DNA from: Botryllus schlosseri
Taxonomy: Eukaryota
Direction: 5' to 3'
DNA: 64,000 nt
NCBI GenBank assembly: GCA_051294905.1
Contig: CM119371.1
Location: 6,760,001-6,824,000, forward strand
The notes under the pieces: model-generated
What the model saw: only the letters and a program-made list of their open reading frames with translations
Database searches by the model: none
What the model was told of the DNA's origin: nothing
Shown: piece after piece, positions 1 through 64,000 of the stretch
Position numbering within the stretch: position 1 is the first letter of the stretch
Layout: each line of letters opens with the position of its first letter
Made by a program: the position numbers and the translations under genes

Positions 1-851
1 TCGGCAACATGCTCCGCAAAAACTAAAAGGACGAGTTTACCCCTGAATCCAGTATACAAATATTTAGTGCTCTAGTCTAAACCTAAACCTTTTTTGTTTT
101 TTTTTGGCATGCACATTAATAATTGATGGGTGATAAATATGATGAATCACATAGTAATCGCAAGCACTGATTGACTTATTTTACAAAACGTATCAATCCG
201 AAACACATGCCGTATAATGCGTAATGTGACATTGTCACAGTGACAATGGCAACAAAGAAGGTTTGAACTAAACTATATGGAAAGTGTAACTTCTTGCGAC
301 TTCAACTGCTAGTCATAGGCTACTTTGCCACTTTGCCTTTATTTTGAATATGGATAACGCATGTGAGGCGCGTAGGCAATGTAATCGTGGCATATTAATG
401 AACAGGCTCCAAAGTAAACCAATTTCCTGTTCATTTGATACATCCTACGATTTTAGTCCTTCAAAAAGCAAGTTTTATATTTCGAATTCCAAGCAACCTG
501 TCGCGGGACGCACAGAATAGCTTTGCGGGCCGCACTTTGACCAGATCTGTTCTATAGCATTGATGGCAAATAATCAAATGCTAAATTATTGATTTTGTAA
601 ATGAATAAATTCAGAATTACTCACTTTTATCTCCTGGACGGAATTGTCAGACATTGATGCATGTCAGATTCCAACTGATTGATATCGGCTGAGATTACCA
701 TGCAAACTTATTTTATCACCAAAGCCATTTCCCATCCGACAACCAGACTATTAAACGATATGTTATCCGATATGATGATATTCTGATTGCAATCCACTAT
801 AACAAAATGAAGAGTGGTTATGAAAAGTAAAATCAATGAATCTATATACAC

Positions 852-1903
852 CAGTGGTTCTCAACCGACGGTCCGCCAGGTATATAATAACTTTATAAAG
901 TATTTTTTAAATTTCGTTCAATGCGATTTGGCGTCACTAATTGTCTTGATTATTGGGTGCCCTTCCTCCAAGAAATACCCATGACATATTGCAATAGGCA
1001 TTCTGGTTTCAATCATTTCCGCGCCACGACGCACCATCCCATAATGAAGTTTAGGCTAACATAGGACTCTGAAAAGAGTGCCGAAAATTCGGCAGCGAGA
1101 AAACCTTGGCTGAAAAGGATTAGCCTTTGTTGACCGAAAACATCGATACATATATATTGTCCATATGTGCTTAAACGGCTGTCACCGAATCTCACTGTCC
1201 TGGCCATCTGTACCTCACAGGACAAATGCCATCCCACAGAGAATAAAATTGTTTGCCAGCGAGCAAATACCACTTTGGAATGATAATTCTGAGATAATAA
1301 AAAATTGATATCAATATGTATGCAATTACCAATACCTACACTGAGTAGAATGAATGCGCTCGCAAGTACTTGGGAAAACATCCATCCAACTGTGGGGAGG
1401 CCGTTTTTGGGGTGTGGGCTGACAAAGTGCTTTTTATGCGCTGATTTTGTGGATGATAAGGTACGGTATAGCTGTTATCATGAAGGTGTTTTCATGCCGC
1501 ATTTTTTATTCGTAGTAGCCAGAATATCCTACGTTTTGTCGCAGAGAGCAATCGCCAAGGTGGCACGACACGGTGCTTAGTTCTATTCCAAAACGCTTCA
1601 TCTCTCGATATTGTCGAAGAGAAGAATATTATTCGTGTTGGCGTAGTCAGTTAAATTTGCGGCCTTCGGCACGAAAGACTGTAAAGGACTCTCGCCAGTG
1701 GACTCAGCAGACTCACTGCGGTAAATATGCATGGATACCATCATGAACATAGTTAATTATGATTAAAAACCTCATAATGTCACTCTCTAGCACCAGGTAT
1801 TTGCAAAAAACGGTTGCACACTTTACATTTTTAGTCCACCGGTCCGCCAAATATTTTTTGAAATTATACCAGTCCGCGAGGTGAAAAAGGTTGAGAACCA
1901 CTG
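852..1903. mobile_element. Non-autonomous hAT (Charlie/Buster-like) element
   Basis: TIR cagtggttctcaacc / ggttgagaaccactg. 8-bp TSD atatacac at 844-851 and 1904-1911. Absent at the paralogous site near 20375. Confidence 0.9.
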
Positions 1904-3074
1904 ATATACACCACAGGTTGCCCAAGCCTGACCATCGCACCGGAAGATGTGGTAGATAACGAGATGCCGATAGTCGTCTCTCGTCGCCTAATTGAAATAG
2001 TTGGTTTTGAGTATGAGTAAAAATCAGGAATCTAGATCATGGATAGCAAAAAAAATGACACATTTTTATTCGGCGCACCCAAATTCACAAAAACAACAAG
2101 AAATAACAAGATGAACAAAAATTTCATCCGATTTTATTTCGTACATAATCATCATTTTTAATCCACGACTCTCATAAAATAAGATCGACATATAAACTTG
2201 TAACCTAAGCTTATACTGTTGTGACTATTCCCTTTTGAAGAGTGAATAGCTTGAGCAAATATGTATGCGGCTCAACGAGGAGGAGATAGTGCACACTGAT
2301 TTGACCTTTTTCACATTGAATCATTGAGTGCTGCTGGTCTTTTGATACTGAATTATGTGAAGTGTAAAACTTATACTGCCGACAGTAATCAGTACGTTCC
2401 CAACTCCTGATATTGGCCATGTAACCCTTGTGCAATGAATTTTCCAAGTCATCGAAATCATCAATCATATTTATATTGAGTAAAGAAAAACAGTAAATAT
2501 ATGATGGGCTGTATCAACTAAAATTGCCGGCAGATTTATACACTTTCGTGTTTCTCCACAAAATTTCTGGTTACTATTGCTATGACATTCATCAAATGGT
2601 ACAAATCGATCACATGCCAAAATTTGAAAAACTGGACCTACAAAGTTTTGCGGCTTTGAAACAAAAATTACACAATCTTCAAGGCAATTATGATGGATTG
2701 AAAATGAAATGAATCGAAAATTGTAATTATTTTCATTCATGTCTCAGCTGCAGATTTGTACAAACTACTAATCTAGTTGGTTGATGGTAAAGAGTAGTTC
2801 CAGCTGCAAATTTTTGAAGCGAGTAGTTTGGCGTGAATAGTGAAACTGGTGTTCTTGCAGCTATTGCTAGCAAGGAGTCAACGCTACCAACAATGGCGTG
2901 GCCAGGGAATGGGTTTTGAGGGTCGAAAACCGTTCATTTCAAACTCAAAACCCCGTTCTTTTGAAACGCAGATTCTATTTCCAACTCAGTAATTCGCATC
3001 ATAAGTAGCCTACTGCAGTTGCTTCAGAACTGAAAATCCAGTAATTTGTACAAGTCTGCTCATGTGAGTGCAAT

Positions 3075-4693
3075 CTATCTCTTCACGAATACGGATTTGT
3101 AAATCTCAAAACAGTGATCTATTTTTGGTGTCACTATGGTCCATTTGTCTTGTGTTATATCATACTTTTCAATTGTATTAGAGGTTTTTCCTTCTGCTAC
3201 TGCAAAAATCCACTTGTCATGTTGATAAGCGGAAACCCAATCATGCCGAGCATTCATAGAAGAAGATGAAGTCCATTGAGCTGAAGTAACATCGTAACAT
3301 TCTACGTTGTTGACTTGGAGTCCTCCCCTCCCTCCACCGATCACAAATATCTTTTGATCAACTGCAACAACACCACTGTCAGACACAGGATATCTCATTG
3401 GGTCCAGATCAACCCACTCTGATGAGGATGGAGTGAATCTGCAGAACATTGAAACTTCGACACCATCTTGTCCTGCACCTCCGATACAATAGATGGAATC
3501 ATTCAATGATAGAGACTTGTTTCACGAATCGCAGTAGGTTTGTCTTCTAATTGAATCCATTGATTCACGAGGGAAGTAAACATTTCCACATGACTTGTTG
3601 CTCCATTATAACTTCCTCCGACAACGAATATTGATCCCGACAAAGTAACTGAGCGAGGATCGGTTCCATGATCACAAATCATATCTTTCATCTTTTCCCA
3701 TTTTGAATTTTTGTTCTTAAAATGAAGTCTATGAACTGATTTATCATCACATAAAACGTAAATATAAGGGTCTAGAGAAATCGCCGAGAAAGGTTTTAAA
3801 TGCCTAAACTTCTCATCATGAAACTTCTCCACTTTCTCAGTTACTGGATTGAAGGATTGGATACACTCTGCGCCATGATCAAAAAGAATTATCAATTCAT
3901 TATCGCCAATTTCTTCGTTCATTTTGTGCGATGCCTTCAAAAGATGCCCAGTGAGCAGCTTGTACAGTGCTAAGTCGTTACTGATGATTAGGTTTGATTC
4001 CAGAAGACGTTCTAAAAATGCTGGAGAGACTTTTTCAAACTTGATAGGTTCGAGACATTCGTGCAAATATTCTTGATTTTTTCCATTTTTCTCAATCCAA
4101 TTGAACAATAACGTTAGTTTTTCTTCTTCGCATAAGTGTGATTTTTCCAACATCACAAATTTGAGGACGTTAGTTTTTTCGATATTTCCAAATTCAGGTT
4201 GGTTTGATATTTCCATGATATTTTCAAGAAAAAATATTCTACATCGCGTAGAGACGGCCTCCAGTCCATACATATCGGCGACATTTCTTGTGGAAAAGTA
4301 ATTCTCTACATTAACTGATTCCTCCAAATAGTCAGATACTGCCTGTTTTATGTCTTTCAACTGCATCATGATTGCGACATGAAGAAGATGATTCATCTTT
4401 TCATCAGGAATCTCAAATTTGCCCGAATATATGAAATCGATGCAGTTTTTCACACATTGAGAATCGACCTCTTTCAGAACGACTTTTCCTTCGCGACTCT
4501 CTTTGGTGTCGTGCTTTAACATCGCTTTGAAGTAAGCACAACCAGCCGACAATACATTTCTGTGAGTGTAATAGACATCATCTCCCACTTGAATTATGAA
4601 ATCACAATGATCGTTTTCCAGCTTCATTCGATGTAATTCTTCCATCATCTTCACTGAATGTTGCTCTACATTTGGACACACAATCTGCACCAT
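3075..4693 (-). pseudogene. Intronless BTB-BACK-Kelch (KLHL-like) gene, copy 1, split by a 1-bp frameshift
   Basis: ORF 3503-4693 carries BTB (HCDFIIQVG..HRNVLSAGCAYFKAML), BACK and the first Kelch blades. ORF 3075-3506 carries the remaining blades (IYCIGG, IFVIGG, VECYD, IEKYD). Against copy 4 (caatgataCgagac), one base is missing at 3511/3512 (caatgata-gagac). Confidence 0.9.
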
Positions 4694-6271
4694 GATTGCT
4701 AATCAAGCACAATATATAATGATCCTACGATTATTATAATACAGTCAAACACTGTTATTGAAGTAAAGATTAGTTAACTCAAGTAAAATACCTGTTGAAA
4801 GAATCATAAAACTTATCAAGGCCACTAGTTGAATGAATGAATTGAAGGAAAGTCAACTACACATAAGATGAACACTGAATGGTGCCAGTATCCATTGTAT
4901 ATTGATAGTTTGCACGATGACACGAACCAGGGACCTCGTGGATTATCACTAATCTAAATGTTATTTTGGAACCTTGTAGCATAATTTTATACTACGGTAT
5001 ATTCCAGGAATGGCCATATCGGTTTTATGCTCGCACGAATTATCACGAAGCTCAGTTAAAACAGCCGCAAACCGAAAGGTCATGCTGGTTTCACTACGTG
5101 TTTGGAAACGAAATCAGCGAAGCATGTGGCATGTCAGCGTCTTCTGGCGGATAATTAGTTATTAGATTTGGAGTCTAGCGGTTACTGACGGGGTCATTTC
5201 AAAACACCACAAAACTGCGATACAGTGAAAAAGGGGAGGGAGTCGAAACGACTTCGGGTAGTCTTTCAAATCAGACACCCAACAGGACCTAGGCGATCTA
5301 GAGAAGAGGCATGCGCACTGAATGAAAAGCAAAGCAGAGAATGAAAAAAGGCAAGCTAATCCTATAAATAGGTAGGCTACAATCTTTCAAAATATATGCA
5401 TTCACGATGATGTAGGAGCTATTTAGTGCAGTTATTATGACTCATAAACATGTGGCAGATTGATCACAAAGCTATTTTCTGTTTTTCCAAATCCAAAGTG
5501 TTTAGGTTTATTAGTTATAAATAAAAGTCCAGGTATGGTATGTAGTGCAATTAAGCAAAACGTACCCAAGTACTGTAAACGGGTACAATCTTCAGCAATA
5601 TATTCAGTTACGATAACCGGCATTTTTACGCGTTTCTTCTACAATTTCATTAATAAAACTAATCAATACTTTAATCAACGAAGGTCAGATTATATTTTCA
5701 TCTGAACTAGACAAGACAGACACAATGCGACGTGATGAACAGATCGAAGATTACGGAAGACCAGTTGTGGTGTTGCTTTGTGTCCGATGTCTCAATTCCC
5801 TTTTCAATGTTATAGTCTCTATCCCGCGACTCTTTCTAACTCTTTCCATTCTTTGTGGGTATGCATGCACATCTTCTATCCGGTCTGTTTCTGGGCTTTT
5901 TTGGTCGTCGTATCATAACATTCATAAGACCAGCAACGCGGGAGAAGAGAAGCGCATAATATGCTAATCTCCGGCACGGAATCGAACATGGGCGCTTATC
6001 GTCACCACAACGCTATCTCCCCCGCTAAATGTGCCAGTTACCCAAAACTACTTTTTACTTTTCAAAACCAGGAATATCTAGAATTAGAACTCTATATATC
6101 CCTGTCCAAAATTCAAAGTAGTTTGCATATAATCTGTTCAGGTAGTAGATTCTACTAATGGTATAAAATATAGTCAGTACTCCCAAAAGTATAAATACTT
6201 TGTCATGGATCCCTCAGGTAATATTTTACTAACTTTGCACTGGTTGACGAATTTTATGGTCATCATAGCAG

Positions 6272-7561
6272 CAGAGGTGGTCAGTAACGAAGTACTTCTA
6301 CTTTTTCGAAGTACACAAGTAGTTTTCCTCTACTTCTGGTACTTACTCAAGTAGATCTGATTTTCGCTACTTCTACTTCGTAATATTTTATGGTCTACTT
6401 ACTTACTTTTCGCTATTTTCAGTTTGTCAAGTAGAAGTAGTTCAATCTTCCAATCAGGAAGATAGCCTAAGGAATTTCGGGGCTGTTTTCACGGAGTATC
6501 AACATTTAATTTTCGTAAAAAGTTTTGTAAAGCCCAGAATTTTCGTCGCGCTTCGCGCGTAGTGCTGGATACGGAGTGACCAGTATGATTTCACGAAATT
6601 ATCGGTGAATCTAATTTAGGTAGAGGGTTTGGCGTGGTTCCGTTCACACCACATTGTCGCCCTTCGTCCATATCATAAATAATTCATCACAGTATATATG
6701 GCTCATCATAACGTTTGAAACTGATGTTTCGCAATCTAGCATTTACTATTGTCATATCGTAATCTATATAGCATGTCCATGGCCTGTCCAAATCTGGAAA
6801 AGTGGACTTAGAATATTTTTTAGTTTTAGAGTTGTTTTAGCATACCACCTTTGAAACTTTCTGGACTAAATACATGTTCTGCTTTTAGAAGTAGTATTTA
6901 TATTTCACTTTCAATTCCCAGTATCATATACTTTGAGTTATAATTATTAGCAGTTTTTTTTGTCTGGATAACATACATGTTGAAGTATAAAAGCAAGTGT
7001 AGTAATGCCTTTGATTTCTGGAAATACAGCTACACATTATGGCATTTTTATGGCCCACCTTATATTTTATTAACGTTTACTAATCGCGCAAAGTGTTTAC
7101 AACGTATCCTATACAACTTCTCCGTATTGCTCTTCGACTAAACTACGGGCCTTATAATATGGGGAATTTATCGCCATACCATGCTATTTTCTAAAACGTG
7201 CTGTTCGAGAAAACAGAGGATTAGCATCGCATTTCCATATCAATACTATCATTTTCATCCCATGATGTGGACGAATACTTACGCTATTGAAAAATTGGAT
7301 ACCTGCTGGTATGCATCAATATAAATCAAGCTCGTCACCTATCGCATAGCTCAATTTGCCATTTTTTACAATCCATGTGAACGAATGATCGTTTTCATAA
7401 CTACTTACTTACTTGAGTACTTTTAAAGTCAGTCAATTCTACTTCTACTTCAAGTAGTTCTAGGTTGCTTATGGAAGAAATACTTCTACTCGTACTTGAG
7501 TAGATTTTTTTCGTCGCTACTTCTACTTGAGTAGATTTCTTGACTACTTTGACCACCTCTG
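6272..7561. mobile_element. Non-autonomous hAT-type element with ctactt/aagtag subterminal repeats
   Basis: TIR cagaggtggtca / tgaccacctctg. 8-bp TSD catagcag at 6264-6271 and 7562-7569. Confidence 0.9.
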
Positions 7562-10500
7562 CATAGCAGTATCAATTTGAACGAGCTTTCGAGCGGCTAT
7601 AGCGGAATTACCTCCAGCAAAAAAGCCGATGCATCCACATGGACTCTCCCTGACTGCAAAATCTCCATTCACTGCGTACTGTGTGATACTCATTTCTTGT
7701 TATAGTTTCATGCTTGGTTGTTCTAAAACAGAACCGGACCGCTTCCGGTCTTATAGGATAATGTCGCCCGCGATTACAATGCATACATTTGCGAGCGAAC
7801 GTTCTCGACCAAGAACATTAGACTAAGACAAAGCCTCGTTCCAATCTAACTCACGTTCACGTGCAGTCTTTACGGACGGTTTGCAAGTCCAACATACAGT
7901 CAGAAGAGTTCACAACATAACTTGGTGATAAGTTCGATCGGATGTTTAATTGACTTTACCGGCTATTTAAGTACATTACGTTGATAAATCCACTGACTAC
8001 TGTTTGGTCACTGTGCTTTACGCTGAAAGTTTACATTAAATACGATTTATTCCTGGTATAGATTGATAACTACGCGATTGATATATCGATCCAGGATTTC
8101 GGCAAAATAATCAGGTCGACAGCTTGCTAGATTCCCAATTTTATGCTTTCAACACATTTCACATTTACAAACAGTAGAAAAGTGACAAACCAATTATGTC
8201 TGATTAATTTCGCAGAAGATTATGATAATTTACTCTTACGCAGTTGTAAGCAACAGATGGACAAAAGGCAGAGATATATTGAATTTCAAGCCTAACCTGA
8301 ACACAGTCATGTCTTAAATTTAGCTCCTCCAAAGCGTCAGGTCCAGCAAACAACATCCCAATATTATTCAAAACACTGATACCAAGTGAAGATGTCGAAC
8401 TAGCTGTAGTATTTAGAGCGAAAGTATCAAAACTTCTCTACAATCATCTGTACACAGTAGGGGTCTCTGTACATACTAAATATTAGAATATGCAACCTAC
8501 ATTGCTGCTATCCCCAAGTCAAGAAAGAAACCGTATTTTGGCTTTGGGGATAGTGAGGGTTAACATGTCTGCGAAAAGCCGTGCTTCTTGTCCTTTTCAT
8601 AGCTGTGGCCCAATTTCCATTTTGCAAATATGCCATGACCCACCACACGGCCTCAATCTCCTTTCAAGCGGCTGCAATACGGCAAGTTTAGGCCTAGCAG
8701 TTCATATCAAATCATAGTTCGTTCTCACGAGTACGAGAATGGCAAATGTATGTATCGCAAGCTTGGCTTGTTTCAATCTACACAGTTCTTCTGTAGCCTT
8801 TACAGCAAAACCGGAAGTTAGAATGGAACATTTCCCAGCTTATATTAAGAGCAAGAAACATTTCACAGATTAAATTAGAGTCAGATTACCGGCATTTCTC
8901 TCTAATTAGTCGAATAAGGCAATTAAAACTCTCCAGTTGTCCAAGTCTGTCTGGACCGTATAAGCCTTTTTGGGTCAATTGTTTGATTCGGCGGTCCGAC
9001 TTGGATTATTGGGGGCCTGCAGTGCGCTTCACCCGGTCACTAGATGTCGGCAAAGTGAACGAGGCGCTTTCCGTAATGAGTTCTCCCTCGACAAATTTGA
9101 AATTTTGTCGCTGTCTGATTCCGTCGTCGTGACAACTTGCGACCCAGGTAGGGGGTCTGGGGTTTGAATTTAACGAACTCTTCGTTTGATTGAGCCGCCA
9201 CATTCTTACTCGCTTTGAAACGTCGCACAGGACTGAGCCGGTTCACGTCCTCCTCGTTCTGCAAAAATAGTTGGGGGTCAGTCAATACTAGCATTGGAAT
9301 CACGGGATCAACCCTATTGAAATCACGAGATACCGAGAAAGCATCTATCAGAGCTGTAGTAGCATTTGCTTCGCTCTTAAAGCAGCGTTACAATATCAGC
9401 TTACTGTCTTGAACACGCTACATTGCCGTGACAATAATACCAACTATGGCACAACTATGAACTACACCAGTGGTCTCAAATATTTTTTTAAACGGTACAA
9501 CATTTTAAAGGTCACGTAAAACTTGTACACCTCAGGTAACAAAATACATCGAATCTGTCGTAATCCTAATCGGAAGGCTGCAATCCTTCGGAAACGCTAA
9601 TGCTAAAAACCAATCAGCGTTCGAGATTACCACATCACGATCTAACACTGGTTTTCAAGGGCAGTCTACGAAACATTTTCAGGAAACCGGAAGCCGATCA
9701 AATAATCTAATTTGTGATATTGCAAGCTACGGTAGATCATGTGAAGCAATTTTGCTTCAAATTGCTATAACTTCATGGTTTACATCAGCCGAATGACCGT
9801 TTAATACAAGATATCAAACTGCATCAGGTGATTTTAATTGCTTGCAAACCATTTAGTCAATGGGTAGAGCTATTGTTACAAACATTTTGCTGTTGAGAGC
9901 TGACATTGAGGTTTGTGTAAAAACAGCAAATTTGGAATAGAAAGGTCAAATTTGTGATCATAATCAGAAACCGCTTAAACGACGATATTCTCGGTGGTCT
10001 CACGATTTTGAGTCGGTATTACAATAAAAGTATGTGACTTGTGACTTGCAAGTGCATATTTCTGCATCGCTAATCTCAGGGTTGGGGAGTAAAAATCCCA
10101 ATCGTGGGGTTTAAATTTTAATCCCGAAATCCCAACCCTCGTGAGGGATGACCCCAAAAAACTCACCATCTTCCGTGGGACCCGCATCTATTCTGGTATC
10201 CTATCTTAAAAGATAGATTGCACGGATGATAGGAATCAGAACTTCTACTTTTCAGAGTTCTTTAAGTGGGTTCCGTCTACATCTACAGTACCTCAAGTGA
10301 CCGGTTTTATCTTCTTTCACTTCTACCTCTACAGATTTTTAGGAAAACCTAGTTGCTTGTTACACTTTGGATTTCGCAGGAGATTTTTGATGCTCGCAAT
10401 TTCTAACTTTCGATTTCAAACTTTCCACTAGGCCCGCAATACTTAATATTTTTACTATTTCGAAATTTCTACTTCTACTTATACTTGCAACACTGCTTAC

Positions 10501-10902
10501 CCTTTCAGTCGAGTACCAACGACGAACACTTTGACCACATCTGCTCCTGAAACAGCGATGTAGAATCGCCGCCAATCCCAACCTTCACCCACCTTTTTAA
10601 ATCGGGATCAATCGACTTTTCCTGTCGACCAAGGGTGGGACCTGGGGCTCATTCTGTCAGATCACTCCCAGTGATGGGTGGTCCTTTGACCAATTAGGTG
10701 CCATTCCAGAAATCCATCTTGAACGAGGGCCCCGCTGGAATGAAAGGGGGTAGTTTTTTTGGGCAACACGAAGCAAAATGCGACTCTGACTCGATTACAA
10801 TCATAATTGTAAATACAAGGTGTCTTTAAAATTAGATTATAAGTAAAACGATAGCTACATATTATTTATAAATGAGATTAGAATCAGAATTACATCTATA
10901 CA

Positions 10903-12235
10903 CAGGGTTGCCATCAACATGGACCCAAAAATAAGGACAGTCGAAAAATAAGATTAGCATTATAAGCGTTTGTACATACTTTGTATTTATACGAGCCGTG
11001 GCATATCACAGTCCATACTTTTCGCAAGAAACAACCTGCTCTGGCAACTCCTTGTTATTAGAAAGTGCTTCATGGATCTCACGACAGCTCAGGTCTGGGT
11101 TTACCTTAACTCAGGGTCGAAACAGGTCTTGGGACCCCCTTACGGTGATAAACCAAACTTCTTCACCTCCTTCTGATTAGAGGCGTCAACCAAGATGGAA
11201 ATAGGCTGTACATCAAGTTTACACAAAATCATTTTTTGAGCGTATGGAGGAAGAACTCCAGTAACAATGCTTATAGTCTAGGTACTGGCCGAATCAAACC
11301 TCTTTTCGATGTTGGAATCGGGGAATATTGCTTTGAACAATTGAGATGTACAATCATTGTGGAGGGATGATTGCTGGTGTTTGACAGTAGGAAATGCCCT
11401 GGTACCCTCAGAAGCAGCTGCCTTGTAGTCTTTGGTCGTTGGCGCTGATCGACTTGTGAAAAAATTATTCATCGACTGGCTCGAATTAATCATTATGACA
11501 TACTTCTTGTGTTTTGGGGTATCAATGTGAGTTGAAATAGCGGTCTTTCCTATGGCCTCCAGGTCAATGTAACAATCGCAGATATTGCAATGTGCGAAAC
11601 ACTCGCCCTTCAAACTTCCTTTGATGCCTTTGAATTCTTTCTCATAATCGTCACAAAAAAAACGTTTTTACGCCTGCTCATTTTAACTAATCAGATTCAA
11701 CCTTATTAGTTGCTAAAACTATATGTGCAATATAATTTAGAATAATTTATCAATGGTTTATAGCTTTAATATTTTTTTATCCCAAGTGTCGACTGCTCTC
11801 TGCGCCCTTTTCCAATACGCAACAAATGCTGCCTTCCCCACAGCTTATACTGCTGTAGACTAGACAGCAGAAACCTGGTTCTGCTGCTTACTGCTAAAAT
11901 GACGTCCGCTACCATAGCTGGATACAGCCGAAACGGCTATACCACTCACTGCCCTAGCTATCTCACCACTTAGAAGTAAAATCCTGTGGTGTGCACGTCA
12001 CGGGAGTTCCTTTCATTTATGATGTCATAAAATTTCGACGCAAAAGCATAATTGTAGAATATTATGCAACACAGACACCAAAGGAGAACGATCGAAGTTC
12101 TGTGGTTGTTGAAAATAAGACAAAATAAGGACGCAAGTCGAAAAGAAGGACATTTCTTAGAAATAAGGACGATTGAGTTTTCTAAGACGCCTCCCTTGAA
12201 AATAAGGACAAATCTTAGAAATAAGGACGGTATAC
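10903..12235. mobile_element. Deleted hAT (Blackjack-like) element with a transposase remnant
   Basis: Left end cagggttgccat. aataaggac subterminal repeats occur at both ends. The right TIR and TSD are not clear. Confidence 0.6.
11150..11681 (-). pseudogene. hAT transposase N-terminal fragment
   Basis: BED-like finger CNIC..HIDTPKH, then AAASEGT..TVKHQQS..NDCTSQLFKAIFPDS. After a stop the frame continues ..PISILVDASNQKEVKKF, which resembles the first catalytic Asp motif. Frameshift near the ATG at 11681. Confidence 0.8.
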
Positions 12236-12833
12236 AACTAACAGACTTTACCTCAGTCCGAATTTACTGGAAAACAGTGCCCAATATTTTTTGCATGATT
12301 TCTTTGTCAAATCAGAATGAGTAAATGCTGGATGTAGGCGTAGGTAGGGTGTAAATATCTGGTGTGCCAATGCGAAGGATAGGAACATCTTACAAGAAAT
12401 GACATTATGGTATAGAAATACATTTGATTTGAATTGATTCATTTCACACTGATGCTGTGAACATTGTGGACAGAATGTTTGCGATATCTTATACCGTTGC
12501 CAATTCTGGACATGTTATACAAAATTACACAGAAAATCACCTGTAGTCATCAATATCCCTCGAAATCTTGATAAAGAGATCTTGTCTTTTGGCAGGAGAT
12601 AAAGCCTGAAACAAAATCTCATTATTATCCATCAGACAGGATAAGACTAGCACTGCTACTTGAATGTGACTTGAACAAAAACAGTGAAGCTATTGAACAG
12701 TCTTCCACCAATCACCTTCAACTGCATAGAGCCATAAAATGTGAAAAATGCTCTCTTCTTTGGTAGAAAATCTGTTGCTGTGCGCAGGGACTGTTTCACT
12801 TTGATTTGCTCATTCATCTTTATGGCATCACAG

Positions 12834-15009
12834 CAGACATGGGGTAATCGCGATTAGTAATCGTAATCGATTACGACGATTACAGCATTTTCAAGTAATC
12901 GTAATCGCAATCGATTACATTCGAAAAAATTCCGAAGTAATCGTAATCGTAATCGACTACTTCACATATCTAATCGATTTCTTTGTGAAACAACGATTAC
13001 TATTGTATTTGCACAAGGGCAATGACATAAACAAAACATTCGTGAACAAGAAAGAGATATTATACCAGGCTAGTGATAGCAGAAACGTATGATTTTTTAA
13101 CGCCACTGCCTATTATTACGTCAGAAGTATTAGTTTGCTCGTCTATGCGTAGGCTAAGTATCTACACATATAGTAAATAGATATTCGATTTGTACTTTGT
13201 AGTGTAATTGTATCGAATGTGATCGATAACGATAGTGATTGTAAGAACACCCGACATGCTGTATATCTGGCTATCAATACCCTCGAAACGTCACCACCTC
13301 GCAGCAGGATAATAATCACCACTCTTCCTGTAGTTTCAAATAGTAACGGATGTATTGATGTTTGGTTATGCGTAGTCAAACGCAGTTTGACCGTTGCTGC
13401 TTGGCGATCAGTTGGCATACAGGTACGTACATCGGACAAATATTTGACATTTGTACTCGTCAAATGAAACATAACATTACGATTTCCACAACGAAGGGTG
13501 GGTGTCTGATCTCCAAGACTTCTCCAAGTCGTTACTACACCTTCCTATCTTTTCAGTGAGTCGCAGTCTTGTGGTGTTTTGAAATGATGATATTTTAATA
13601 ATAAACTAAACTGAAGTATTAAAAATCAACAGCTGCTGATATATATCATAACCGAGCCGTTCTTTGCCGTTTCTCGTAACAGCATCAAGCAATATCTGTA
13701 CCAAGTGAAAGCAGAATTTTACATCACTTTATCTTATTCTCGTATGACTCTAATTCAAACGGGCGTCAATCGTTATTTCGCAATTCTTTACTCAACATTT
13801 GGACCTGCCGCCATATAGCAAACCTCTTATACAGCATGTTAGCGTGGGTTGTGGCTAGCATCAGAACCTAAACAGTAATTCGTCCCCCACTCCAAACGTT
13901 TATCTTATGCGCCGATAGGGTTGTCAATTTTCAATTTGATGACTGAATTTCGTCAATAATATTGGTTATTGCGTGATGCCACAATTTATTTTTAGTCTTC
14001 TCTCAGCGCCGATGGTCAGAATGACCTGTAGAGCTGGGGGCACGTAATTCATAATAATAACATCTGGTGTGTTGTTATAAGTACTTTATTCTGATGTTAA
14101 TTTGTGACCACCCGTCTGTTATATATTCAAAAGATATTGTAGTTGCCCAAACGTAGCAGACTAAAGGAAAAACTTTCGTGAGACGTACACACAAATTTTC
14201 ATGTCTTCATTCCTCCGTGGGTGCCCCGGATGGCATTTGTATTGTGGGGATCAGATTGGAAGGACATGATTATTGGTCACGCTCACCCACCGCTGCTATT
14301 GACAATGGATAGGCTACATACCCAATGTTTCGGTGGGGGTCTTGCTTTGGTAGCACACTTCGTGTGGAGTCGCATGTTGGCCGAAACTGCATATATCTTC
14401 TGGTGTCTCGTGGCGCGGTAATGATTGGGCCGAAATGCCTATACCTATAATTTATACATGCTTTTTTCTCGAGCGGGGGGGTATGCATTTCAAAAAGCTA
14501 TCTAGAGACATTTTAGAGACATTCTAGCCTCATTCCAGAGTCACTCTAAGATAATTTTAAAGTTCATTTAATCTCTCGAAAATACTCTGTTGATTTGCAA
14601 ACTACTTTTGAGTGTCTTTCGAGCTCGCTCCCAACCCATTGGTGAGTTTGGGAGCAGCAGTTACGAGCCTGGCAAGAATGCAAATCGTTGGGTGCGATAA
14701 ATCGTCCGCTACAAAATAGGAATGGGTGAATTGTGACGTAACAAACAAATGACTATCATTTATGAAGAAAGTTGTAATCTCATTAAGCCTTTTCATCGCA
14801 GCCTTATATTGTCTTCAATATATCTTCCGAGATTAGTTTTAAGAAGCAAAATAAATGTAATCGTGAGTAATCGTGATTACTTTTCCAATGTAATCGTGAT
14901 CGTAATCGACTACTTCCTGATTTTGCTGTAATCGTAATCGTAATCGTGTGATTCCGAAGCAATCGTAATCGCAATCGATTACATTCATGAAGTAATCACC
15001 CCATGTCTG
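12834..15009. mobile_element. Non-autonomous hAT element with gtaatc/gattac subterminal arrays
   Basis: TIR cagacatgggg / ccccatgtctg. 8-bp TSD catcacag at 12826-12833 and 15010-15017. Confidence 0.9.
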
Positions 15010-16816
15010 CATCACAGAGCCGTCGTTGTGCGTGTTAAAACCATTGATACACATTCCCCAGTGCTCAATGTCCGACGTCGATGTATTTTTCCGTAACACA
15101 AAAGAGGTCAACCACGATAGCCTCTAACGAATACAGATCAGTGCATGAAGGCAAGCTTTTGAACGGGCTCTCAAGGAGAATGTGCGGTAAGCGCGAGGAT
15201 AACCCCTAGTTCAGGGACTCGTCAATTAGCAAGTAGCCATCGGACAGATTTGTATCATTTTCACAAGTGAAATAATTGGCAATTACTAGTGATAAAGAAT
15301 ATCATTTCCAAACTTCTGCCGATTTGCATCGGTATTAATCATCGTACGTTACTTGAAAATATTATTCATGCTATCAGTTGTAATTTACTAACAAAGCCTG
15401 CTACGCTAATTTGTAAAACTACTTACTTCGGTTCTTTTATGACCTTGTTCCTTGAATTTTATTTCAAGTAGTTTTGATAGCTCTCGTGAATCGCTGCTTC
15501 TACTTCAAATTGAGTGGAAATTCAAGGGATTAGTTCTTCTTCAACTGACGAGTTAGCGCAATGATAGAGCGTAGGCAGAGGTCGTCAACATAGTCAGCGT
15601 TACTACTCTACTAAAAGTTGAAGTAATATTGTAGATTAGGCTACTACTAAAATACAAGTAGAAGCAGCAAATTCCAACATGCGTTAAAACTACTTCCAAG
15701 TGGACGAAAAAATTGTAGATATGGTATTCGGTCGATCGGTTGCATACATTCAATTTAGCCATTGATCAGACGCGGCCAATCAATGACCAATTACTAGGGC
15801 AAGTTTTTGCAACTTTTGCAACTCACAATTCATGCAGCATGATGTTTCAAGCTGTTTGATTTTTCGCAAATTATGCTTTATATTGCATTGAACAAAATTT
15901 AAAAGAGTGATCTAAAACTGAGGTCCGTTTTGACTTTATGGAAGACCGGGCAAAACTGCCGAAAAAGTCGTTTCACTTGTCCAGGCCATTGATTTTGTAA
16001 AGGTTGAGCAAATTTGCAGGCCTAGGGGATTTGAGATGTGGTATTCGACTTGTTTTGCGGGGCATACTTATAGCAGTTTATCGGAGGTGGCTACTTTATA
16101 AATTGGATGGAGCAACTTCACGACCAACGGGAAATGATAATGACAAGAGAAATATATATTTAAAAATATATTTAGTTATCGCGATCCATGTGCTATTTTG
16201 TCCATTTTTCTATTGTTTCATTCATGAATAGGATGCAAATATAAATTCATACCGGTAGTGTAAAAAGTGAGCAGTTTCACCTAACAAACTTGGATAGAAG
16301 CTGAAGTAACCAAAACCAAAACCGCTAAAGTAAGTCGTAAAAGTAGGTATAGGCCTAAGTAGATAAACTTTGTCGTCGATCACTTCTGGATATGAGCTGG
16401 TAATTGTGATGCGAATAGAATATCGTTGTCTATCCTAATTGTGGCTTGAAAATACGCAGGCAGATAAAACTCACTTTGAATGACAATAGGTGTACTTGCT
16501 TGAAAGTTGCACCTTGCTTGACTCTGATCGAAAGCAAATCCTTGCCTGTGATGATAAAGAAAGGATACATAGGGTTAGAAACGATTAAAATTCGAGCTTT
16601 ATAGTCACCCGATGTGTTCAGACTTGTTGTTACAGATAGAAACAAGATCGCTACTAGTGGTGGAGTAGAGTATATTGTGAGTAACATCATCATTTCAAAA
16701 TACCCCACCATAGCATTGGTGGCGAATAATCGAATCCAAAATCTATTGATTCTGCAAAAAGATGAATTCAGAATTACTCACTTTTATCTCCCGGATTGAA
16801 TTGTCACACCTTGATG

Positions 16817-17595
16817 CAGTGCTGGGATCAAGTCACTACCTTAAAGTCAGGAGTCGTTGCACATTTTGACTCGAGTCAAGTCAAGTCAAGTCACTCGATT
16901 TTTGGACGTGACACGAGACAAGTGACGCGTCCAGTAACAATTCAAGTCAAGTTGCATTTTGCTAGCTGTCTGAAAGACAGATTGAGTGGCCATTGATTTT
17001 GAACCAATGAACGAATATAGAGTTAAATATACACGCAAGAAGGCGCAGTATCGCTCCATTTGCGTAGAAATGCTAAACTATGTAAGTAATTGCATAGCCT
17101 CAGTTTATAGTTACCAGCCAAAATAGGGAATAGAGAAACGAATTGATAAGATGCAATACATTGCCCATTGACAAATAATTGATATGATACAATCTGAGCC
17201 TGCGTCAATGGTTGAGGACTATATTAACTATATTCAAATTTAATTTCAATAAAAAAGAGATTTGGTTAAGGTAAGAACAGAGAACAGAAATAGACATTTG
17301 GCTATTAAATTACTTTACTATACTAGTTTACGACAGCGTAAGCTTCGTTTGCGGTCAATTTATTTGTGCGAAAACAATGGAGGTTCAGTAAAACACACAA
17401 TAATTGAACAATTGGTCGCTCTCATACGGGTTACACCAGCGTTTCGCGAACAATCCGATCATTTGCAAGATACAGTGATTTTTATCGACATCGATTGCTT
17501 GGTGATGTGAAATTGACTCGTGAATTTGCTCCGAGTCACAGTCACGAGTCAAGTCAAGTCATACGAAAAAGATGACTCGAGTCATCCCAACACTG
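16817..17595. mobile_element. hAT MITE, gactcgagtc family
   Basis: TIR cagtgctgggat / atcccaacactg. TSD ccttgatg / tcttgatg. Paralogous sites are empty. Same family as 34693-35653. Confidence 0.85.
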
Positions 17596-18829
17596 TCTTG
17601 ATGCATGTCAGATTCCAACTGATTGATATCGGTTTAGATTGTCATGCAAACTTCTTTTATCATCAAAGCCATTTCACATCAGACTATTGTATGATATTAT
17701 GTTTGGTATGATGATATTCTGATTGCACCGTAATAAAATGAAGAATGGTTATGAAAAGTTAAATCAATTATCTATACACACCACAGGTTGCTCAAGCCTG
17801 ACTATCGTGCCGACAGATGTGGTAGATAGAGTTGCGGATAATCGCCAAATATAAGCATAATCAAAATGGTTTAAACATGGTCCTCATAAAATAAATAGGC
17901 ATAGAAACTTGTAACTGGTAACCTAGGCTCTATTTGGAAGCACATAATGTTGTGAGTAGACCATTTTGAAGAGTGAATAACTTCGGCAAATCTCGTATGC
18001 GGTTCAATAAAGAACAGATCATCCACACTCATTAGAAATTTTCATGCGTTGAGTGATGTGGGTTATTTAATAATGGGGAGTTTAGAACTTATATGGCCTA
18101 CAGCTACAGTAATCACTAACCAGGTGCGTTCCCAACTCCTAATATTGGCCATATAGGCTAACCATTGTGGAATCAATTGTACAAGTCATCAAAACCATCA
18201 ACCCTAACTATATGGAATGAATTATGAACTAAACAGATAATAGGCCGCAACAACTAAAATTGCTTGCAAATTATGCACTGTGGTACAAATAATGAAGTAT
18301 ATTTACACAAAATGATTGGTTATTGCTATTACATTGATCTAATGATAAGAATCGACCGAAAAGTAATTTCCAATTGACAAAATTTGAAAAACTGAACGGA
18401 AGAAATTCTGCTGATTGTGAACCATAAACAGTTACAAGCACACACACTCTCACTACTAATAAGCATTGGTCAGAAACGAAATTTATGAAGTATTCAAATA
18501 GCATACATACTTTGGTAGGTGGAAATGGTATGTTGATGTCCGTCCTAATTGTGGCTTGAAAATTCGCAGCCAGATAAAACTCACCTTGAATGAAAATTGG
18601 TAAATTGCTGGAAAGTTGCAACTTGCTTGATTCTGATTGAAAGAAAATCCCAGCATGTGATGATTAAGAAACGATACATTGCGTTAGAAACGATTCAAAT
18701 TTGAACTTTACAGTCACCAAATGTGTTGAGACTTGTTGTTATAGATATAAATAAGATCGTCACTAGTGTTTGAGTAAAGTTCATTGTGAATAATTTCATC
18801 ATTTCAAAACACCCCACCATAGTATTGAT

Positions 18830-20089
18830 CAGGGCTTTGGAGCCGGAGCCGGAGCCCGGAGCCGGAGCCCCGGAGCCGTGCATTTTCACCGGAGCTGGAG
18901 CCGGAGCCGGAGCTCTACATAAAATTCAGCCGGAGCTGGAGCCCGTTATTTGAGGAGTAGCTCCGGCTCCGACCTAATTCATAAGATGCTATAATATATG
19001 CAACAACCACATCTGCTGATTTATCATAATTGAACTGAATTTTAATGCTGTGCACAGCAATGGCATGGAGTAAATTGCGTTCTAGTGCAACTATGATGTT
19101 GTCGATAATTGACAAGTATGCAGTATGAAGTCACAAGCCTGCACGGCGGCACCTATATGTCTTTGTTGCTACATCGGATGTTAATGACGGCTGATGGACT
19201 CTAGATTACTATAGATAATCAACCTATTAGTAGATTAGTAATCTATATAGACCAGGAATGGCCAACCTTTTCAGCTAAAGGGGCACATGCAATTGACGAA
19301 CGAGTGCGCGGTTCACTAGCCATGCCGAGCGGGTAAAATTTTCTAAGTTTATAAATAAACTAGGTGAGTATTGCGGGTCTATTGTATACCACCCTTTAGG
19401 CTCAGTTTGCAAGGACACGACTACTCGTCGTCTTGACACATCGATATCGAAGGTCTCTGATAATATGCGACAATCATTTTGTGACTACATTTCACCGTCG
19501 ACGATTTTGATGCGACGGCAAACGCGACAAGACTTTCTTCCGTAATTTCGAATACTGTTAGACTCAATCGGGTAAATTAGGCGTTTTTTTTCATTTTCAG
19601 TAGGGGGTAGGCTACCAAGCAAGAAGTCGTGTGACAATTAAACACGCGAAGCGTGAAGAAAAATTTCGCTACTATTTTAGTTTATTGTAATGTACGACGA
19701 TTTACTGAAAATGTGACTGGACCCTGGATCTGCCAATGCGTCGGAACTGATATTTCAGTCATCAACATCCCAAGTGTCGCAGCCAGAATTGTCATTTTTG
19801 GTTGGCATTGCAAGTTCACAATCTGAGCAATTCATTTTCGAGAATATAATAGGACATTATCTCGCGGGCCACGCAAAACCCTCTCGTGGGCCACATTTGC
19901 GGGCCACCCCTGATATAGACAGGATATTCGGAGCTTCGGAGCTTCGGATATTCAGCCGGAGCCGGAGCTGGAGCCGGAGCAGTGTTTATAATGCGGCTCC
20001 GGAGCTGGAGCCGGAGCTAATGTATGATAGAAGAGAGCTCCGGAGCCGGAGCTGGAGCAGTTTAAATTTACGGCTGCTCCAAAGCCCTG
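18830..20089. mobile_element. hAT MITE with (ggagcc)n subterminal repeats
   Basis: TIR cagggctttggagc / gctccaaagccctg. 8-bp TSD gtattgat at 18822-18829 and 20090-20097. Confidence 0.9.
19253..19912. mobile_element. Charlie-like hAT MITE nested in 18830-20089
   Basis: Ends caggaatggcc / ggccacccctg. 8-bp TSD atatagac at 19245-19252 and 19913-19920. Confidence 0.8.
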
Positions 20090-20995
20090 GTATTGATTGC
20101 AAATAATCAAATCCGAAATCATTGATTTTGCAGAAAAATAAATTCAGAATTACTCACTTTCTTCTCCCGGGTAGAATTATCACACATTGATGCATGTCAG
20201 ATTTCAACTGATTAGTAGCAGTTTAGATTGTCATGCAAACTTCTTTTACCATAAAAGCCATTTCCCATCCGACGACCAGACCATTAAATGTTATGCTATA
20301 TATGATGATATTCTGATTGCAATCCACTGTAACAAAATGGGAGTGGTTATGAAAAGTAAAATCAATGAATCTATATACACCGCAGGTTGTTCAAGCCTGG
20401 CTATCGTACCAGCAGATGTGGTATATAACAAGTTGCTGATAGTCGCATCATATACGCATGATCGAAATGGTTTGTTTTGGGTATGTGTAAAATTTCGGAA
20501 TCTTGATCATGGATAGCAAAAAGATAATGACATTTTATTAGGCCTAGGGCTCTCAAATTCGTTAAAAACAATGAACAATGAAAATGACAAGAAAAAGTAA
20601 AATTTCGTCCGATTTTATTTCGTACTTAATCATTGGAAGCACATCATCGACGATATCTATATTGAATAAGGAATTAAATATATGATGTGCTGCACCGACT
20701 AGATTTGCCGGCAGGATTATGCAATGTTGTACAATTAATGAAGAATATTTCCACAAAATTACTGGTTACTATTACTATTACATTCGTCAAATGATGCGAA
20801 TATACCGAAAAGTAGTTTCCACATGACAGAATATGAAAAATTGAACATACAAAGTTCTGCTGATTTGAAACAAAAAATGCACAATCTTCAAAGCAATTAT
20901 TATGGATATAGTTTGATGAATTGAAAATTGCAATAGTGAGCGACTTTATTCATGTCTCAGCTGCAGACTTGTACAATCCACTAATCTTGTCGGTT

Positions 20996-22420
20996 CAGTG
21001 GTTCTCAAACTCTTTAGACCTCGACCCTCGAGTTTTATTTCATCTCGCGACCCAAGCCTCACCCATCAACATGCATGCATTTTCAATGTCAGTAAGCTAC
21101 GTATCCTGGGCATCTAGGAAATAGAGAAGGCACAGACACCCAGTTGCACGCTATATAGTTCTATGAAACCAGTGTGCCACATGCGATTTCATATCGGGTT
21201 GCATCATTTTCCTACGTGGTTCAATTTTGTTTCGCGGGGCTATGATTGCGAGGACGAGATTAATTCGGTGCCGACCGTTTTGAAGACCGTACATATGAAT
21301 ATTGGAAGTTTTCGCCGAATCTTAGGGCTGGTCACAATGATCCGAATACTCGAATCTGAATTGATTTTCAATTTTAATGATTCGAGTCGAGTAGTAAAAC
21401 ACAAATTTTTCGAGTACTGAAATTATAAGCTCTTCGCAACTGAAAGTTAATTTACCAATGAGAATTTTAGTTTTGATACTATTTTCCACTGAGGAAGGCT
21501 TGAAACCTTGATTGGCCGTGTCGCAGCATATGTGACATAGTACAAAGCTACGAGAGTTACTGGAAATAGCACATTTCCAAAGTCAGGATCATCACACAAC
21601 ATTGTCAAGAAGTGCAATGAAATCGGTATGGTTGGAGAAATACCAAAGTATCTTCATTTTGATAGATAACAGGCATTATATTCTCTGTGGTGGCATAAAA
21701 GGTAAATATTTCAACTTTGACATTATACATTTTGGTGTGACGTCATAATGAGTGATACTCGAATACTCGACTCGAAGCGTAGTACGTGATTCAGAATCAC
21801 CCGGGTACTAGATTTTGCCAAGCCCTACCAAGCAGTCAACGTTTTATTGCATTTTGGGCAACCTGTAGGCCCCAAATTCATGTCTTCATGTGACCCTATA
21901 CGAGCCGAAAGGGTTGTGTCGAAATTCCATTGCATACCCCAAGACTAAACGCACCCTAACGGTGTCCGGCTGCATCAAGCGATACTAGAAATATAATTAC
22001 AAAAAAACTTCATTCGTGTTTGTAAATTATGTGTATTCAAATAAAAAATATCGGGTGTGGCAGTTACAGTCGCGTTTTTCCCTCGTTCTGCCTGGTAAGA
22101 GCATTTATGGCGCAAGCTAGACCTTTCCAGGGAAAGCAATGCCAGGCATATCTTGTTATGACACCAAACCAATTGTTGTAATACAAAGGTCGGCACATTT
22201 TCCTGATCAAGCAATAGCGGTAACCACCTTTCTGTGTGTTTCACTTACCGGCTATAGTAACCAACATAGTGACTTTGTCTACAAACATACCAGGTGCGAG
22301 ACATTGCACGATGCGCAAAGAATTATTTTGTGGCAAAAAATTTAGCAAAATTGCCCTGAGGCGGTCCCGACTCGAATCAAATTTTTGGGTCACGACCTAT
22401 ACTTTAAGAGAACTTGACTT
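20996..22420. mobile_element. Degenerate Charlie-like insertion, with a further nested element at ~21323-21827
   Basis: Starts cagtggttctcaaac and is absent at the paralogous sites (~2775, ~31985). The right end is degenerate and no clean TSD is visible. Confidence 0.55.
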
Positions 22421-22806
22421 ACGTGATGGTCAAGAGTACTTCTAGTTACAGATTTTGAAGAGTGAGTAGTTCTAGTATCCTCGTTTAATGTGAATAGTGT
22501 TGTGTAATGTTCTGGCAGTCCTTGCCAGCTCGGAGTCAACACTACTAACTACGCAGTCAAGGGTCGGAACTGTCCTATTTTGAGCTCCAAACCCAGTTGT
22601 TTTGAAACGCAGATTCTATCTCCTATAATTTTTGGCTCATTTCTAATTCAGTAATTCGTATTATCGCTATGATGCAGTTGCTTCAGAATTGAATCGACTT
22701 CGTTGTGTTGTGGTTCGCTAGCCGCTGATTTTTAAAGCATGTTAACTGTAGTTCTAGTTTGAGCTGAATTCAAAAAATCCTATAAGTCCGCTCAGGTGAG
22801 TGCAAT

Positions 22807-24444
22807 CTACCTCTTCAAAAATGTGGATGCGTAAATTAGACCACATTGATGTACATTAGGTTTCACTCTAGTCCATTTGTCTTGTGATATATCATACTTT
22901 TCAATTGTACCACCGGTTCCTCCATCTGATACTGCAAAAATCCACTTGCCAATGTGATACGCAGAAACACCACCACGACAAGCATTCGTAGAAGATAATG
23001 AAGTCCACTGAGCTGAAGTAACATCGTAGCATTCTACGTTGTTAACTGCTTTTCTTTGCAGCATTCCACTCCTGCCACCGATCACAAATATCTTTTGATC
23101 AACTGCTACAACACCAGTGACACAAACATGATTTCTCATCGGATCTAGATCAACCCACTCTGATGAGGATGGAGTGAATCTGCAGAATGATGAAACTGGA
23201 ACACCATCTTGTCCTATACCACCGATACAATAGATGGAATCATTCAATGATACAAGACTTGCTGAACGAATCGCTGTAGGCTTGTCTTCTAGTCGAATCC
23301 ATCGATTCACAAGAGAAGAAAATATTTCAACATGACGTGTTGCTTTGTTATAACTTCCTCCAACAACAAAAATCGATCCCGACAAAGAAACTGAGAGAGG
23401 ACGGTGTCCATGGTTAAAAATCATACTTTTTATCTGTTCCCATTTTGAATTTTTGCTCTGAAAATTGAGTCGATGAACTGATTGATTATGACATAAAACG
23501 TAGATATATGAGTCTAGAGAAATCACCGAGAAATATGGGGATTTACTAAACTCCTCATCATGAAACTTGTCTACTTTCTCAGTTACTGGATTGAAGGATC
23601 TGATACAATATGCCGCCGTCCCGAAAAGAATTATCAATTCGTCATCGCCAATTTCTTCATTCCTTTTGTGCGATGCTTTTGAAGCTTCCAAAAGATGTCC
23701 ATTGATCAACTTGTACAATCCGAAGTCGTTACTGATGATTTGGTTTGATTTCAAAAGACGTTCTAAAAATGCCGGAGGGACTTTATCAAACTTGATTGCT
23801 TGAATACTTTCGTGCAAATGTTCCTGATTTTTCATATTTTTCTCAACCCAATTGAACAATAACGTTAGTTTTTCTTCTTCGCATAACTTTGATTTTTCCA
23901 ATATCACAGATTTGAGGATGTTAGTTTTTTTAATATTTCCAAATTCAGGTTGGTTTGAAATTTCCATGATATTTTCATGGAAAAATGCTCTACATCGTGC
24001 AGAGACGGCGTCCAGTCCATACATATCAGCGACATTTCTTATGGAAAAGTAATTCTCTACATCAACTGATTCCTCCAAAACGTCAGACACTGCCTGCTTC
24101 ACGTCTTCCAACTGCATCATGACTGCGACATGCAGAAGATCATTCATCTTTTCATCAGGAATCTCAAATTTGCCAGAATATATGAAATCGATGCAGTTTT
24201 TCACACACTCAGAATCGACCTCTTTCAAAACAACTTTTCCTTCACGACTCTCTTTGGTATCGTGCTTTAACATCGCTTTGAAATAATCACAACCAGCCGA
24301 CAATACATTTCTGTGAGTGTAATGAACGTCATCTCCAACTTGAATTATGAAATCACAATGATCATTTTCTTGCTTCATTCGATGTAATTCTTCCATCATC
24401 TTCACTGAATGTTTCTCTACATTTTTACACACAATCTGCACCAT
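22807..24444 (-). CDS. Intronless BTB-BACK-Kelch (KLHL-like) protein, copy 2, intact, 545 aa from the ATG shared with paralogs
   Basis: Uninterrupted ORF with BTB, BACK and Kelch repeats (GG, Y/W signature residues). The ORF track starts at TTG 24453; the conserved MVQIVC start is at 24444. Confidence 0.93.
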   Translation of the reverse strand: MVQIVCKNVEKHSVKMMEELHRMKQENDHCDFIIQVGDDVHYTHRNVLSAGCDYFKAMLKHDTKESREGKVVLKEVDSECVKNCIDFIYSGKFEIPDEKMNDLLHVAVMMQLEDVKQAVSDVLEESVDVENYFSIRNVADMYGLDAVSARCRAFFHENIMEISNQPEFGNIKKTNILKSVILEKSKLCEEEKLTLLFNWVEKNMKNQEHLHESIQAIKFDKVPPAFLERLLKSNQIISNDFGLYKLINGHLLEASKASHKRNEEIGDDELIILFGTAAYCIRSFNPVTEKVDKFHDEEFSKSPYFSVISLDSYIYVLCHNQSVHRLNFQSKNSKWEQIKSMIFNHGHRPLSVSLSGSIFVVGGSYNKATRHVEIFSSLVNRWIRLEDKPTAIRSASLVSLNDSIYCIGGIGQDGVPVSSFCRFTPSSSEWVDLDPMRNHVCVTGVVAVDQKIFVIGGRSGMLQRKAVNNVECYDVTSAQWTSLSSTNACRGGVSAYHIGKWIFAVSDGGTGGTIEKYDISQDKWTRVKPNVHQCGLIYASTFLKR

Positions 24445-25744
24445 GATTGTCAATCAACTACAATATATAATGATTCTACGATTATTATGATGTAGTAGCG
24501 CTGTTATTAAAGTAAAGATGATTAGGTAGCTAAGTAATGCCTGAACAAAGGATCATAATACTTATCAATGTCACAATTATGAATTGATGTGAAATCAACT
24601 ACACAGAAGTCGCAGTTGTAAGCAAACAGATAGGACAAAGGCGAGAGGAGAGACATTGAATTTCAAGCTTAATCTGAACACAGTCATGTCTTAAATTTAG
24701 TGTTGATACATTTATAAAAACCTGCTATGCTAAAGCCGCAGGTTCCACAAACAACAACCCAAAATTATTCAAAACACTGATGCTAAGTGAAGATGTCAAA
24801 CTATCTGTAGTAACCAAAGCGAAAGAATCAAAACTTCTGTACAATATCATCTATACATAGTAAGTATTAGAATTTGCAACCTAAATTGCATATTTTCCCC
24901 GAAGTAAAAGAAGCCGTATTGTGGCTTTGGGAATAGTCAGGATTAACACATCTGCGAGATGCAGTGGTTCTTGACCTTTTCATGGATGCGGCCCAATTTT
25001 CTTTTCGCAAATATGCCATGATCCACAACTCAGCCTCAATCTCTATCTAAGCGGCGGTAATATGGCAGGTTTAGAGAGGTGACCTATGTAATGGGTGTCA
25101 CATCACAATTCCCTTGTCATTGACCTAAGTTATTGTTTCAACTGAATAGCAGGTTGTAAATTCAGAAAGGGGCGTCAATGTCATTAACGAGCGGCACAGT
25201 GAAATTTTACGATTCGTCAAGGGGTATCCGGCCCTCGACTTAAACAACTAGAACTTTTCAGATTTTTCAAATTAGGGTAAAGTCTGAATAATAGCTACAC
25301 TGTTTTTTTTCAAATGAAGGGTAAAATAAGAATTATAGCTAAACAGTATTTTCCAAACTACTTTAAAATTACAAATATAGTTACTTTTTTTTTCAAATTA
25401 TATTCGAATTGCCGAGTCCACGATAACTTGGACATTGAATCAAGTTCAGAGCAAATCATAGTTGTGAGCGCGATAAAGGCAAACCTTAGCTCGTTTCGAG
25501 CTACACAGTTCTTCTGGAGCATTTACAGGAAAACCGGAAGTTAGATTAGAATAAAATTAAAGCATAAAAACATAATTCAAATTAAATTAGTATTAAAGCA
25601 AGGACACATTTCACGAATTCGACTACTTGCATTTCAACCTTATTAGTCATATTGTACAACTAAAATTATGTAGTTGTCCAAGTAGGTCTGGACTCTGGAC
25701 AGTCTCCGATTTTTTAGGTGAACTGTTTGATTTGGAGTCCGACT

Positions 25745-26223
25745 CAGGGTTGTAACCAAGTCACAAGGCTTCGAGTCACAAGTCAATCTCACATTTATAG
25801 TTTTGACTCGAGTCAAGTCGAGTCATTTCAATTCACCACCGAGTCAAGTCCGAGTCCAAGTCCGCGAGCAAAGTGCCGAGTCCGAGTCATGGAATTATGA
25901 CTTGAGTCCGAGTCCAAGTCATTGTGTTGACTGCTCAGTTTCCAGTTGAAGTCTTGGTAAACCCACTTTTTATAACTCTGTTTGGTGATATCGAATGGTT
26001 CGCATTTATAATATACCAATTTTCCTCACTTTTAGCAGTTTAGGGTCGCATTTTCAAGTACCAGTACCAGCATACAAATCCCAATAGTGTGTTGGCTTCG
26101 GAATTACAATGAAATGTAGGTCTTGGCCGTCTGAGTCGAGTCATTTCCGTATTTTGAATAAATGGCTCGAGTCAAGTCGAGTCATCAGAAAATCGTGACT
26201 CGAGTCGAGTCATTACAACCCTG
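25745..26223. mobile_element. hAT MITE with gactcgagtc repeats
   Basis: TIR cagggttgtaa / ttacaaccctg. 8-bp TSD gtccgact at 25737-25744 and 26224-26231. Confidence 0.9.
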
Positions 26224-27139
26224 GTCCGACTTGGATTGTTACTTGGTGCCTGCAAAGCGCTTCGCCTGGTCACTAGATGCCGCCAAATTGAAGGAGGCGC
26301 TTTTCGTAACGAATTCACGACAAATGTGAAATTTTGTCGGTGTATGCTTCTGTGAGAACCTGCGATCCAGTGATGGGGCTGGAGTTGGGGCAGTGATGGG
26401 GCTGTAATTCTTCGTTTGGCTGCTTCAAGCCACCATATTCTTACTCCGCATGAAACCTTGCCGGGTATGCGCTGCTTCACGGCCCCCTCGATCTGAAAAA
26501 AAATATTAACGAGTCAGTCGATACTAGCATTGGAATCACAGGATATTGAGGTATTTTTTAAATCTCGGGATTTCAAGAAAACATCTTCCAGCAATTAGTT
26601 CGCTATTAAAGCAGCGTTACAATATCATCTGAGATTCTTGAACACTCTACATTGCTGTGAAAATAATACCAACTATGGCATAATAATCAACTAAAATCTT
26701 CTTCAATCTTTTTGGAATGGTACATCATTTTAAAGAATGCTCAAAACTTGTCCACCTCAGTTCACATAATATATCGAATCCGTAGTTATCCTAATCGGAA
26801 GAGGGATGTAGCATCTAACCATGCAGAAATCCATTGGAAATGCTAATGCAACCAACCAATCAGCTTTCAACATAACCGGATCCTGATTGAACATATTGCT
26901 TTTCAGCCAGGGTCTACGAGACATTATTAGGAAACCGTGAACTGATTGATAAATATAATTTGTTACATTGGAAGCTAGGGTCGACCAACGCAAACACAGA
27001 TCTTCGCACCGTCCAGACAGATTCCAGGTTTCAAGAGTGTATTTATGACTGATTATCAAAACAGCTCACGTAATTCAGTAGTTTTCAAAGACAGCAAATT
27101 GTTTTTCTTCTTGAAGTAGTCTACTTCTGGGTTGGAAAA

Positions 27140-27536
27140 TAGGGCTACCATACGTCCTCCTTTTTTCAGGTTTTTGAAAATGTCCTCCGAGGACGCCTAA
27201 ATGTCCTTTTTTTGGTAATTCGTCGTCTTTTACAGCTATTACAGCCAAGATAATGGATAGATTCAAGTTAACACGAGCATAAAAGTACGCTAAATAGAAA
27301 ATTCATGGTTTGATCGAAAGTGAAGACCTTTTTTACAAGTCAACACCACTAATTTTAAATGAAAAGTGTGTAAAACGGGTGTCGAACCAAAGTGATGACC
27401 TTTTTTTTAGTCAAGCAACCATCAAATCAAGACATAAATTACCATTTTTCCGGATGTTACTCCTGCATTGTAAGTCTGAAAATTTTGATAAAGTGACACC
27501 ATTTGAGATTTCCAAAACATGGTAATGGTAACCCTA
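27140..27536. mobile_element. Blackjack-like hAT MITE
   Basis: TIR tagggctaccat / atggtaacccta. 8-bp TSD ttggaaaa at 27132-27139 and 27537-27544. Confidence 0.85.
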
Positions 27537-27819
27537 TTGGAAAAGCTTTGCATTGCTACTTTTACTTAGAGTAGCTTTTTCGACCACTTCTGATAACGCA
27601 TACGGGCTCATGCAATCACAGATTGTTGTTCTTATTCTTAGAAACTTTTCCGAGGCAGCCAAGAAACTTTACGTCCATCCAAATTTACTGGTCTCAGTGT
27701 GCAATATTTATTGCGTGATTTCTTTGTCAGCTAGGAATTTCTTTGTCAGCTAGGAATGAGAAAATATTGGGTGTAGACATAGGTAGAGAGTGTAAATATT
27801 GGTGTGCTCATGTCACCAG

Positions 27820-29336
27820 CAGAATTGGACAACTAGATAATTCCAACTAGATAATTCCAGTTGTCTAATTCCCACTAAATTAGAGCGAAATGCCAGTAAT
27901 CTAATTCTAATCTAATTTGTGAAATGTTTCCATGCTCTAATTCTAATTCTAATCTAATTTGTGAAATGTCCGTCTGCTCTAATTCTAGTTTTAATCCAAT
28001 TAATGTTTTCCTGAAAATGCCTCTTTGTCCGAGGCATATTGCACTATTGCAGTGAGTTAACAAGAATATCCCTCTTGCGCAGGGAAATCCAGTGCCAAGC
28101 CGCCATCGCCTTACTTACACCGTGCAGTCTAAGATGATATTATGACGAATAATAGCCTGCTAGTGTAGCTTGTAGTCTGGGAACAACATTCTAGTTATTA
28201 AAACTTTATGTTAGTACATCGTCATTCTGACTAACATGGGCTATGCCCACGGTTACCATAAAAGAAGTAAATAAAAGAAGTAATATTTTATTAAAGTATA
28301 GTAAAAATCGAGCCAAGCTTGGTGTACAGAAGTTAACCATTCTCATGGTTATGGGAATGCACTGTTGTTGTTGTTTATTAAACAAAAATATGTGGCGCTT
28401 ATCGCCTCACGGCCTTTTTCACCACTCACTGTGATTTGATGTGAACTGAATTTGGCTGTATTCCTTTCCCATATACATTTTCATTCAATTTCCAAGTTTT
28501 TGCAAACTAAGTAGCTCTAATTATAATCTAATTTGAAAAAAGCTTAGTAGCTCTAATTCTAATCTAATTTGAAAAAAGCTTAGTAGCTCTAATTCTAATT
28601 CTAATCTAATTTGAAAAAAGCTTAGTAGCTCTAATTCTAATTCTAATCTAATTTGAAAAAAGCTTAGTAGCTCAAATTCTAATTATAATCTAATTTGAAA
28701 AAAGCTTAGTAGCTCTAATTCTAATTATAATCTAATTTGAAAAAAGCTTAGTAGCTCTCATTCTAATTCTAATCTAATTTGAAAAAAGCTGTGTAGCTCT
28801 AATTCTAATCTAATTTGAAAAAAGCTGTGTAGCTCTAATTCTAATTATAATCTAATTTGAAAAAAGCTTAGTAGCTCTAATTCTAATTCTAATCTAATCC
28901 GAAAAAAGCTGTGTAGCTCTAATTCTAATCTAATTTGAAAAAAGCTGTGTAGCTCTAATTCTAATTCTAACCTAATTTGAAAAAAGCTGGTGTAGCTCTA
29001 ATTCTAATTCTAATCTAATTTGAAAAAAGCTGTGTAGCTCTAATTCTAATTCTAATCTAATTTGAAAAAAGCTGTGTAGCTCTAATTCTAATCTAATTTG
29101 AAAAAAGCTGTGTATCTCTAATTCTAATCTAATTTGAAAAAAGCCGTGTAGCTCTAATTCTAATTCTAATCTAATTTGAAAAAAGCTGTGTAGCTCTAAT
29201 TCTAATTCTAATCTAATTTGGAAAAACTGAGTAGCTCTAATTCTAATTATAATCTAGTTTGAAAAAAACTGTGGAGCTATATTCTAATTCTAATCTAATT
29301 CAGAAAAGCTGAAAATTTTCTATTTGTCGAAGTCTG
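27820..29336. mobile_element. hAT-type element containing an expanded minisatellite
   Basis: Ends cagaattggacaa / ttgtcgaagtctg. 8-bp TSD gtcaccag at 27812-27819 and 29337-29344. Confidence 0.85.
28510..29310. repeat. 37/43-bp minisatellite, gtagctctaat(tctaat)1-2ctaatttgaaaaaagct(ta|gt), about 19 copies
   Basis: Directly visible tandem array. The unit switches from the gctta variant to the gctgt variant along the array. Confidence 0.95.
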
Positions 29337-30509
29337 GTCACCAGAGATAGCTTAGTGCTATGAATATCCATGGGATTTCATTCTGAAATTTACAACATGA
29401 ATGTTTGCTATGTATATTTTTTACACTGTTGCCAATTCTGGATATGCCACAATATTTCAACCCACCTGAAGTCATATCCATTACAGGAAGTCTTGACATA
29501 AATATCTTGTCTTTTGGCAGGTGACAAGCCTGAAAGAAAATCTCACAATTACACAGCAAGAAAAATAGACTTGAACTAGACTTGGACAACTGGAAAATTT
29601 TCAGCATTTCCAAATTAGATTACAGTTACAGCTACAAAGTTTTTCCAAATTAGAGTAGAATTATAGCTACACAGTTATTTCCAAATTTGATTAACATTAT
29701 TATTGTAGCTACAGCTTTGTCCCAATTAGATTAGAATTACTGAATTCGCGCAAACTTGGATATTGAATCAACTTCCATTAATACCAAATCATGGTTCATT
29801 CTAATGAGCATGACTGGAGTATAGCATGCTGCATGGGAATAGCAAATGTCTGCAGAGCAAACTTGGTTCGTTTCGGTCTATACAGTTCTCCTGTAGCATT
29901 TACAGGAAAACCGGAAAGTAGATTAGAAATGAAATTAGAGCATAGAAACATTTTACAAATTAGATTAGAATTAGATTACCGGTGCCAGCATTTAGGAAGA
30001 TTTGTTTGGTTATTAGACTCTGCCCTGTTCCCAATGTCACATCAATGATGCAATTAACCATCCCATAAAAGAGGTAAATCTTGATGATCACTAACGAATA
30101 CAGAGGCGTGCTTGGAGGGATGGTTTTAGATGGGATTTCAAGAACATGAAGCACAGGGAAGGGAAGCTATTATCCATACTTCAATTGTTCTATTAGCAGC
30201 CATTCACGTTAAATCAGTTCCTACAAACCGGGATAATAGTTTCAGCGTTGGGGCAAATTGAAAACTGATATCATTATGTTAACTTCACTAATCAACTCCT
30301 AAATTCTTCCATAGGTGCGAATAGAATGTTGATGTCTGTCCTAATTGTGACTTGAAAATACGCAGCCAGATAAAACTCACCTTGCATGACAATTTGTAAA
30401 TTGCTTGCCTGTGATGATAAAGAAAGGATGCGTCAGGTTGGAACCGATTAAAATTTGAACTTGACAGTCACCAATGTGTTCAGACTTGTTGCTACAGATG
30501 GAAATAAGG

Positions 30510-30931
30510 TAGGGTTACCATATTTTGAAATCGGAAAGGAGGACACTTCTACCAAATCATTTCAAGTTAGTTGAAGAAAACTGAAAGCAGCCGACTTTGC
30601 AATATTCACTGGAAATTATGTTGAGTTCACTACAAAAAAAAAGTTCATCTTTTTTACTCGACTCCCGGTTTACCCACTTTTTATTTGAATTTTGTGGTAT
30701 TCACTAAAAGAGGTAACCACTATCATTTAAATCCCGAATGACCCCCTCGAACGCCAATTTCACGTCATTTATGCAGATTTCCGTTGAATCTGTCCATTAA
30801 CCTAGCTGTAAAAGCTGTAAAGGATGACCGATTGCCCAAAGGGAGGGCATTTATCCGTCCTCGAAGGACATTTCTAAAAACCTGAAAAAGGAGGAAAAAT
30901 CCTTCCTAAACGAGAACGTATGGTAACCTCA
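30510..30931. mobile_element. Blackjack-like hAT MITE (unit 3 copy)
   Basis: TIR tagggttaccata / tatggtaacctca. TSD aaataagg at 30502-30509 and 30932-30939. Confidence 0.85.
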
Positions 30932-32292
30932 AAATAAGGTCGTTAATCGTGGTTGAGTTGAGTTTATTGAGAATAATTGTATCATTTCAAAAACACCCCA
31001 CCGCGCCTTAGCATTGATGGCAAATAATCGAATCCAACATCATTGATGAATTCAGAATGACTCACTTTCATCTCCCGAATAGAATTGTCAGACATTGATG
31101 CATGTCAGATTCCAACTGATTGAGATTGTCATGCAAATTTCTTTATCACCAAAGCCACTTCCAATCGGCCAACCAGACTATGAAATGATACGTTATAAAT
31201 TATGATCTTCTGGTTGCAATCCACTGTAAAAAATTGAAAAGAGTGGTTATGAAAAGTAACATCAATGAATGTATTGTATATACACCACAGCCTGCTTAAA
31301 CCAGGCTATCGTACAAGAAAATGTGGTAGATAACGAGTTGCCGATAGGTGGTTTGTTAAGTAACATGCGAAAAAATTCGGATTTCTTGATCATGGATCGC
31401 AAAAAAATAATGACACACAATAAAGACAACAAGATAAACGAAAATTACATCCGATTTAATTTCGTACTTGGATATAAAGTTGTAACTTGGCTCAAAAAGT
31501 GGCTCAACAGCATTGAATCATTGAATGCAGTGGGTTATTTCATACTGAATATTGGAAGGGTAAAACTTATACGACTTACTGTAAACAATGAGTTCTTAAC
31601 TCCTGATAAGGGCCATATAACCCTAGTGGGATCAATTGTGCAAGTCGTCAAAATGAACAACCATATCTATATTGGGCAAGGTAGTAAACATATGATGGGC
31701 TGCATCAACTAGAATTGCCGGCATGATTATGCACTTTTGTACAAGTCTTGAAGAATATTTCCACAAAATTACTGACTACTATTGCTATCATATTCATCAA
31801 ATGATACGAATCTACCGAAAAGTAGGTTATATGAAAAATTGAACATACGGATACAAAGTTCTGCCGATTGGAAACAAAAAAATGCACGATCTTGAAGGCA
31901 ATTGCCGTATGATGCATATAGCTTTATGAGTTGATATTTTTATTCATGTCTCAGCTGCAGATTTGTACAAACTACTAATCTAGTTAGTTCATGATCAAAT
32001 AGTAGTTCCAGTTGCAAATTTCAAAGCAAGCAGTTTAGCGTGAACAGTGATACTGGTGTTCTGTTGTGTGACGTTCTTGCAGCTATTGCAAGCTTGGAGT
32101 CAACACTACTAATAATAATGGTGTGGCCAGTAAATGGGTTTAGAGGGTAGAAAACTGTCCATTTCGAACTCCAAATGTTTAAACACAGATTCTGTCTCCA
32201 ACTCAGACCAATTTGCATTAGAAGTACCCTACTGCACTTGCTTAAGAACTGAAAATCGAGTAATTGCACAAGTTTGCTCAGTTGAGTGCGAT

Positions 32293-33805
32293 CTATATCT
32301 TCACAAATACTGATTAGTAAATTGGAAAACATTGATCTACTTTTGGTTTCACTATAGTCCATTTGTCTTGTGATATATCGTACTTTTCAATTGCATCAGA
32401 AGTTTCTCCATCTGTTACTGCAAAAATCCACTTGTCAATGTGATACACAGAAATTCGACAATGATAATCATTCATAGAAGATAGTGAATGCCACTGAGCT
32501 GAAGTAACATCGTAACAGTCTACGTTGTCGACATACTTTATTCCTCTCCAGCCACCGATCACGAAAATCTTTTGATCAACTGCAACAACACCACTCACAC
32601 AAATCTCATTGGGTCGAGATCAACCCACTCTGATGAGGATGGAGTGAATCTGCAGAATGAAGAAACTAGGACACCACCTGGTCCTTCACCTCCGATACAA
32701 TAGATTGAATTATTCAATGATACGAGACCCACATCACATATCGCTGTAGGTTTGTCTTCTAGTTCAATCCATTTATTCAGGAGGGAAGTAAATATTTCCA
32801 CAACATGGTCACAAATCATATTTTTCATCTTTTCCCATTTTGAATTTTTGCTCTGAAAATTGAGTCGATGAACTGATTTATTCCTACATAAAACGCAGAT
32901 ATACGAGTCTAGAGAAATCGCTGAGAAATGTTTTAAATTCGTTAACTTCTCTACTTTCTCAGTTACTGGATTGAAGGATCGGATACAATCTGCCTCATCA
33001 TCAAAAAGAAGTATCAATTCATCATCACCAATTTCTTCATACTTTTTGTGCGATGTTTTTGGAGCTTCTAAAAGATGTACAATCTGAAGTCGTTTCTGAT
33101 AGTTTGGTTTGATTTCAAAAGACGCTCTAAAAATGCCAGAGCCACTTTATCAAACTTGACCACTTCGAGACACTTGTGCAAATGTTTCTGATTTTTCCCA
33201 TTTTTTTCAACCCAATTGAACAACAACGTTGTTTGTCTTCTTCACATAACTTTGAGTTTTCAGACTTCACATAACTGAGGATGTTAGTTTTTTCAGTATT
33301 TCCAAATTCACATTGGTTTGATATTGCCATGATATTTTCATGAAAAAATGCTCTACATCGCGTAGAGACGGCATCCAGTCCATACATATCGGCGACATTT
33401 CTTGTGGAAAAGTAATTCTCAACATCAAGTGATTCCTCCAAAACGTCAGATATTGCCTGTTTCACATTTTCCAACTACATCATGATTGCGACATGAAGAA
33501 GCTCAATCATCTTTTCTTCGGAAATTCCTAATTTGCCTGAATATATGAAATCGATGCAGCTTTTCACACATATAATCAACCTCTTTCAAAACAACTTTTC
33601 CCTCTCGACTCTCTTTTGTGTCGTGCTTTAACATCGCTTTGAAATAAGCACAACCAGCCGACAATACATTTCTATGAGTGTAATAGACATCATCTCCCAC
33701 TTGAATTATGAAATCACAATGATCGTTTTCTTGCTTCATTCGATGCAATTCTTCCATCATCTTCATTGAATGTTTTTCTACATTTGGACACACAATCTGC
33801 ACCAT
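32293..33805 (-). pseudogene. KLHL-like copy 3, multiply disrupted
   Basis: Four ORF fragments are colinear with the paralogs. Lesions include a ~2-bp deletion near 33571, CAG>TAG near 33476, further frameshifts, and an in-frame loss of ~25 codons near 32803 (CDH-V-VEIF vs CDHGPNPSSVSLSGSIFVVGRSYPKATSDVEIF). Confidence 0.9.
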
Positions 33806-34692
33806 GATTGTCAATCATGCACAGTAAGCTATATAGAATGATCCTATGATTGTTATGATATAGTCAAGCACTGTTGTTGAAGTAAAGATGATTAGTAGGG
33901 TAGATTTCGCACTGTCTACCGTTGCAGACTGCACATTGTCTGCTCATTGTGAATCATAAACGGTTACAAGCACACACACTCTCACATTACTACGGTAATA
34001 AACATTGGTCAGAAACGAAATTTATGAAGTAGTCAAATAGCATATGTATAGTAGGGTTGTTCAGAATTGACCGACTTTCAAAAAGTCTAGGTTTTCAGTC
34101 CGTTTCCCATGCCTTATACCTTAAAAACAAATTCTGGCAACTTTTTTTTGTAATTCATCCCCTGCATCCGTGTGCACATTGCCGTTTTCTCATGCAACTA
34201 AAAATTTCTTCGGAATTAGGGGATTCCCCCGTTGTCAGTGACTCGACAGGAATGGCGTGTGTTCTCATTGACGTGACGCGTATGGTTCTAGCGCTGAGCA
34301 CGGCTGTGAAACGGGGATCATTGATTAGTCAGGTGCCTTGCTGCTTTGTTGTTGATGGACTGTGTTTACGATAGAGGTGCAGGACTTATCAGGCGGCGTT
34401 TTGACTCATGCTATTAGCGAGTTTAGCGCGTGATTAGTGAACATAGTATTATAGCAGTATACAACTATTTAATGTAATAGACCTGATACTCTTTTCCTTT
34501 CTACTGGGATAGAAACAAAGCTTGCAAATGTCTATTCCAGTGACTGGGGAAAACCGCCAGTCGGTTGCTCTAAATTTTTTGTTATATCCCAAGATATCAA
34601 TATACTGGTATGAGTTTTTCCAATTTAGGAATAACTATCTTCGATAATCTATAACTGGATCTAATCTGGCTACTCCTGTGCAAGTTATGCAG

Positions 34693-35653
34693 CAGTGTTG
34701 GGATCAAGTCACTACCTTCGAGTCACGAGTCATTTCGAGTCATTGCACATTTTGACTCGAGTCAAGTCAAGTCATTCGATTTTTAAAGGTGACTCGAGTC
34801 AAGTCAAGTCACTCATTTTTTGCGGGTGACTCGAGTCAAGTCGAGTCAAGTCAAGTCAAGTCACGAGTCAAGTCACGATTCAAGTCAAATTGAATTTTCG
34901 AAGTATGAATGATGATGCAAAGTCATCGCATTTTGCTAACTGGGTAAAGTACAGATAAATTGACTATTTATCTTGAATAAAATAACGAATATAAAGGTAA
35001 ACATACATGGAAAAAGACGTTGTATCGTTCACGAACACGTAGAACTGCTAATAAAATACGCGAGTAACTGTGTATACTAACATGCTACAGTTTGTTATTA
35101 TCAGCCAATATTGAGGATAGAATACGTAGCCTCGAGAAGTTGAACAAATTGATGCAGTACAATACACAATCACCACATCCGTGAGAATATAAACTCATAA
35201 ACTATATAATCGATCGATTTAAATCATACAAGAGTGTTGGTAAAGGTGAGCACTGCGCAATGTAAGCACTGAGCCGCATAAGAAACAAAGATGCGTTGCT
35301 ATTATATATTTATCTATGCTACTACGACAACGTAAGCTGTGATCGTTTCGTTTGCGGTCAATTTATTTATGATGTAACAATGGAGGATCAGTGAAATGCA
35401 CAATCAGTAAATGACTGGTTGCTCGCACAAGTGACACCGGCGTATTGCGGACAACCCGGAACCGTTTACTTGATGACTTGAAATTGACTCGTAAATTTTG
35501 CTCCGAGTCACGAGTCCATCCACATTTTTGAAGCGCCGAGTCAAGTCAAGTCAAGTCATTTTTGCAAAGTGACTCGAGTCAAGTCAAGTCATACGAAAAA
35601 GTTGAGTCGAGTCTGACTCGAGTCAAGTCATGACTCGAGTCATCCCAACACTG
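34693..35653. mobile_element. hAT MITE (gactcgagtc family) nested in the hATm-like element
   Basis: TIR cagtgttgggat / atcccaacactg. 8-bp TSD ttatgcag at 34685-34692 and 35654-35661. Confidence 0.92.
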
Positions 35654-35769
35654 TTATGCAGTATGTGTTTGACCTAAAACTCTAATAGAACTGAAAGGTT
35701 TTCCACTATTCTTTGTTGCTTGACTGAGTTTATGTATATCTGTTTTTCTAGGATTAGCTGTAGTGCGAA

Positions 35770-38128
35770 ATGTCTGAAAAAAAAAGAAAATCGTCATCTA
35801 GTGCAGCAGTACCGAAGAAAACTAGAAGAACACGATCGCAGACACAGCATTTCTTAGTTGGGCCATCTGAGGAAGCCATTACGGGATCGAAGTTGCCCAG
35901 AATGCCCACTCTGTGGCAAGTATGCAATATGTGCTACACCTGAGAGAGCATTCATTTTAAAAAAATGAACCAGTCAAGTCACACATCCAGATCGCAGTAA
36001 ATGAAGTGATCGGTTTTTGGTTACTTGCTGGCATAAAGACTATCACAAAAGTCAATGCCACTAAAAGATTGGAAACAGTGTGGAAACAATGGCTGTCACT
36101 AAAGAAAACTGCAGGCCGGCAATATGTATCAAAAAAACAAAGCGACTTTGAAGCCAAACTGAGTAAGCTATGGGATATAGGAGCCCTTGACGCGATAGCG
36201 ACAATTGAAGCAAGTAGACTTCTTCCTGACGATCAAAAACGTGAAGACATAGCATTTTATCAAGATCAAAGGGGTCCGAGATTAGCAATGATCGGTGGCA
36301 AAGATAAAGTGTTGAAAGCGAAAATCATGCAACAAAAGAGACGGACCATGACTGCAAGAGAGTCTGCACCAGCATCAAGTAGCGAAGGTGAATTTACAGA
36401 GAGCTCATCTATATCTTCACAGGTAGCTGACACTTCTCACAGCACTGATTTTGAACTTGCACAGTCGACATTTGGTCATACCGCTAAATTTGTGACTATA
36501 AAAGCTCCTGTAAACCTATTCAGCGACGAAGACCTAGGCCAGGTTTTTGATCGCTTGAAAGTCAGTGATAATGCCGCTACCATGATAACTGCAGCACTGA
36601 TTAAAGCTTGCGATGGCAACCCTAATGACTTCCATCTTTCAAGATCTGGGACCTATCGACGACGCATTGCAAATCGTTTGAAAATTTCCGAATCTATCTT
36701 TGAAAAAATATCCACCAATCCACCAGAGCACATTGCATTGCACTGGGATGGAAAGCTCACTAAGAGTCGTCTAGGATATCAATTTGAGACCTTGGCAGCG
36801 CTCGCATCGTCTGCGTATTCCGGCGCATTTAAGAAAGGGAAACTTCTTGGCATTCAAACTCTGGAAAGTGCTACAGGAAAAGCACAGGCTGATGCATCAT
36901 TTGAACTGCTGGAACTTTGGAATTTAACAAAATCTGTTAGAGCTCTTGTGTTTGACACAACATCCTCAAACACTGGTAAAAACAAAGGTGCGGTTCCGTT
37001 ACTTGAAGAATTGATTAACAGGAAAGTTTTCTACAATGCCTGTCGCCATCATATTTATGAACTGGTCATTCGAGAGGTTTGGAAGTGTTTGTTTGGATCG
37101 ACAACCACAGGCCCTGAAAACACGGATTTTAATACCTTCAAGAAGAAGTGGAACCATATTGATAAATCAAGAAGCTATAAAACGCTGAAGTTTATTGAAG
37201 GCAGCTGGTTGGCGATGAAAGCTGATGAAGCAAAGCAAGAAATAATCCCACTGATGAAACCCAATGATGGAAAGCAGAAAGAAGTCTTGATAAGAGATAA
37301 CTACAGAGAATGTGCAACTGCAACAGGCACCTTGGCGATTTTGGATGACAAATATGTTGATCATCGTTTTCGCAAGCCTGGTGCTATTCATGCGCCAGAT
37401 GGATGAGTCAAATCCTGTACTGTCAAAAAATGTTCATGTGGAGTGAGAAAATGGACTATTCTGAAGAGTTCATTGAAAAGTTGGAATGAATCAATACATT
37501 CATTGCTTTGTTTTATGTTCCAGCTTGGTTGAAAACTGGTATTGCATGTGACGCACCTTGGAATGATCTCAAATTCCTTCATGACATGAAAAACTTTTCA
37601 TTATGCGATCTCACTGTTGCTGATGTGGCATACAAGAAATTGCGAAAACATCATTGGTATCTAACTGAGTAAATGGTGGTATTTACCATGTTCTCGGCTA
37701 ATCCAAAGATTCCTGACAAACTGAAGGAAGCGATGGCTGCTAAATTGCTGAAAATGCCAATCCCTGAAAAATTTCGCAGAGGTATGCCTCTCAGTCTGAT
37801 CTCTGACTCTGTCTCTGAGTCAATGAGTATGGTCGATTTGATTGGGCCAGAATCGTGGTTTCTATTTGATGCTATACATGTGGAACATGATTGGTTGAGT
37901 CTTCCAGTTTCGGAATGGCATACTGATCCGGATTTCGTGACTACTCAAGAATTTGTGAATACTGTTGAAGTAGTTAATGATGCAGCAGAGCGTATGGTAA
38001 AATTGAATACCGACTATGCTGCGTTCATAACGGATGACAAAAAACAGATAGCGAGCCTCCTACAAGCTGTGGAAGATCACCGGAACAGATATGCAGATTT
38101 CTCGAAAGCAACCATTTCATCCACCTGA
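35770..38128 (+). pseudogene. hATm-like transposase pseudogene
   Basis: Motifs LHWDGK, FDTTSSNTG, ACRHHIYEL, PGAIH/ARWM and VVNDAAERMVKL. Frameshifts near 35905-35930 and 37390. Premature stops near 37488 and 37670. Confidence 0.88.
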
Positions 38129-40498
38129 TTTATGTAATATTTTGCCAAGTTGATCTCTTTCTTTGCCTTATTTTTTCGTTTCCTGTGATGTTTATTATGT
38201 GGCTGTGAGTGGATGTTACATTTAAAGTTGTATTCTTGCACATGGGGATCCAGGAAATTGATGAACAGTGCCGGGTAGGTTTGAGGGGTGTAGGATATGT
38301 GATCCAACAAAATCACTATCAGTTTTAGGTAGTTTTGAGCAGTTCTAAGGCAGTGTGGGACATGGAAATGATATCCTGAACTAGGAATGCCTTATATAGT
38401 GGGGTTTTGTAGCACTACAAACCACAACAGCTGCATAAATCCGTTGTTATATGTCACTTCAACTAGGCTAGGTAAAATCGTGACACTCAGATTTTAGGGG
38501 ATTCCCCTATTTTCAGCTGCTATTCTTCCAGCTCAATGTGCACACGGATGCAGGGGACGAGTTACAAAAAAAAGTAGCCAGAATATGTTTTTAAGGTATA
38601 AGGCATGGGAATCGGACTGAAAACCTGGACTTTTTGAAAGTCGGTCAATTCTGAACAACCCTAATGTATAGTCTACTTGCACTTAGTCAAGTATTCAAGG
38701 ACTAGGACTTGCGGTCTTTCTTGATCATTTGTTCAGCCCAAGCAGCTCAGCTACACTACAAATATCTTTAATTTGGTCAAGTGGGAAGGAGCATTTGGTT
38801 ATATTTACATCGATTTAACAATTTAACTAAACCAGACGATGCATTTACTCGATCCCAGTATCATAGCATAATTCCAATTTAAAAATTATGTACAATATTA
38901 TCTATATAATTGGCCGTAGCCTATTTTCCATTTTGCAAATATGCCATGATCCACCACTCAGCCTCGATATACATCTAAGCGGCAGCAATACGGCAGGTTT
39001 AGGCCAAGCAGTTCATATCAAATTGGTTTGTTCTTATGAGCACGAGAATGGAAAATGTACGTATCGCAAGCTTGTCCCATTTTGAACTATACAGTTATTT
39101 TTTGGGATTTACAGGAGAACCGGGAATTAGAGTGGTACATTTCCCAAATTAGATTAGAATTAGAGCCAGAAACATTTCAAAAATTAGATGCGAGTCAGAT
39201 AACTGGCATTTTCCTAGGAAGAGAGGTGACCAATTTTACGGATGTATCAGGTTTTTTAAATTAGGGTCAAATCACAATTATAGCTAAACAGTATTTTCCA
39301 AACTAAAATGAAATTAGAAATATAGTTACACTTTTTTTCCAAATTATATTAGAATTGCGAGTTTACGAAAACTTGGACATTGAATTACCGGTAAGTACAG
39401 TTCATATCAAATCATAGTTTTAAGCACGATAAAGGCAAATGTCTGAAACGCAAGCTTAGCTGGTTTCGAGCTATATAGGTCTTCTGTAGCATTTACAGGA
39501 AAACCGGAAAGAAGATTAGAGCATAGAAAAATCTCCCAAATTACAATAGAATGAGAGCAAAGATACAATGCACAACTTAGATTAGATTTTAATTACTGGC
39601 ATTTTGCTTTAGTTAGTCAAATTGGACAACTAAAATTTTCTAGTTGTCCAAGTACGTCTGGACAGTCTCCGCCTTTTTGAGTAACTTGTTTGATTTGGGG
39701 GTTCGACTTGGATTGGTACTTGGGACTGCAGTGTGCTTCGCCCAGTCACTAGGTGCCGACAAAGTGAGATAAGCGCTTTTCATGAGGTCTCCCCGACAAA
39801 TTTGAAATTTTATCGCTGTCTGATTTCGTCGTCGTGACCATGGGAGGGGGTCTGAGGATTGGATTTTACGAATTCTTCGGTTCACCTGCTACCTTCTTAC
39901 TCCCCTTGAAACGTTCCCCGGGATTGGGCCAGTTCAGATTCTCCACCTGCGAAAAATATGTAAGGGGTCAGTCAACACTTGCATTGGAGTCGTGGGATTT
40001 TAAGGTTTTTTTTAAAATTGATACAGAGGCGTGCTTGAATGCATGATTTTAAACGGGATTTCAAGAACATGCAGCACGGGGGAGGGTGGCTATCAGCCAT
40101 ACTTCAATTGTTCTATTAGCTAATTAGCAGATACGCACGGTTTTATCAGTTTCTACAAACTGGGATACGGTACCAACTTCAACGTAGGAGCAAATTGAAC
40201 TGATATCACTAGTTAACTTCGATAATCATTTTCTAAATATCTAGGTTAGTGTGAATAGAATATCGTTGTCCATCCTAATTGTGGCTTGAAAATATGCAGG
40301 CGGATAAAACTCACCTTGAATGACAATTGGTGTACTTGCTTGCAAGTTACAACTTGCTCGACTCAGATCCATAGAAAACCCTTTCCTGTGATGATAAAGA
40401 AAGGATACTTCGGGTTACGATTCAAATCCGAACTTTATAGTCAACCAAACTATTCAGCCAAAGTGTTTGACTTGTTGCTACAGATGGAAATAAGGTAG

Positions 40499-40930
40499 TA
40501 GGGTTACCATATTTTGAAATCGGGAACGGAGAACACTTCTACCAAATCATTTCAAGTTAGTTGAACAAAACTGAAAGCAGCCGATTTTGCAATATTCACT
40601 GGAAATTATGTTGAGTTCACTACAAAAAAAAAGTTCATCATTTTTACTCGTCTCCCGGTTTACCCACTTTTTATTTTAAATTTGTGGTATTCACTAAAAA
40701 AGGCCACCACTTTAATTTAAATCCCGAATGGCCCCCTCGAACGTTCGAATTGCCAATTTCACGTCATTTATGCAGATTTCCGTTGAATCTGTCCATTAAC
40801 CTAGCTGTAAAAGCTGTAAAGGAGGACCGATTGCCCAAAGGGAGGACATATATCCGTCCTCGAAGGACATTTCTGAAAACCTGAAAAAGGAGGAAAAATC
40901 CTTCCTAAACGAGAACGTATGGTAACCCCA
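40499..40930. mobile_element. Blackjack-like hAT MITE (unit 4 copy, same insertion site as 30510-30931)
   Basis: Near-identical sequence with the same aaataagg flanks. Confidence 0.85.
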
Positions 40931-42043
40931 AAATAAGGTCGTTTACTCGTGGTTGAGTTGAGTGTAGTGAGAATAATTGTATCATTTCAAAACACCCCAC
41001 CGCAGCTTAGCATTGATGGCAAATAATCGAATCCAAAATCATTGATAAATTCAGAATTACTCACTTTCATCTCTTGAATTGAATTGTCAGACATTGATGC
41101 ATGTCAGATTCCAACTGATTGAGATTGTCATGCAAACTCTTTTATCACCAAAGCTATTTCCCATCGAACGACCAGACTAATAAATAATATATTATAAATT
41201 CTAATCTTCTGATTGCAATCCATTGCAACAACATGAAGAGTGGTTATGAGAAGTAATATCAATGAATGTATTGTATGTAGACCACAGGTTGCTCAAACCA
41301 GGCTATCATACCAGCAGATGTGGTAGATAACGAGTTGCCGATAGTCGCCACATATAAGCATAATCGAAATGGTTTGTTAAGTATGCGTAAGAATTCAGAT
41401 TTCTTGATCATGGATAGCAAAAAAGTAATGACACACAATACAGACCAGATAAACAAAAATTAGATCCGATTTTATTTCGTACTCGGATATAAAGTTGTAA
41501 CTTGACTCAAAAAGTGGCTCAACAAGGAAGACATCCACACTTTTTTGAAATTTCCAGGCATTGAATAATTGAATGCAGTGGGTTATTTCATACTGAATTA
41601 TGGGAAGGGGTAAGACTTAGGCTATACAGTTTACTGTAAACAATAGGTTCCCCACTGCTGATATTGGCTGTATAATCATTGTGGGATCAATTGTGCAAGT
41701 CGTCAAAATGAACGAACATATATAGCTATATTGAGTAAGGTATTAAATATATGATGGGCTGTATCAACAAGAAATGCTGGCAGGATTATGCACTTTCATA
41801 CAAGTCATGAAGAATATTTCCACAAATTTGCTGGCCACTATTGCTATTACATTCATCAAATGATACGAATCTACCGGAAAGTAGTTTACACATGACACAT
41901 TTGTAAAATTGAACGTACGAAGTTCTGCCCGATTTGAAACACAGTTTCTATTTCCAACTCGGTAATTCAAATGATAAGTACTTCAGTTGCTTCGGATCTG
42001 AAAAATCCAGTCATTTGCACAAGTCTGCTCAGGTGAGTGCAAT

Positions 42044-43675
42044 CTATCTCTTCACAAATACGGATCTGTAAATCTCAAAGCATTGATCCACTTTAGGTGT
42101 CACTTTTATCCATTTGTCTTGCGATGTATCATACTTTTCAATTGCATCACAGGTTTCTCCATCTGTTACTGCAAAAATCCACTTGTCGATGTGATAAGCA
42201 GAAACTAGAATGTGACGAGCATTCATAGAAGATAACGAAGTCCATTGAGCAGAAGTAGCATCGTAACATGCCACGTTTTCGACTTGGTATCTTCCAGCAC
42301 TCCCCCCACCGATCACAAATATCTTCTGATCAACTGCAACGACACCACTCCCCCATACAGGATATCTCATTGGTTCGAGATCAACCCACTCTGATGATGC
42401 TGGAGTGAATCTGCAGAATGATGAAACTATGACAGCACCTGGTGCCATACCTCCGATACAATAGATGGAATCATTCAATGATACGAGACTTGTTAAACGA
42501 ATCGCTGAAGGTTTGTCTTTCAGTTGAAACCACTGATTAGCAGGTGAAGTAAATATTTCCACGTCACTTGTTGCTTTAGGATAACTTCTTCCAACAACGA
42601 ATATTGATCCTGACAAAGAAACTGAGCTAGGATTCGGTCCATGGTCACAAATCATATCGTTCATCTTTTCCCATTTTGAATTTTTGCTCTGAAAATTTTG
42701 TCGATGAACTGATTTATTCCCACATAAAATATAGATATAAGAGTCCAGAGAAATCGCCGAGAAATGTTTCAAATCCTCAAACATCTCATCATGCAACTTC
42801 TCTACTTTCTCAGATACAGGATTGAAGGATCGGATACAATCTGCGTCATCATCAAAAAGAATGATCAATTCATCATCACCAATTTCTTCTTTCATTTTGT
42901 GCGATGCTCTAGGAGCTTCTAAAAGATGTCCATTGATCAACTTGTACAATCCGAAGTCGTTTTTGATAATTTGGTTTGATTTCAAAATACGTTCTAAAAA
43001 TGCCGGAGAGACTTCATCAAACTTGATTGCTTCAAAACACTCGCGCAGATGTTCCTGATTTTTGCAATTTTTCTCGGCCCAATTGAACAATAAAGTTAAT
43101 TTTTCTTCTTCACATAACTTTGATTCTTCCAGCATCACAAATTTGAGGAGGTTAGTTTTTTCTATTGTTCCAAATCCAGGTTGGTTTGATATTTCTATAA
43201 TATTTTCATGAAAAAATGCTCTACATCGCGCAGAGACAGCATCCAGTCCATACATATCGGCGACATTTCTGGTAGAGAAGTAATTCTCTACATTAACTGA
43301 TTCCTGCAAAATGTCGGATACGGCCTGTTTCACGTCATCCAACTGCATCATGATTGCGACATGAACAAGATCATTCATCTTTTCATCAGGAATCTCAAAT
43401 CTGCCCGAATATATGAAATCGATGCAGTTTTTTACACACTGAGAATCGACCTCTTTAAAAACAACTTTTCCTTCACGACTCTCTTTTGTGTCGTGTTTCA
43501 ACATAGCTTTGAAATAAGCACAACCAGCCGACAATACATTTCTGTGAGTGTAATAGACATCATCTCCTACTTGAATTATGAAATCACAATGATCGTTTTC
43601 TTGCTTCATTCGATGTAATTCTTCCATCATCTTCACTGAATGTTTTTCTACATTTCGACACACAATCTGCACCAT
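42044..43675 (-). CDS. Intronless BTB-BACK-Kelch (KLHL-like) protein, copy 4, intact, 543 aa
   Basis: Uninterrupted ORF with the same domain layout as copy 2. Confidence 0.93.
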   Translation of the reverse strand: MVQIVCRNVEKHSVKMMEELHRMKQENDHCDFIIQVGDDVYYTHRNVLSAGCAYFKAMLKHDTKESREGKVVFKEVDSQCVKNCIDFIYSGRFEIPDEKMNDLVHVAIMMQLDDVKQAVSDILQESVNVENYFSTRNVADMYGLDAVSARCRAFFHENIIEISNQPGFGTIEKTNLLKFVMLEESKLCEEEKLTLLFNWAEKNCKNQEHLRECFEAIKFDEVSPAFLERILKSNQIIKNDFGLYKLINGHLLEAPRASHKMKEEIGDDELIILFDDDADCIRSFNPVSEKVEKLHDEMFEDLKHFSAISLDSYIYILCGNKSVHRQNFQSKNSKWEKMNDMICDHGPNPSSVSLSGSIFVVGRSYPKATSDVEIFTSPANQWFQLKDKPSAIRLTSLVSLNDSIYCIGGMAPGAVIVSSFCRFTPASSEWVDLEPMRYPVWGSGVVAVDQKIFVIGGGSAGRYQVENVACYDATSAQWTSLSSMNARHILVSAYHIDKWIFAVTDGETCDAIEKYDTSQDKWIKVTPKVDQCFEIYRSVFVKR

Positions 43676-44462
43676 GATTGTCGATCAACTATAATTATCC
43701 TATGGTTATTATATTATAGTCAAGCACTCTTATTGAATTAAAGAGGATCAGTTTACTAGAGTAATGCCTGTTGAAAGAATCATAATACGTATATCCACGT
43801 CATGAGTATGAATGGAAGGACATTCAACTACACACAAGGTGATCACTGAACGGTGCTAAATCAGAGGCATCTCTGCCATAACGCAGTTGTGAAAACTTCA
43901 TTCTTGCTTTACTTTTTATTCGTTGTATTGACACGAAACCAAAGACTTATTTCGGTCGATTACCACCACCTTGCGAATGATCGAGTTGATCATCCGTATG
44001 CTAAATTGTATTTTGGAACATCATAAAATAATTTTATACTATGGTATATTCCAGGGGCGGCCGCATCTGTTTCATGCTCCATCCCAATATCACAAAGATT
44101 GGCTTTAAAAGAACAGCAACATGAAAGATCACGCTGATTACACTGAAGTGGTCCTGGCGGAATTCTAGTGGAATATTCGCTCTAACGTGAAACACCAAGA
44201 ATGATCATGTAAATCACTATTTCTGGGATTAACCCCGAGCGTATCGTGCAATCAGAAAATATCGACTACGGTTGAATTTTTTCTTTATTCGGGTCTAATT
44301 TGGAAAAAAATCAGGATTTCGAGACTTAATTTAATGCAACATCGTCATTAGCTCATTGCTATCTAAAATAAATCGAGGAATAATAGTCGACATGATTCGT
44401 AACATATTCTTCGCTATAGCGAAATTATCGAATGCAACCAGAAGCGTCGACTATAATATATC

Positions 44463-47400
44463 ATACTTTCAACATTGTATTTGAGAGTCGAGCGGACTTG
44501 CTAATGTTACAACCAATATACCACGGCAAAGTGCTTAAATAGTTCTACAATATAAAAACAATTTCAGAGTATAGCGGGTCTTAGTTTAATCAAAATAAGA
44601 GCGCAAAGTAGGTCCGTAACGTCGCATTTGAGGCATACGAATATACCAATTGACACGAAAATACGATACTTTCAGTGTTATATTTGGGAGTCGAGCGGAC
44701 TTGTTAATGTTACAACTAATATATCACGGCAAAGTGCTTAATTAGTTCTACAATATAAAAGTAATTTCAGAGTATAGCAGGTCTTAGTTTATTCAAAATA
44801 AGAGCGCAAAGTAGGTCCGTAGCGTCGCATTTCAGGCATACGAATATACCAATTGACACGAAAATACAATACTTTCAGTGTTATATTTTGGAGTCGAGCG
44901 GACTTGTTAATGTTACAACTAATATATCACGGCAAAGTGCTTAAATAGTTCTACAATATAAAAGTAATTTCAGAGTATAGCGGGTCTTAGTTTATTCAAA
45001 ATAAGAGGGCAAAGTAGGTCCGTAACGTCGCATTTCAGGCATACGAATATACCAATTGACACGAAAATACAATACTTTCAGTGTTATATTTTGGAGTCGA
45101 GCGGACTTGTTAATGTTACAACTAATACATCACGGCAAAGTGCTTAAATAGTTCTACAATATAAAAGTAATTTCAGAGTATAGCGGGTCTTAGTTTATTC
45201 AAAATAAGAGGGCAAAGTAGGTCCGTAACGTCGCATTTCAGGCATACGAATATACCAATTGACACGAAAATACGATACTTTCAGTGTTATATTTGGGAGT
45301 CGAGCGGACTTGTTAATGTTACAACTAATACATCACGGCAAAGTGCTTAATTAGTTCTACAATATAAAAGTAATTTCACAGTATAGCGGGTCTTAGTTTA
45401 TTCAAAATAAGAGCGCAAAGTAGGTCCGTAGCGTCGCATTTCAGGCATACGAATATACCAATTGACACGAAAATACGATACTTTCAGTGTTATATTTGGG
45501 AGTCGAGCGGACTTGTTAATGTTACAACTAATACATCACGGCAAAGTGCTTAATTAGTTCTACAATATAAAAGTAATTTCAGAGTATAGCGGGTCTTAGT
45601 TTATTCAAAATAAGAGCGCAAAGTAGGTCCGTAGCGTCGCATTTCAGGCATACGAATATACCAATTGACACGAAAATACGATACTTTCAGTGTTATATTT
45701 GGGAGTCGAGCGGACTTGTTAATGTTACAACTAATACATCACGGCAAAGTGCTTAATTAGTTCTACAATATAAAAGTAATTTCAGAGTATAGCGGGTCTT
45801 AGTTTATTCAAAATAAGAGCGCAAAGTAGGTCCGTAGCGTCGCATTTCAGGCATACGAATATACCAATTGACACGAAAATACGATACTTTCAGTGTTATA
45901 TTTGGGAGTCGAGCGGACTTGTTAATGTTACAACTAATACATCACGGCCAAGTGCTTAATTAGTTCTACAATATAAAAGTAATTTCAGAGTATAGCGGGT
46001 CTTAGTTTATTCAAAATAAGAGCGCAAGGTAGGTCCGTAGCGTCGCATTTCAGGCATACGAATATACCAATTGACACGAAAATACGATACTTTCAGTGTT
46101 ATATTTGGGAGTCGAGCGGACTTGTTAATGTTACAACTAATACATCACGGCAAAGTGCTTAATTAGTTCTACAATATAAAAGTAATTTCACAGTATAGCG
46201 GGTCTTAGTTTATTCGAAATAAGAGCGCAAAGTAGGTCCGTAGCGTCGCATTTCAGGCATACGAATATACCAATTGACACGAAAATACGATACTTTCAGT
46301 GTTATATTTGGGAGTCGAGCGGACTTGTTAATGTTACAACTAATACATCACGGCAAAGTGCTTAATTAGTTCTACAATATAAAAGTAATTTCAGAGTATA
46401 GCGGGTCTTAGTTTATTCAAAATAAGAGCGCAAAGTAGGTCCGTAGCGTCGCATTTCAGGCATACGAATATACCAATCGACACGAAAATACGATACTTTC
46501 AGTGTTATATTTGGGAGTCGAGCGGACTTGTTAATGTTACAACTAATACATCACGGCAAAGTGCTTAATTAGTTCTACAATATAAAAGTAATTTCAGAGT
46601 ATAGCGGGTCTTAGTTTATTCAAAATAAGAGCGCAAAGTAGGTCCGTAGCGTCGCATTTCAGGCATACGAATATACCAATTGACACGAAAATACGATACT
46701 TTCAGTGTTATATTTGGGAGTCGAGCGGACTTGTTAATGTTACAACTAATACATCACGGCCAAGTGCTTAATTAGTTCTACAATATAAAAGTAATTTCAG
46801 AGTATAGCGGGTCTTAGTTTATTCAAAATAAGAGCGCAAAGTAGGTCCGTAGCGTCGCATTTCAGGCATACGAATATACCAATTGACACGAAAATACGAT
46901 ACTTTCAGTGTTATATTTGGGAGTCGAGCGGACTTGTTAATGTTACAACTAATACATCACGGCAAAGTGCTTAATTAGTTCTACAATATAAAAGTAATTT
47001 CACAGTATAGCGGGTCTTAGTTTATTCAAAATAAGAGCGCAAAGTAGGTCCGTGGCGTCGCATTTCAGGCATACGAATATACCAATTGACACGAAAATAC
47101 GATACTTTCAGTGTTATATTTTGGAGTCGAGCGGACTTGTTAATGTTACAACTAATACATCACGGCAAAGTGCTTAAATAGTTCTACAATATAAAAGTAA
47201 TTTCAGAGTATAGCGGGTCTTAGTTTATTCAAAATAAGAGCGCAAAGTAGGTCCGTAGCGTCGCATTTCAGGCATACGAATATACCAATTGACACGAAAA
47301 TACGATACTTTCAGTGTTATATTTGGGAGTCGAGCGGACTTGTTAATGTTACAACTAATACATCACGGCAGAGTGCTTAATTAGTTCTACAATATAAAAG

Positions 47401-48819
47401 TAATTTCACAGTATAGCGGGTCTTAGTTTATTCAAAATAAGAGCGCAAAGTAGGTCCGTGGCGTCGCATTTCAGGCATACGAATATACCAATTGACACGA
47501 AAATACGATACTTTCAGTGTTATATTTTGGAGTCGAGCGGACTTGTTAATGTTACAACTAATACATCACGGCAAAGTGCTTAAATAGTTCTACAATATAA
47601 AAGTAATTTCAGAGTATAGCGGGTCTTAGTTTATTCAAAATAAGAGCGCAAAGTAGGTCCGTAGCGTCGCATTTCAGGCATACGAATATACCAATTGACA
47701 CGAAAATACGATACTTTCAGTGTTATATTTGGGAGTCGAGCGGACTTGTTAATGTTACAACTAATACATCACGGCAAAGTGCTTAATTAGTTCTACAATA
47801 TAAAAGTAATTTCACAGTATAGCGGGTCTTAGTTTATTCAAAATAAGAGCGCAAAGTAGGTCCGTAGCGTCGCATTTCAGGCATACGAATATACCAATTG
47901 ACACGAAAATACGATACTTTCAGTGTTATATTTTGGAGTCGAGCGGACTTGTTAATGTTACAACTAATACATCACGGCAAAGTGCTTAAATAGTTCTACA
48001 ATATAAAAGTAATTTCAGAGTATAGCGGGTCTTAGTTTATTCAAAATAAGAGCGCAAAGTAGGTCCGTAGCGTCGCATTTCAGGCATACGAATATACCAA
48101 TTGACACGAAAATACGATACTTTCAGTGTTATATTTTGGAGTCGAGCGGACTTGTTAATGTTACAACTAATACATCACGGCAAAGTGCTTAAATAGTTCT
48201 ACAATATAAAAGTAATTTCAGAGTATAGCGGGTCTTAGTTTATTCAAAATAAGAGCGCAAAGTAGGTCCGTAGCGTCGCATTTCAGGCATACGAATATAC
48301 CAATTGACACGAAAATACGATACTTTCAGTGTTATATTTGGGAGTCGAGCGGACTTGTTAATGTTACAACTAATACATCACGGCAAAGTGCTTAATTAGT
48401 TCTACAATATAAAAGTAATTTCACAGTATAGCGGGTCTTAGTTTATTCAAAATAAGAGCGCAAAGTAGGTCCGTAGCGTCGCATTTCAGGCATACGAATA
48501 TACCAATTGACACGAAAATACGATACTTTCAGTGTTATATTTGGGAGTCGAGCGGACTTGTTAATGTTACAACTAATACATCACGGCAAAGTGCTTAAAT
48601 AGTTCTACAATATAAAAGTAATTTCAGAGTATAGCGGGTCTTAGTTTATTCAAAATAAGAGGGCAAAGTAGGTCCGTGACGTCGCATTTCAGGCATACGA
48701 ATATACCAATTGATGCGAAAATACCATATATCCAGCGTTGAGTCGAGCGGACTTGCTAATATTACAACTCATATACCACGGCAAAGTGATTGAATAGTTC
48801 TACAATATAAAAGTAATTT
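44463..48819. repeat. 203-bp tandem satellite, about 21.5 copies
   Basis: Anchor gagtcgagcggacttg at 44485, 44688, 44891, 45094 ... 48545 (exact 203-bp period), with a final partial copy at 48740. Edge copies are more diverged. Confidence 0.97.
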
Positions 48820-49179
48820 GCAATTAGCCAAATTTTTTAAAAATACCTCGCGGACCGGCAGAAACGTCATCGCGGACTGGCACCGGTCCGCGGACCGGCG
48901 GTTGAGAACCACGGCTCTAACTCAAAATGTATGACAAATTCCCGGCCAGGCATAGGCTATGCCTCAATTCCAAATGTACGAAAAATCCCAATGTTTGCCA
49001 AGCATTTCACGCTGAATTCAAGAGCGTTCTGCAAATGTTTTTCAGACAACGAACACATTATCGGAAAAGGCCTTCAAAGTCCATATGCCTCAATTCCAAT
49101 GTTGGTCAAGTTTCACGCTGAATTCAAGAGCGTTCCGCGCCTGCATTTCGGACAATGAACACCACGTCTGAATGGACTC

Positions 49180-50115
49180 CAGACATGGGGTGATTACTTC
49201 ACGAATGTAATCGATTGCGATTACGATTACTTTTGAATTCCGCGATTACGATTACGATTACAGCAAAATCAGGAAGTAGTCGACTACGATTACGATTACA
49301 TTTCAAAAGTAATCACGATTACTCACGATTACATTTGTTTTACTTCTTAGAACTAATTTCAGAAGAGATTGGAAGACAATGTAAGGCTTGCGATGAAAAG
49401 GTCTAATGAGATAACAACTTTCTTTATTAATCATACGTCATTTGCTTGTTACGTCGTAATGCACCCATTGCCCAACTCTATGCAGGCCTATTCGTCGCAA
49501 CCAACGATTTGCATTCTTACCAGGTCCGTAACTGCCACACCCCAAACTTCCCAATAGGACCGGGAGCGAGCTCGAAGGGGACTCAAAAGTATTTCGTAAA
49601 TCATCATAAATTATTATATAGTATTTTCAAGAGAGTTAATTAACAGGTGCTTTACGTGCTTGCGTGCGTGTTGTGTTGTGTGTGTATGTGGGGGGGGGGG
49701 GGCGTGCCTCACCAGCCATGAACCTCACCGCACGTCACTGGTCTGGAGTGTATTGATAGCCTGATATTCAGCATGGCTTACACTCTTATTACAATCACAC
49801 AACGATGTTCATCGAATATATATTTACTACGTGTGGATACTTCTTACGCAAGGACGAGCAAAGCTAATTCTTCTGACGTATAATTAGCAGTGGCGTTTGA
49901 AAATCAACCGTTTGCGCTATCCATAACTTGGTATAATATCTCTTCCTTGTTCACGAATGTCATATTCATTGTACAAATAAAAAGTAATCGTTCTTTTACA
50001 AAGAAATCGATTAGATATGGGAAGTAGTCGATTACGATTACTCACGATTACATTTGTTTTACTTCTTAGAACTAATTTCAGAAGAGATTGGAAGACAATG
50101 TAAGGCTTGCGATGA
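49180..50115. mobile_element. Rearranged, inverted relative of element 12834-15009
   Basis: Begins cagacatggggtgattacttc and matches the reverse complement of ~14600-15009, then of ~12950-13140. The second TIR is absent. Confidence 0.8.
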
Positions 50116-50903
50116 GTAGTTTTTAAATTCGAATGTAAACTTTGCGCCCAGTGCATGCTGCGTGTTTATTGATGACTCGTGTTTCAAGTGTTTATGTTTG
50201 TCGACTATCCCTTTGATTTGATATGTAAGTGGTTTCCCGCTGATAGCATCATTTTCTTCGCTCGCTGTGTATACACGATCGGTGGAGAATTCTGGTCATC
50301 CACCAGCAGTATTTCCCTAATTATTCGCACTTCTGCATAATTTTGAGATTTTTCCATAATTGGCCTCGAATCTGATAAAATCTTACCCCTTTTGGCCAAA
50401 TTCTTTCCGACTGCCCACTATGCAGCTCATATTCGCTGAATAAAATCGCTGTACAGTGAGCGCGATTGCAAAGTAATAGTCGCATTTTGTATGTTAGCGT
50501 GAGATTGCACATCTAGCACAGTATCAGTCGCATGAGTTGAATCTATTGAAACTTTTATAGGGTCAGTGATTTGTGTTTTTTTCAAGTTGTATAATTATGC
50601 CGTAATTGTGTAAATACTTTCTAAAAAACATGTAGAATGTATCTCCTGTTCTCGAGAAAATCCTGTGACCATCATAAAGTTACATTTTCAAGTTGAAAAT
50701 CGCCAGTGTGACGTCATGTCCAGAATAAAGTCGCGTGCAACCCTTGCCCCATCCCTCGATATTGTCACGAGTCGCCACTGTATGGTTTATAATTTTTAGA
50801 TCATAATTTACGACGATCAAGAAGTCGTGGAAGGCATAGTATTTCAGGTAGTCCGATTTTACTTGTCAGTTGGCAGATAGCGCAGCAATCCGAAAGGTGT
50901 AAT

Positions 50904-51493
50904 TATAGAAATTAAACATGGAACGGCAACGACCGATTTTGCAGCTTCGATCCGCTTCGCCGAGGCAGGAGTGGAGAATTGTTTTGCGTAAGCGACTGCA
51001 GGATTTCTGGCAACCCAAAAGCTATCTTCCCTGGCGCAGAAATTACTGAACCTGGTCTTGATCGAAAGCTACTGTTGCACCGATTCCGAAAATATAAATT
51101 AAAATATTGATTGGCACTGATCCACCTAGAATATGTCCTCCAAGTCTGAAATATCAGCATTGTTCAGAACAATCCGGTAACCGCAACACAATGGCCACAA
51201 AAATGACCCGTTGCGACTCTCCGATTGTTCGAACAATGCCGATATTTCAGACTTGGAGAACGGATTCTAGGTGGATCAGTGCCTGATCATTATTTTAATT
51301 TATATTTTCGGAATCGGTGCAACAGTAGCTTTCGATCAAAACCAGATTAAATAATTTCTGCGCTCGGGAAGATAGCTTTTGGATTGCCAGAAATCCCACA
51401 GTCGCTTTCGCAAAACAATTCTCCACTCCTGCCTCGGCGAAGCGGATCGAAGCTGCAAAATCGGTCGTTGCCGTTTCATGTTTAATTTCTATA
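50904..51493. mobile_element. 590-bp palindromic (foldback) MITE, copy A
   Basis: ~270-bp arms starting tatagaaattaaacatg. 7-bp TSD gtgtaat at 50897-50903 and 51494-51500. Confidence 0.92.
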
Positions 51494-51901
51494 GTGTAAT
51501 CGTATGTGTTATGGGAAGACTATATATAAAGGTCGCTCAGGAAAATACGGTGGCAAGCCGCCGTCGCCTTATTTACACCGTACATCCAAGCTCACAGCAC
51601 ACAGAGAGTCACTAAATATTCAAAAATGAAAAACTGGATATTTCGAGCAACCTTTTGTAACAAACCAACTAATATGTTTGAGATTGTCAAGGTGCATGTT
51701 CGTTTAGTGTTGATTTTATTATGATGCCATCGCCATGCATAGAGTGGCCCGCAGTTGAAATGCAATAAATTTCAACCAAAGATGTTATAATGAAGTGAAA
51801 ATTGTAATATATCAAACCCTCCCAGTAGAGGTTTCGTTGTTTTGACATATTTCAGGTGACTCTATGAGTATTATGCCCTATAATACTAATATATATTCAA
51901 C

Positions 51902-53718
51902 ATGAAGCAGAAGAAGCCAAAGTTTGACATAAAAGCTGTAGCATATTCTTTGGCGATTTCACTTGATGCTATTCCTTCTCCACAATCCCCTCTAAAGCGT
52001 GCCGTCGTCGCACAAGCATGGAAAATACGTCGTACAGTCGCATCTCCCAGAAAAATAACGACGGTTTACGATTTGTGGAATAATAGCTCTGACTTCAGGG
52101 CCATGGTATTGAAATATTTCCAGGAGCACCATCAGCTAAATACCGACGTACATGAATCTCGAGAGGAGTCTCTCCAAGTACATGCAGCGGAGAGTGGTCT
52201 AGAACTTTCGGAAGCGACACGAAATACCCGCGTAGAGGAGAACTCCACGATTGACCAATCAAATCTTGAGCAATGTAAAGACACAGAAGCCGTATATTGT
52301 TACTGCAAACGACCGTATCGAGGTGAATTCATGGTACAGTGTGAAGATTGCAAATGTTGGTTTCATCCTACATGCGCCTTTCGACCCGACAGTAAAGAAT
52401 CGAAATTTGATCATAATCAATGGCGTACTGTATCCTTGCACTGCAGGGTCGACCATAACACAAGCACACAGCGCCCGTTTTATACTCACGCACCTCAGAT
52501 TAACAATCGTTATGTCGATAAAGAACCAACGCCGCCCACGCCTCTCCTCGATGAGTTTACGGGACAAGATGGAATGTTAAATGCTTGGGATGCATGTGAT
52601 CATACCAAATCGCTTCCAGAGTCCCAGATTACGTCGATTTCTAAACCTGCCGGGCACAGCGAAATTAATGAAACATGGGTGAGTGATTCCGCAATCGAAT
52701 CTATTGGAGGAATGACAGCGAAGATATCGGACAAGATCAAAGAACCTGATGAGGTGAACTTACGACGGTTAACTTCAATTACTGCAGAAGAATGGAAAAG
52801 AGCCATTCAAAATCGAGGCCAACATCATTTTGCCAACAAATCTCAGTACGCAGAGACACTTATACGGGCGCTTCGGCAAGTATATGATTCATGTGTGCCG
52901 ATGATAAAAAGTAATTATTTACGTGCTCAAGACAAAGTGACAGAGATTACGACGGAATCTGATCGATATTACGAAGGCAATGTTATACTGTACTGCGGTC
53001 ATAAAACATGTTGCGAAAGGTCCGTGGACATATGAGCATGCGACATTACAGCATGCGAGACTTCGGCATGCGACAATTTGGCATGCGACACATGAGCATG
53101 TGGGTTAAATTACGGGTTAGGGGTAGGTTAGGGTTTGATTTTGGTTGGGTTAGGGTTAGGGTTTAGGTTAGGTTAGGCTAGGTTAGGTTAGGTTAGGCTA
53201 TGTTTAGGGTTAGGGTAAGTTTTTGGGTTATACAGTCACATGCTGAAGTGACGCATGCTGATGTGTTCCATGCTAAACTGTCGTTTTCCATTGTGTCGCA
53301 TGCTCATATGTCGGGCAACCGTTGCGAATGTACAGTCACTATCCATGCTCAATTGTACAGTATGGTAAATTCGGCGCAAATCGACTTTCATATAACCGGA
53401 GACAGGCATCATCGACATGAATGCACTAAATCAAGAAGAGTCAAAGGCGAACAGCGGCTTCATCTGAAAGAGGAGCTTGATTACAAAACCCCGACTCAAG
53501 TGCATCGACATTTATTTGATACATTGTCTGAAAATGAACGATTTTTTGGTTCACATACATTCGCACCTTCGACTGACGTTCTGAAAGACATCAAAAGAGA
53601 TGGTTGTCCAGTGGTAAAATATTCCAAAAACTGGCTATTCTGCATGGAGAAATTGGTGAAAATATTCACGAATGAGAAGAAAACTAATTTGACTCTCTGC
53701 TGTGAGCTTGACCCGTAA
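51902..53718 (+). pseudogene. PHD-finger protein with a MULE/NOF-like transposase N-terminal region, interrupted by a MITE and apparently 3'-truncated
   Basis: PHD-like YCYCKRPYRGEFMVQCEDCKCWFHPTC. Removing the MITE plus one TSD (311 bp) fuses ORFs 51902 and 53200 in frame (GHKTCCECTVTIH..GDRHHRH..RRVKGEQR..PSTDVLKDIK), giving 501 aa. The MULE/NOF assignment is from recalled motif similarity only. Confidence 0.7.
53019..53320. mobile_element. 302-bp MULE-type MITE with a central (ggtta/gggtta)n tract
   Basis: GG..CC termini and IR gacatatgagcatgcgaca / tgtcgcatgctcatatgtc. 9-bp TSD gttgcgaaa / gttgcgaat at 53010-53018 and 53321-53329. Confidence 0.88.
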
Positions 53719-55476
53719 TCACACTACATCAATATCGAAATACACTTACATGTAGACAGCGAATGATGCTTATTCAAACGAGAATTAATATTGTTGTCTG
53801 ATTTTATTAATCTAGTAGGCATATGGGGTCAGGGTCAATATTGACTTCATGTATATATTGTATCATAAAAACCAAATCTGTGCAATTGGGGAGTTGGCTA
53901 CTGCTGTATAGGTTACCTTGTTAATGAGGTAATATCGGTAGCAAGTATAGAAACCCGTTATACACTCTGCACTATATCAACGTAACAGTACTAGACGCCG
54001 AATGCATTGTCCGGTCTGGCCTAGACCGTTAAGGCGCCGCAAGCTTATATCCCCTTGCAAGCCCTCGTCGAAATTGTTGGCAAAGCGACGGAAGATATTG
54101 ATTTTATGGGATTATTATATCATCTGATTGCCGCAGTTGATACATTTGGCGACGTTCAAAACGTCCGCATTGTGGCATTATGTGGCCCGAGTCGTCGCTA
54201 GGCATCGTGCACACTGCACATTAATATAGGATATCACTTCACTGAAATGTAGGGTTGGAATTGGCAATATGACGTCACGTGACGTCATGAGGTTCACGTT
54301 CGCGTTCACACAGAACCTTTCAAAAAGGTTCGCGTTCACACGAACCTGAACCTTTCAGAGGTTCACACCATCCCTACTATATAGTCTACATTACATTACG
54401 TATAGCCTACGTACATCGCATGCATATACTCCAGATTCAAACTAAAGCCAATATAAAAAGGTATGCCGTAACAAATAAAGTCGCAACTCACTCTTTCTAT
54501 AGTTCAAACCATGTTTTTTTTAATTTCCATTGTTACATTCAGAATTATACGCCGCGTGCTTTATATTTCGCGTCGTGCGAGAATTTCATGAAAACAGAAG
54601 TGGAGGCTGAAGACCGACATTTTGCAGAGATTTGTGCCTCGACATCTTCCTGTCTATTCATTGTATCGCATTTTTTGTGGTGTATTGAACTGATAAAATT
54701 GCAAATAAACCAATGATGATAAATATTGTAGCCTACTCAAGTATAAACGCATTCTTTTAGTTTGTGGGAGCAAGTTGCCGTGGTTAAGGCATATAAGTTG
54801 AGTCGGCATTATGAGAAAAACTGCTAGTGAAATACAGACACTCGGGTGAGGTTTAGAGAGAGTGCGAATTTCGGACGACTTAGCAAACCAGGCTTATTTT
54901 ACCAAACTGCACACACGTCGGAATGCAGCGACCACGACCAAGAATAATGACACTGAATATATAGTATTTTTTGTAAAATAACCTCACTTTATTACCTAAT
55001 ATTCAACGTTTGATTCAACAAAGTATTTTCTGCATCACATTTGACCCCTCGTGAGAAATAATTTCACACCCCAGCTCCGACTGGAAGTAATTTTGTGCTA
55101 AAGAACTATCCAATACCGATTCCTGGGTGGTTTCATTGTGATATTTGAAGACGTGTCAGACTTCTAAGTAAAATATTGAAAGTAAGCTACTATTCCTATG
55201 GACGCGTAAGCCTAAAATAATAAGTATTTAGACCAAAAATATTGACGAGCTTTTTGTAGGCAGAGACGAGACGACAGATTTCGCATACTCGGAAAGGGTC
55301 GTTTACTCTTTCATTTATCAAAATACACCAGCCAACGCTGTGTCAACAAAACGAGTTCGCGTATCATCTAAAAATAGTACATTGAACGCTCTCGTAGTAT
55401 TCGACATTCCATGCTGTTGACGTCATATTTTGTGATACGATTGTTGATATACGATGCTCATGTGAATTCTCTACTA

Positions 55477-55665
55477 GTTGATGACGATTATTACCCCTGA
55501 CGAGTTTCGGCCGAAAATATTCGGGTACATTTCAATATGGCTATGCTAATCAATTGTACATTGATGTTCTGTACCTCCAAGGAGCTGTACAATCGAATAA
55601 TATATTCATATTGAAATATACCCGAATATTTCAGCTGACACTGGTCAGGGGTAATCGTCAACAAC
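55477..55665. repeat. Imperfect hairpin / small MITE
   Basis: Arms ttacccctga..gaaaatattcgggtacatttcaatatg vs catattgaaatatacccgaatatttc..tcaggggtaa. A partial related copy lies at ~55944-56000. Confidence 0.75.
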
Positions 55666-56500
55666 TTTTCCAGATTAGAATAGAATTAGATTACTGGCAT
55701 TTCGCTCTAATTTAATGAAATCAGACAACTATAATTATCTAGTTGTCCAAGTCTGGTTCACACTTTCATTTGTCGATCCTGGAGTCGACTTCTATCAACA
55801 TCCGCCAATCGGATTTGTCCCTACAGAAGGTGTTCGTGCATAATCTAAGAATAGTAGCCCCGGTCATTCGGAATTGCAGGCCGGTGACGTCATATTTGTT
55901 GATGCGTGTGTTGGTATACAATGTCCTTTCCAATCCTCTGCCAGTTGTTAACGATTACCATTCGGGTATATTTCGATATAAATATGCTCTTCAATTGTAC
56001 ACAAATATCGGTCTCATATTTTGAATAAGCCAGGACTATGTAGACTCTGAAAATCATTTTGTAATGAAGAATAATCCAATACCGTTTGTGTGATAATTTT
56101 ATGATTTATTAAAATAGCGAATAACGAGGAAATAACGCTGCATCAAATCTGTCTTCAAATTCAGTTTTCCAATAAATTAGTCGTGATTAGTCAAAAATTC
56201 CTCCCGAGAAGTCGACATTTCCGACCACTTGATACGCCAGGGGTTAATATTGACTATTCGTTCACCATAATGTTTCACGTGATCATTCGCCATGTTTCAC
56301 CTCAGTGCAAACATTCCGCCGAAATTCCGCCAGGACCACTTCAGTCTGATTACTGCTATCATCGTAGCATGATTTTCATATAAACGGAAATGAAAAATGA
56401 TTCACCATGAACATGAAAATACAAAATGTTATAAATCTATAGAATAGTAGGACTATTATAAGTAGTTTCTCGACTAAGATATAGCTTAATAAACTAGCAC

Positions 56501-58389
56501 CAGGGCCGTAACAGCACTTCGTCAGGCCCCCCCCAAAACTTTGGTTTTGGGCCCCCTTTGGTTTTGGGCCCCCCATAGGGTTATAGACCGAACGTCTGGG
56601 GGGCTTCGCCCCCCAGACCCCCCTCCGCCGATACGCTGTTTACCGCTATTCATCATAGTCATTGGGAGTATATTTAGTGAATCAGCTTTTGTCGCCTAAG
56701 CGCGCCATGCGCGCAAAATTTCTAGAATTCATGATTTCATCGGTCAGTATGATCGGGAATTGCATACATTGTTATCAATTTTTATCCTCTCTTTGGTCAC
56801 GTAATCAGATTTGCCGGTAGAGCTGAGTGAGGTGTGTTTGTAAAGGTAGGGCCACTCAATAATAATTGAACATCTTCGGGCGTATATATACCCGTTGGCA
56901 GGAACAAAACAGCACCCCCATAGGGTGATAAAACGACCCCCCCCCATCACGTTGTTCGCGTTTGTCACGAAATTAACCGTACTTTATTGTGAGCCAGCGC
57001 GAAGCGCGAAAATTTTCGATAATTTATGATAAAATCGGTCAATCAGATCGACGACTGCATATATAATATGCTATCAACTTATTGTCCTCTCTACTCACGT
57101 AATCAGATTTGTCGGTAGTGCTGAGTGAGGTGTGTTTGAAAAGGTAGGACCACTCAATAATAATTAAACAACTTCGGGCGTATACCCGTTGGCAGGAACA
57201 AAACAGCACCTCGTCAGGCCCCCAAAAACGTGGGTCTTGGGCTCCCATAGGGTGATAAAACGACCCCCCCCCATCACGTTGTTCGCGTTTGTCACGAAAT
57301 TACCCGTACTGTATTGTGAGCCAGCGCCAAGCGCGAAAATTTTCGACAATTTATGATAAAATCGGTCAATCAGATCGGCGACTGCATATATAATATGCTA
57401 TCAATTCATTGTCCTCTCTACTCACGTAATCAGATTTGCCGGTAGTGCTGAGTGAGGTGTGTTTGAAAAGGTAGGACCACTCAATAATAATTAAACATCT
57501 TCGGGCGTATACCCGTTGGCAGGAACGATACAGCACCTCGTCAGGCCCCCCAAAACGTGGGTCTTTGGCTCCCATAGGGTGATAAAACAACAACCCCGCC
57601 ATCACGTTGTTCGCGTTTGTCACGAAACTAGCCGTACTGTATTGTGAGCCAGCGCGAAGCGCGAAAATTTTCGATAATTTATGATAAAATCGGTCAATCA
57701 GATCGGCGACTGCATATATAATATGCTATCAATTTATTGTCCTCTCTATACTCACGTAATTAAATTTACCGGTAGAGCTGAGTGAAGTGTCTTGAAAACG
57801 GGAGGGCCCGTAAATAATGATTAAACATCTTCGGGCGGGCGGAACCGTTGATATGACTTCGTTACATGATGTTATTTCGTGATTTCCAGTCTGCTATATC
57901 AAAAAATATAGAACCGCCCAAACGTAGGCTTCTAAACTAAGAGAAGCACACGATTTCAAATTGGTATTTCTTCACTGGCATAAAAGGAACAATCGGCGCC
58001 TGTCATTTAGGCGCCTATGGACAATTAAACCTATATGTATTTTATATATATAGCGAAGTCTTTGATCTGCATAAGGGCATAGACCTTTTCGGTCAAGCTT
58101 TTCTCGCTGCCAATCGTTCTGGCACACTTCTTGGAGTCGCATGTTATATGGCCTAAAACTGGATTGTATATGTCTTGGTGGGTCGTGGCGCGGTAATGGC
58201 CCAATACCCAATAATAAAGATAACTGGCTACGTGATTTCGCGCGCAGCGCGGAAAAATTTTGAAAATATTGCATAAATTTTCAAAAAATACTCTATGATT
58301 TATGCTAATTCACGAAATAATTTTGGGCCCCCCATCGAGCTCGGGCCCCCCCCAATTGGGGGGTTTGGGGTGCGGCAGTTACGGTGCTG
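56501..58389. mobile_element. hAT-type element with internal 328-bp tandem repeats (~3.5 copies)
   Basis: Ends cagggccgtaac / gttacggtgctg. 8-bp TSD actagcac at 56493-56500 and 58390-58397. Anchor gcgaaaattttcga at 57005/6, 57333 and 57661. Confidence 0.88.
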
Positions 58390-58745
58390 ACTAGCACTGT
58401 CGTTTTAAAGATGATGATTAACAAGTAATGCCTGTTGAAAAATTCACAATATCATAATGAACGTCACGAGTATGAATTGAAGGAAATTCAACTACACGCA
58501 AGGTGAACACTGAACAGTGCGAAGTCAGAGACATCCCTGCCACAATGTAGTTATGAAAACTTCTTCCGTCGATTTGCCTTACGTTTTATCCGTTGTATTG
58601 ACACGAAACCGAAGAGTTATAGCGGTCGATTACCACTACCTCGCGAATGATCGAGTTGATTATCCGTAATCTAAATTGTATTTTGGAACATCGGTAAATA
58701 GTTCTATACTGTGGTATAGTCCAGGGGCGACCGCATGTGTTTTAT

Positions 58746-59336
58746 TATAGAAATTAAACATGGAACGGCAACGACCGATTTTGCAGCTTCGTTCCGCTTC
58801 GCCGAGGCTGGAGTGGAGAATTGTTTTGCGTAAGCGACTGTAGGATTACTGGCAATCCAAAAGCTATCTTCCCGAGCGCAGAAATTATTGAATCTGGTCT
58901 TGATCGAAAGCTACTGTTGCACCGATTCCGAAAATATAAATTAAAATAATGATCAGGCACTGATCCACCTAGAATCCGTCCTCCAAGTCTGAAATACCGG
59001 CATTGTTCGAACAATCGGAGAGTCGCAATGGCTCATTGTTATGGCCATTGTGTTGCGGTTACCCGATTGTTCTGAACAATGCTGATATTTCAGACTTAGA
59101 GGACAGATTCTAGGTGGATCAGTGCCTGATCATTATTTTAATTTATATTTTCGGAATCGGTGCAACAGTAGCTTTCGATCAAGACCAGATTCAGTAATTT
59201 CTGCGCTCGGGAAGATAGCTTTTGGATTGCCAGAAATCCTACAGTCGCTTACGCAAAACAATTCTCCACTCCAGCCTCGGCGATGCGGAACGAAGCTGCA
59301 AAATCGGTCGTTGCCGTTCCATGTTTAATTTCTATA
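58746..59336. mobile_element. 591-bp palindromic MITE, copy B (opposite orientation)
   Basis: Same arms, with the loop reverse-complemented relative to copy A. TSD gttttat / gtttcat. The empty paralogous site has a single gtttcat at 44069-44075. Confidence 0.92.
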
Positions 59337-60067
59337 GTTTCATGCTCAAACCGAATATCACAAAGATTGGCTTTAAAAGAGCAGCAACACGAAAGACCAC
59401 GCTGATTTCACTCCGTGTTTGGAAACGAAATCAGCGAAGCATGTGGCTTGTCAGTGTCATCTAACGGATAATTAGTTTTTACATTTGCACTGTAGCCGTT
59501 ACCAATGATATATATATATATATATAATATTTCTCATTGCAGTTACTGACGGGGTAAACCTTGTGCTATAAGTAACAATTATTCAGTTTATTAATAGTTT
59601 CATCATTTTAAAACACCACAAGACTGCGCCTAGGCGATGTAGAGAAGAGGCATGCACGCTGAATGAAAGTTAAGCAGAGAATATAAAAGGCATGCTAGCC
59701 TTACAAATGCGTACAATCTTTGAAATTATATGCATTTACGATGATGCAGGAGCTATTTAGCGCAGTTTTTACGACTCATAAACGTGTGTCAGATTTATCA
59801 CAAAACTATTTTCTACTTTTCAAAATCCAAAGTGTAGAAAGTATAGGTAGTTGTAGGCCGAAACAACAGTTCAAGTAGTAGTGGAAGTAAAATTTCAAAA
59901 TGTCACCATTAGAGTATGTAGCGCAAATAAGCAAAACGTACTCAAGTACTGCGAATAGGGACGATCTTCAGCAATATATTCAGTTACGAAAAGTGGCTAT
60001 TTAACGGCCTTCTTATGACAATTTCACTCATAAAAATGATCCCAATTTTCCAAAAACTACTTTCTAC

Positions 60068-61120
60068 TTTCCAAAACCCAATGTGTGGAAAGTAGTGTGC
60101 ATATAATCTGTTCAAGTAGTTGCTGTTACTAATGGTATAAAAAGATAGTTACTTCAGTACTCCCTCAAAGTAGTAGTACATCGTTATAGACCCCCTCTGG
60201 CAATATGTCAAAAAGTGGAGAAGATTATATGGAGCCGCGCGGACTCTCTCTCTCTCTCACACTGTAAAATCTGCATTCACTGTGTACCCTTTGTTATTCA
60301 TGCTTGGTTGTCCTAAATCAGGGTCGGGGAACATGCGGCCTGCAGACAGCTTCCCGTCGTAGCCTATACGATAATGTCGCCGTCGTCTACATTCACCCGC
60401 GAGCCATCGTTTACGACCATGAACATTAGCCTAACAAGACAAAGCCTCGTTCCAATCAAACTTATGTTTACGGGCAGTCTCTACAGAGGGTTTGTACGTC
60501 CAACATACAGCCAGATAGTTCAAAGAACTTTCTCGACCACAGATTAATTTTAACATGTACTGAATTACATTACGTTACTGAATTCATTGACAACTGTTTT
60601 TGGTCTCTTTCCAAAACCCAATGTGTGAAAAGTAGTTTGCATATAATCTGTTCAAGTAGTTGCTGTTACTAATGGTATAAAAAGACAGCTACTTCAGTAC
60701 TCCCCAAAAGTAGTAGTACATTGCTATAGACCCCCTCTGGCAATATGTCAAAAAGTGGAAAAGATTATCTGGAGCCGCGTGGACTCTCTCTCTCTCACAC
60801 TGTAAAATCTGCATGCGCTGTGTACCCTTAGTTATTCATTTGTTGTTCATACTTGGTTGTTCTAAATCAGGGGCGGGCAACATGCGGCCTGCAGACAGCT
60901 TCCGGGCGTATACGATAATGTGGCCGTCGTCTACATTCACTCGCGAGCCACCGTTTTCGACCCTGAACATTACAAGACAAAGCCTCGTTCCAATCAAACT
61001 TATGTTTACGTGCAGTCTCTACAGAGGGTTTGTACGTCCAACATGCAGCCAGATAGTTCAAAGAACTTTCTCGACCATGGATTAATTTTGAAAGCTACTG
61101 AATTCATTGACTGCTGTTTT
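60068..61120. repeat. ~540-bp tandem duplication
   Basis: ttccaaaacccaatgtgtg at 60069 and 60609, followed by colinear near-identical sequence. Confidence 0.9.
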
Positions 61121-61279
61121 TGGTCTCCATGCTCTACGCTCAAAGTTTATATTATGTACGATTTGTTCCTTGTATAGGTGGATAAAGACGCGATTGATGT
61201 ATCGATTCCGCAATCCGGCCCGCCAAGTACTTCATTTTTCCATATCCGGCCCGCCGAACGGAGAAGTTGCCCGCCCCCG
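60868..61279. mobile_element. Charlie-like hAT MITE
   Basis: TIR caggggcgggcaac / gttgcccgcccccg. TSD ttctaaat at 60860-60867 and 61280-61287. The interior is homologous to ~7730-8095 and ~60320-60605. Confidence 0.85.
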
Positions 61280-62620
61280 TTCTAAATGTTCACAGCATAA
61301 TAATCAGGTTGACAACTCGCTAGATTCCCAATGTCATGCTTTCAACACAGTTTATTTTTACAAACAGTAGACAAGTAAGAAACCCAACTATACGAGATTC
61401 ATTTCGCAGGAAATTATGAGAACTTACTCTTACGCAGTTGTAAGCAACAGATAGAGACCGTGTTTCGGCTCTGGGAATAGCGAGGGTTAACATATCTGGA
61501 AAAGCAGTGGTTCTAGTCCTTTTTCAAAGCCAAGGCCCAATTTCCATTTTGCAAATATGCCATGACCCACCACTCGGCCTCAGTCATCTTTTAAGCCACT
61601 AAATACGGCAGGTTTAGGCCTAGCAATTCATATTAAATTATAGATTAGAATTAGAGCAAGAAACATTTCAGAAATTAGATTGGAGTCAGATTGCTCTAAT
61701 TAGGCAAATCAGACAATTGAAATTATCCAATTGTTCAAGTCTGTCTGGATCGCATCCGCCTTTTTGGTTAACTGTTTGATTTGGGGGTCCGACTTGGACT
61801 GTTACTTGGGGCGGGGCCTGCAGTGCGCTTCGCCCTGTCACTAGATGTCGAAAAAATGAAGGAGGGGCTGTTCGTAACGAGTTCTCCCTCGACAAATTTG
61901 CAAATTTTGTCGGTGTCCGAGTCCGTTGTCGTGACAACCTGTGATCCAGGGAGGAGGTCTGGGGTTTGAATTTTACGAATTATTCGTTTGAATGAGCCGA
62001 CATATTCGTACTCGCTTTGGAACGTCGCGCAGGACTGGGCCGGTTCACGTCCTCCTCGCTCTGCAAAAACAGAAGGGGGTCAGTCAATACTAGCATTGGA
62101 GTCACGGGATTTTAAGGTATATTTCTGATAGCGATTCCGGGATCAACTCTATTGAAATCCAGGGATTTAAAAAAAGCATCTACGAGACCTGACATCACTT
62201 CCACTTACAGTTTTTTTCCGGCAAAACTAGGCCTAAAATACTTTACTCTTTACTTATTCGGAAATTTCTACTTTTACTTGTACTTGAGTAGAAATTTACG
62301 ACGCTACTTATCCTTCCATTTGAGTACCAACAATGAATACTTTGTTCTTCTGAAACAGAGATGTCGAATGACCTCCAACCCCAACCTTCACCCACCTTTT
62401 TACATCGGGATGGACTGTCTTGTAGGCATCCGAACCAACAGTGGGTCTTGGGAAACTTTCTGTCGGATCATTCCCAGCTAGTGGGCCGACCTTTTATCAA
62501 TTGCGTGGCGAGCCGGAAATCCTTCCCAAGCAAGGGTGACACTGGAATAAAAGGGTGTCAGTTTTTTGGGCAACTCTAAGCAAATTGTGACACTGACTCG
62601 ATTACAATCATAATTGTAAA

Positions 62621-64000
62621 CAGGCGCGTAGCCAGGGGGGGGGTTTCGGGGGTCGGAACCCCCGACTTTTGAAGCGCGAAACCCCTTCCATTTACGCGGA
62701 ACCCCTCTCGATGCATTTCAATATTTCGTCGGTCGGTAGCACTAGCTAATTTGTAGCACGCTCTTGCGCAATGATATGACCGATACATATGATGGCCTTT
62801 TTCTCGCGTCTTCTCTCGTGTGCACAGTAGACGAGAGAGGGCTTTTTTCACGTGCGTGCAAGGGAGACAAGGTCGTTATATCGTATAATGTAATCACAGT
62901 CACAAAGTGTAGCTACAACTCGTCGCGTCGCTTTTCCGAACGCGCGTAATTAGTATTAATAATATCAGATGTATTGCAGTATTCACCTCACTGGCGACGC
63001 GTAATTCATAATTGTCGCGTGGTCCGCGATCTCATCAAATCTAGAACTCTATTAGGTCTATGCTTCAACAATTGGATGCTTAATCTCACGCATTCACCGA
63101 TACACGGCAACGCAACTTTGATCTACAATTTGACGGCTTAATATCAACAAAGAACAAAGAAATAGCAACAGGTTATCTGAAGAACACTGTATTCAAACGG
63201 CATTCTTCAATCTACGCTAACATTTTTTTGCTAAAATCCTTTAACACGGCCAAGCCAGGCTTGCGCGCGGCCAATTGGCCGGGCCTATTGCAGATGCGGT
63301 TCTTCAAGCCAGTAGAACTAGGCTTGTTAGAGACGTGATAAATCAGGCTAGCAACGATTGCATCCAGCACGGCAAAACCAAACGAGAATCGATCTCGCTG
63401 ATATGATTGCGAAATTAAGTCATCGATTGGCGCGCGCTCGGCAATCGTTGCTAGCCTGATTTATCACGTCTCTAACAAGCCTAGTTCTACTGGCTCGAAG
63501 AACCGCATCTGCAATAGGCCCGGTGCGAACTATACCATCGCCTGCACAATCGCATCTGCTTTGCCTGTCCGGCACTATATCATCGTTGGCTTACACAACA
63601 ATCGCATCCGCAATATGCCTGATACCAAAGATATCATCGCTAGCCTAATAACGATCGCGTCTCAGGCCTAGCATGCTTTGGCTCCTATCTCTCGATGGAT
63701 TGTATGCGGATTTGCGATTGTGATTAAAGAATGACATCGCTAAACTGAATGACATGGAATGTCCGCAATCGACCTCAAACATGTACGTGCGACGGTGCGT
63801 ACATACTTGATTGATTTTCGCTAATACTTGAACATAACCATCGGAAGATGTGTGTCAATGCTTGAGTTATAAAAGATGAGAAAGGTTTGAAATTGAACCA
63901 CCTGAAATCGGTGCCATTATAGAACAGATTCCATAACAACTCGGACATTTTGACTTGTGCAAATCGTCGCCGAGGTTACGTAATATGCGTTGATATGCGC
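62621..64000. mobile_element. Left part of a hAT (Tip100-like) insertion that probably runs past the window end
   Basis: Starts caggcgcgtagccagggggggg exactly where homology to unit 1 (10801-10813, tcataattgtaaa) stops. The right end is not seen. Confidence 0.55.
63279..63523. repeat. Near-perfect inverted repeat, 82-bp arms and 81-bp spacer
   Basis: 63279-63360 is the reverse complement of 63442-63523 with one mismatch. Confidence 0.93.

Follow-up and report, generated by a model that had tools for sequence, protein, structure and literature searches.

A tandem family of single-exon BTB-BACK-Kelch genes joins a constrained scaffold to diversifying propeller loops

The stretch of DNA analyzed here (64,000 nucleotides, hereafter the window) carries several BTB-Kelch genes that closely resemble one another in the BTB domain and differ in the loops of the Kelch propeller, raising the question of what kind of gene family holds one part of its protein still while changing another. 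The original prediction was an intronless four-copy array of diversifying CUL3 ubiquitin-ligase adaptors. A tblastn search located four single-exon BTB-BACK-Kelch copies, designated A to D and all on the minus strand (Table 1), but two of them, A and C, proved to be broken. Compared with B and D in the alignment, copy A has lost 1 nt, which changes the frame near position 3512; it is read as an open reading frame of 396 amino acids (3503 to 4693), with the remaining 148 C-terminal amino acids in another frame (3078 to 3512). Copy C aligned as five frame-switching tblastn pieces, indicating multiple frameshifts; it also lacks an internal portion and is interrupted by an in-frame stop near its 3' end. 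The Kelch loop strings quoted with the prediction were all recovered, those of B and D in open reading frame translations and those of A and C by motif search. Residues are numbered after copy B, which was also the copy chosen for structure modeling.

Table 1. Positions in the window of the BTB-BACK-Kelch copies, the domains of copy B, and the conserved flanks
Feature	Position	Strand	Evidence
Copy A, broken BTB-BACK-Kelch gene	3078..4693	-	tblastn, translation, alignment to B and D, Pfam
Copy B, intact single-exon BTB-BACK-Kelch gene, 545 aa	22807..24444	-	ORF, Pfam, AF2 model
BTB domain of copy B, aa 22-125	24070..24381	-	Pfam, alignments
BACK domain of copy B, aa 133-231	23752..24048	-	Pfam
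Six-bladed Kelch propeller of copy B, aa 269-545	22810..23640	-	AF2 DSSP, Foldseek, site mapping
Copy C, pseudogene	32299..33805	-	tblastn, three-frame translation
Copy D, intact single-exon BTB-BACK-Kelch gene, 543 aa	42044..43675	-	ORF, Pfam
Conserved 5' flank of copy B, ~165 nt, common to A and D	24445..24609	-	self-blastn; consensus of 29 paralog upstream regions
Counterpart of copy B 5' flank, copy A	4694..4885	-	self-blastn
Counterpart of copy B 5' flank, copy D	43676..43856	-	self-blastn

The four copies belong to a large, lineage-restricted family of tandem single-exon BTB-BACK-Kelch (KLHL-type) genes. The array around the window comprises at least 54 loci over ~1 Mb, and tandem arrays across the 495-Mb genome hold at least 103 loci (102 distinct places from three genome searches, plus copy C from tblastn). 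Family proteins are 537 to 548 amino acids long and are encoded by one coding exon. Only three full-length relatives were found outside the family, at 42 to 52% identity, among 1.84 billion representatives. Uninterrupted full-length frames of ~540 codons are present in 46/54 array loci, and the other 8 are disrupted or truncated. Together with pseudogenes A and C and the near-identical recent duplicates in the family, these losses bear out the birth-and-death mode of evolution that had been proposed, in which duplication enlarges the family and members are lost as pseudogenes.

Pfam detected the BTB domain (PF00651) in copies B, D, and A (E = 3.2e-21, 1.7e-20, and 2.8e-21, respectively), followed by BACK (PF07707; E = 1.3e-12 in copy B) and by Kelch repeats. 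A family profile matched KEAP1 over its full length (E = 5e-125), and KLHL22 was likewise matched full length. The AF2 model of copy B contains 24 propeller strands in six blades (mean pLDDT of 86.6). In Foldseek comparisons, the propeller superimposed on the Kelch domains of KLHL12, KLHL3, and KEAP1 with TM scores of 0.82 to 0.87 (rmsd of 2.6 to 3.4; KLHL12, TM 0.84 to 0.86), and the best full-length matches were KBTBD2 and KLHL22 chains from CUL3 complexes.

We quantified conservation and selection in 44 array paralogs, leaving out L017 (premature stop), L047 (usual N terminus absent), L042 (coding sequence identical to that of L041), and the outgroups L048 to L050. Mean amino acid identity was 0.912 for BTB, 0.786 for BACK, and 0.750 for Kelch; 47/104 BTB columns were invariant, and column entropy peaked at discrete Kelch loops. 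The contrast first noticed in four copies therefore became stronger with more copies, although "almost invariant" overstates a BTB domain that is ~91% identical. Synonymous divergence was nearly the same in the two domains (dS of 0.275 in BTB and 0.278 in Kelch), whereas nonsynonymous divergence differed (dN of 0.043 and 0.146, respectively). BTB conservation is therefore due to purifying selection and not to homogenization alone. On the same grounds we rejected gene conversion as the only cause of BTB identity, an outcome that would have refuted the prediction, though a conversion tract was observed in one BTB domain. By domain, ω was 0.15 to 0.21 for BTB and 0.36 to 0.49 for BACK, and this scaffold is under purifying selection.

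Site models gave a different picture for a small fraction of codons. These models were run with our own code rather than with PAML or HyPhy, and branch lengths could change only through a single scale factor. In the 44 paralogs, M2a was strongly favored over M1a (2ΔlnL = 664.8; ω2 of 4.44 on 5.1% of codons), as was M8 over M7 (2ΔlnL = 687.0) and over M8a (2ΔlnL = 545.0); across site models, ~5% of codons had an ω of 3.8 to 4.4. At an M8 posterior above 0.95, 26 codons were called, 21 of them in the alignment region labeled Kelch and 22 within the modeled propeller (aa 269 to 545), and each selected site showed 4 to 15 residue types among the 44 copies. The signal persisted when synonymous-rate variation was allowed (β > α favored by 124.9 lnL units) and when gap-adjacent columns were removed (2ΔlnL = 309.9).

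The selected sites are not scattered over the propeller. Sites were mapped by DSSP strand and loop order in the AF2 model, not by three-dimensional distance, with strand letters that we take to be given by the position of the GG doublet. BC or DA loops hold 19/22 selected propeller sites, although these loops make up only 110/273 residues (Fisher P = 5e-6); the AB and CD loops gave 1/38, and selected sites occur in 6/6 blades. As placed on the model, nearly all selected sites lie on one face of the propeller, the canonical substrate face, as predicted. DA and BC loops make up the substrate pocket in Kelch propellers (PMC3597819). We conclude that diversifying selection acts recurrently on about 20 to 26 codons, with nearly all of them in BC and inter-blade DA loops.

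Pervasive recombination inflates site-model tests, and recombination or gene conversion between these paralogs is pervasive: trees of the N-terminal and Kelch regions were mutually rejected (ΔlnL of 602 and 338), and three Kelch subsegments were likewise mutually incongruent (ΔlnL of 168 to 413). The paralogs have swapped segments, either through ectopic recombination or through gene conversion. This incongruence is what a nonadaptive explanation would draw on, in which the BC and DA loops evolve free of constraint (ω ~1) and recombination, combined with bias in the choice of sites, lifts ω above 1. Null simulations on mosaic trees (n = 4) did yield spurious 2ΔlnL values of 5.9 to 38.8; however, the observed values (419.4 for Kelch, and the 665 obtained overall) are about 10 times this inflation, and the observed ω2 was 5.1, compared to 1.5 to 1.9 in the simulations. 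When 11 segments were each given their own tree, all six Kelch segments (40 to 45 codons each) remained significant (2ΔlnL of 15.4 to 98.9), and neither of the two BTB segments did (3.2 and 0.0). In 4/4 random half-splits, sites called in one half had a held-out ω of 2.03 to 3.21 (2ΔlnL of 23.9 to 36.6 against ω = 1), with the remaining codons at 0.36 to 0.43. Transfer between clusters points the other way: sites from the main array had an ω of 1.38 in one other cluster and 0.89 in another, values not different from 1, and sites chosen in these two clusters reached only 1.18 to 1.33 in the main array, where the top-40 set alone gave a 2ΔlnL of 7.3. These cross-cluster tests, the two that are free of shared ancestry, are weak. 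Taken together as one class, BC and DA loops have an ω of 0.73. At the selected codons, dN/dS exceeds 1, also in the held-out halves, and none of the three outcomes named beforehand as refuting the prediction was observed. On balance, we regard a nonadaptive origin of the signal as unlikely.

The propeller face might also diversify in proteins that work without CUL3, as decoys, sequestering proteins, or cytoskeletal adaptors, with BTB serving for oligomerization only. The φ-x-E motif of the BTB α3-β4 loop binds CUL3 through a φ residue (Leu115 in KEAP1, where it has the largest buried interface area) that inserts into CUL3 (PMC10564622). In copy B this position reads T63-K64-E65, and a hydrophobic φ was absent from all 39 aligned family rows (Thr in 37/39, Ser in 2/39). 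The two nearest outside relatives also have Thr or Ser, in contrast to the M-K-E, with Met at φ, of five generic KLHL relatives. A fixed Thr at a CUL3-contact position raises the question of whether the family uses CUL3 in the usual way. Several points count against a role without CUL3: the motif Glu never varies, selection on BTB and BACK is purifying, CUL3-bound KBTBD2 and KLHL22 give the best full-length structural matches, and the BTB-Kelch class is described as comprising CUL3 E3 ligase components (PMC3597819 and PMC10564622). Judged by architecture, these proteins would most likely bind CUL3, and we consider a wholly CUL3-free role to be quite unlikely. It is very improbable that the array is mostly silent, decaying duplicated DNA whose genes no longer function. 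Half of the window copies (2/4) are broken, and copies C and D had an RNA depth of ~0 to 1 in four bulk runs (window 30000 to 44400), compared to 10 to 27 in a transposon-like neighboring region in the same runs. Yet these depths rest on only ~6 to 13% of each run, 46/54 array loci keep intact frames at a dS around 0.28, and the low ω of BTB argues for continued function.

We therefore favor, with a probability of roughly 0.65, the reading that the array is a duplicating and decaying family with a constrained scaffold and diversifying loops, encoding substrate receptors that track fast-changing targets. As substrate receptors, the proteins would most likely serve CUL3 ubiquitin ligases, and each paralog would present a different binding surface; if so, the family would therefore follow fast-changing intracellular targets, such as proteins of pathogens or selfish elements.

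Known rapidly diversifying ubiquitin-ligase adaptors use F-box, MATH, or TRIM/B30.2 recognition modules. Nematodes and plants have expanded families of F-box and MATH-BTB adaptors, reportedly described by Thomas in Genome Research in 2006; PMC8120010 is related work. The present family resembles them in the lineage-specific tandem growth of cullin-ligase adaptors by birth and death, and in pairing a conserved cullin-side domain with a substrate-binding domain in which positive selection is concentrated; it differs in its recognition module, a Kelch propeller carried on the same chain as BTB-BACK, and in belonging to another animal lineage. The pattern is that of ubiquitin-ligase adaptors chasing rapidly changing targets, and by this analogy the family has a putative role in defense. 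With the KLHL and KBTBD receptors of CUL3 (KEAP1, KLHL12, KLHL22, and KBTBD2), the family shares the BTB-BACK-Kelch order and the six-bladed propeller, and its variable BC and DA loops correspond to their substrate-pocket loops (PMC3597819). Unlike these receptors, its members are short, have a single coding exon, and carry Thr at φ, and they are only 20 to 24% identical to the generic KLHL relatives among their matches. The tandem loci also outnumber the 63 Kelch superfamily members given in PMC12035522. A full-text literature search by subject, not by organism name, found no animal BTB-Kelch array this large with positive selection on the propeller substrate face; a genome paper may already mention the expansion.

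If the finding holds, the Kelch propeller counts among the folds that serve an intracellular evolutionary arms race, ~20 defined surface positions become available for mutation, and the more than 100 propeller variants of the family provide a natural library in which to find targets. A more far-reaching idea, which we offer as a long shot, is that the conserved BTB allows any paralog to dimerize with any other. At least 100 receptors could then form thousands of mixed dimers, each bringing together two unlike propeller faces for two-site target capture, with gene conversion within the array reshuffling loop cassettes, to yield a combinatorial, germline-encoded set of ubiquitin-ligase receptors acting inside the cell. 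Such a repertoire, if real, would be an innate counterpart to a recognition repertoire, directed against fast-evolving intracellular proteins, e.g., those of viruses or transposons.

Intronless BTB-Kelch genes in several copies are also found in poxviruses, there in a host-pathogen setting (vaccinia virus A55, C2, and F3; PMC6484134); in contrast, the genes described here lie in chromosomal arrays of a 495-Mb genome, without viral context. We rejected a viral or transposon origin of the BTB-Kelch genes because evidence supporting it was absent: Pfam detected no viral or other domain in 18 further window open reading frames. One of the Atlas clusters nearest to the family is from Nucleocytoviricota; since many cellular KLHL clusters score the same, this proximity indicates no special viral kinship. 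The cullin genes of this genome are divided into small exons.

Two observations concern the 5' ends of the genes. RNA depth over copy D rose to at most 2.5, and only over its conserved 5' end, where reads from paralogs may map. About 87 to 98% of aligned RNA reads continued into unlike sequence, so many of them probably derive from paralogs or repeats. The 5' flank conserved among copies A, B, and D may represent a proximal promoter or a 5' untranslated region.

A tblastn search of the window with a 545-aa ORF as the query recovered four BTB-BACK-Kelch copies, all on the minus strand (see the table). Pfam placed BTB at residues 22 to 125 and BACK at 133 to 231, followed by Kelch repeats. By alignment, copy A is one nucleotide short relative to copies B and D. 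Every loop string quoted in the original prediction was located in these copies. The observation of a conserved BTB domain joined to hypervariable Kelch loops is confirmed. At the nucleotide level, the copies resemble one another across the coding region, in ∼100 to 200 nt of 5′ flank, and in a small stretch of 3′ flank; the ∼170 nt upstream of the genes are conserved in 29 paralogs. Among 18 further window ORFs of ≥110 aa, no other Pfam domain was detected, with the exception of a PHD-finger ORF.

Features of the window, with two residues of copy B
Feature	Position	Strand	Remarks
Copy A	3078-4693	-	tblastn; frame change near 3512
Copy B	22807-24444	-	tblastn; uninterrupted, 545 aa
Copy B residue 63	∼24254-24256		φ position of φ-x-E motif
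Copy B residue 53	∼24284-24286		BTB; Ala, Asp, or Pro across homologues
42-bp tandem repeat	28516-29311		19.7 copies, 88% identity; between B and C
Copy C	32299-33805	-	tblastn; five pieces switching frame, in-frame stop
Transposon-like region	34329-38657
ORF	35961-37406	+	no Pfam match
ORF	37673-38128	+	no Pfam match
Copy D	42044-43675	-	tblastn; uninterrupted, 543 aa
203-bp satellite	44463-48819		21.5 copies, 97% identity; just upstream of D
∼590-bp repeat	50902-51495		flanks PHD-finger ORF
PHD-finger ORF	51902-53035	+	377 aa; PF00628, E = 1.3e-5
327-bp repeat	56917-57837		2.8 copies
∼590-bp repeat	58744-59338		flanks PHD-finger ORF

The window (C1:6760001-6824000; assembly size, 495.5 Mb) lies within a much larger array. 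In a six-frame genome search with copy B, the best 80 of 529 first-look candidates all had E values of <1e-197, and 53 of these 80 fell within C1:6.54-7.55 Mb. Together with copy C, this main array comprises 54 loci, 46 of which retain full-length, stop-free frames. When divergent members served as queries in two additional searches, another 10 and 12 places came to light, bringing the genome-wide family to at least 102 distinct places (at least 103 with copy C), including clusters at C1:13.8-14.0, 14.7-15.7, and 35.9-36.2 Mb and on C14. Among 1.84 billion representatives searched outside this genome, only three full-length relatives were found (52, 46, and 42% identity); all remaining matches were ≤36% identical. 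Literature searches, in which the organism name was not used as a term, returned no published account of such an animal array.

We cut ORFs from 50 loci, excluded L017 (premature stop) and L047 (aberrant N terminus), and aligned the remaining 48; removal of L042 (same coding sequence as L041) and three outgroups left 44 array paralogs. Mean amino acid identity was 0.912 in BTB, 0.786 in BACK, and 0.750 in Kelch. Across all 946 pairs (Nei-Gojobori), dN and dS were 0.043 and 0.275 in BTB, 0.111 and 0.305 in BACK, 0.141 and 0.346 in the linker, and 0.146 and 0.278 in Kelch. Given equal dS and a 3.4-fold gap in dN between BTB and Kelch, BTB is under purifying selection (ω of 0.15), and its conservation reflects selection rather than homogenization alone. 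Residue 53 is a recurrently toggling site within this otherwise conserved domain: each of the four recent paralog pairs with any difference differs here, and M8 does not flag it.

Exchange between paralogs was nevertheless evident. L033 (C1:7551195-7553420) and L035 (C1:7058984-7061209), 490 kb apart, differ at 16 codons (5 nonsynonymous, 11 synonymous), all inside BTB codons 8 to 113, with no difference in the remaining ∼430 codons; this block is a clear gene conversion tract. The Kelch tree was rejected for the N-terminal half (AU tests; ΔlnL of 602), the reverse was also rejected (ΔlnL of 338), and three Kelch subsegments mutually rejected one another's trees (ΔlnL of 168 to 413). Recombination among paralogs is therefore pervasive. 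Separately, L041 (C1:6706742-6708946) and L042 (C1:6851579-6853783), 145 kb apart, differ by 1 base in 2,205, which suggests that the segment was duplicated very recently or that the assembly contains it twice.

Diversifying selection was assessed in the 44 paralogs with GY94-F3x4 site models in custom code (not PAML or HyPhy), with branch lengths taken from iqtree and allowed to vary only by a common scale factor. Log likelihoods were −24320.56 for M0 (ω of 0.478), −23222.15 for M1a, −22889.77 for M2a (ω2 of 4.44; 5.1% of codons), −23208.53 for M7, −22865.05 for M8 (ω of 3.84; 5.9% of codons), and −23137.57 for M8a, so that 2ΔlnL reached 664.8 (M2a-M1a), 687.0 (M8-M7), and 545.0 (M8-M8a). M8 assigned a posterior of >0.95 to 26 codons (Kelch, 21/256; BTB, 2/125; BACK, 2/107; linker, 1/54). 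The AF2 model of copy B (mean pLDDT of 86.6; 46 input sequences) has 24 strands in six blades. Its propeller resembles the KLHL12, KLHL3, and KEAP1 Kelch domains (TM of 0.82 to 0.87), and the model as a whole resembles KBTBD2 and KLHL22 as found in CUL3 complexes. Long and short loops alternate along the chain, which puts all the long ones (BC loops, following the GG doublet, and interblade DA loops) on one face. DA and BC loops are described as shaping the pocket for the substrate (PMC3597819). Mapped topologically rather than in three dimensions, 19 of the 22 selected sites in residues 269 to 545 fall in BC/DA loops (Fisher P = 5e-6), although these loops account for just 110 of the 273 residues. 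In the AB and CD loops, 1 of 38 residues is selected. Every blade carries at least one selected site. Off the propeller, M8 sites of copy B are residues 7 (disordered N terminus), 79 (BTB), and 204 and 211 (BACK helix).

Pervasive recombination weakens this case, and five controls were applied to the signal. Four null data sets were generated with M1a, using three different segment trees, and then analyzed on a single tree; 2ΔlnL was 5.9, 25.1, 38.8, and 8.9 (ω2 of 1.5 to 1.9), compared to 419.4 (ω2 of 5.08) for the real Kelch data. When 11 segments of 40 to 63 codons were each given their own tree, 2ΔlnL was 3.2 and 0.0 for BTB, 3.0 and 21.5 for BACK, 23.1 for the linker plus blade 1, and 57.0, 98.9, 20.0, 55.1, 97.2, and 15.4 for Kelch; of the segments with off-propeller sites, only that containing 204 and 211 remained significant (2ΔlnL of 21.5). 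A FUBAR-like grid with synonymous-rate variation favored β > α by 124.9 lnL units overall and by 82.3 when Kelch was fitted alone with its own tree. Gaps lie within 3 columns of nine of the 26 sites; with gap-near columns removed (204 Kelch columns left), 2ΔlnL was 309.9 (ω2 of 5.9). The 44 paralogs were also divided at random into halves of 22, four times over; sites called from one half had an ω of 2.03 to 3.21 in the other (2ΔlnL versus ω = 1 of 23.9 to 36.6; remaining sites, 0.36 to 0.43).

However, the two cross-cluster tests, which are those with no shared ancestry, were both weak. At the 26 main-array sites, ω was 1.38 in the 36-Mb cluster (n = 9; other sites, 0.41) and 0.89 in the 15-Mb cluster (n = 11; other sites, 0.36), neither different from 1. 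Conversely, entropy-chosen sites from these clusters had main-array ω values of 1.32 (top 15; 2ΔlnL of 2.5), 1.18 (top 26; 1.7), and 1.33 (top 40; 7.3). For classes defined a priori, ω was 0.73 in BC plus DA loops, 0.47 in AB plus CD loops, 0.41 in strands, 0.21 in BTB, and 0.49 in BACK. The fast loops are the same in three clusters, whereas ω is clearly above 1 within the main array only. Together, these data support the main claim of the original prediction, a birth-and-death KLHL-type array under diversifying selection. Its paralogs exchange sequence, purifying selection maintains the scaffold, and positive selection is concentrated on the substrate face.

The predicted architecture is consistent with a CUL3 adaptor, although one defining detail does not fit. 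The φ-x-E motif is described as putting a hydrophobic residue into CUL3, with Leu115 of KEAP1 having the largest buried area of the interface (PMC10564622). The aligned position in this family reads T-K-E; the Glu is invariant, and φ is Thr in 37 of 39 family rows and Ser in 2. Thr is shared by the two nearest outside relatives, and five generic KLHL relatives read M-K-E. The cullin genes of this genome are divided into small exons. The family may use CUL3 and might serve in defense, as originally proposed.

Four bulk RNA runs were mapped to window positions 30000 to 44400 (6 to 13% of each run read). Depth was ∼0 to 1 over copies C and D, with a maximum of 2.5 where the 5′ end of D is conserved. 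Most of the mapped reads continued into unlike sequence, and many probably derive from paralogs or repeats. Depth in the transposon-like region was 10 to 27, and loose read ends were numerous there, a pattern that a transcribed dispersed repeat would be expected to give. The two plus-strand ORFs within it are closest to Atlas clusters of unnamed eukaryote proteins, found most often in arthropods and cnidarians; a weak lead (0.76) points to transposase relatives of the FAM200/ZBED5 type. Elsewhere in the window, the ∼590-bp repeats around the PHD-finger ORF align with one another in direct as well as inverted orientation, and the ORF with its bracketing repeats may be a mobile element.

Follow-up and report, generated by a model that had tools for sequence, protein, structure and literature searches.

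The locus and its ends

The DNA analysed here (the window) is a 64,000-nucleotide stretch of the Botryllus schlosseri genome (GCA_051294905.1, contig CM119371.1, positions 6,760,001 to 6,824,000, forward strand), and all coordinates refer to it. Between 44142 and 56345, two inverted arms enclose a satellite, several nested repeats and a predicted transposase gene remnant. The ends and their flanking octamers are as follows.

44134-44141, + strand: left target-site duplication (TSD), 8 bp, octamer CTGATTAC, identical to the octamer at the right end
44142-44374, + strand: outer part of the left arm, with a 23-bp perfect tip and the remainder ~75% identical to the right arm
56103-56345, - strand: outer part of the right arm, tip at 56323-56345; a contig from run X14 aligns up to exactly 56345
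56346-56353, + strand: right TSD, 8 bp, octamer CTGATTAC, identical to the octamer at the left end

The perfect inverted repeat is exactly 23 bp long (44142-44164 and 56323-56345) and has no outward extension. Inside this tip, the arms are only ~75% identical to each other. Their alignment spans 233 nt on one side and 243 nt on the other, with 167 of 222 aligned pairs identical and a score of 148, compared to a maximum of 53 in 100 shuffles. The short motifs GCGGAA and GTGAAAC occur at offsets 16 and 46, equal in the left and right arms. When direct repeats of lengths 2-13 were tried at the tips, only length 8 gave one. The octamer is found on the + strand of the window at just the two TSD sites and on the - strand at four sites. 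The ends and the TSD are far above chance expectation. The 23-bp perfect and ~240-bp imperfect terminal inverted repeat (TIR) and the octamer on both flanks, which a first-pass annotation had reported, were therefore confirmed. Other end registers (CACTG ends, G...C ends and a 9-bp TSD) were inspected by eye and do not fit the sequence.

Both properties are those of the Mutator (MULE) superfamily. The 233/243-nt arms and the inner satellite-related segment provide the long TIRs of MULEs, and the TSD, seen at one site only, is within the MULE range of 8-11 bp given in PMC6446971. The first-pass annotation had considered an 8-bp TSD atypical for MULEs. This does not hold, given that range and the TSD of 8 or 9 bp in Muta1, a MULE of Aedes aegypti (PMC5225508).

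A satellite in the left arm

Satellite sequence is present in both arms of the element, as an array in the 5' arm and a single remnant in the 3' arm.

44463-48820, + strand: satellite in the left arm, 21.5 units of 203 bp, 97% matches
55960-56094, - strand: single decayed satellite unit in the right arm, inverted; score 66 compared to a maximum of 52 in 200 shuffles

The array is the 4.3-kb satellite previously noticed inside the left TIR. Its inner units differ by 2.5 bases on average, while the edge units are 10-19 bases from the consensus. With nhmmer, the satellite unit matched the right arm at 56010-56072 (E = 6.8e-5). Because an inverted, decayed unit lies in the right arm, the satellite appears to be an inner arm segment that was amplified on the left only. 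Duplication of the outer arm was discarded as a source of the satellite (score 21, under the shuffle mean).

Nested repeats

The interior holds the following repeats and backbone; no strand is given where none was assigned.

48830-50115: pile of nested repeats; 49180-49606 and 49790-50041 recur elsewhere in the window
50904-51493: nested palindromic MITE of 590 bp, whose ends carry a 7-bp direct repeat; another copy (95%) lies at 58746-59336
51587-51816, + strand: part of a repeat of very high depth, lying upstream of the ORF
53018-53320: nested MITE of ~300 bp, with GGTTA-type repeats and a target duplication of 8 bp
53691-54376: nested high-depth repeats
54376-55300: low-depth 3' backbone, contigs 54376-54668 and 54905-55300
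55270-55900: nested high-depth repeats, including a palindrome at 55476-55666

The pile includes an 85-bp direct duplication at 49312/50031. The first 25 bp of the fragment upstream of the ORF recur inverted at 53690-53710. The 3' backbone is interrupted by a high-depth repeat near 54640-54720, and no coding homology was found in 54376-55300. The presence of several nested MITEs had been noted in the first pass, and those at 50904 and 53018 bear this out.

The transposase remnant

The gene consists of two open pieces and a break point.

51902-53017, + strand: transposase 5' piece, 372 aa without stops; helical N-terminus, PHD finger and start of the zinc/DNA-binding region
53323-53688, + strand: transposase second piece, 122 aa without stops, collinear with residues 828-948 of the relative P0001
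53689-53691: break point; the DNA coding for the DDE core, Ulp1 and USP is missing from here onward

The PHD finger, already recognized from the open reading frame, lies at ~52295-52423 and scores above the cut-off for Pfam PF00628 (E = 1.3e-5). The ~300-bp MITE splits the frame inside a cysteine cluster. The frame break is attributed to this insertion, since both ORF pieces are collinear with the ~2,000-aa relatives. As judged from sequence, the PHD gene is the front quarter (the first ~495 residues) of a predicted ~2,000-residue PHD-DDE-Ulp1-USP transposase. The first-pass annotation had treated it as cargo or an independent insertion. The collinear relatives argue instead that it is the N-terminal part of the transposase expected for an element of this type.

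The second piece stops 38 residues short of the first catalytic Asp, and contigs of two other runs (X14 and X5) depart from the window's sequence at 53690. A tblastn search with 63 related proteins gave no match at E < 0.06 outside 51932-53685. The copy is catalytically dead and could be mobile only with transposase supplied in trans. In bulk RNA from one sample, with ~6/100 of the run read, depth was 0 over most of the ORF and three reads fell near 52003, a weak signal.

Full-length relatives

A HMMER scan gave 18 matches; two of these, P0009 and P0016, were set aside as unrelated, judging by sequence and domain content. Word-seeded searches, in which each ORF piece was compared with longer proteins, found none among 42 and 2038 candidates, respectively. 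The named relative comes from the tunicate Styela clava. The relatives combine PHD, zinc/DNA-binding, DDE, Ulp1 and USP regions in one protein of ~2,000 aa. Residues D986, D1060, C1106-x-x-H1109 and E1327 (P0001 numbering) are invariant in all five full-length relatives aligned, as are H1625, Q1681 and C1687 of Ulp1 and N1755 and C1760 of USP. The first catalytic Asp of the relatives is part of a YFDATGS-type motif. A CxxH that follows the second D and precedes the E is a MULE feature, and it is shown for the relatives only.

No relative scanned reached Pfam MULE PF10551 or Peptidase_C48, and three of the five full-length relatives reached Pfam UCH. The family profile matches USP and PHD structures. 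In the Atlas, the core adjoins MULE clusters (scores 0.92 and 0.89), all 10 neighbours with an assigned family belong to the MULE clan, and PF10551 is found in 42-97% of the members of the nearest clusters. An Atlas search with a 130-aa piece stayed under the recognition threshold. The fold was modelled for the relative P0022 and not for the window's own protein. This model (mean pLDDT 47.8) matched the ISCth4 transposase with a Foldseek E of 9.7e-6 and, over 232 aligned positions, a Z of 10.1 and an rmsd of 6.2. It also matched SENP/Ulp1 proteases, the best of them with a Z of 15.4 and an rmsd of 3.4 over 174 aligned positions. The PHD finger of the relatives is probably a reader of the histone H3 tail, and their two predicted proteases probably remove SUMO and ubiquitin.

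Insertion site

The left flank belongs to the region upstream of one BTB-Kelch paralogue. The right flank runs for 147 bp into a hAT-like MITE and then into a second copy of the BTB-Kelch upstream region. Joined together, the flanks do not reconstitute either of the two in-window paralogues, and the expected continuation is missing; therefore, a deletion adjoins the insertion. The left junction and TSD overlap an 11-bp near match (10/11) to the paralogous promoter region at 59402. This is the only near match of the 11-mer in the window, and it lies at the paralogous position, which fits either microhomology repair or insertion at the paralogous position. Separately, the right flank showed a weak match to a BTB-Kelch start region (score 50 compared to a background of 43), which was given no weight.

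Read depth and further copies

Contigs of the ORF and of the 3' backbone have low depth of the same order (2.4-4.7 and 5.5-7.2 in run X14; 56-162 and 237-256 in run X5), and the depth of the nested repeats exceeds theirs hundreds to thousands of times over. The 3' backbone is ~2x deeper than the ORF, so that the ORF may be missing from some copies. Run X5 contains two overlapping ORF variants, and in run X14 one contig ends at the right tip. No second copy carrying both ends and a TSD of its own was seen; in metagenome contigs, the TIR pattern had no matches. A protein-family scan of these contigs found 10 loci, eight of which match PHD only; loci L001 and L002 contain decayed core fragments, and no inverted repeats were found there.

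Comparison with known elements

FB-NOF of Drosophila melanogaster has foldback arms with repeats around a MULE-like gene, and the first-pass annotation had suggested an FB/NOF-like family. The foldback, MULE-type part of that suggestion stands, as does the MULE relationship of the gene; the nearest described group is instead Rehavkus, with its PHD finger, long TIRs and end satellites. No NOF sequence was among the 18 + 5 protein-search matches, and no publication on ascidian foldback elements was found in the literature search.

Rehavkus is the closest described group when the element is set beside published descriptions. According to PMC6446971, it is a Repbase group within or sister to MULE with six tabulated families, and its elements are 5-18 kb long with TIRs of 26-412 bp, a single ORF with a PHD finger, and end tandem repeats. 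The TSD is 9 bp in five of the six tabulated families and is not given for the sixth. The tandem repeats are placed before the 3' TIR in that source and at both termini in the Tribolium papers, where the end repeats are described as expanding into satellites (bioRxiv 10.1101/2024.12.02.626372, PMC10218199). The window copy shares the large size, the long TIRs and the PHD finger in the transposase; its end repeats are an array in the 5' arm and a single remnant in the 3' arm. It differs in its 8-bp TSD (one site) and in having the satellite 5' of the gene in one arm only. In addition, the tabulated Rehavkus hosts are insects and a leech, whereas the only named relative here is from a tunicate, and the relatives add Ulp1 and USP, which are absent from the Rehavkus descriptions in these texts.

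Muta1 (PMC5225508, PMC5499845) is similar in its TSD of 8-9 bp, in the subterminal repeats of its long TIRs, in the D-D-H-E order and in having non-autonomous derivatives whose two ends differ in repeat number. In the relatives, however, the second D is 49 residues from the H (24 in Muta1) and the H is 218 from the E (112 in Muta1). Muta1 also has a Trp (W401) ~18 residues before the Glu, whereas the relatives lack a Trp shortly before the catalytic Glu and have an invariant Tyr 22 residues before it. The repeat unit is 203 bp here compared to 12 bp in Muta1, and the relatives additionally carry PHD and protease domains. Tetris of Drosophila virilis (PMC4079207) likewise has foldback arms in which tandem repeats of ~220 bp come after an outer domain, an 8-10-bp TSD, and a role as a satellite source. 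Tetris has no coding remnant, whereas a transposase fragment persists here, and the satellite unit here shows no similarity to the outer arm.

Discussion

Taken together, 44142-56345 is very probably one non-autonomous, decayed, 12-kb copy of a foldback-type DNA transposon of the MULE superfamily that resembles Rehavkus. The gene might have had a separate origin, if a non-coding foldback element made of the arms and the satellite later received a fragment of an unrelated MULE transposase through insertion or rearrangement. The ORF is bracketed by inverted fragments of one very high-depth repeat (51587-51611 and 53690-53710), no contig shown joins it to either arm, and the 3' backbone is deeper. 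However, the gene is exactly of the type expected in satellite-bearing long-TIR elements, a scan of candidate repeat edges found no TIR/TSD pair of its own around it, and backbone of low depth carries on beyond the bracketing repeats on either side, at 51510-51585 and from 54376 onward. Such a composite is unlikely.

The exact 8-mer at both tips, expected ~1 in 65,000 by chance, makes it very unlikely that the ends come from two same-family insertions fused by recombination or deletion, with an octamer that is no true TSD. A fusion would account for flanks drawn from the upstream region of one BTB-Kelch paralogue and from a second copy, and for the lost continuation between them, but one insertion with a later deletion in the flank accounts for that loss as well, given the 11-mer near match at the paralogous position. 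KDZ/Zisupton and hAT elements also make 8-bp duplications. Membership in one of these groups would agree with the TSD and with a weaker fold match to Hermes (E = 4e-4), and additional Ulp1 and PHD domains are seen in several superfamilies (PMC2836005). We find this extremely improbable, since the best transposase fold match is ISCth4, the Atlas neighbours are of the MULE clan and the D...D...CxxH...E order is that of MULEs.

For a single Rehavkus-like MULE copy, the behaviour of the family suggests how it would have moved. An intact transposase would bind the arms, and its D-D-E site would cut both ends, leaving a hairpin on the flank as shown for Muta1, before insertion with an 8-bp stagger. 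The element may have inserted beside a BTB-Kelch gene and then undergone an internal deletion at 53690 and several MITE insertions. Unequal exchange or slippage would have multiplied one inner arm unit to 21.5 copies, and a deletion in the flank would have ended at one junction.

Each of Ulp1, PHD and ubiquitin hydrolase has been described as an addition to transposases (PMC2836005). No report of all three in one MULE protein was found in a literature search by title and start of abstract; the evidence for novelty is weak, since this search excluded Repbase Reports and most subscription journals. We tentatively raise the possibility, which we hold to be somewhat doubtful, that these elements, as Rehavkus-like MULEs with 8-bp targets, form an undescribed branch in marine invertebrates (tunicate-type). 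Their single ~2,000-residue protein would read a histone mark through the PHD finger and strip both SUMO and ubiquitin as a way of evading silencing or steering repair, and their arms would seed satellites on one side. The copy itself is a clean snapshot of a satellite growing from one foldback arm, as has already been reported for Tetris and Rehavkus. The family is of greater importance than this dead copy: if the proposal is true, its intact relatives would make it possible to test directly why ubiquitin-like proteases are found in transposases.

Ends, arms and satellite of the element

The element is 12,204 bp long (44142-56345), and its tips form a perfect inverted repeat of 23 bp. The octamer CTGATTAC lies immediately outside both tips, and when direct repeats of 2-13 bp were tried at the tips, none was found except at 8 bp. 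Alignment of the two arms covers 233 and 243 nt; 167 of the 222 aligned pairs are identical, and the score is 148, compared with a maximum of 53 among 100 shuffles. The 23-bp perfect and ~240-bp imperfect terminal inverted repeat (TIR), the same octamer on both flanks and the satellite inside the left TIR had all been proposed in the first-pass annotation, and these data confirm them.

The satellite in the left arm consists of 21.5 units of 203 bp. When 21 units were cut out, the inner units were on average 2.5 bases apart from each other, and the two edge units were 10 and 19 bases off the consensus. Low inner and high edge divergence are the usual signature of an array expanded in place. The right arm holds one decayed, inverted unit 250-385 bp inward of the tip, which scores 66 compared with a maximum of 52 among 200 shuffles (nhmmer E 6.8e-5). 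Because of this decayed inverted unit, the satellite is identified as an inner arm segment amplified only on the left side. Kinship of the satellite with the outer arm was rejected, as the sequences are unrelated. Short motifs common to both tips are missing from the satellite unit and, therefore, the array may be neutral growth.

Transposase gene and protein relatives

The ORF of the element is interrupted by a MITE, as follows.

51902-53017, first piece of the ORF, 372 aa, no stops, carries the PHD finger
Between the pieces, MITE of ~300 bp, target duplicated (8 bp)
53323-53688, second piece of the ORF, frame resumed, 122 aa, no stops

A HMMER scan using the second piece as query gave 18 matches, of which 16 relatives were kept and two dropped; only one of the relatives is named, a Styela clava protein that is uncharacterised. 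The two pieces are collinear with residues 493-826 and 828-948 of the relative P0001 (2,074 aa), whose numbering is used here. Since the N-terminal ~180 residues of the ORF match another relative, P0061 (E 7e-8), the PHD finger and the region before it belong natively to the transposase protein family, and the earlier description of the PHD gene as cargo was not upheld. The window's PHD finger retains Tyr, Met and Trp, the residues of the methyl-lysine cage in such fingers, but its last zinc ligands are atypical. The gene model of the Styela clava relative P0019 has an extra N-terminal GDSL/SGNH-like domain before the PHD finger, which may be a fused neighbouring element.

D986, D1060, C1106-x-x-H1109 and E1327 are invariant in all five full-length relatives aligned, as are the putative Ulp1-type H1625/Q1681/C1687 and the putative USP-type N1755/C1760. 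The catalytic labels (D-D-CxxH-E, Ulp1, USP) are our own reading of the alignment. Structures were compared using a predicted model of the relative P0022 (mean pLDDT 47.8). This model matched SENP/Ulp1 proteases, the best of them at Z 15.4 with rmsd 3.4 and 174 aligned. Its first transposase match was ISCth4 (E 9.7e-6; Z 10.1, rmsd 6.2, 232 aligned), an IS256-family enzyme, with a weaker match to Hermes (E 4e-4). The family profile matches USP structures (best E 1.5e-17) and also the PHD fingers of DIDO1, PPS and SPP1. Counter to these matches, Pfam UCH was reached by only three of the five full-length relatives, and Pfam MULE and Peptidase_C48 by none of the proteins scanned. IS256 is described as the prokaryotic relative of MULEs in PMC5225508.

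Two fragments of a single repeat of very high depth flank the ORF, inverted relative to each other (51587-51611 and 53690-53710). It is possible that the ORF segment was inverted between them; the satellite would then be at the original 3' end. At 51520-51590 lies a TATA-like motif and, after it, a 56-bp stretch with a second occurrence at 28077-28133. Depth there is low, like that of the ORF, and therefore this is a candidate promoter region.

Decay of this copy and depth of other copies

The copy at 44142-56345 is dead and has lost its core. With 63 related proteins compared to the element, no match with E <0.06 was found outside 51932-53685, and homology stops 38 residues short of the first catalytic Asp. 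In an alignment restricted to 51500-56500, contigs came from three DNA-type runs and reads from one RNA run. Of the 623 letters in record 4 of the sequencing run X14, 166 aligned, ending at 53690, where the record departs from the window sequence; record 21 of the run X5 departs there too, with 55 letters unaligned. Because contigs of both runs leave the window at the same base, other copies or alleles probably keep the part lost here.

Among the contig pieces listed, depth is low at 51837-53000, 53324-53690, 54905-55300 and 55860-56345, and it rises by a factor of hundreds to thousands in the intervening MITE-like stretches. In these pieces, depth, which is not copy number, is 2.4-4.7 (X14) and 56-162 (X5) for ORF contigs and 5.5-7.2 (X14) and 237-256 (X5) for 3' backbone contigs. 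Two overlapping ORF variants, with 6 and 41 differences, were present among the X5 pieces listed. Depth and variants fit a low-copy family. The alignment of one X14 contig stops exactly at 56345, leaving 2 of its letters over; this suggests copies with other flanks.

Target site and other features of the window

The window also holds four tandem BTB-BACK-Kelch paralogues (DNA ~85% alike), a hAT-like element and a fifth upstream remnant.

3078-4702, minus strand, BTB-BACK-Kelch paralogue in two frames
22810-24453, minus strand, BTB-BACK-Kelch paralogue, single open frame
32317-33814, minus strand, BTB-BACK-Kelch paralogue in four pieces
42047-43684, minus strand, BTB-BACK-Kelch paralogue, single open frame
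56501-58388, hAT-like non-autonomous element (MITE), CAG...CTG ends, 8-bp duplicated target
58405-59502, fifth BTB-BACK-Kelch upstream remnant, gene-less

On its left, the element is flanked by the upstream region of a BTB-Kelch gene; paralogues of this region lie at 5022-5185 and 59337-59502. Past the insertion point, both paralogues carry sequence missing from the right flank, which consists of 147 bp, the hAT-like MITE (with an internal 327-bp tandem repeat, 2.8 copies) and then a second, gene-less copy of the BTB-Kelch upstream region. Since the paralogues' continuation is absent from the right flank and this flank leads into another upstream copy, a deletion ends at one junction of the element. 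When the octamer is joined to the first three TIR bases, the resulting 11-mer has a near match (10/11) at just one place in the window, the paralogous position. The element could have inserted elsewhere, followed by a leftward deletion repaired at the 11-mer microhomology. Alternatively, it could have inserted at the present site, followed by a rightward deletion starting at the edge of the target-site duplication (TSD). Both histories keep the octamer as the TSD.

The plus strand at 35961-38125 has two long frames, of 481 aa and 151 aa, that by motif resemble a broken DDE transposase, one different in kind from the element's. A 129-aa frame at 11281-11667, minus strand, with a CxxC...H zinc-finger-like start, is possibly a transposase fragment. 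A Pfam scan gave no match for either set of frames. At 28516-29311, a 42-bp unit is repeated in tandem about 20 times, and related pieces are dispersed at 25263, 29900 and 39250.

Proposed mechanism and relation to known transposons

By analogy with Muta1, for which hairpins on flanking DNA were shown (PMC5499845), a D-D-E transposase would move the element by cut-and-paste, with hairpins on flanking DNA and an insertion stagger of 8 bp (PMC5225508). Excision of Muta1 rises with more subterminal repeats, according to PMC5499845. Judging from domain type, the PHD finger may read chromatin and the protease domains may act in de-SUMOylation or de-ubiquitylation. PMC2836005 proposes the same idea as a hypothesis, and names Ulp1, PHD and a C19 ubiquitin hydrolase, each on its own, among the add-ons of transposases.

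The proposed mechanism is that of a MULE, and the element fits the TSD, TIR and motif features of the MULE superfamily at family level; its 8-bp TSD, previously called atypical for MULEs, is in keeping with the superfamily. A comparable arrangement, repeat-bearing foldback arms around a MULE-like gene, occurs in FB-NOF of Drosophila melanogaster. The closest resemblance is to Rehavkus, which has a PHD finger, 26-412-bp TIRs and repeats at its ends (PMC6446971) and is placed inside MULE by PMC13359780 and bioRxiv 10.1101/2021.09.26.461848. In Tribolium, satellites grow from Rehavkus ends (bioRxiv 10.1101/2024.12.02.626372 and PMC10218199). Tetris (PMC4079207) is the structural parallel. Among the papers listed by our literature search, made outside Repbase, none dealt with the combined domain architecture of the relatives or with ascidian foldback elements. 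Because the one site has an 8-bp TSD instead of the 9 bp of Rehavkus, and the likeness is by features and not by tree, the element is Rehavkus-like rather than a member. It is a real, decayed copy.
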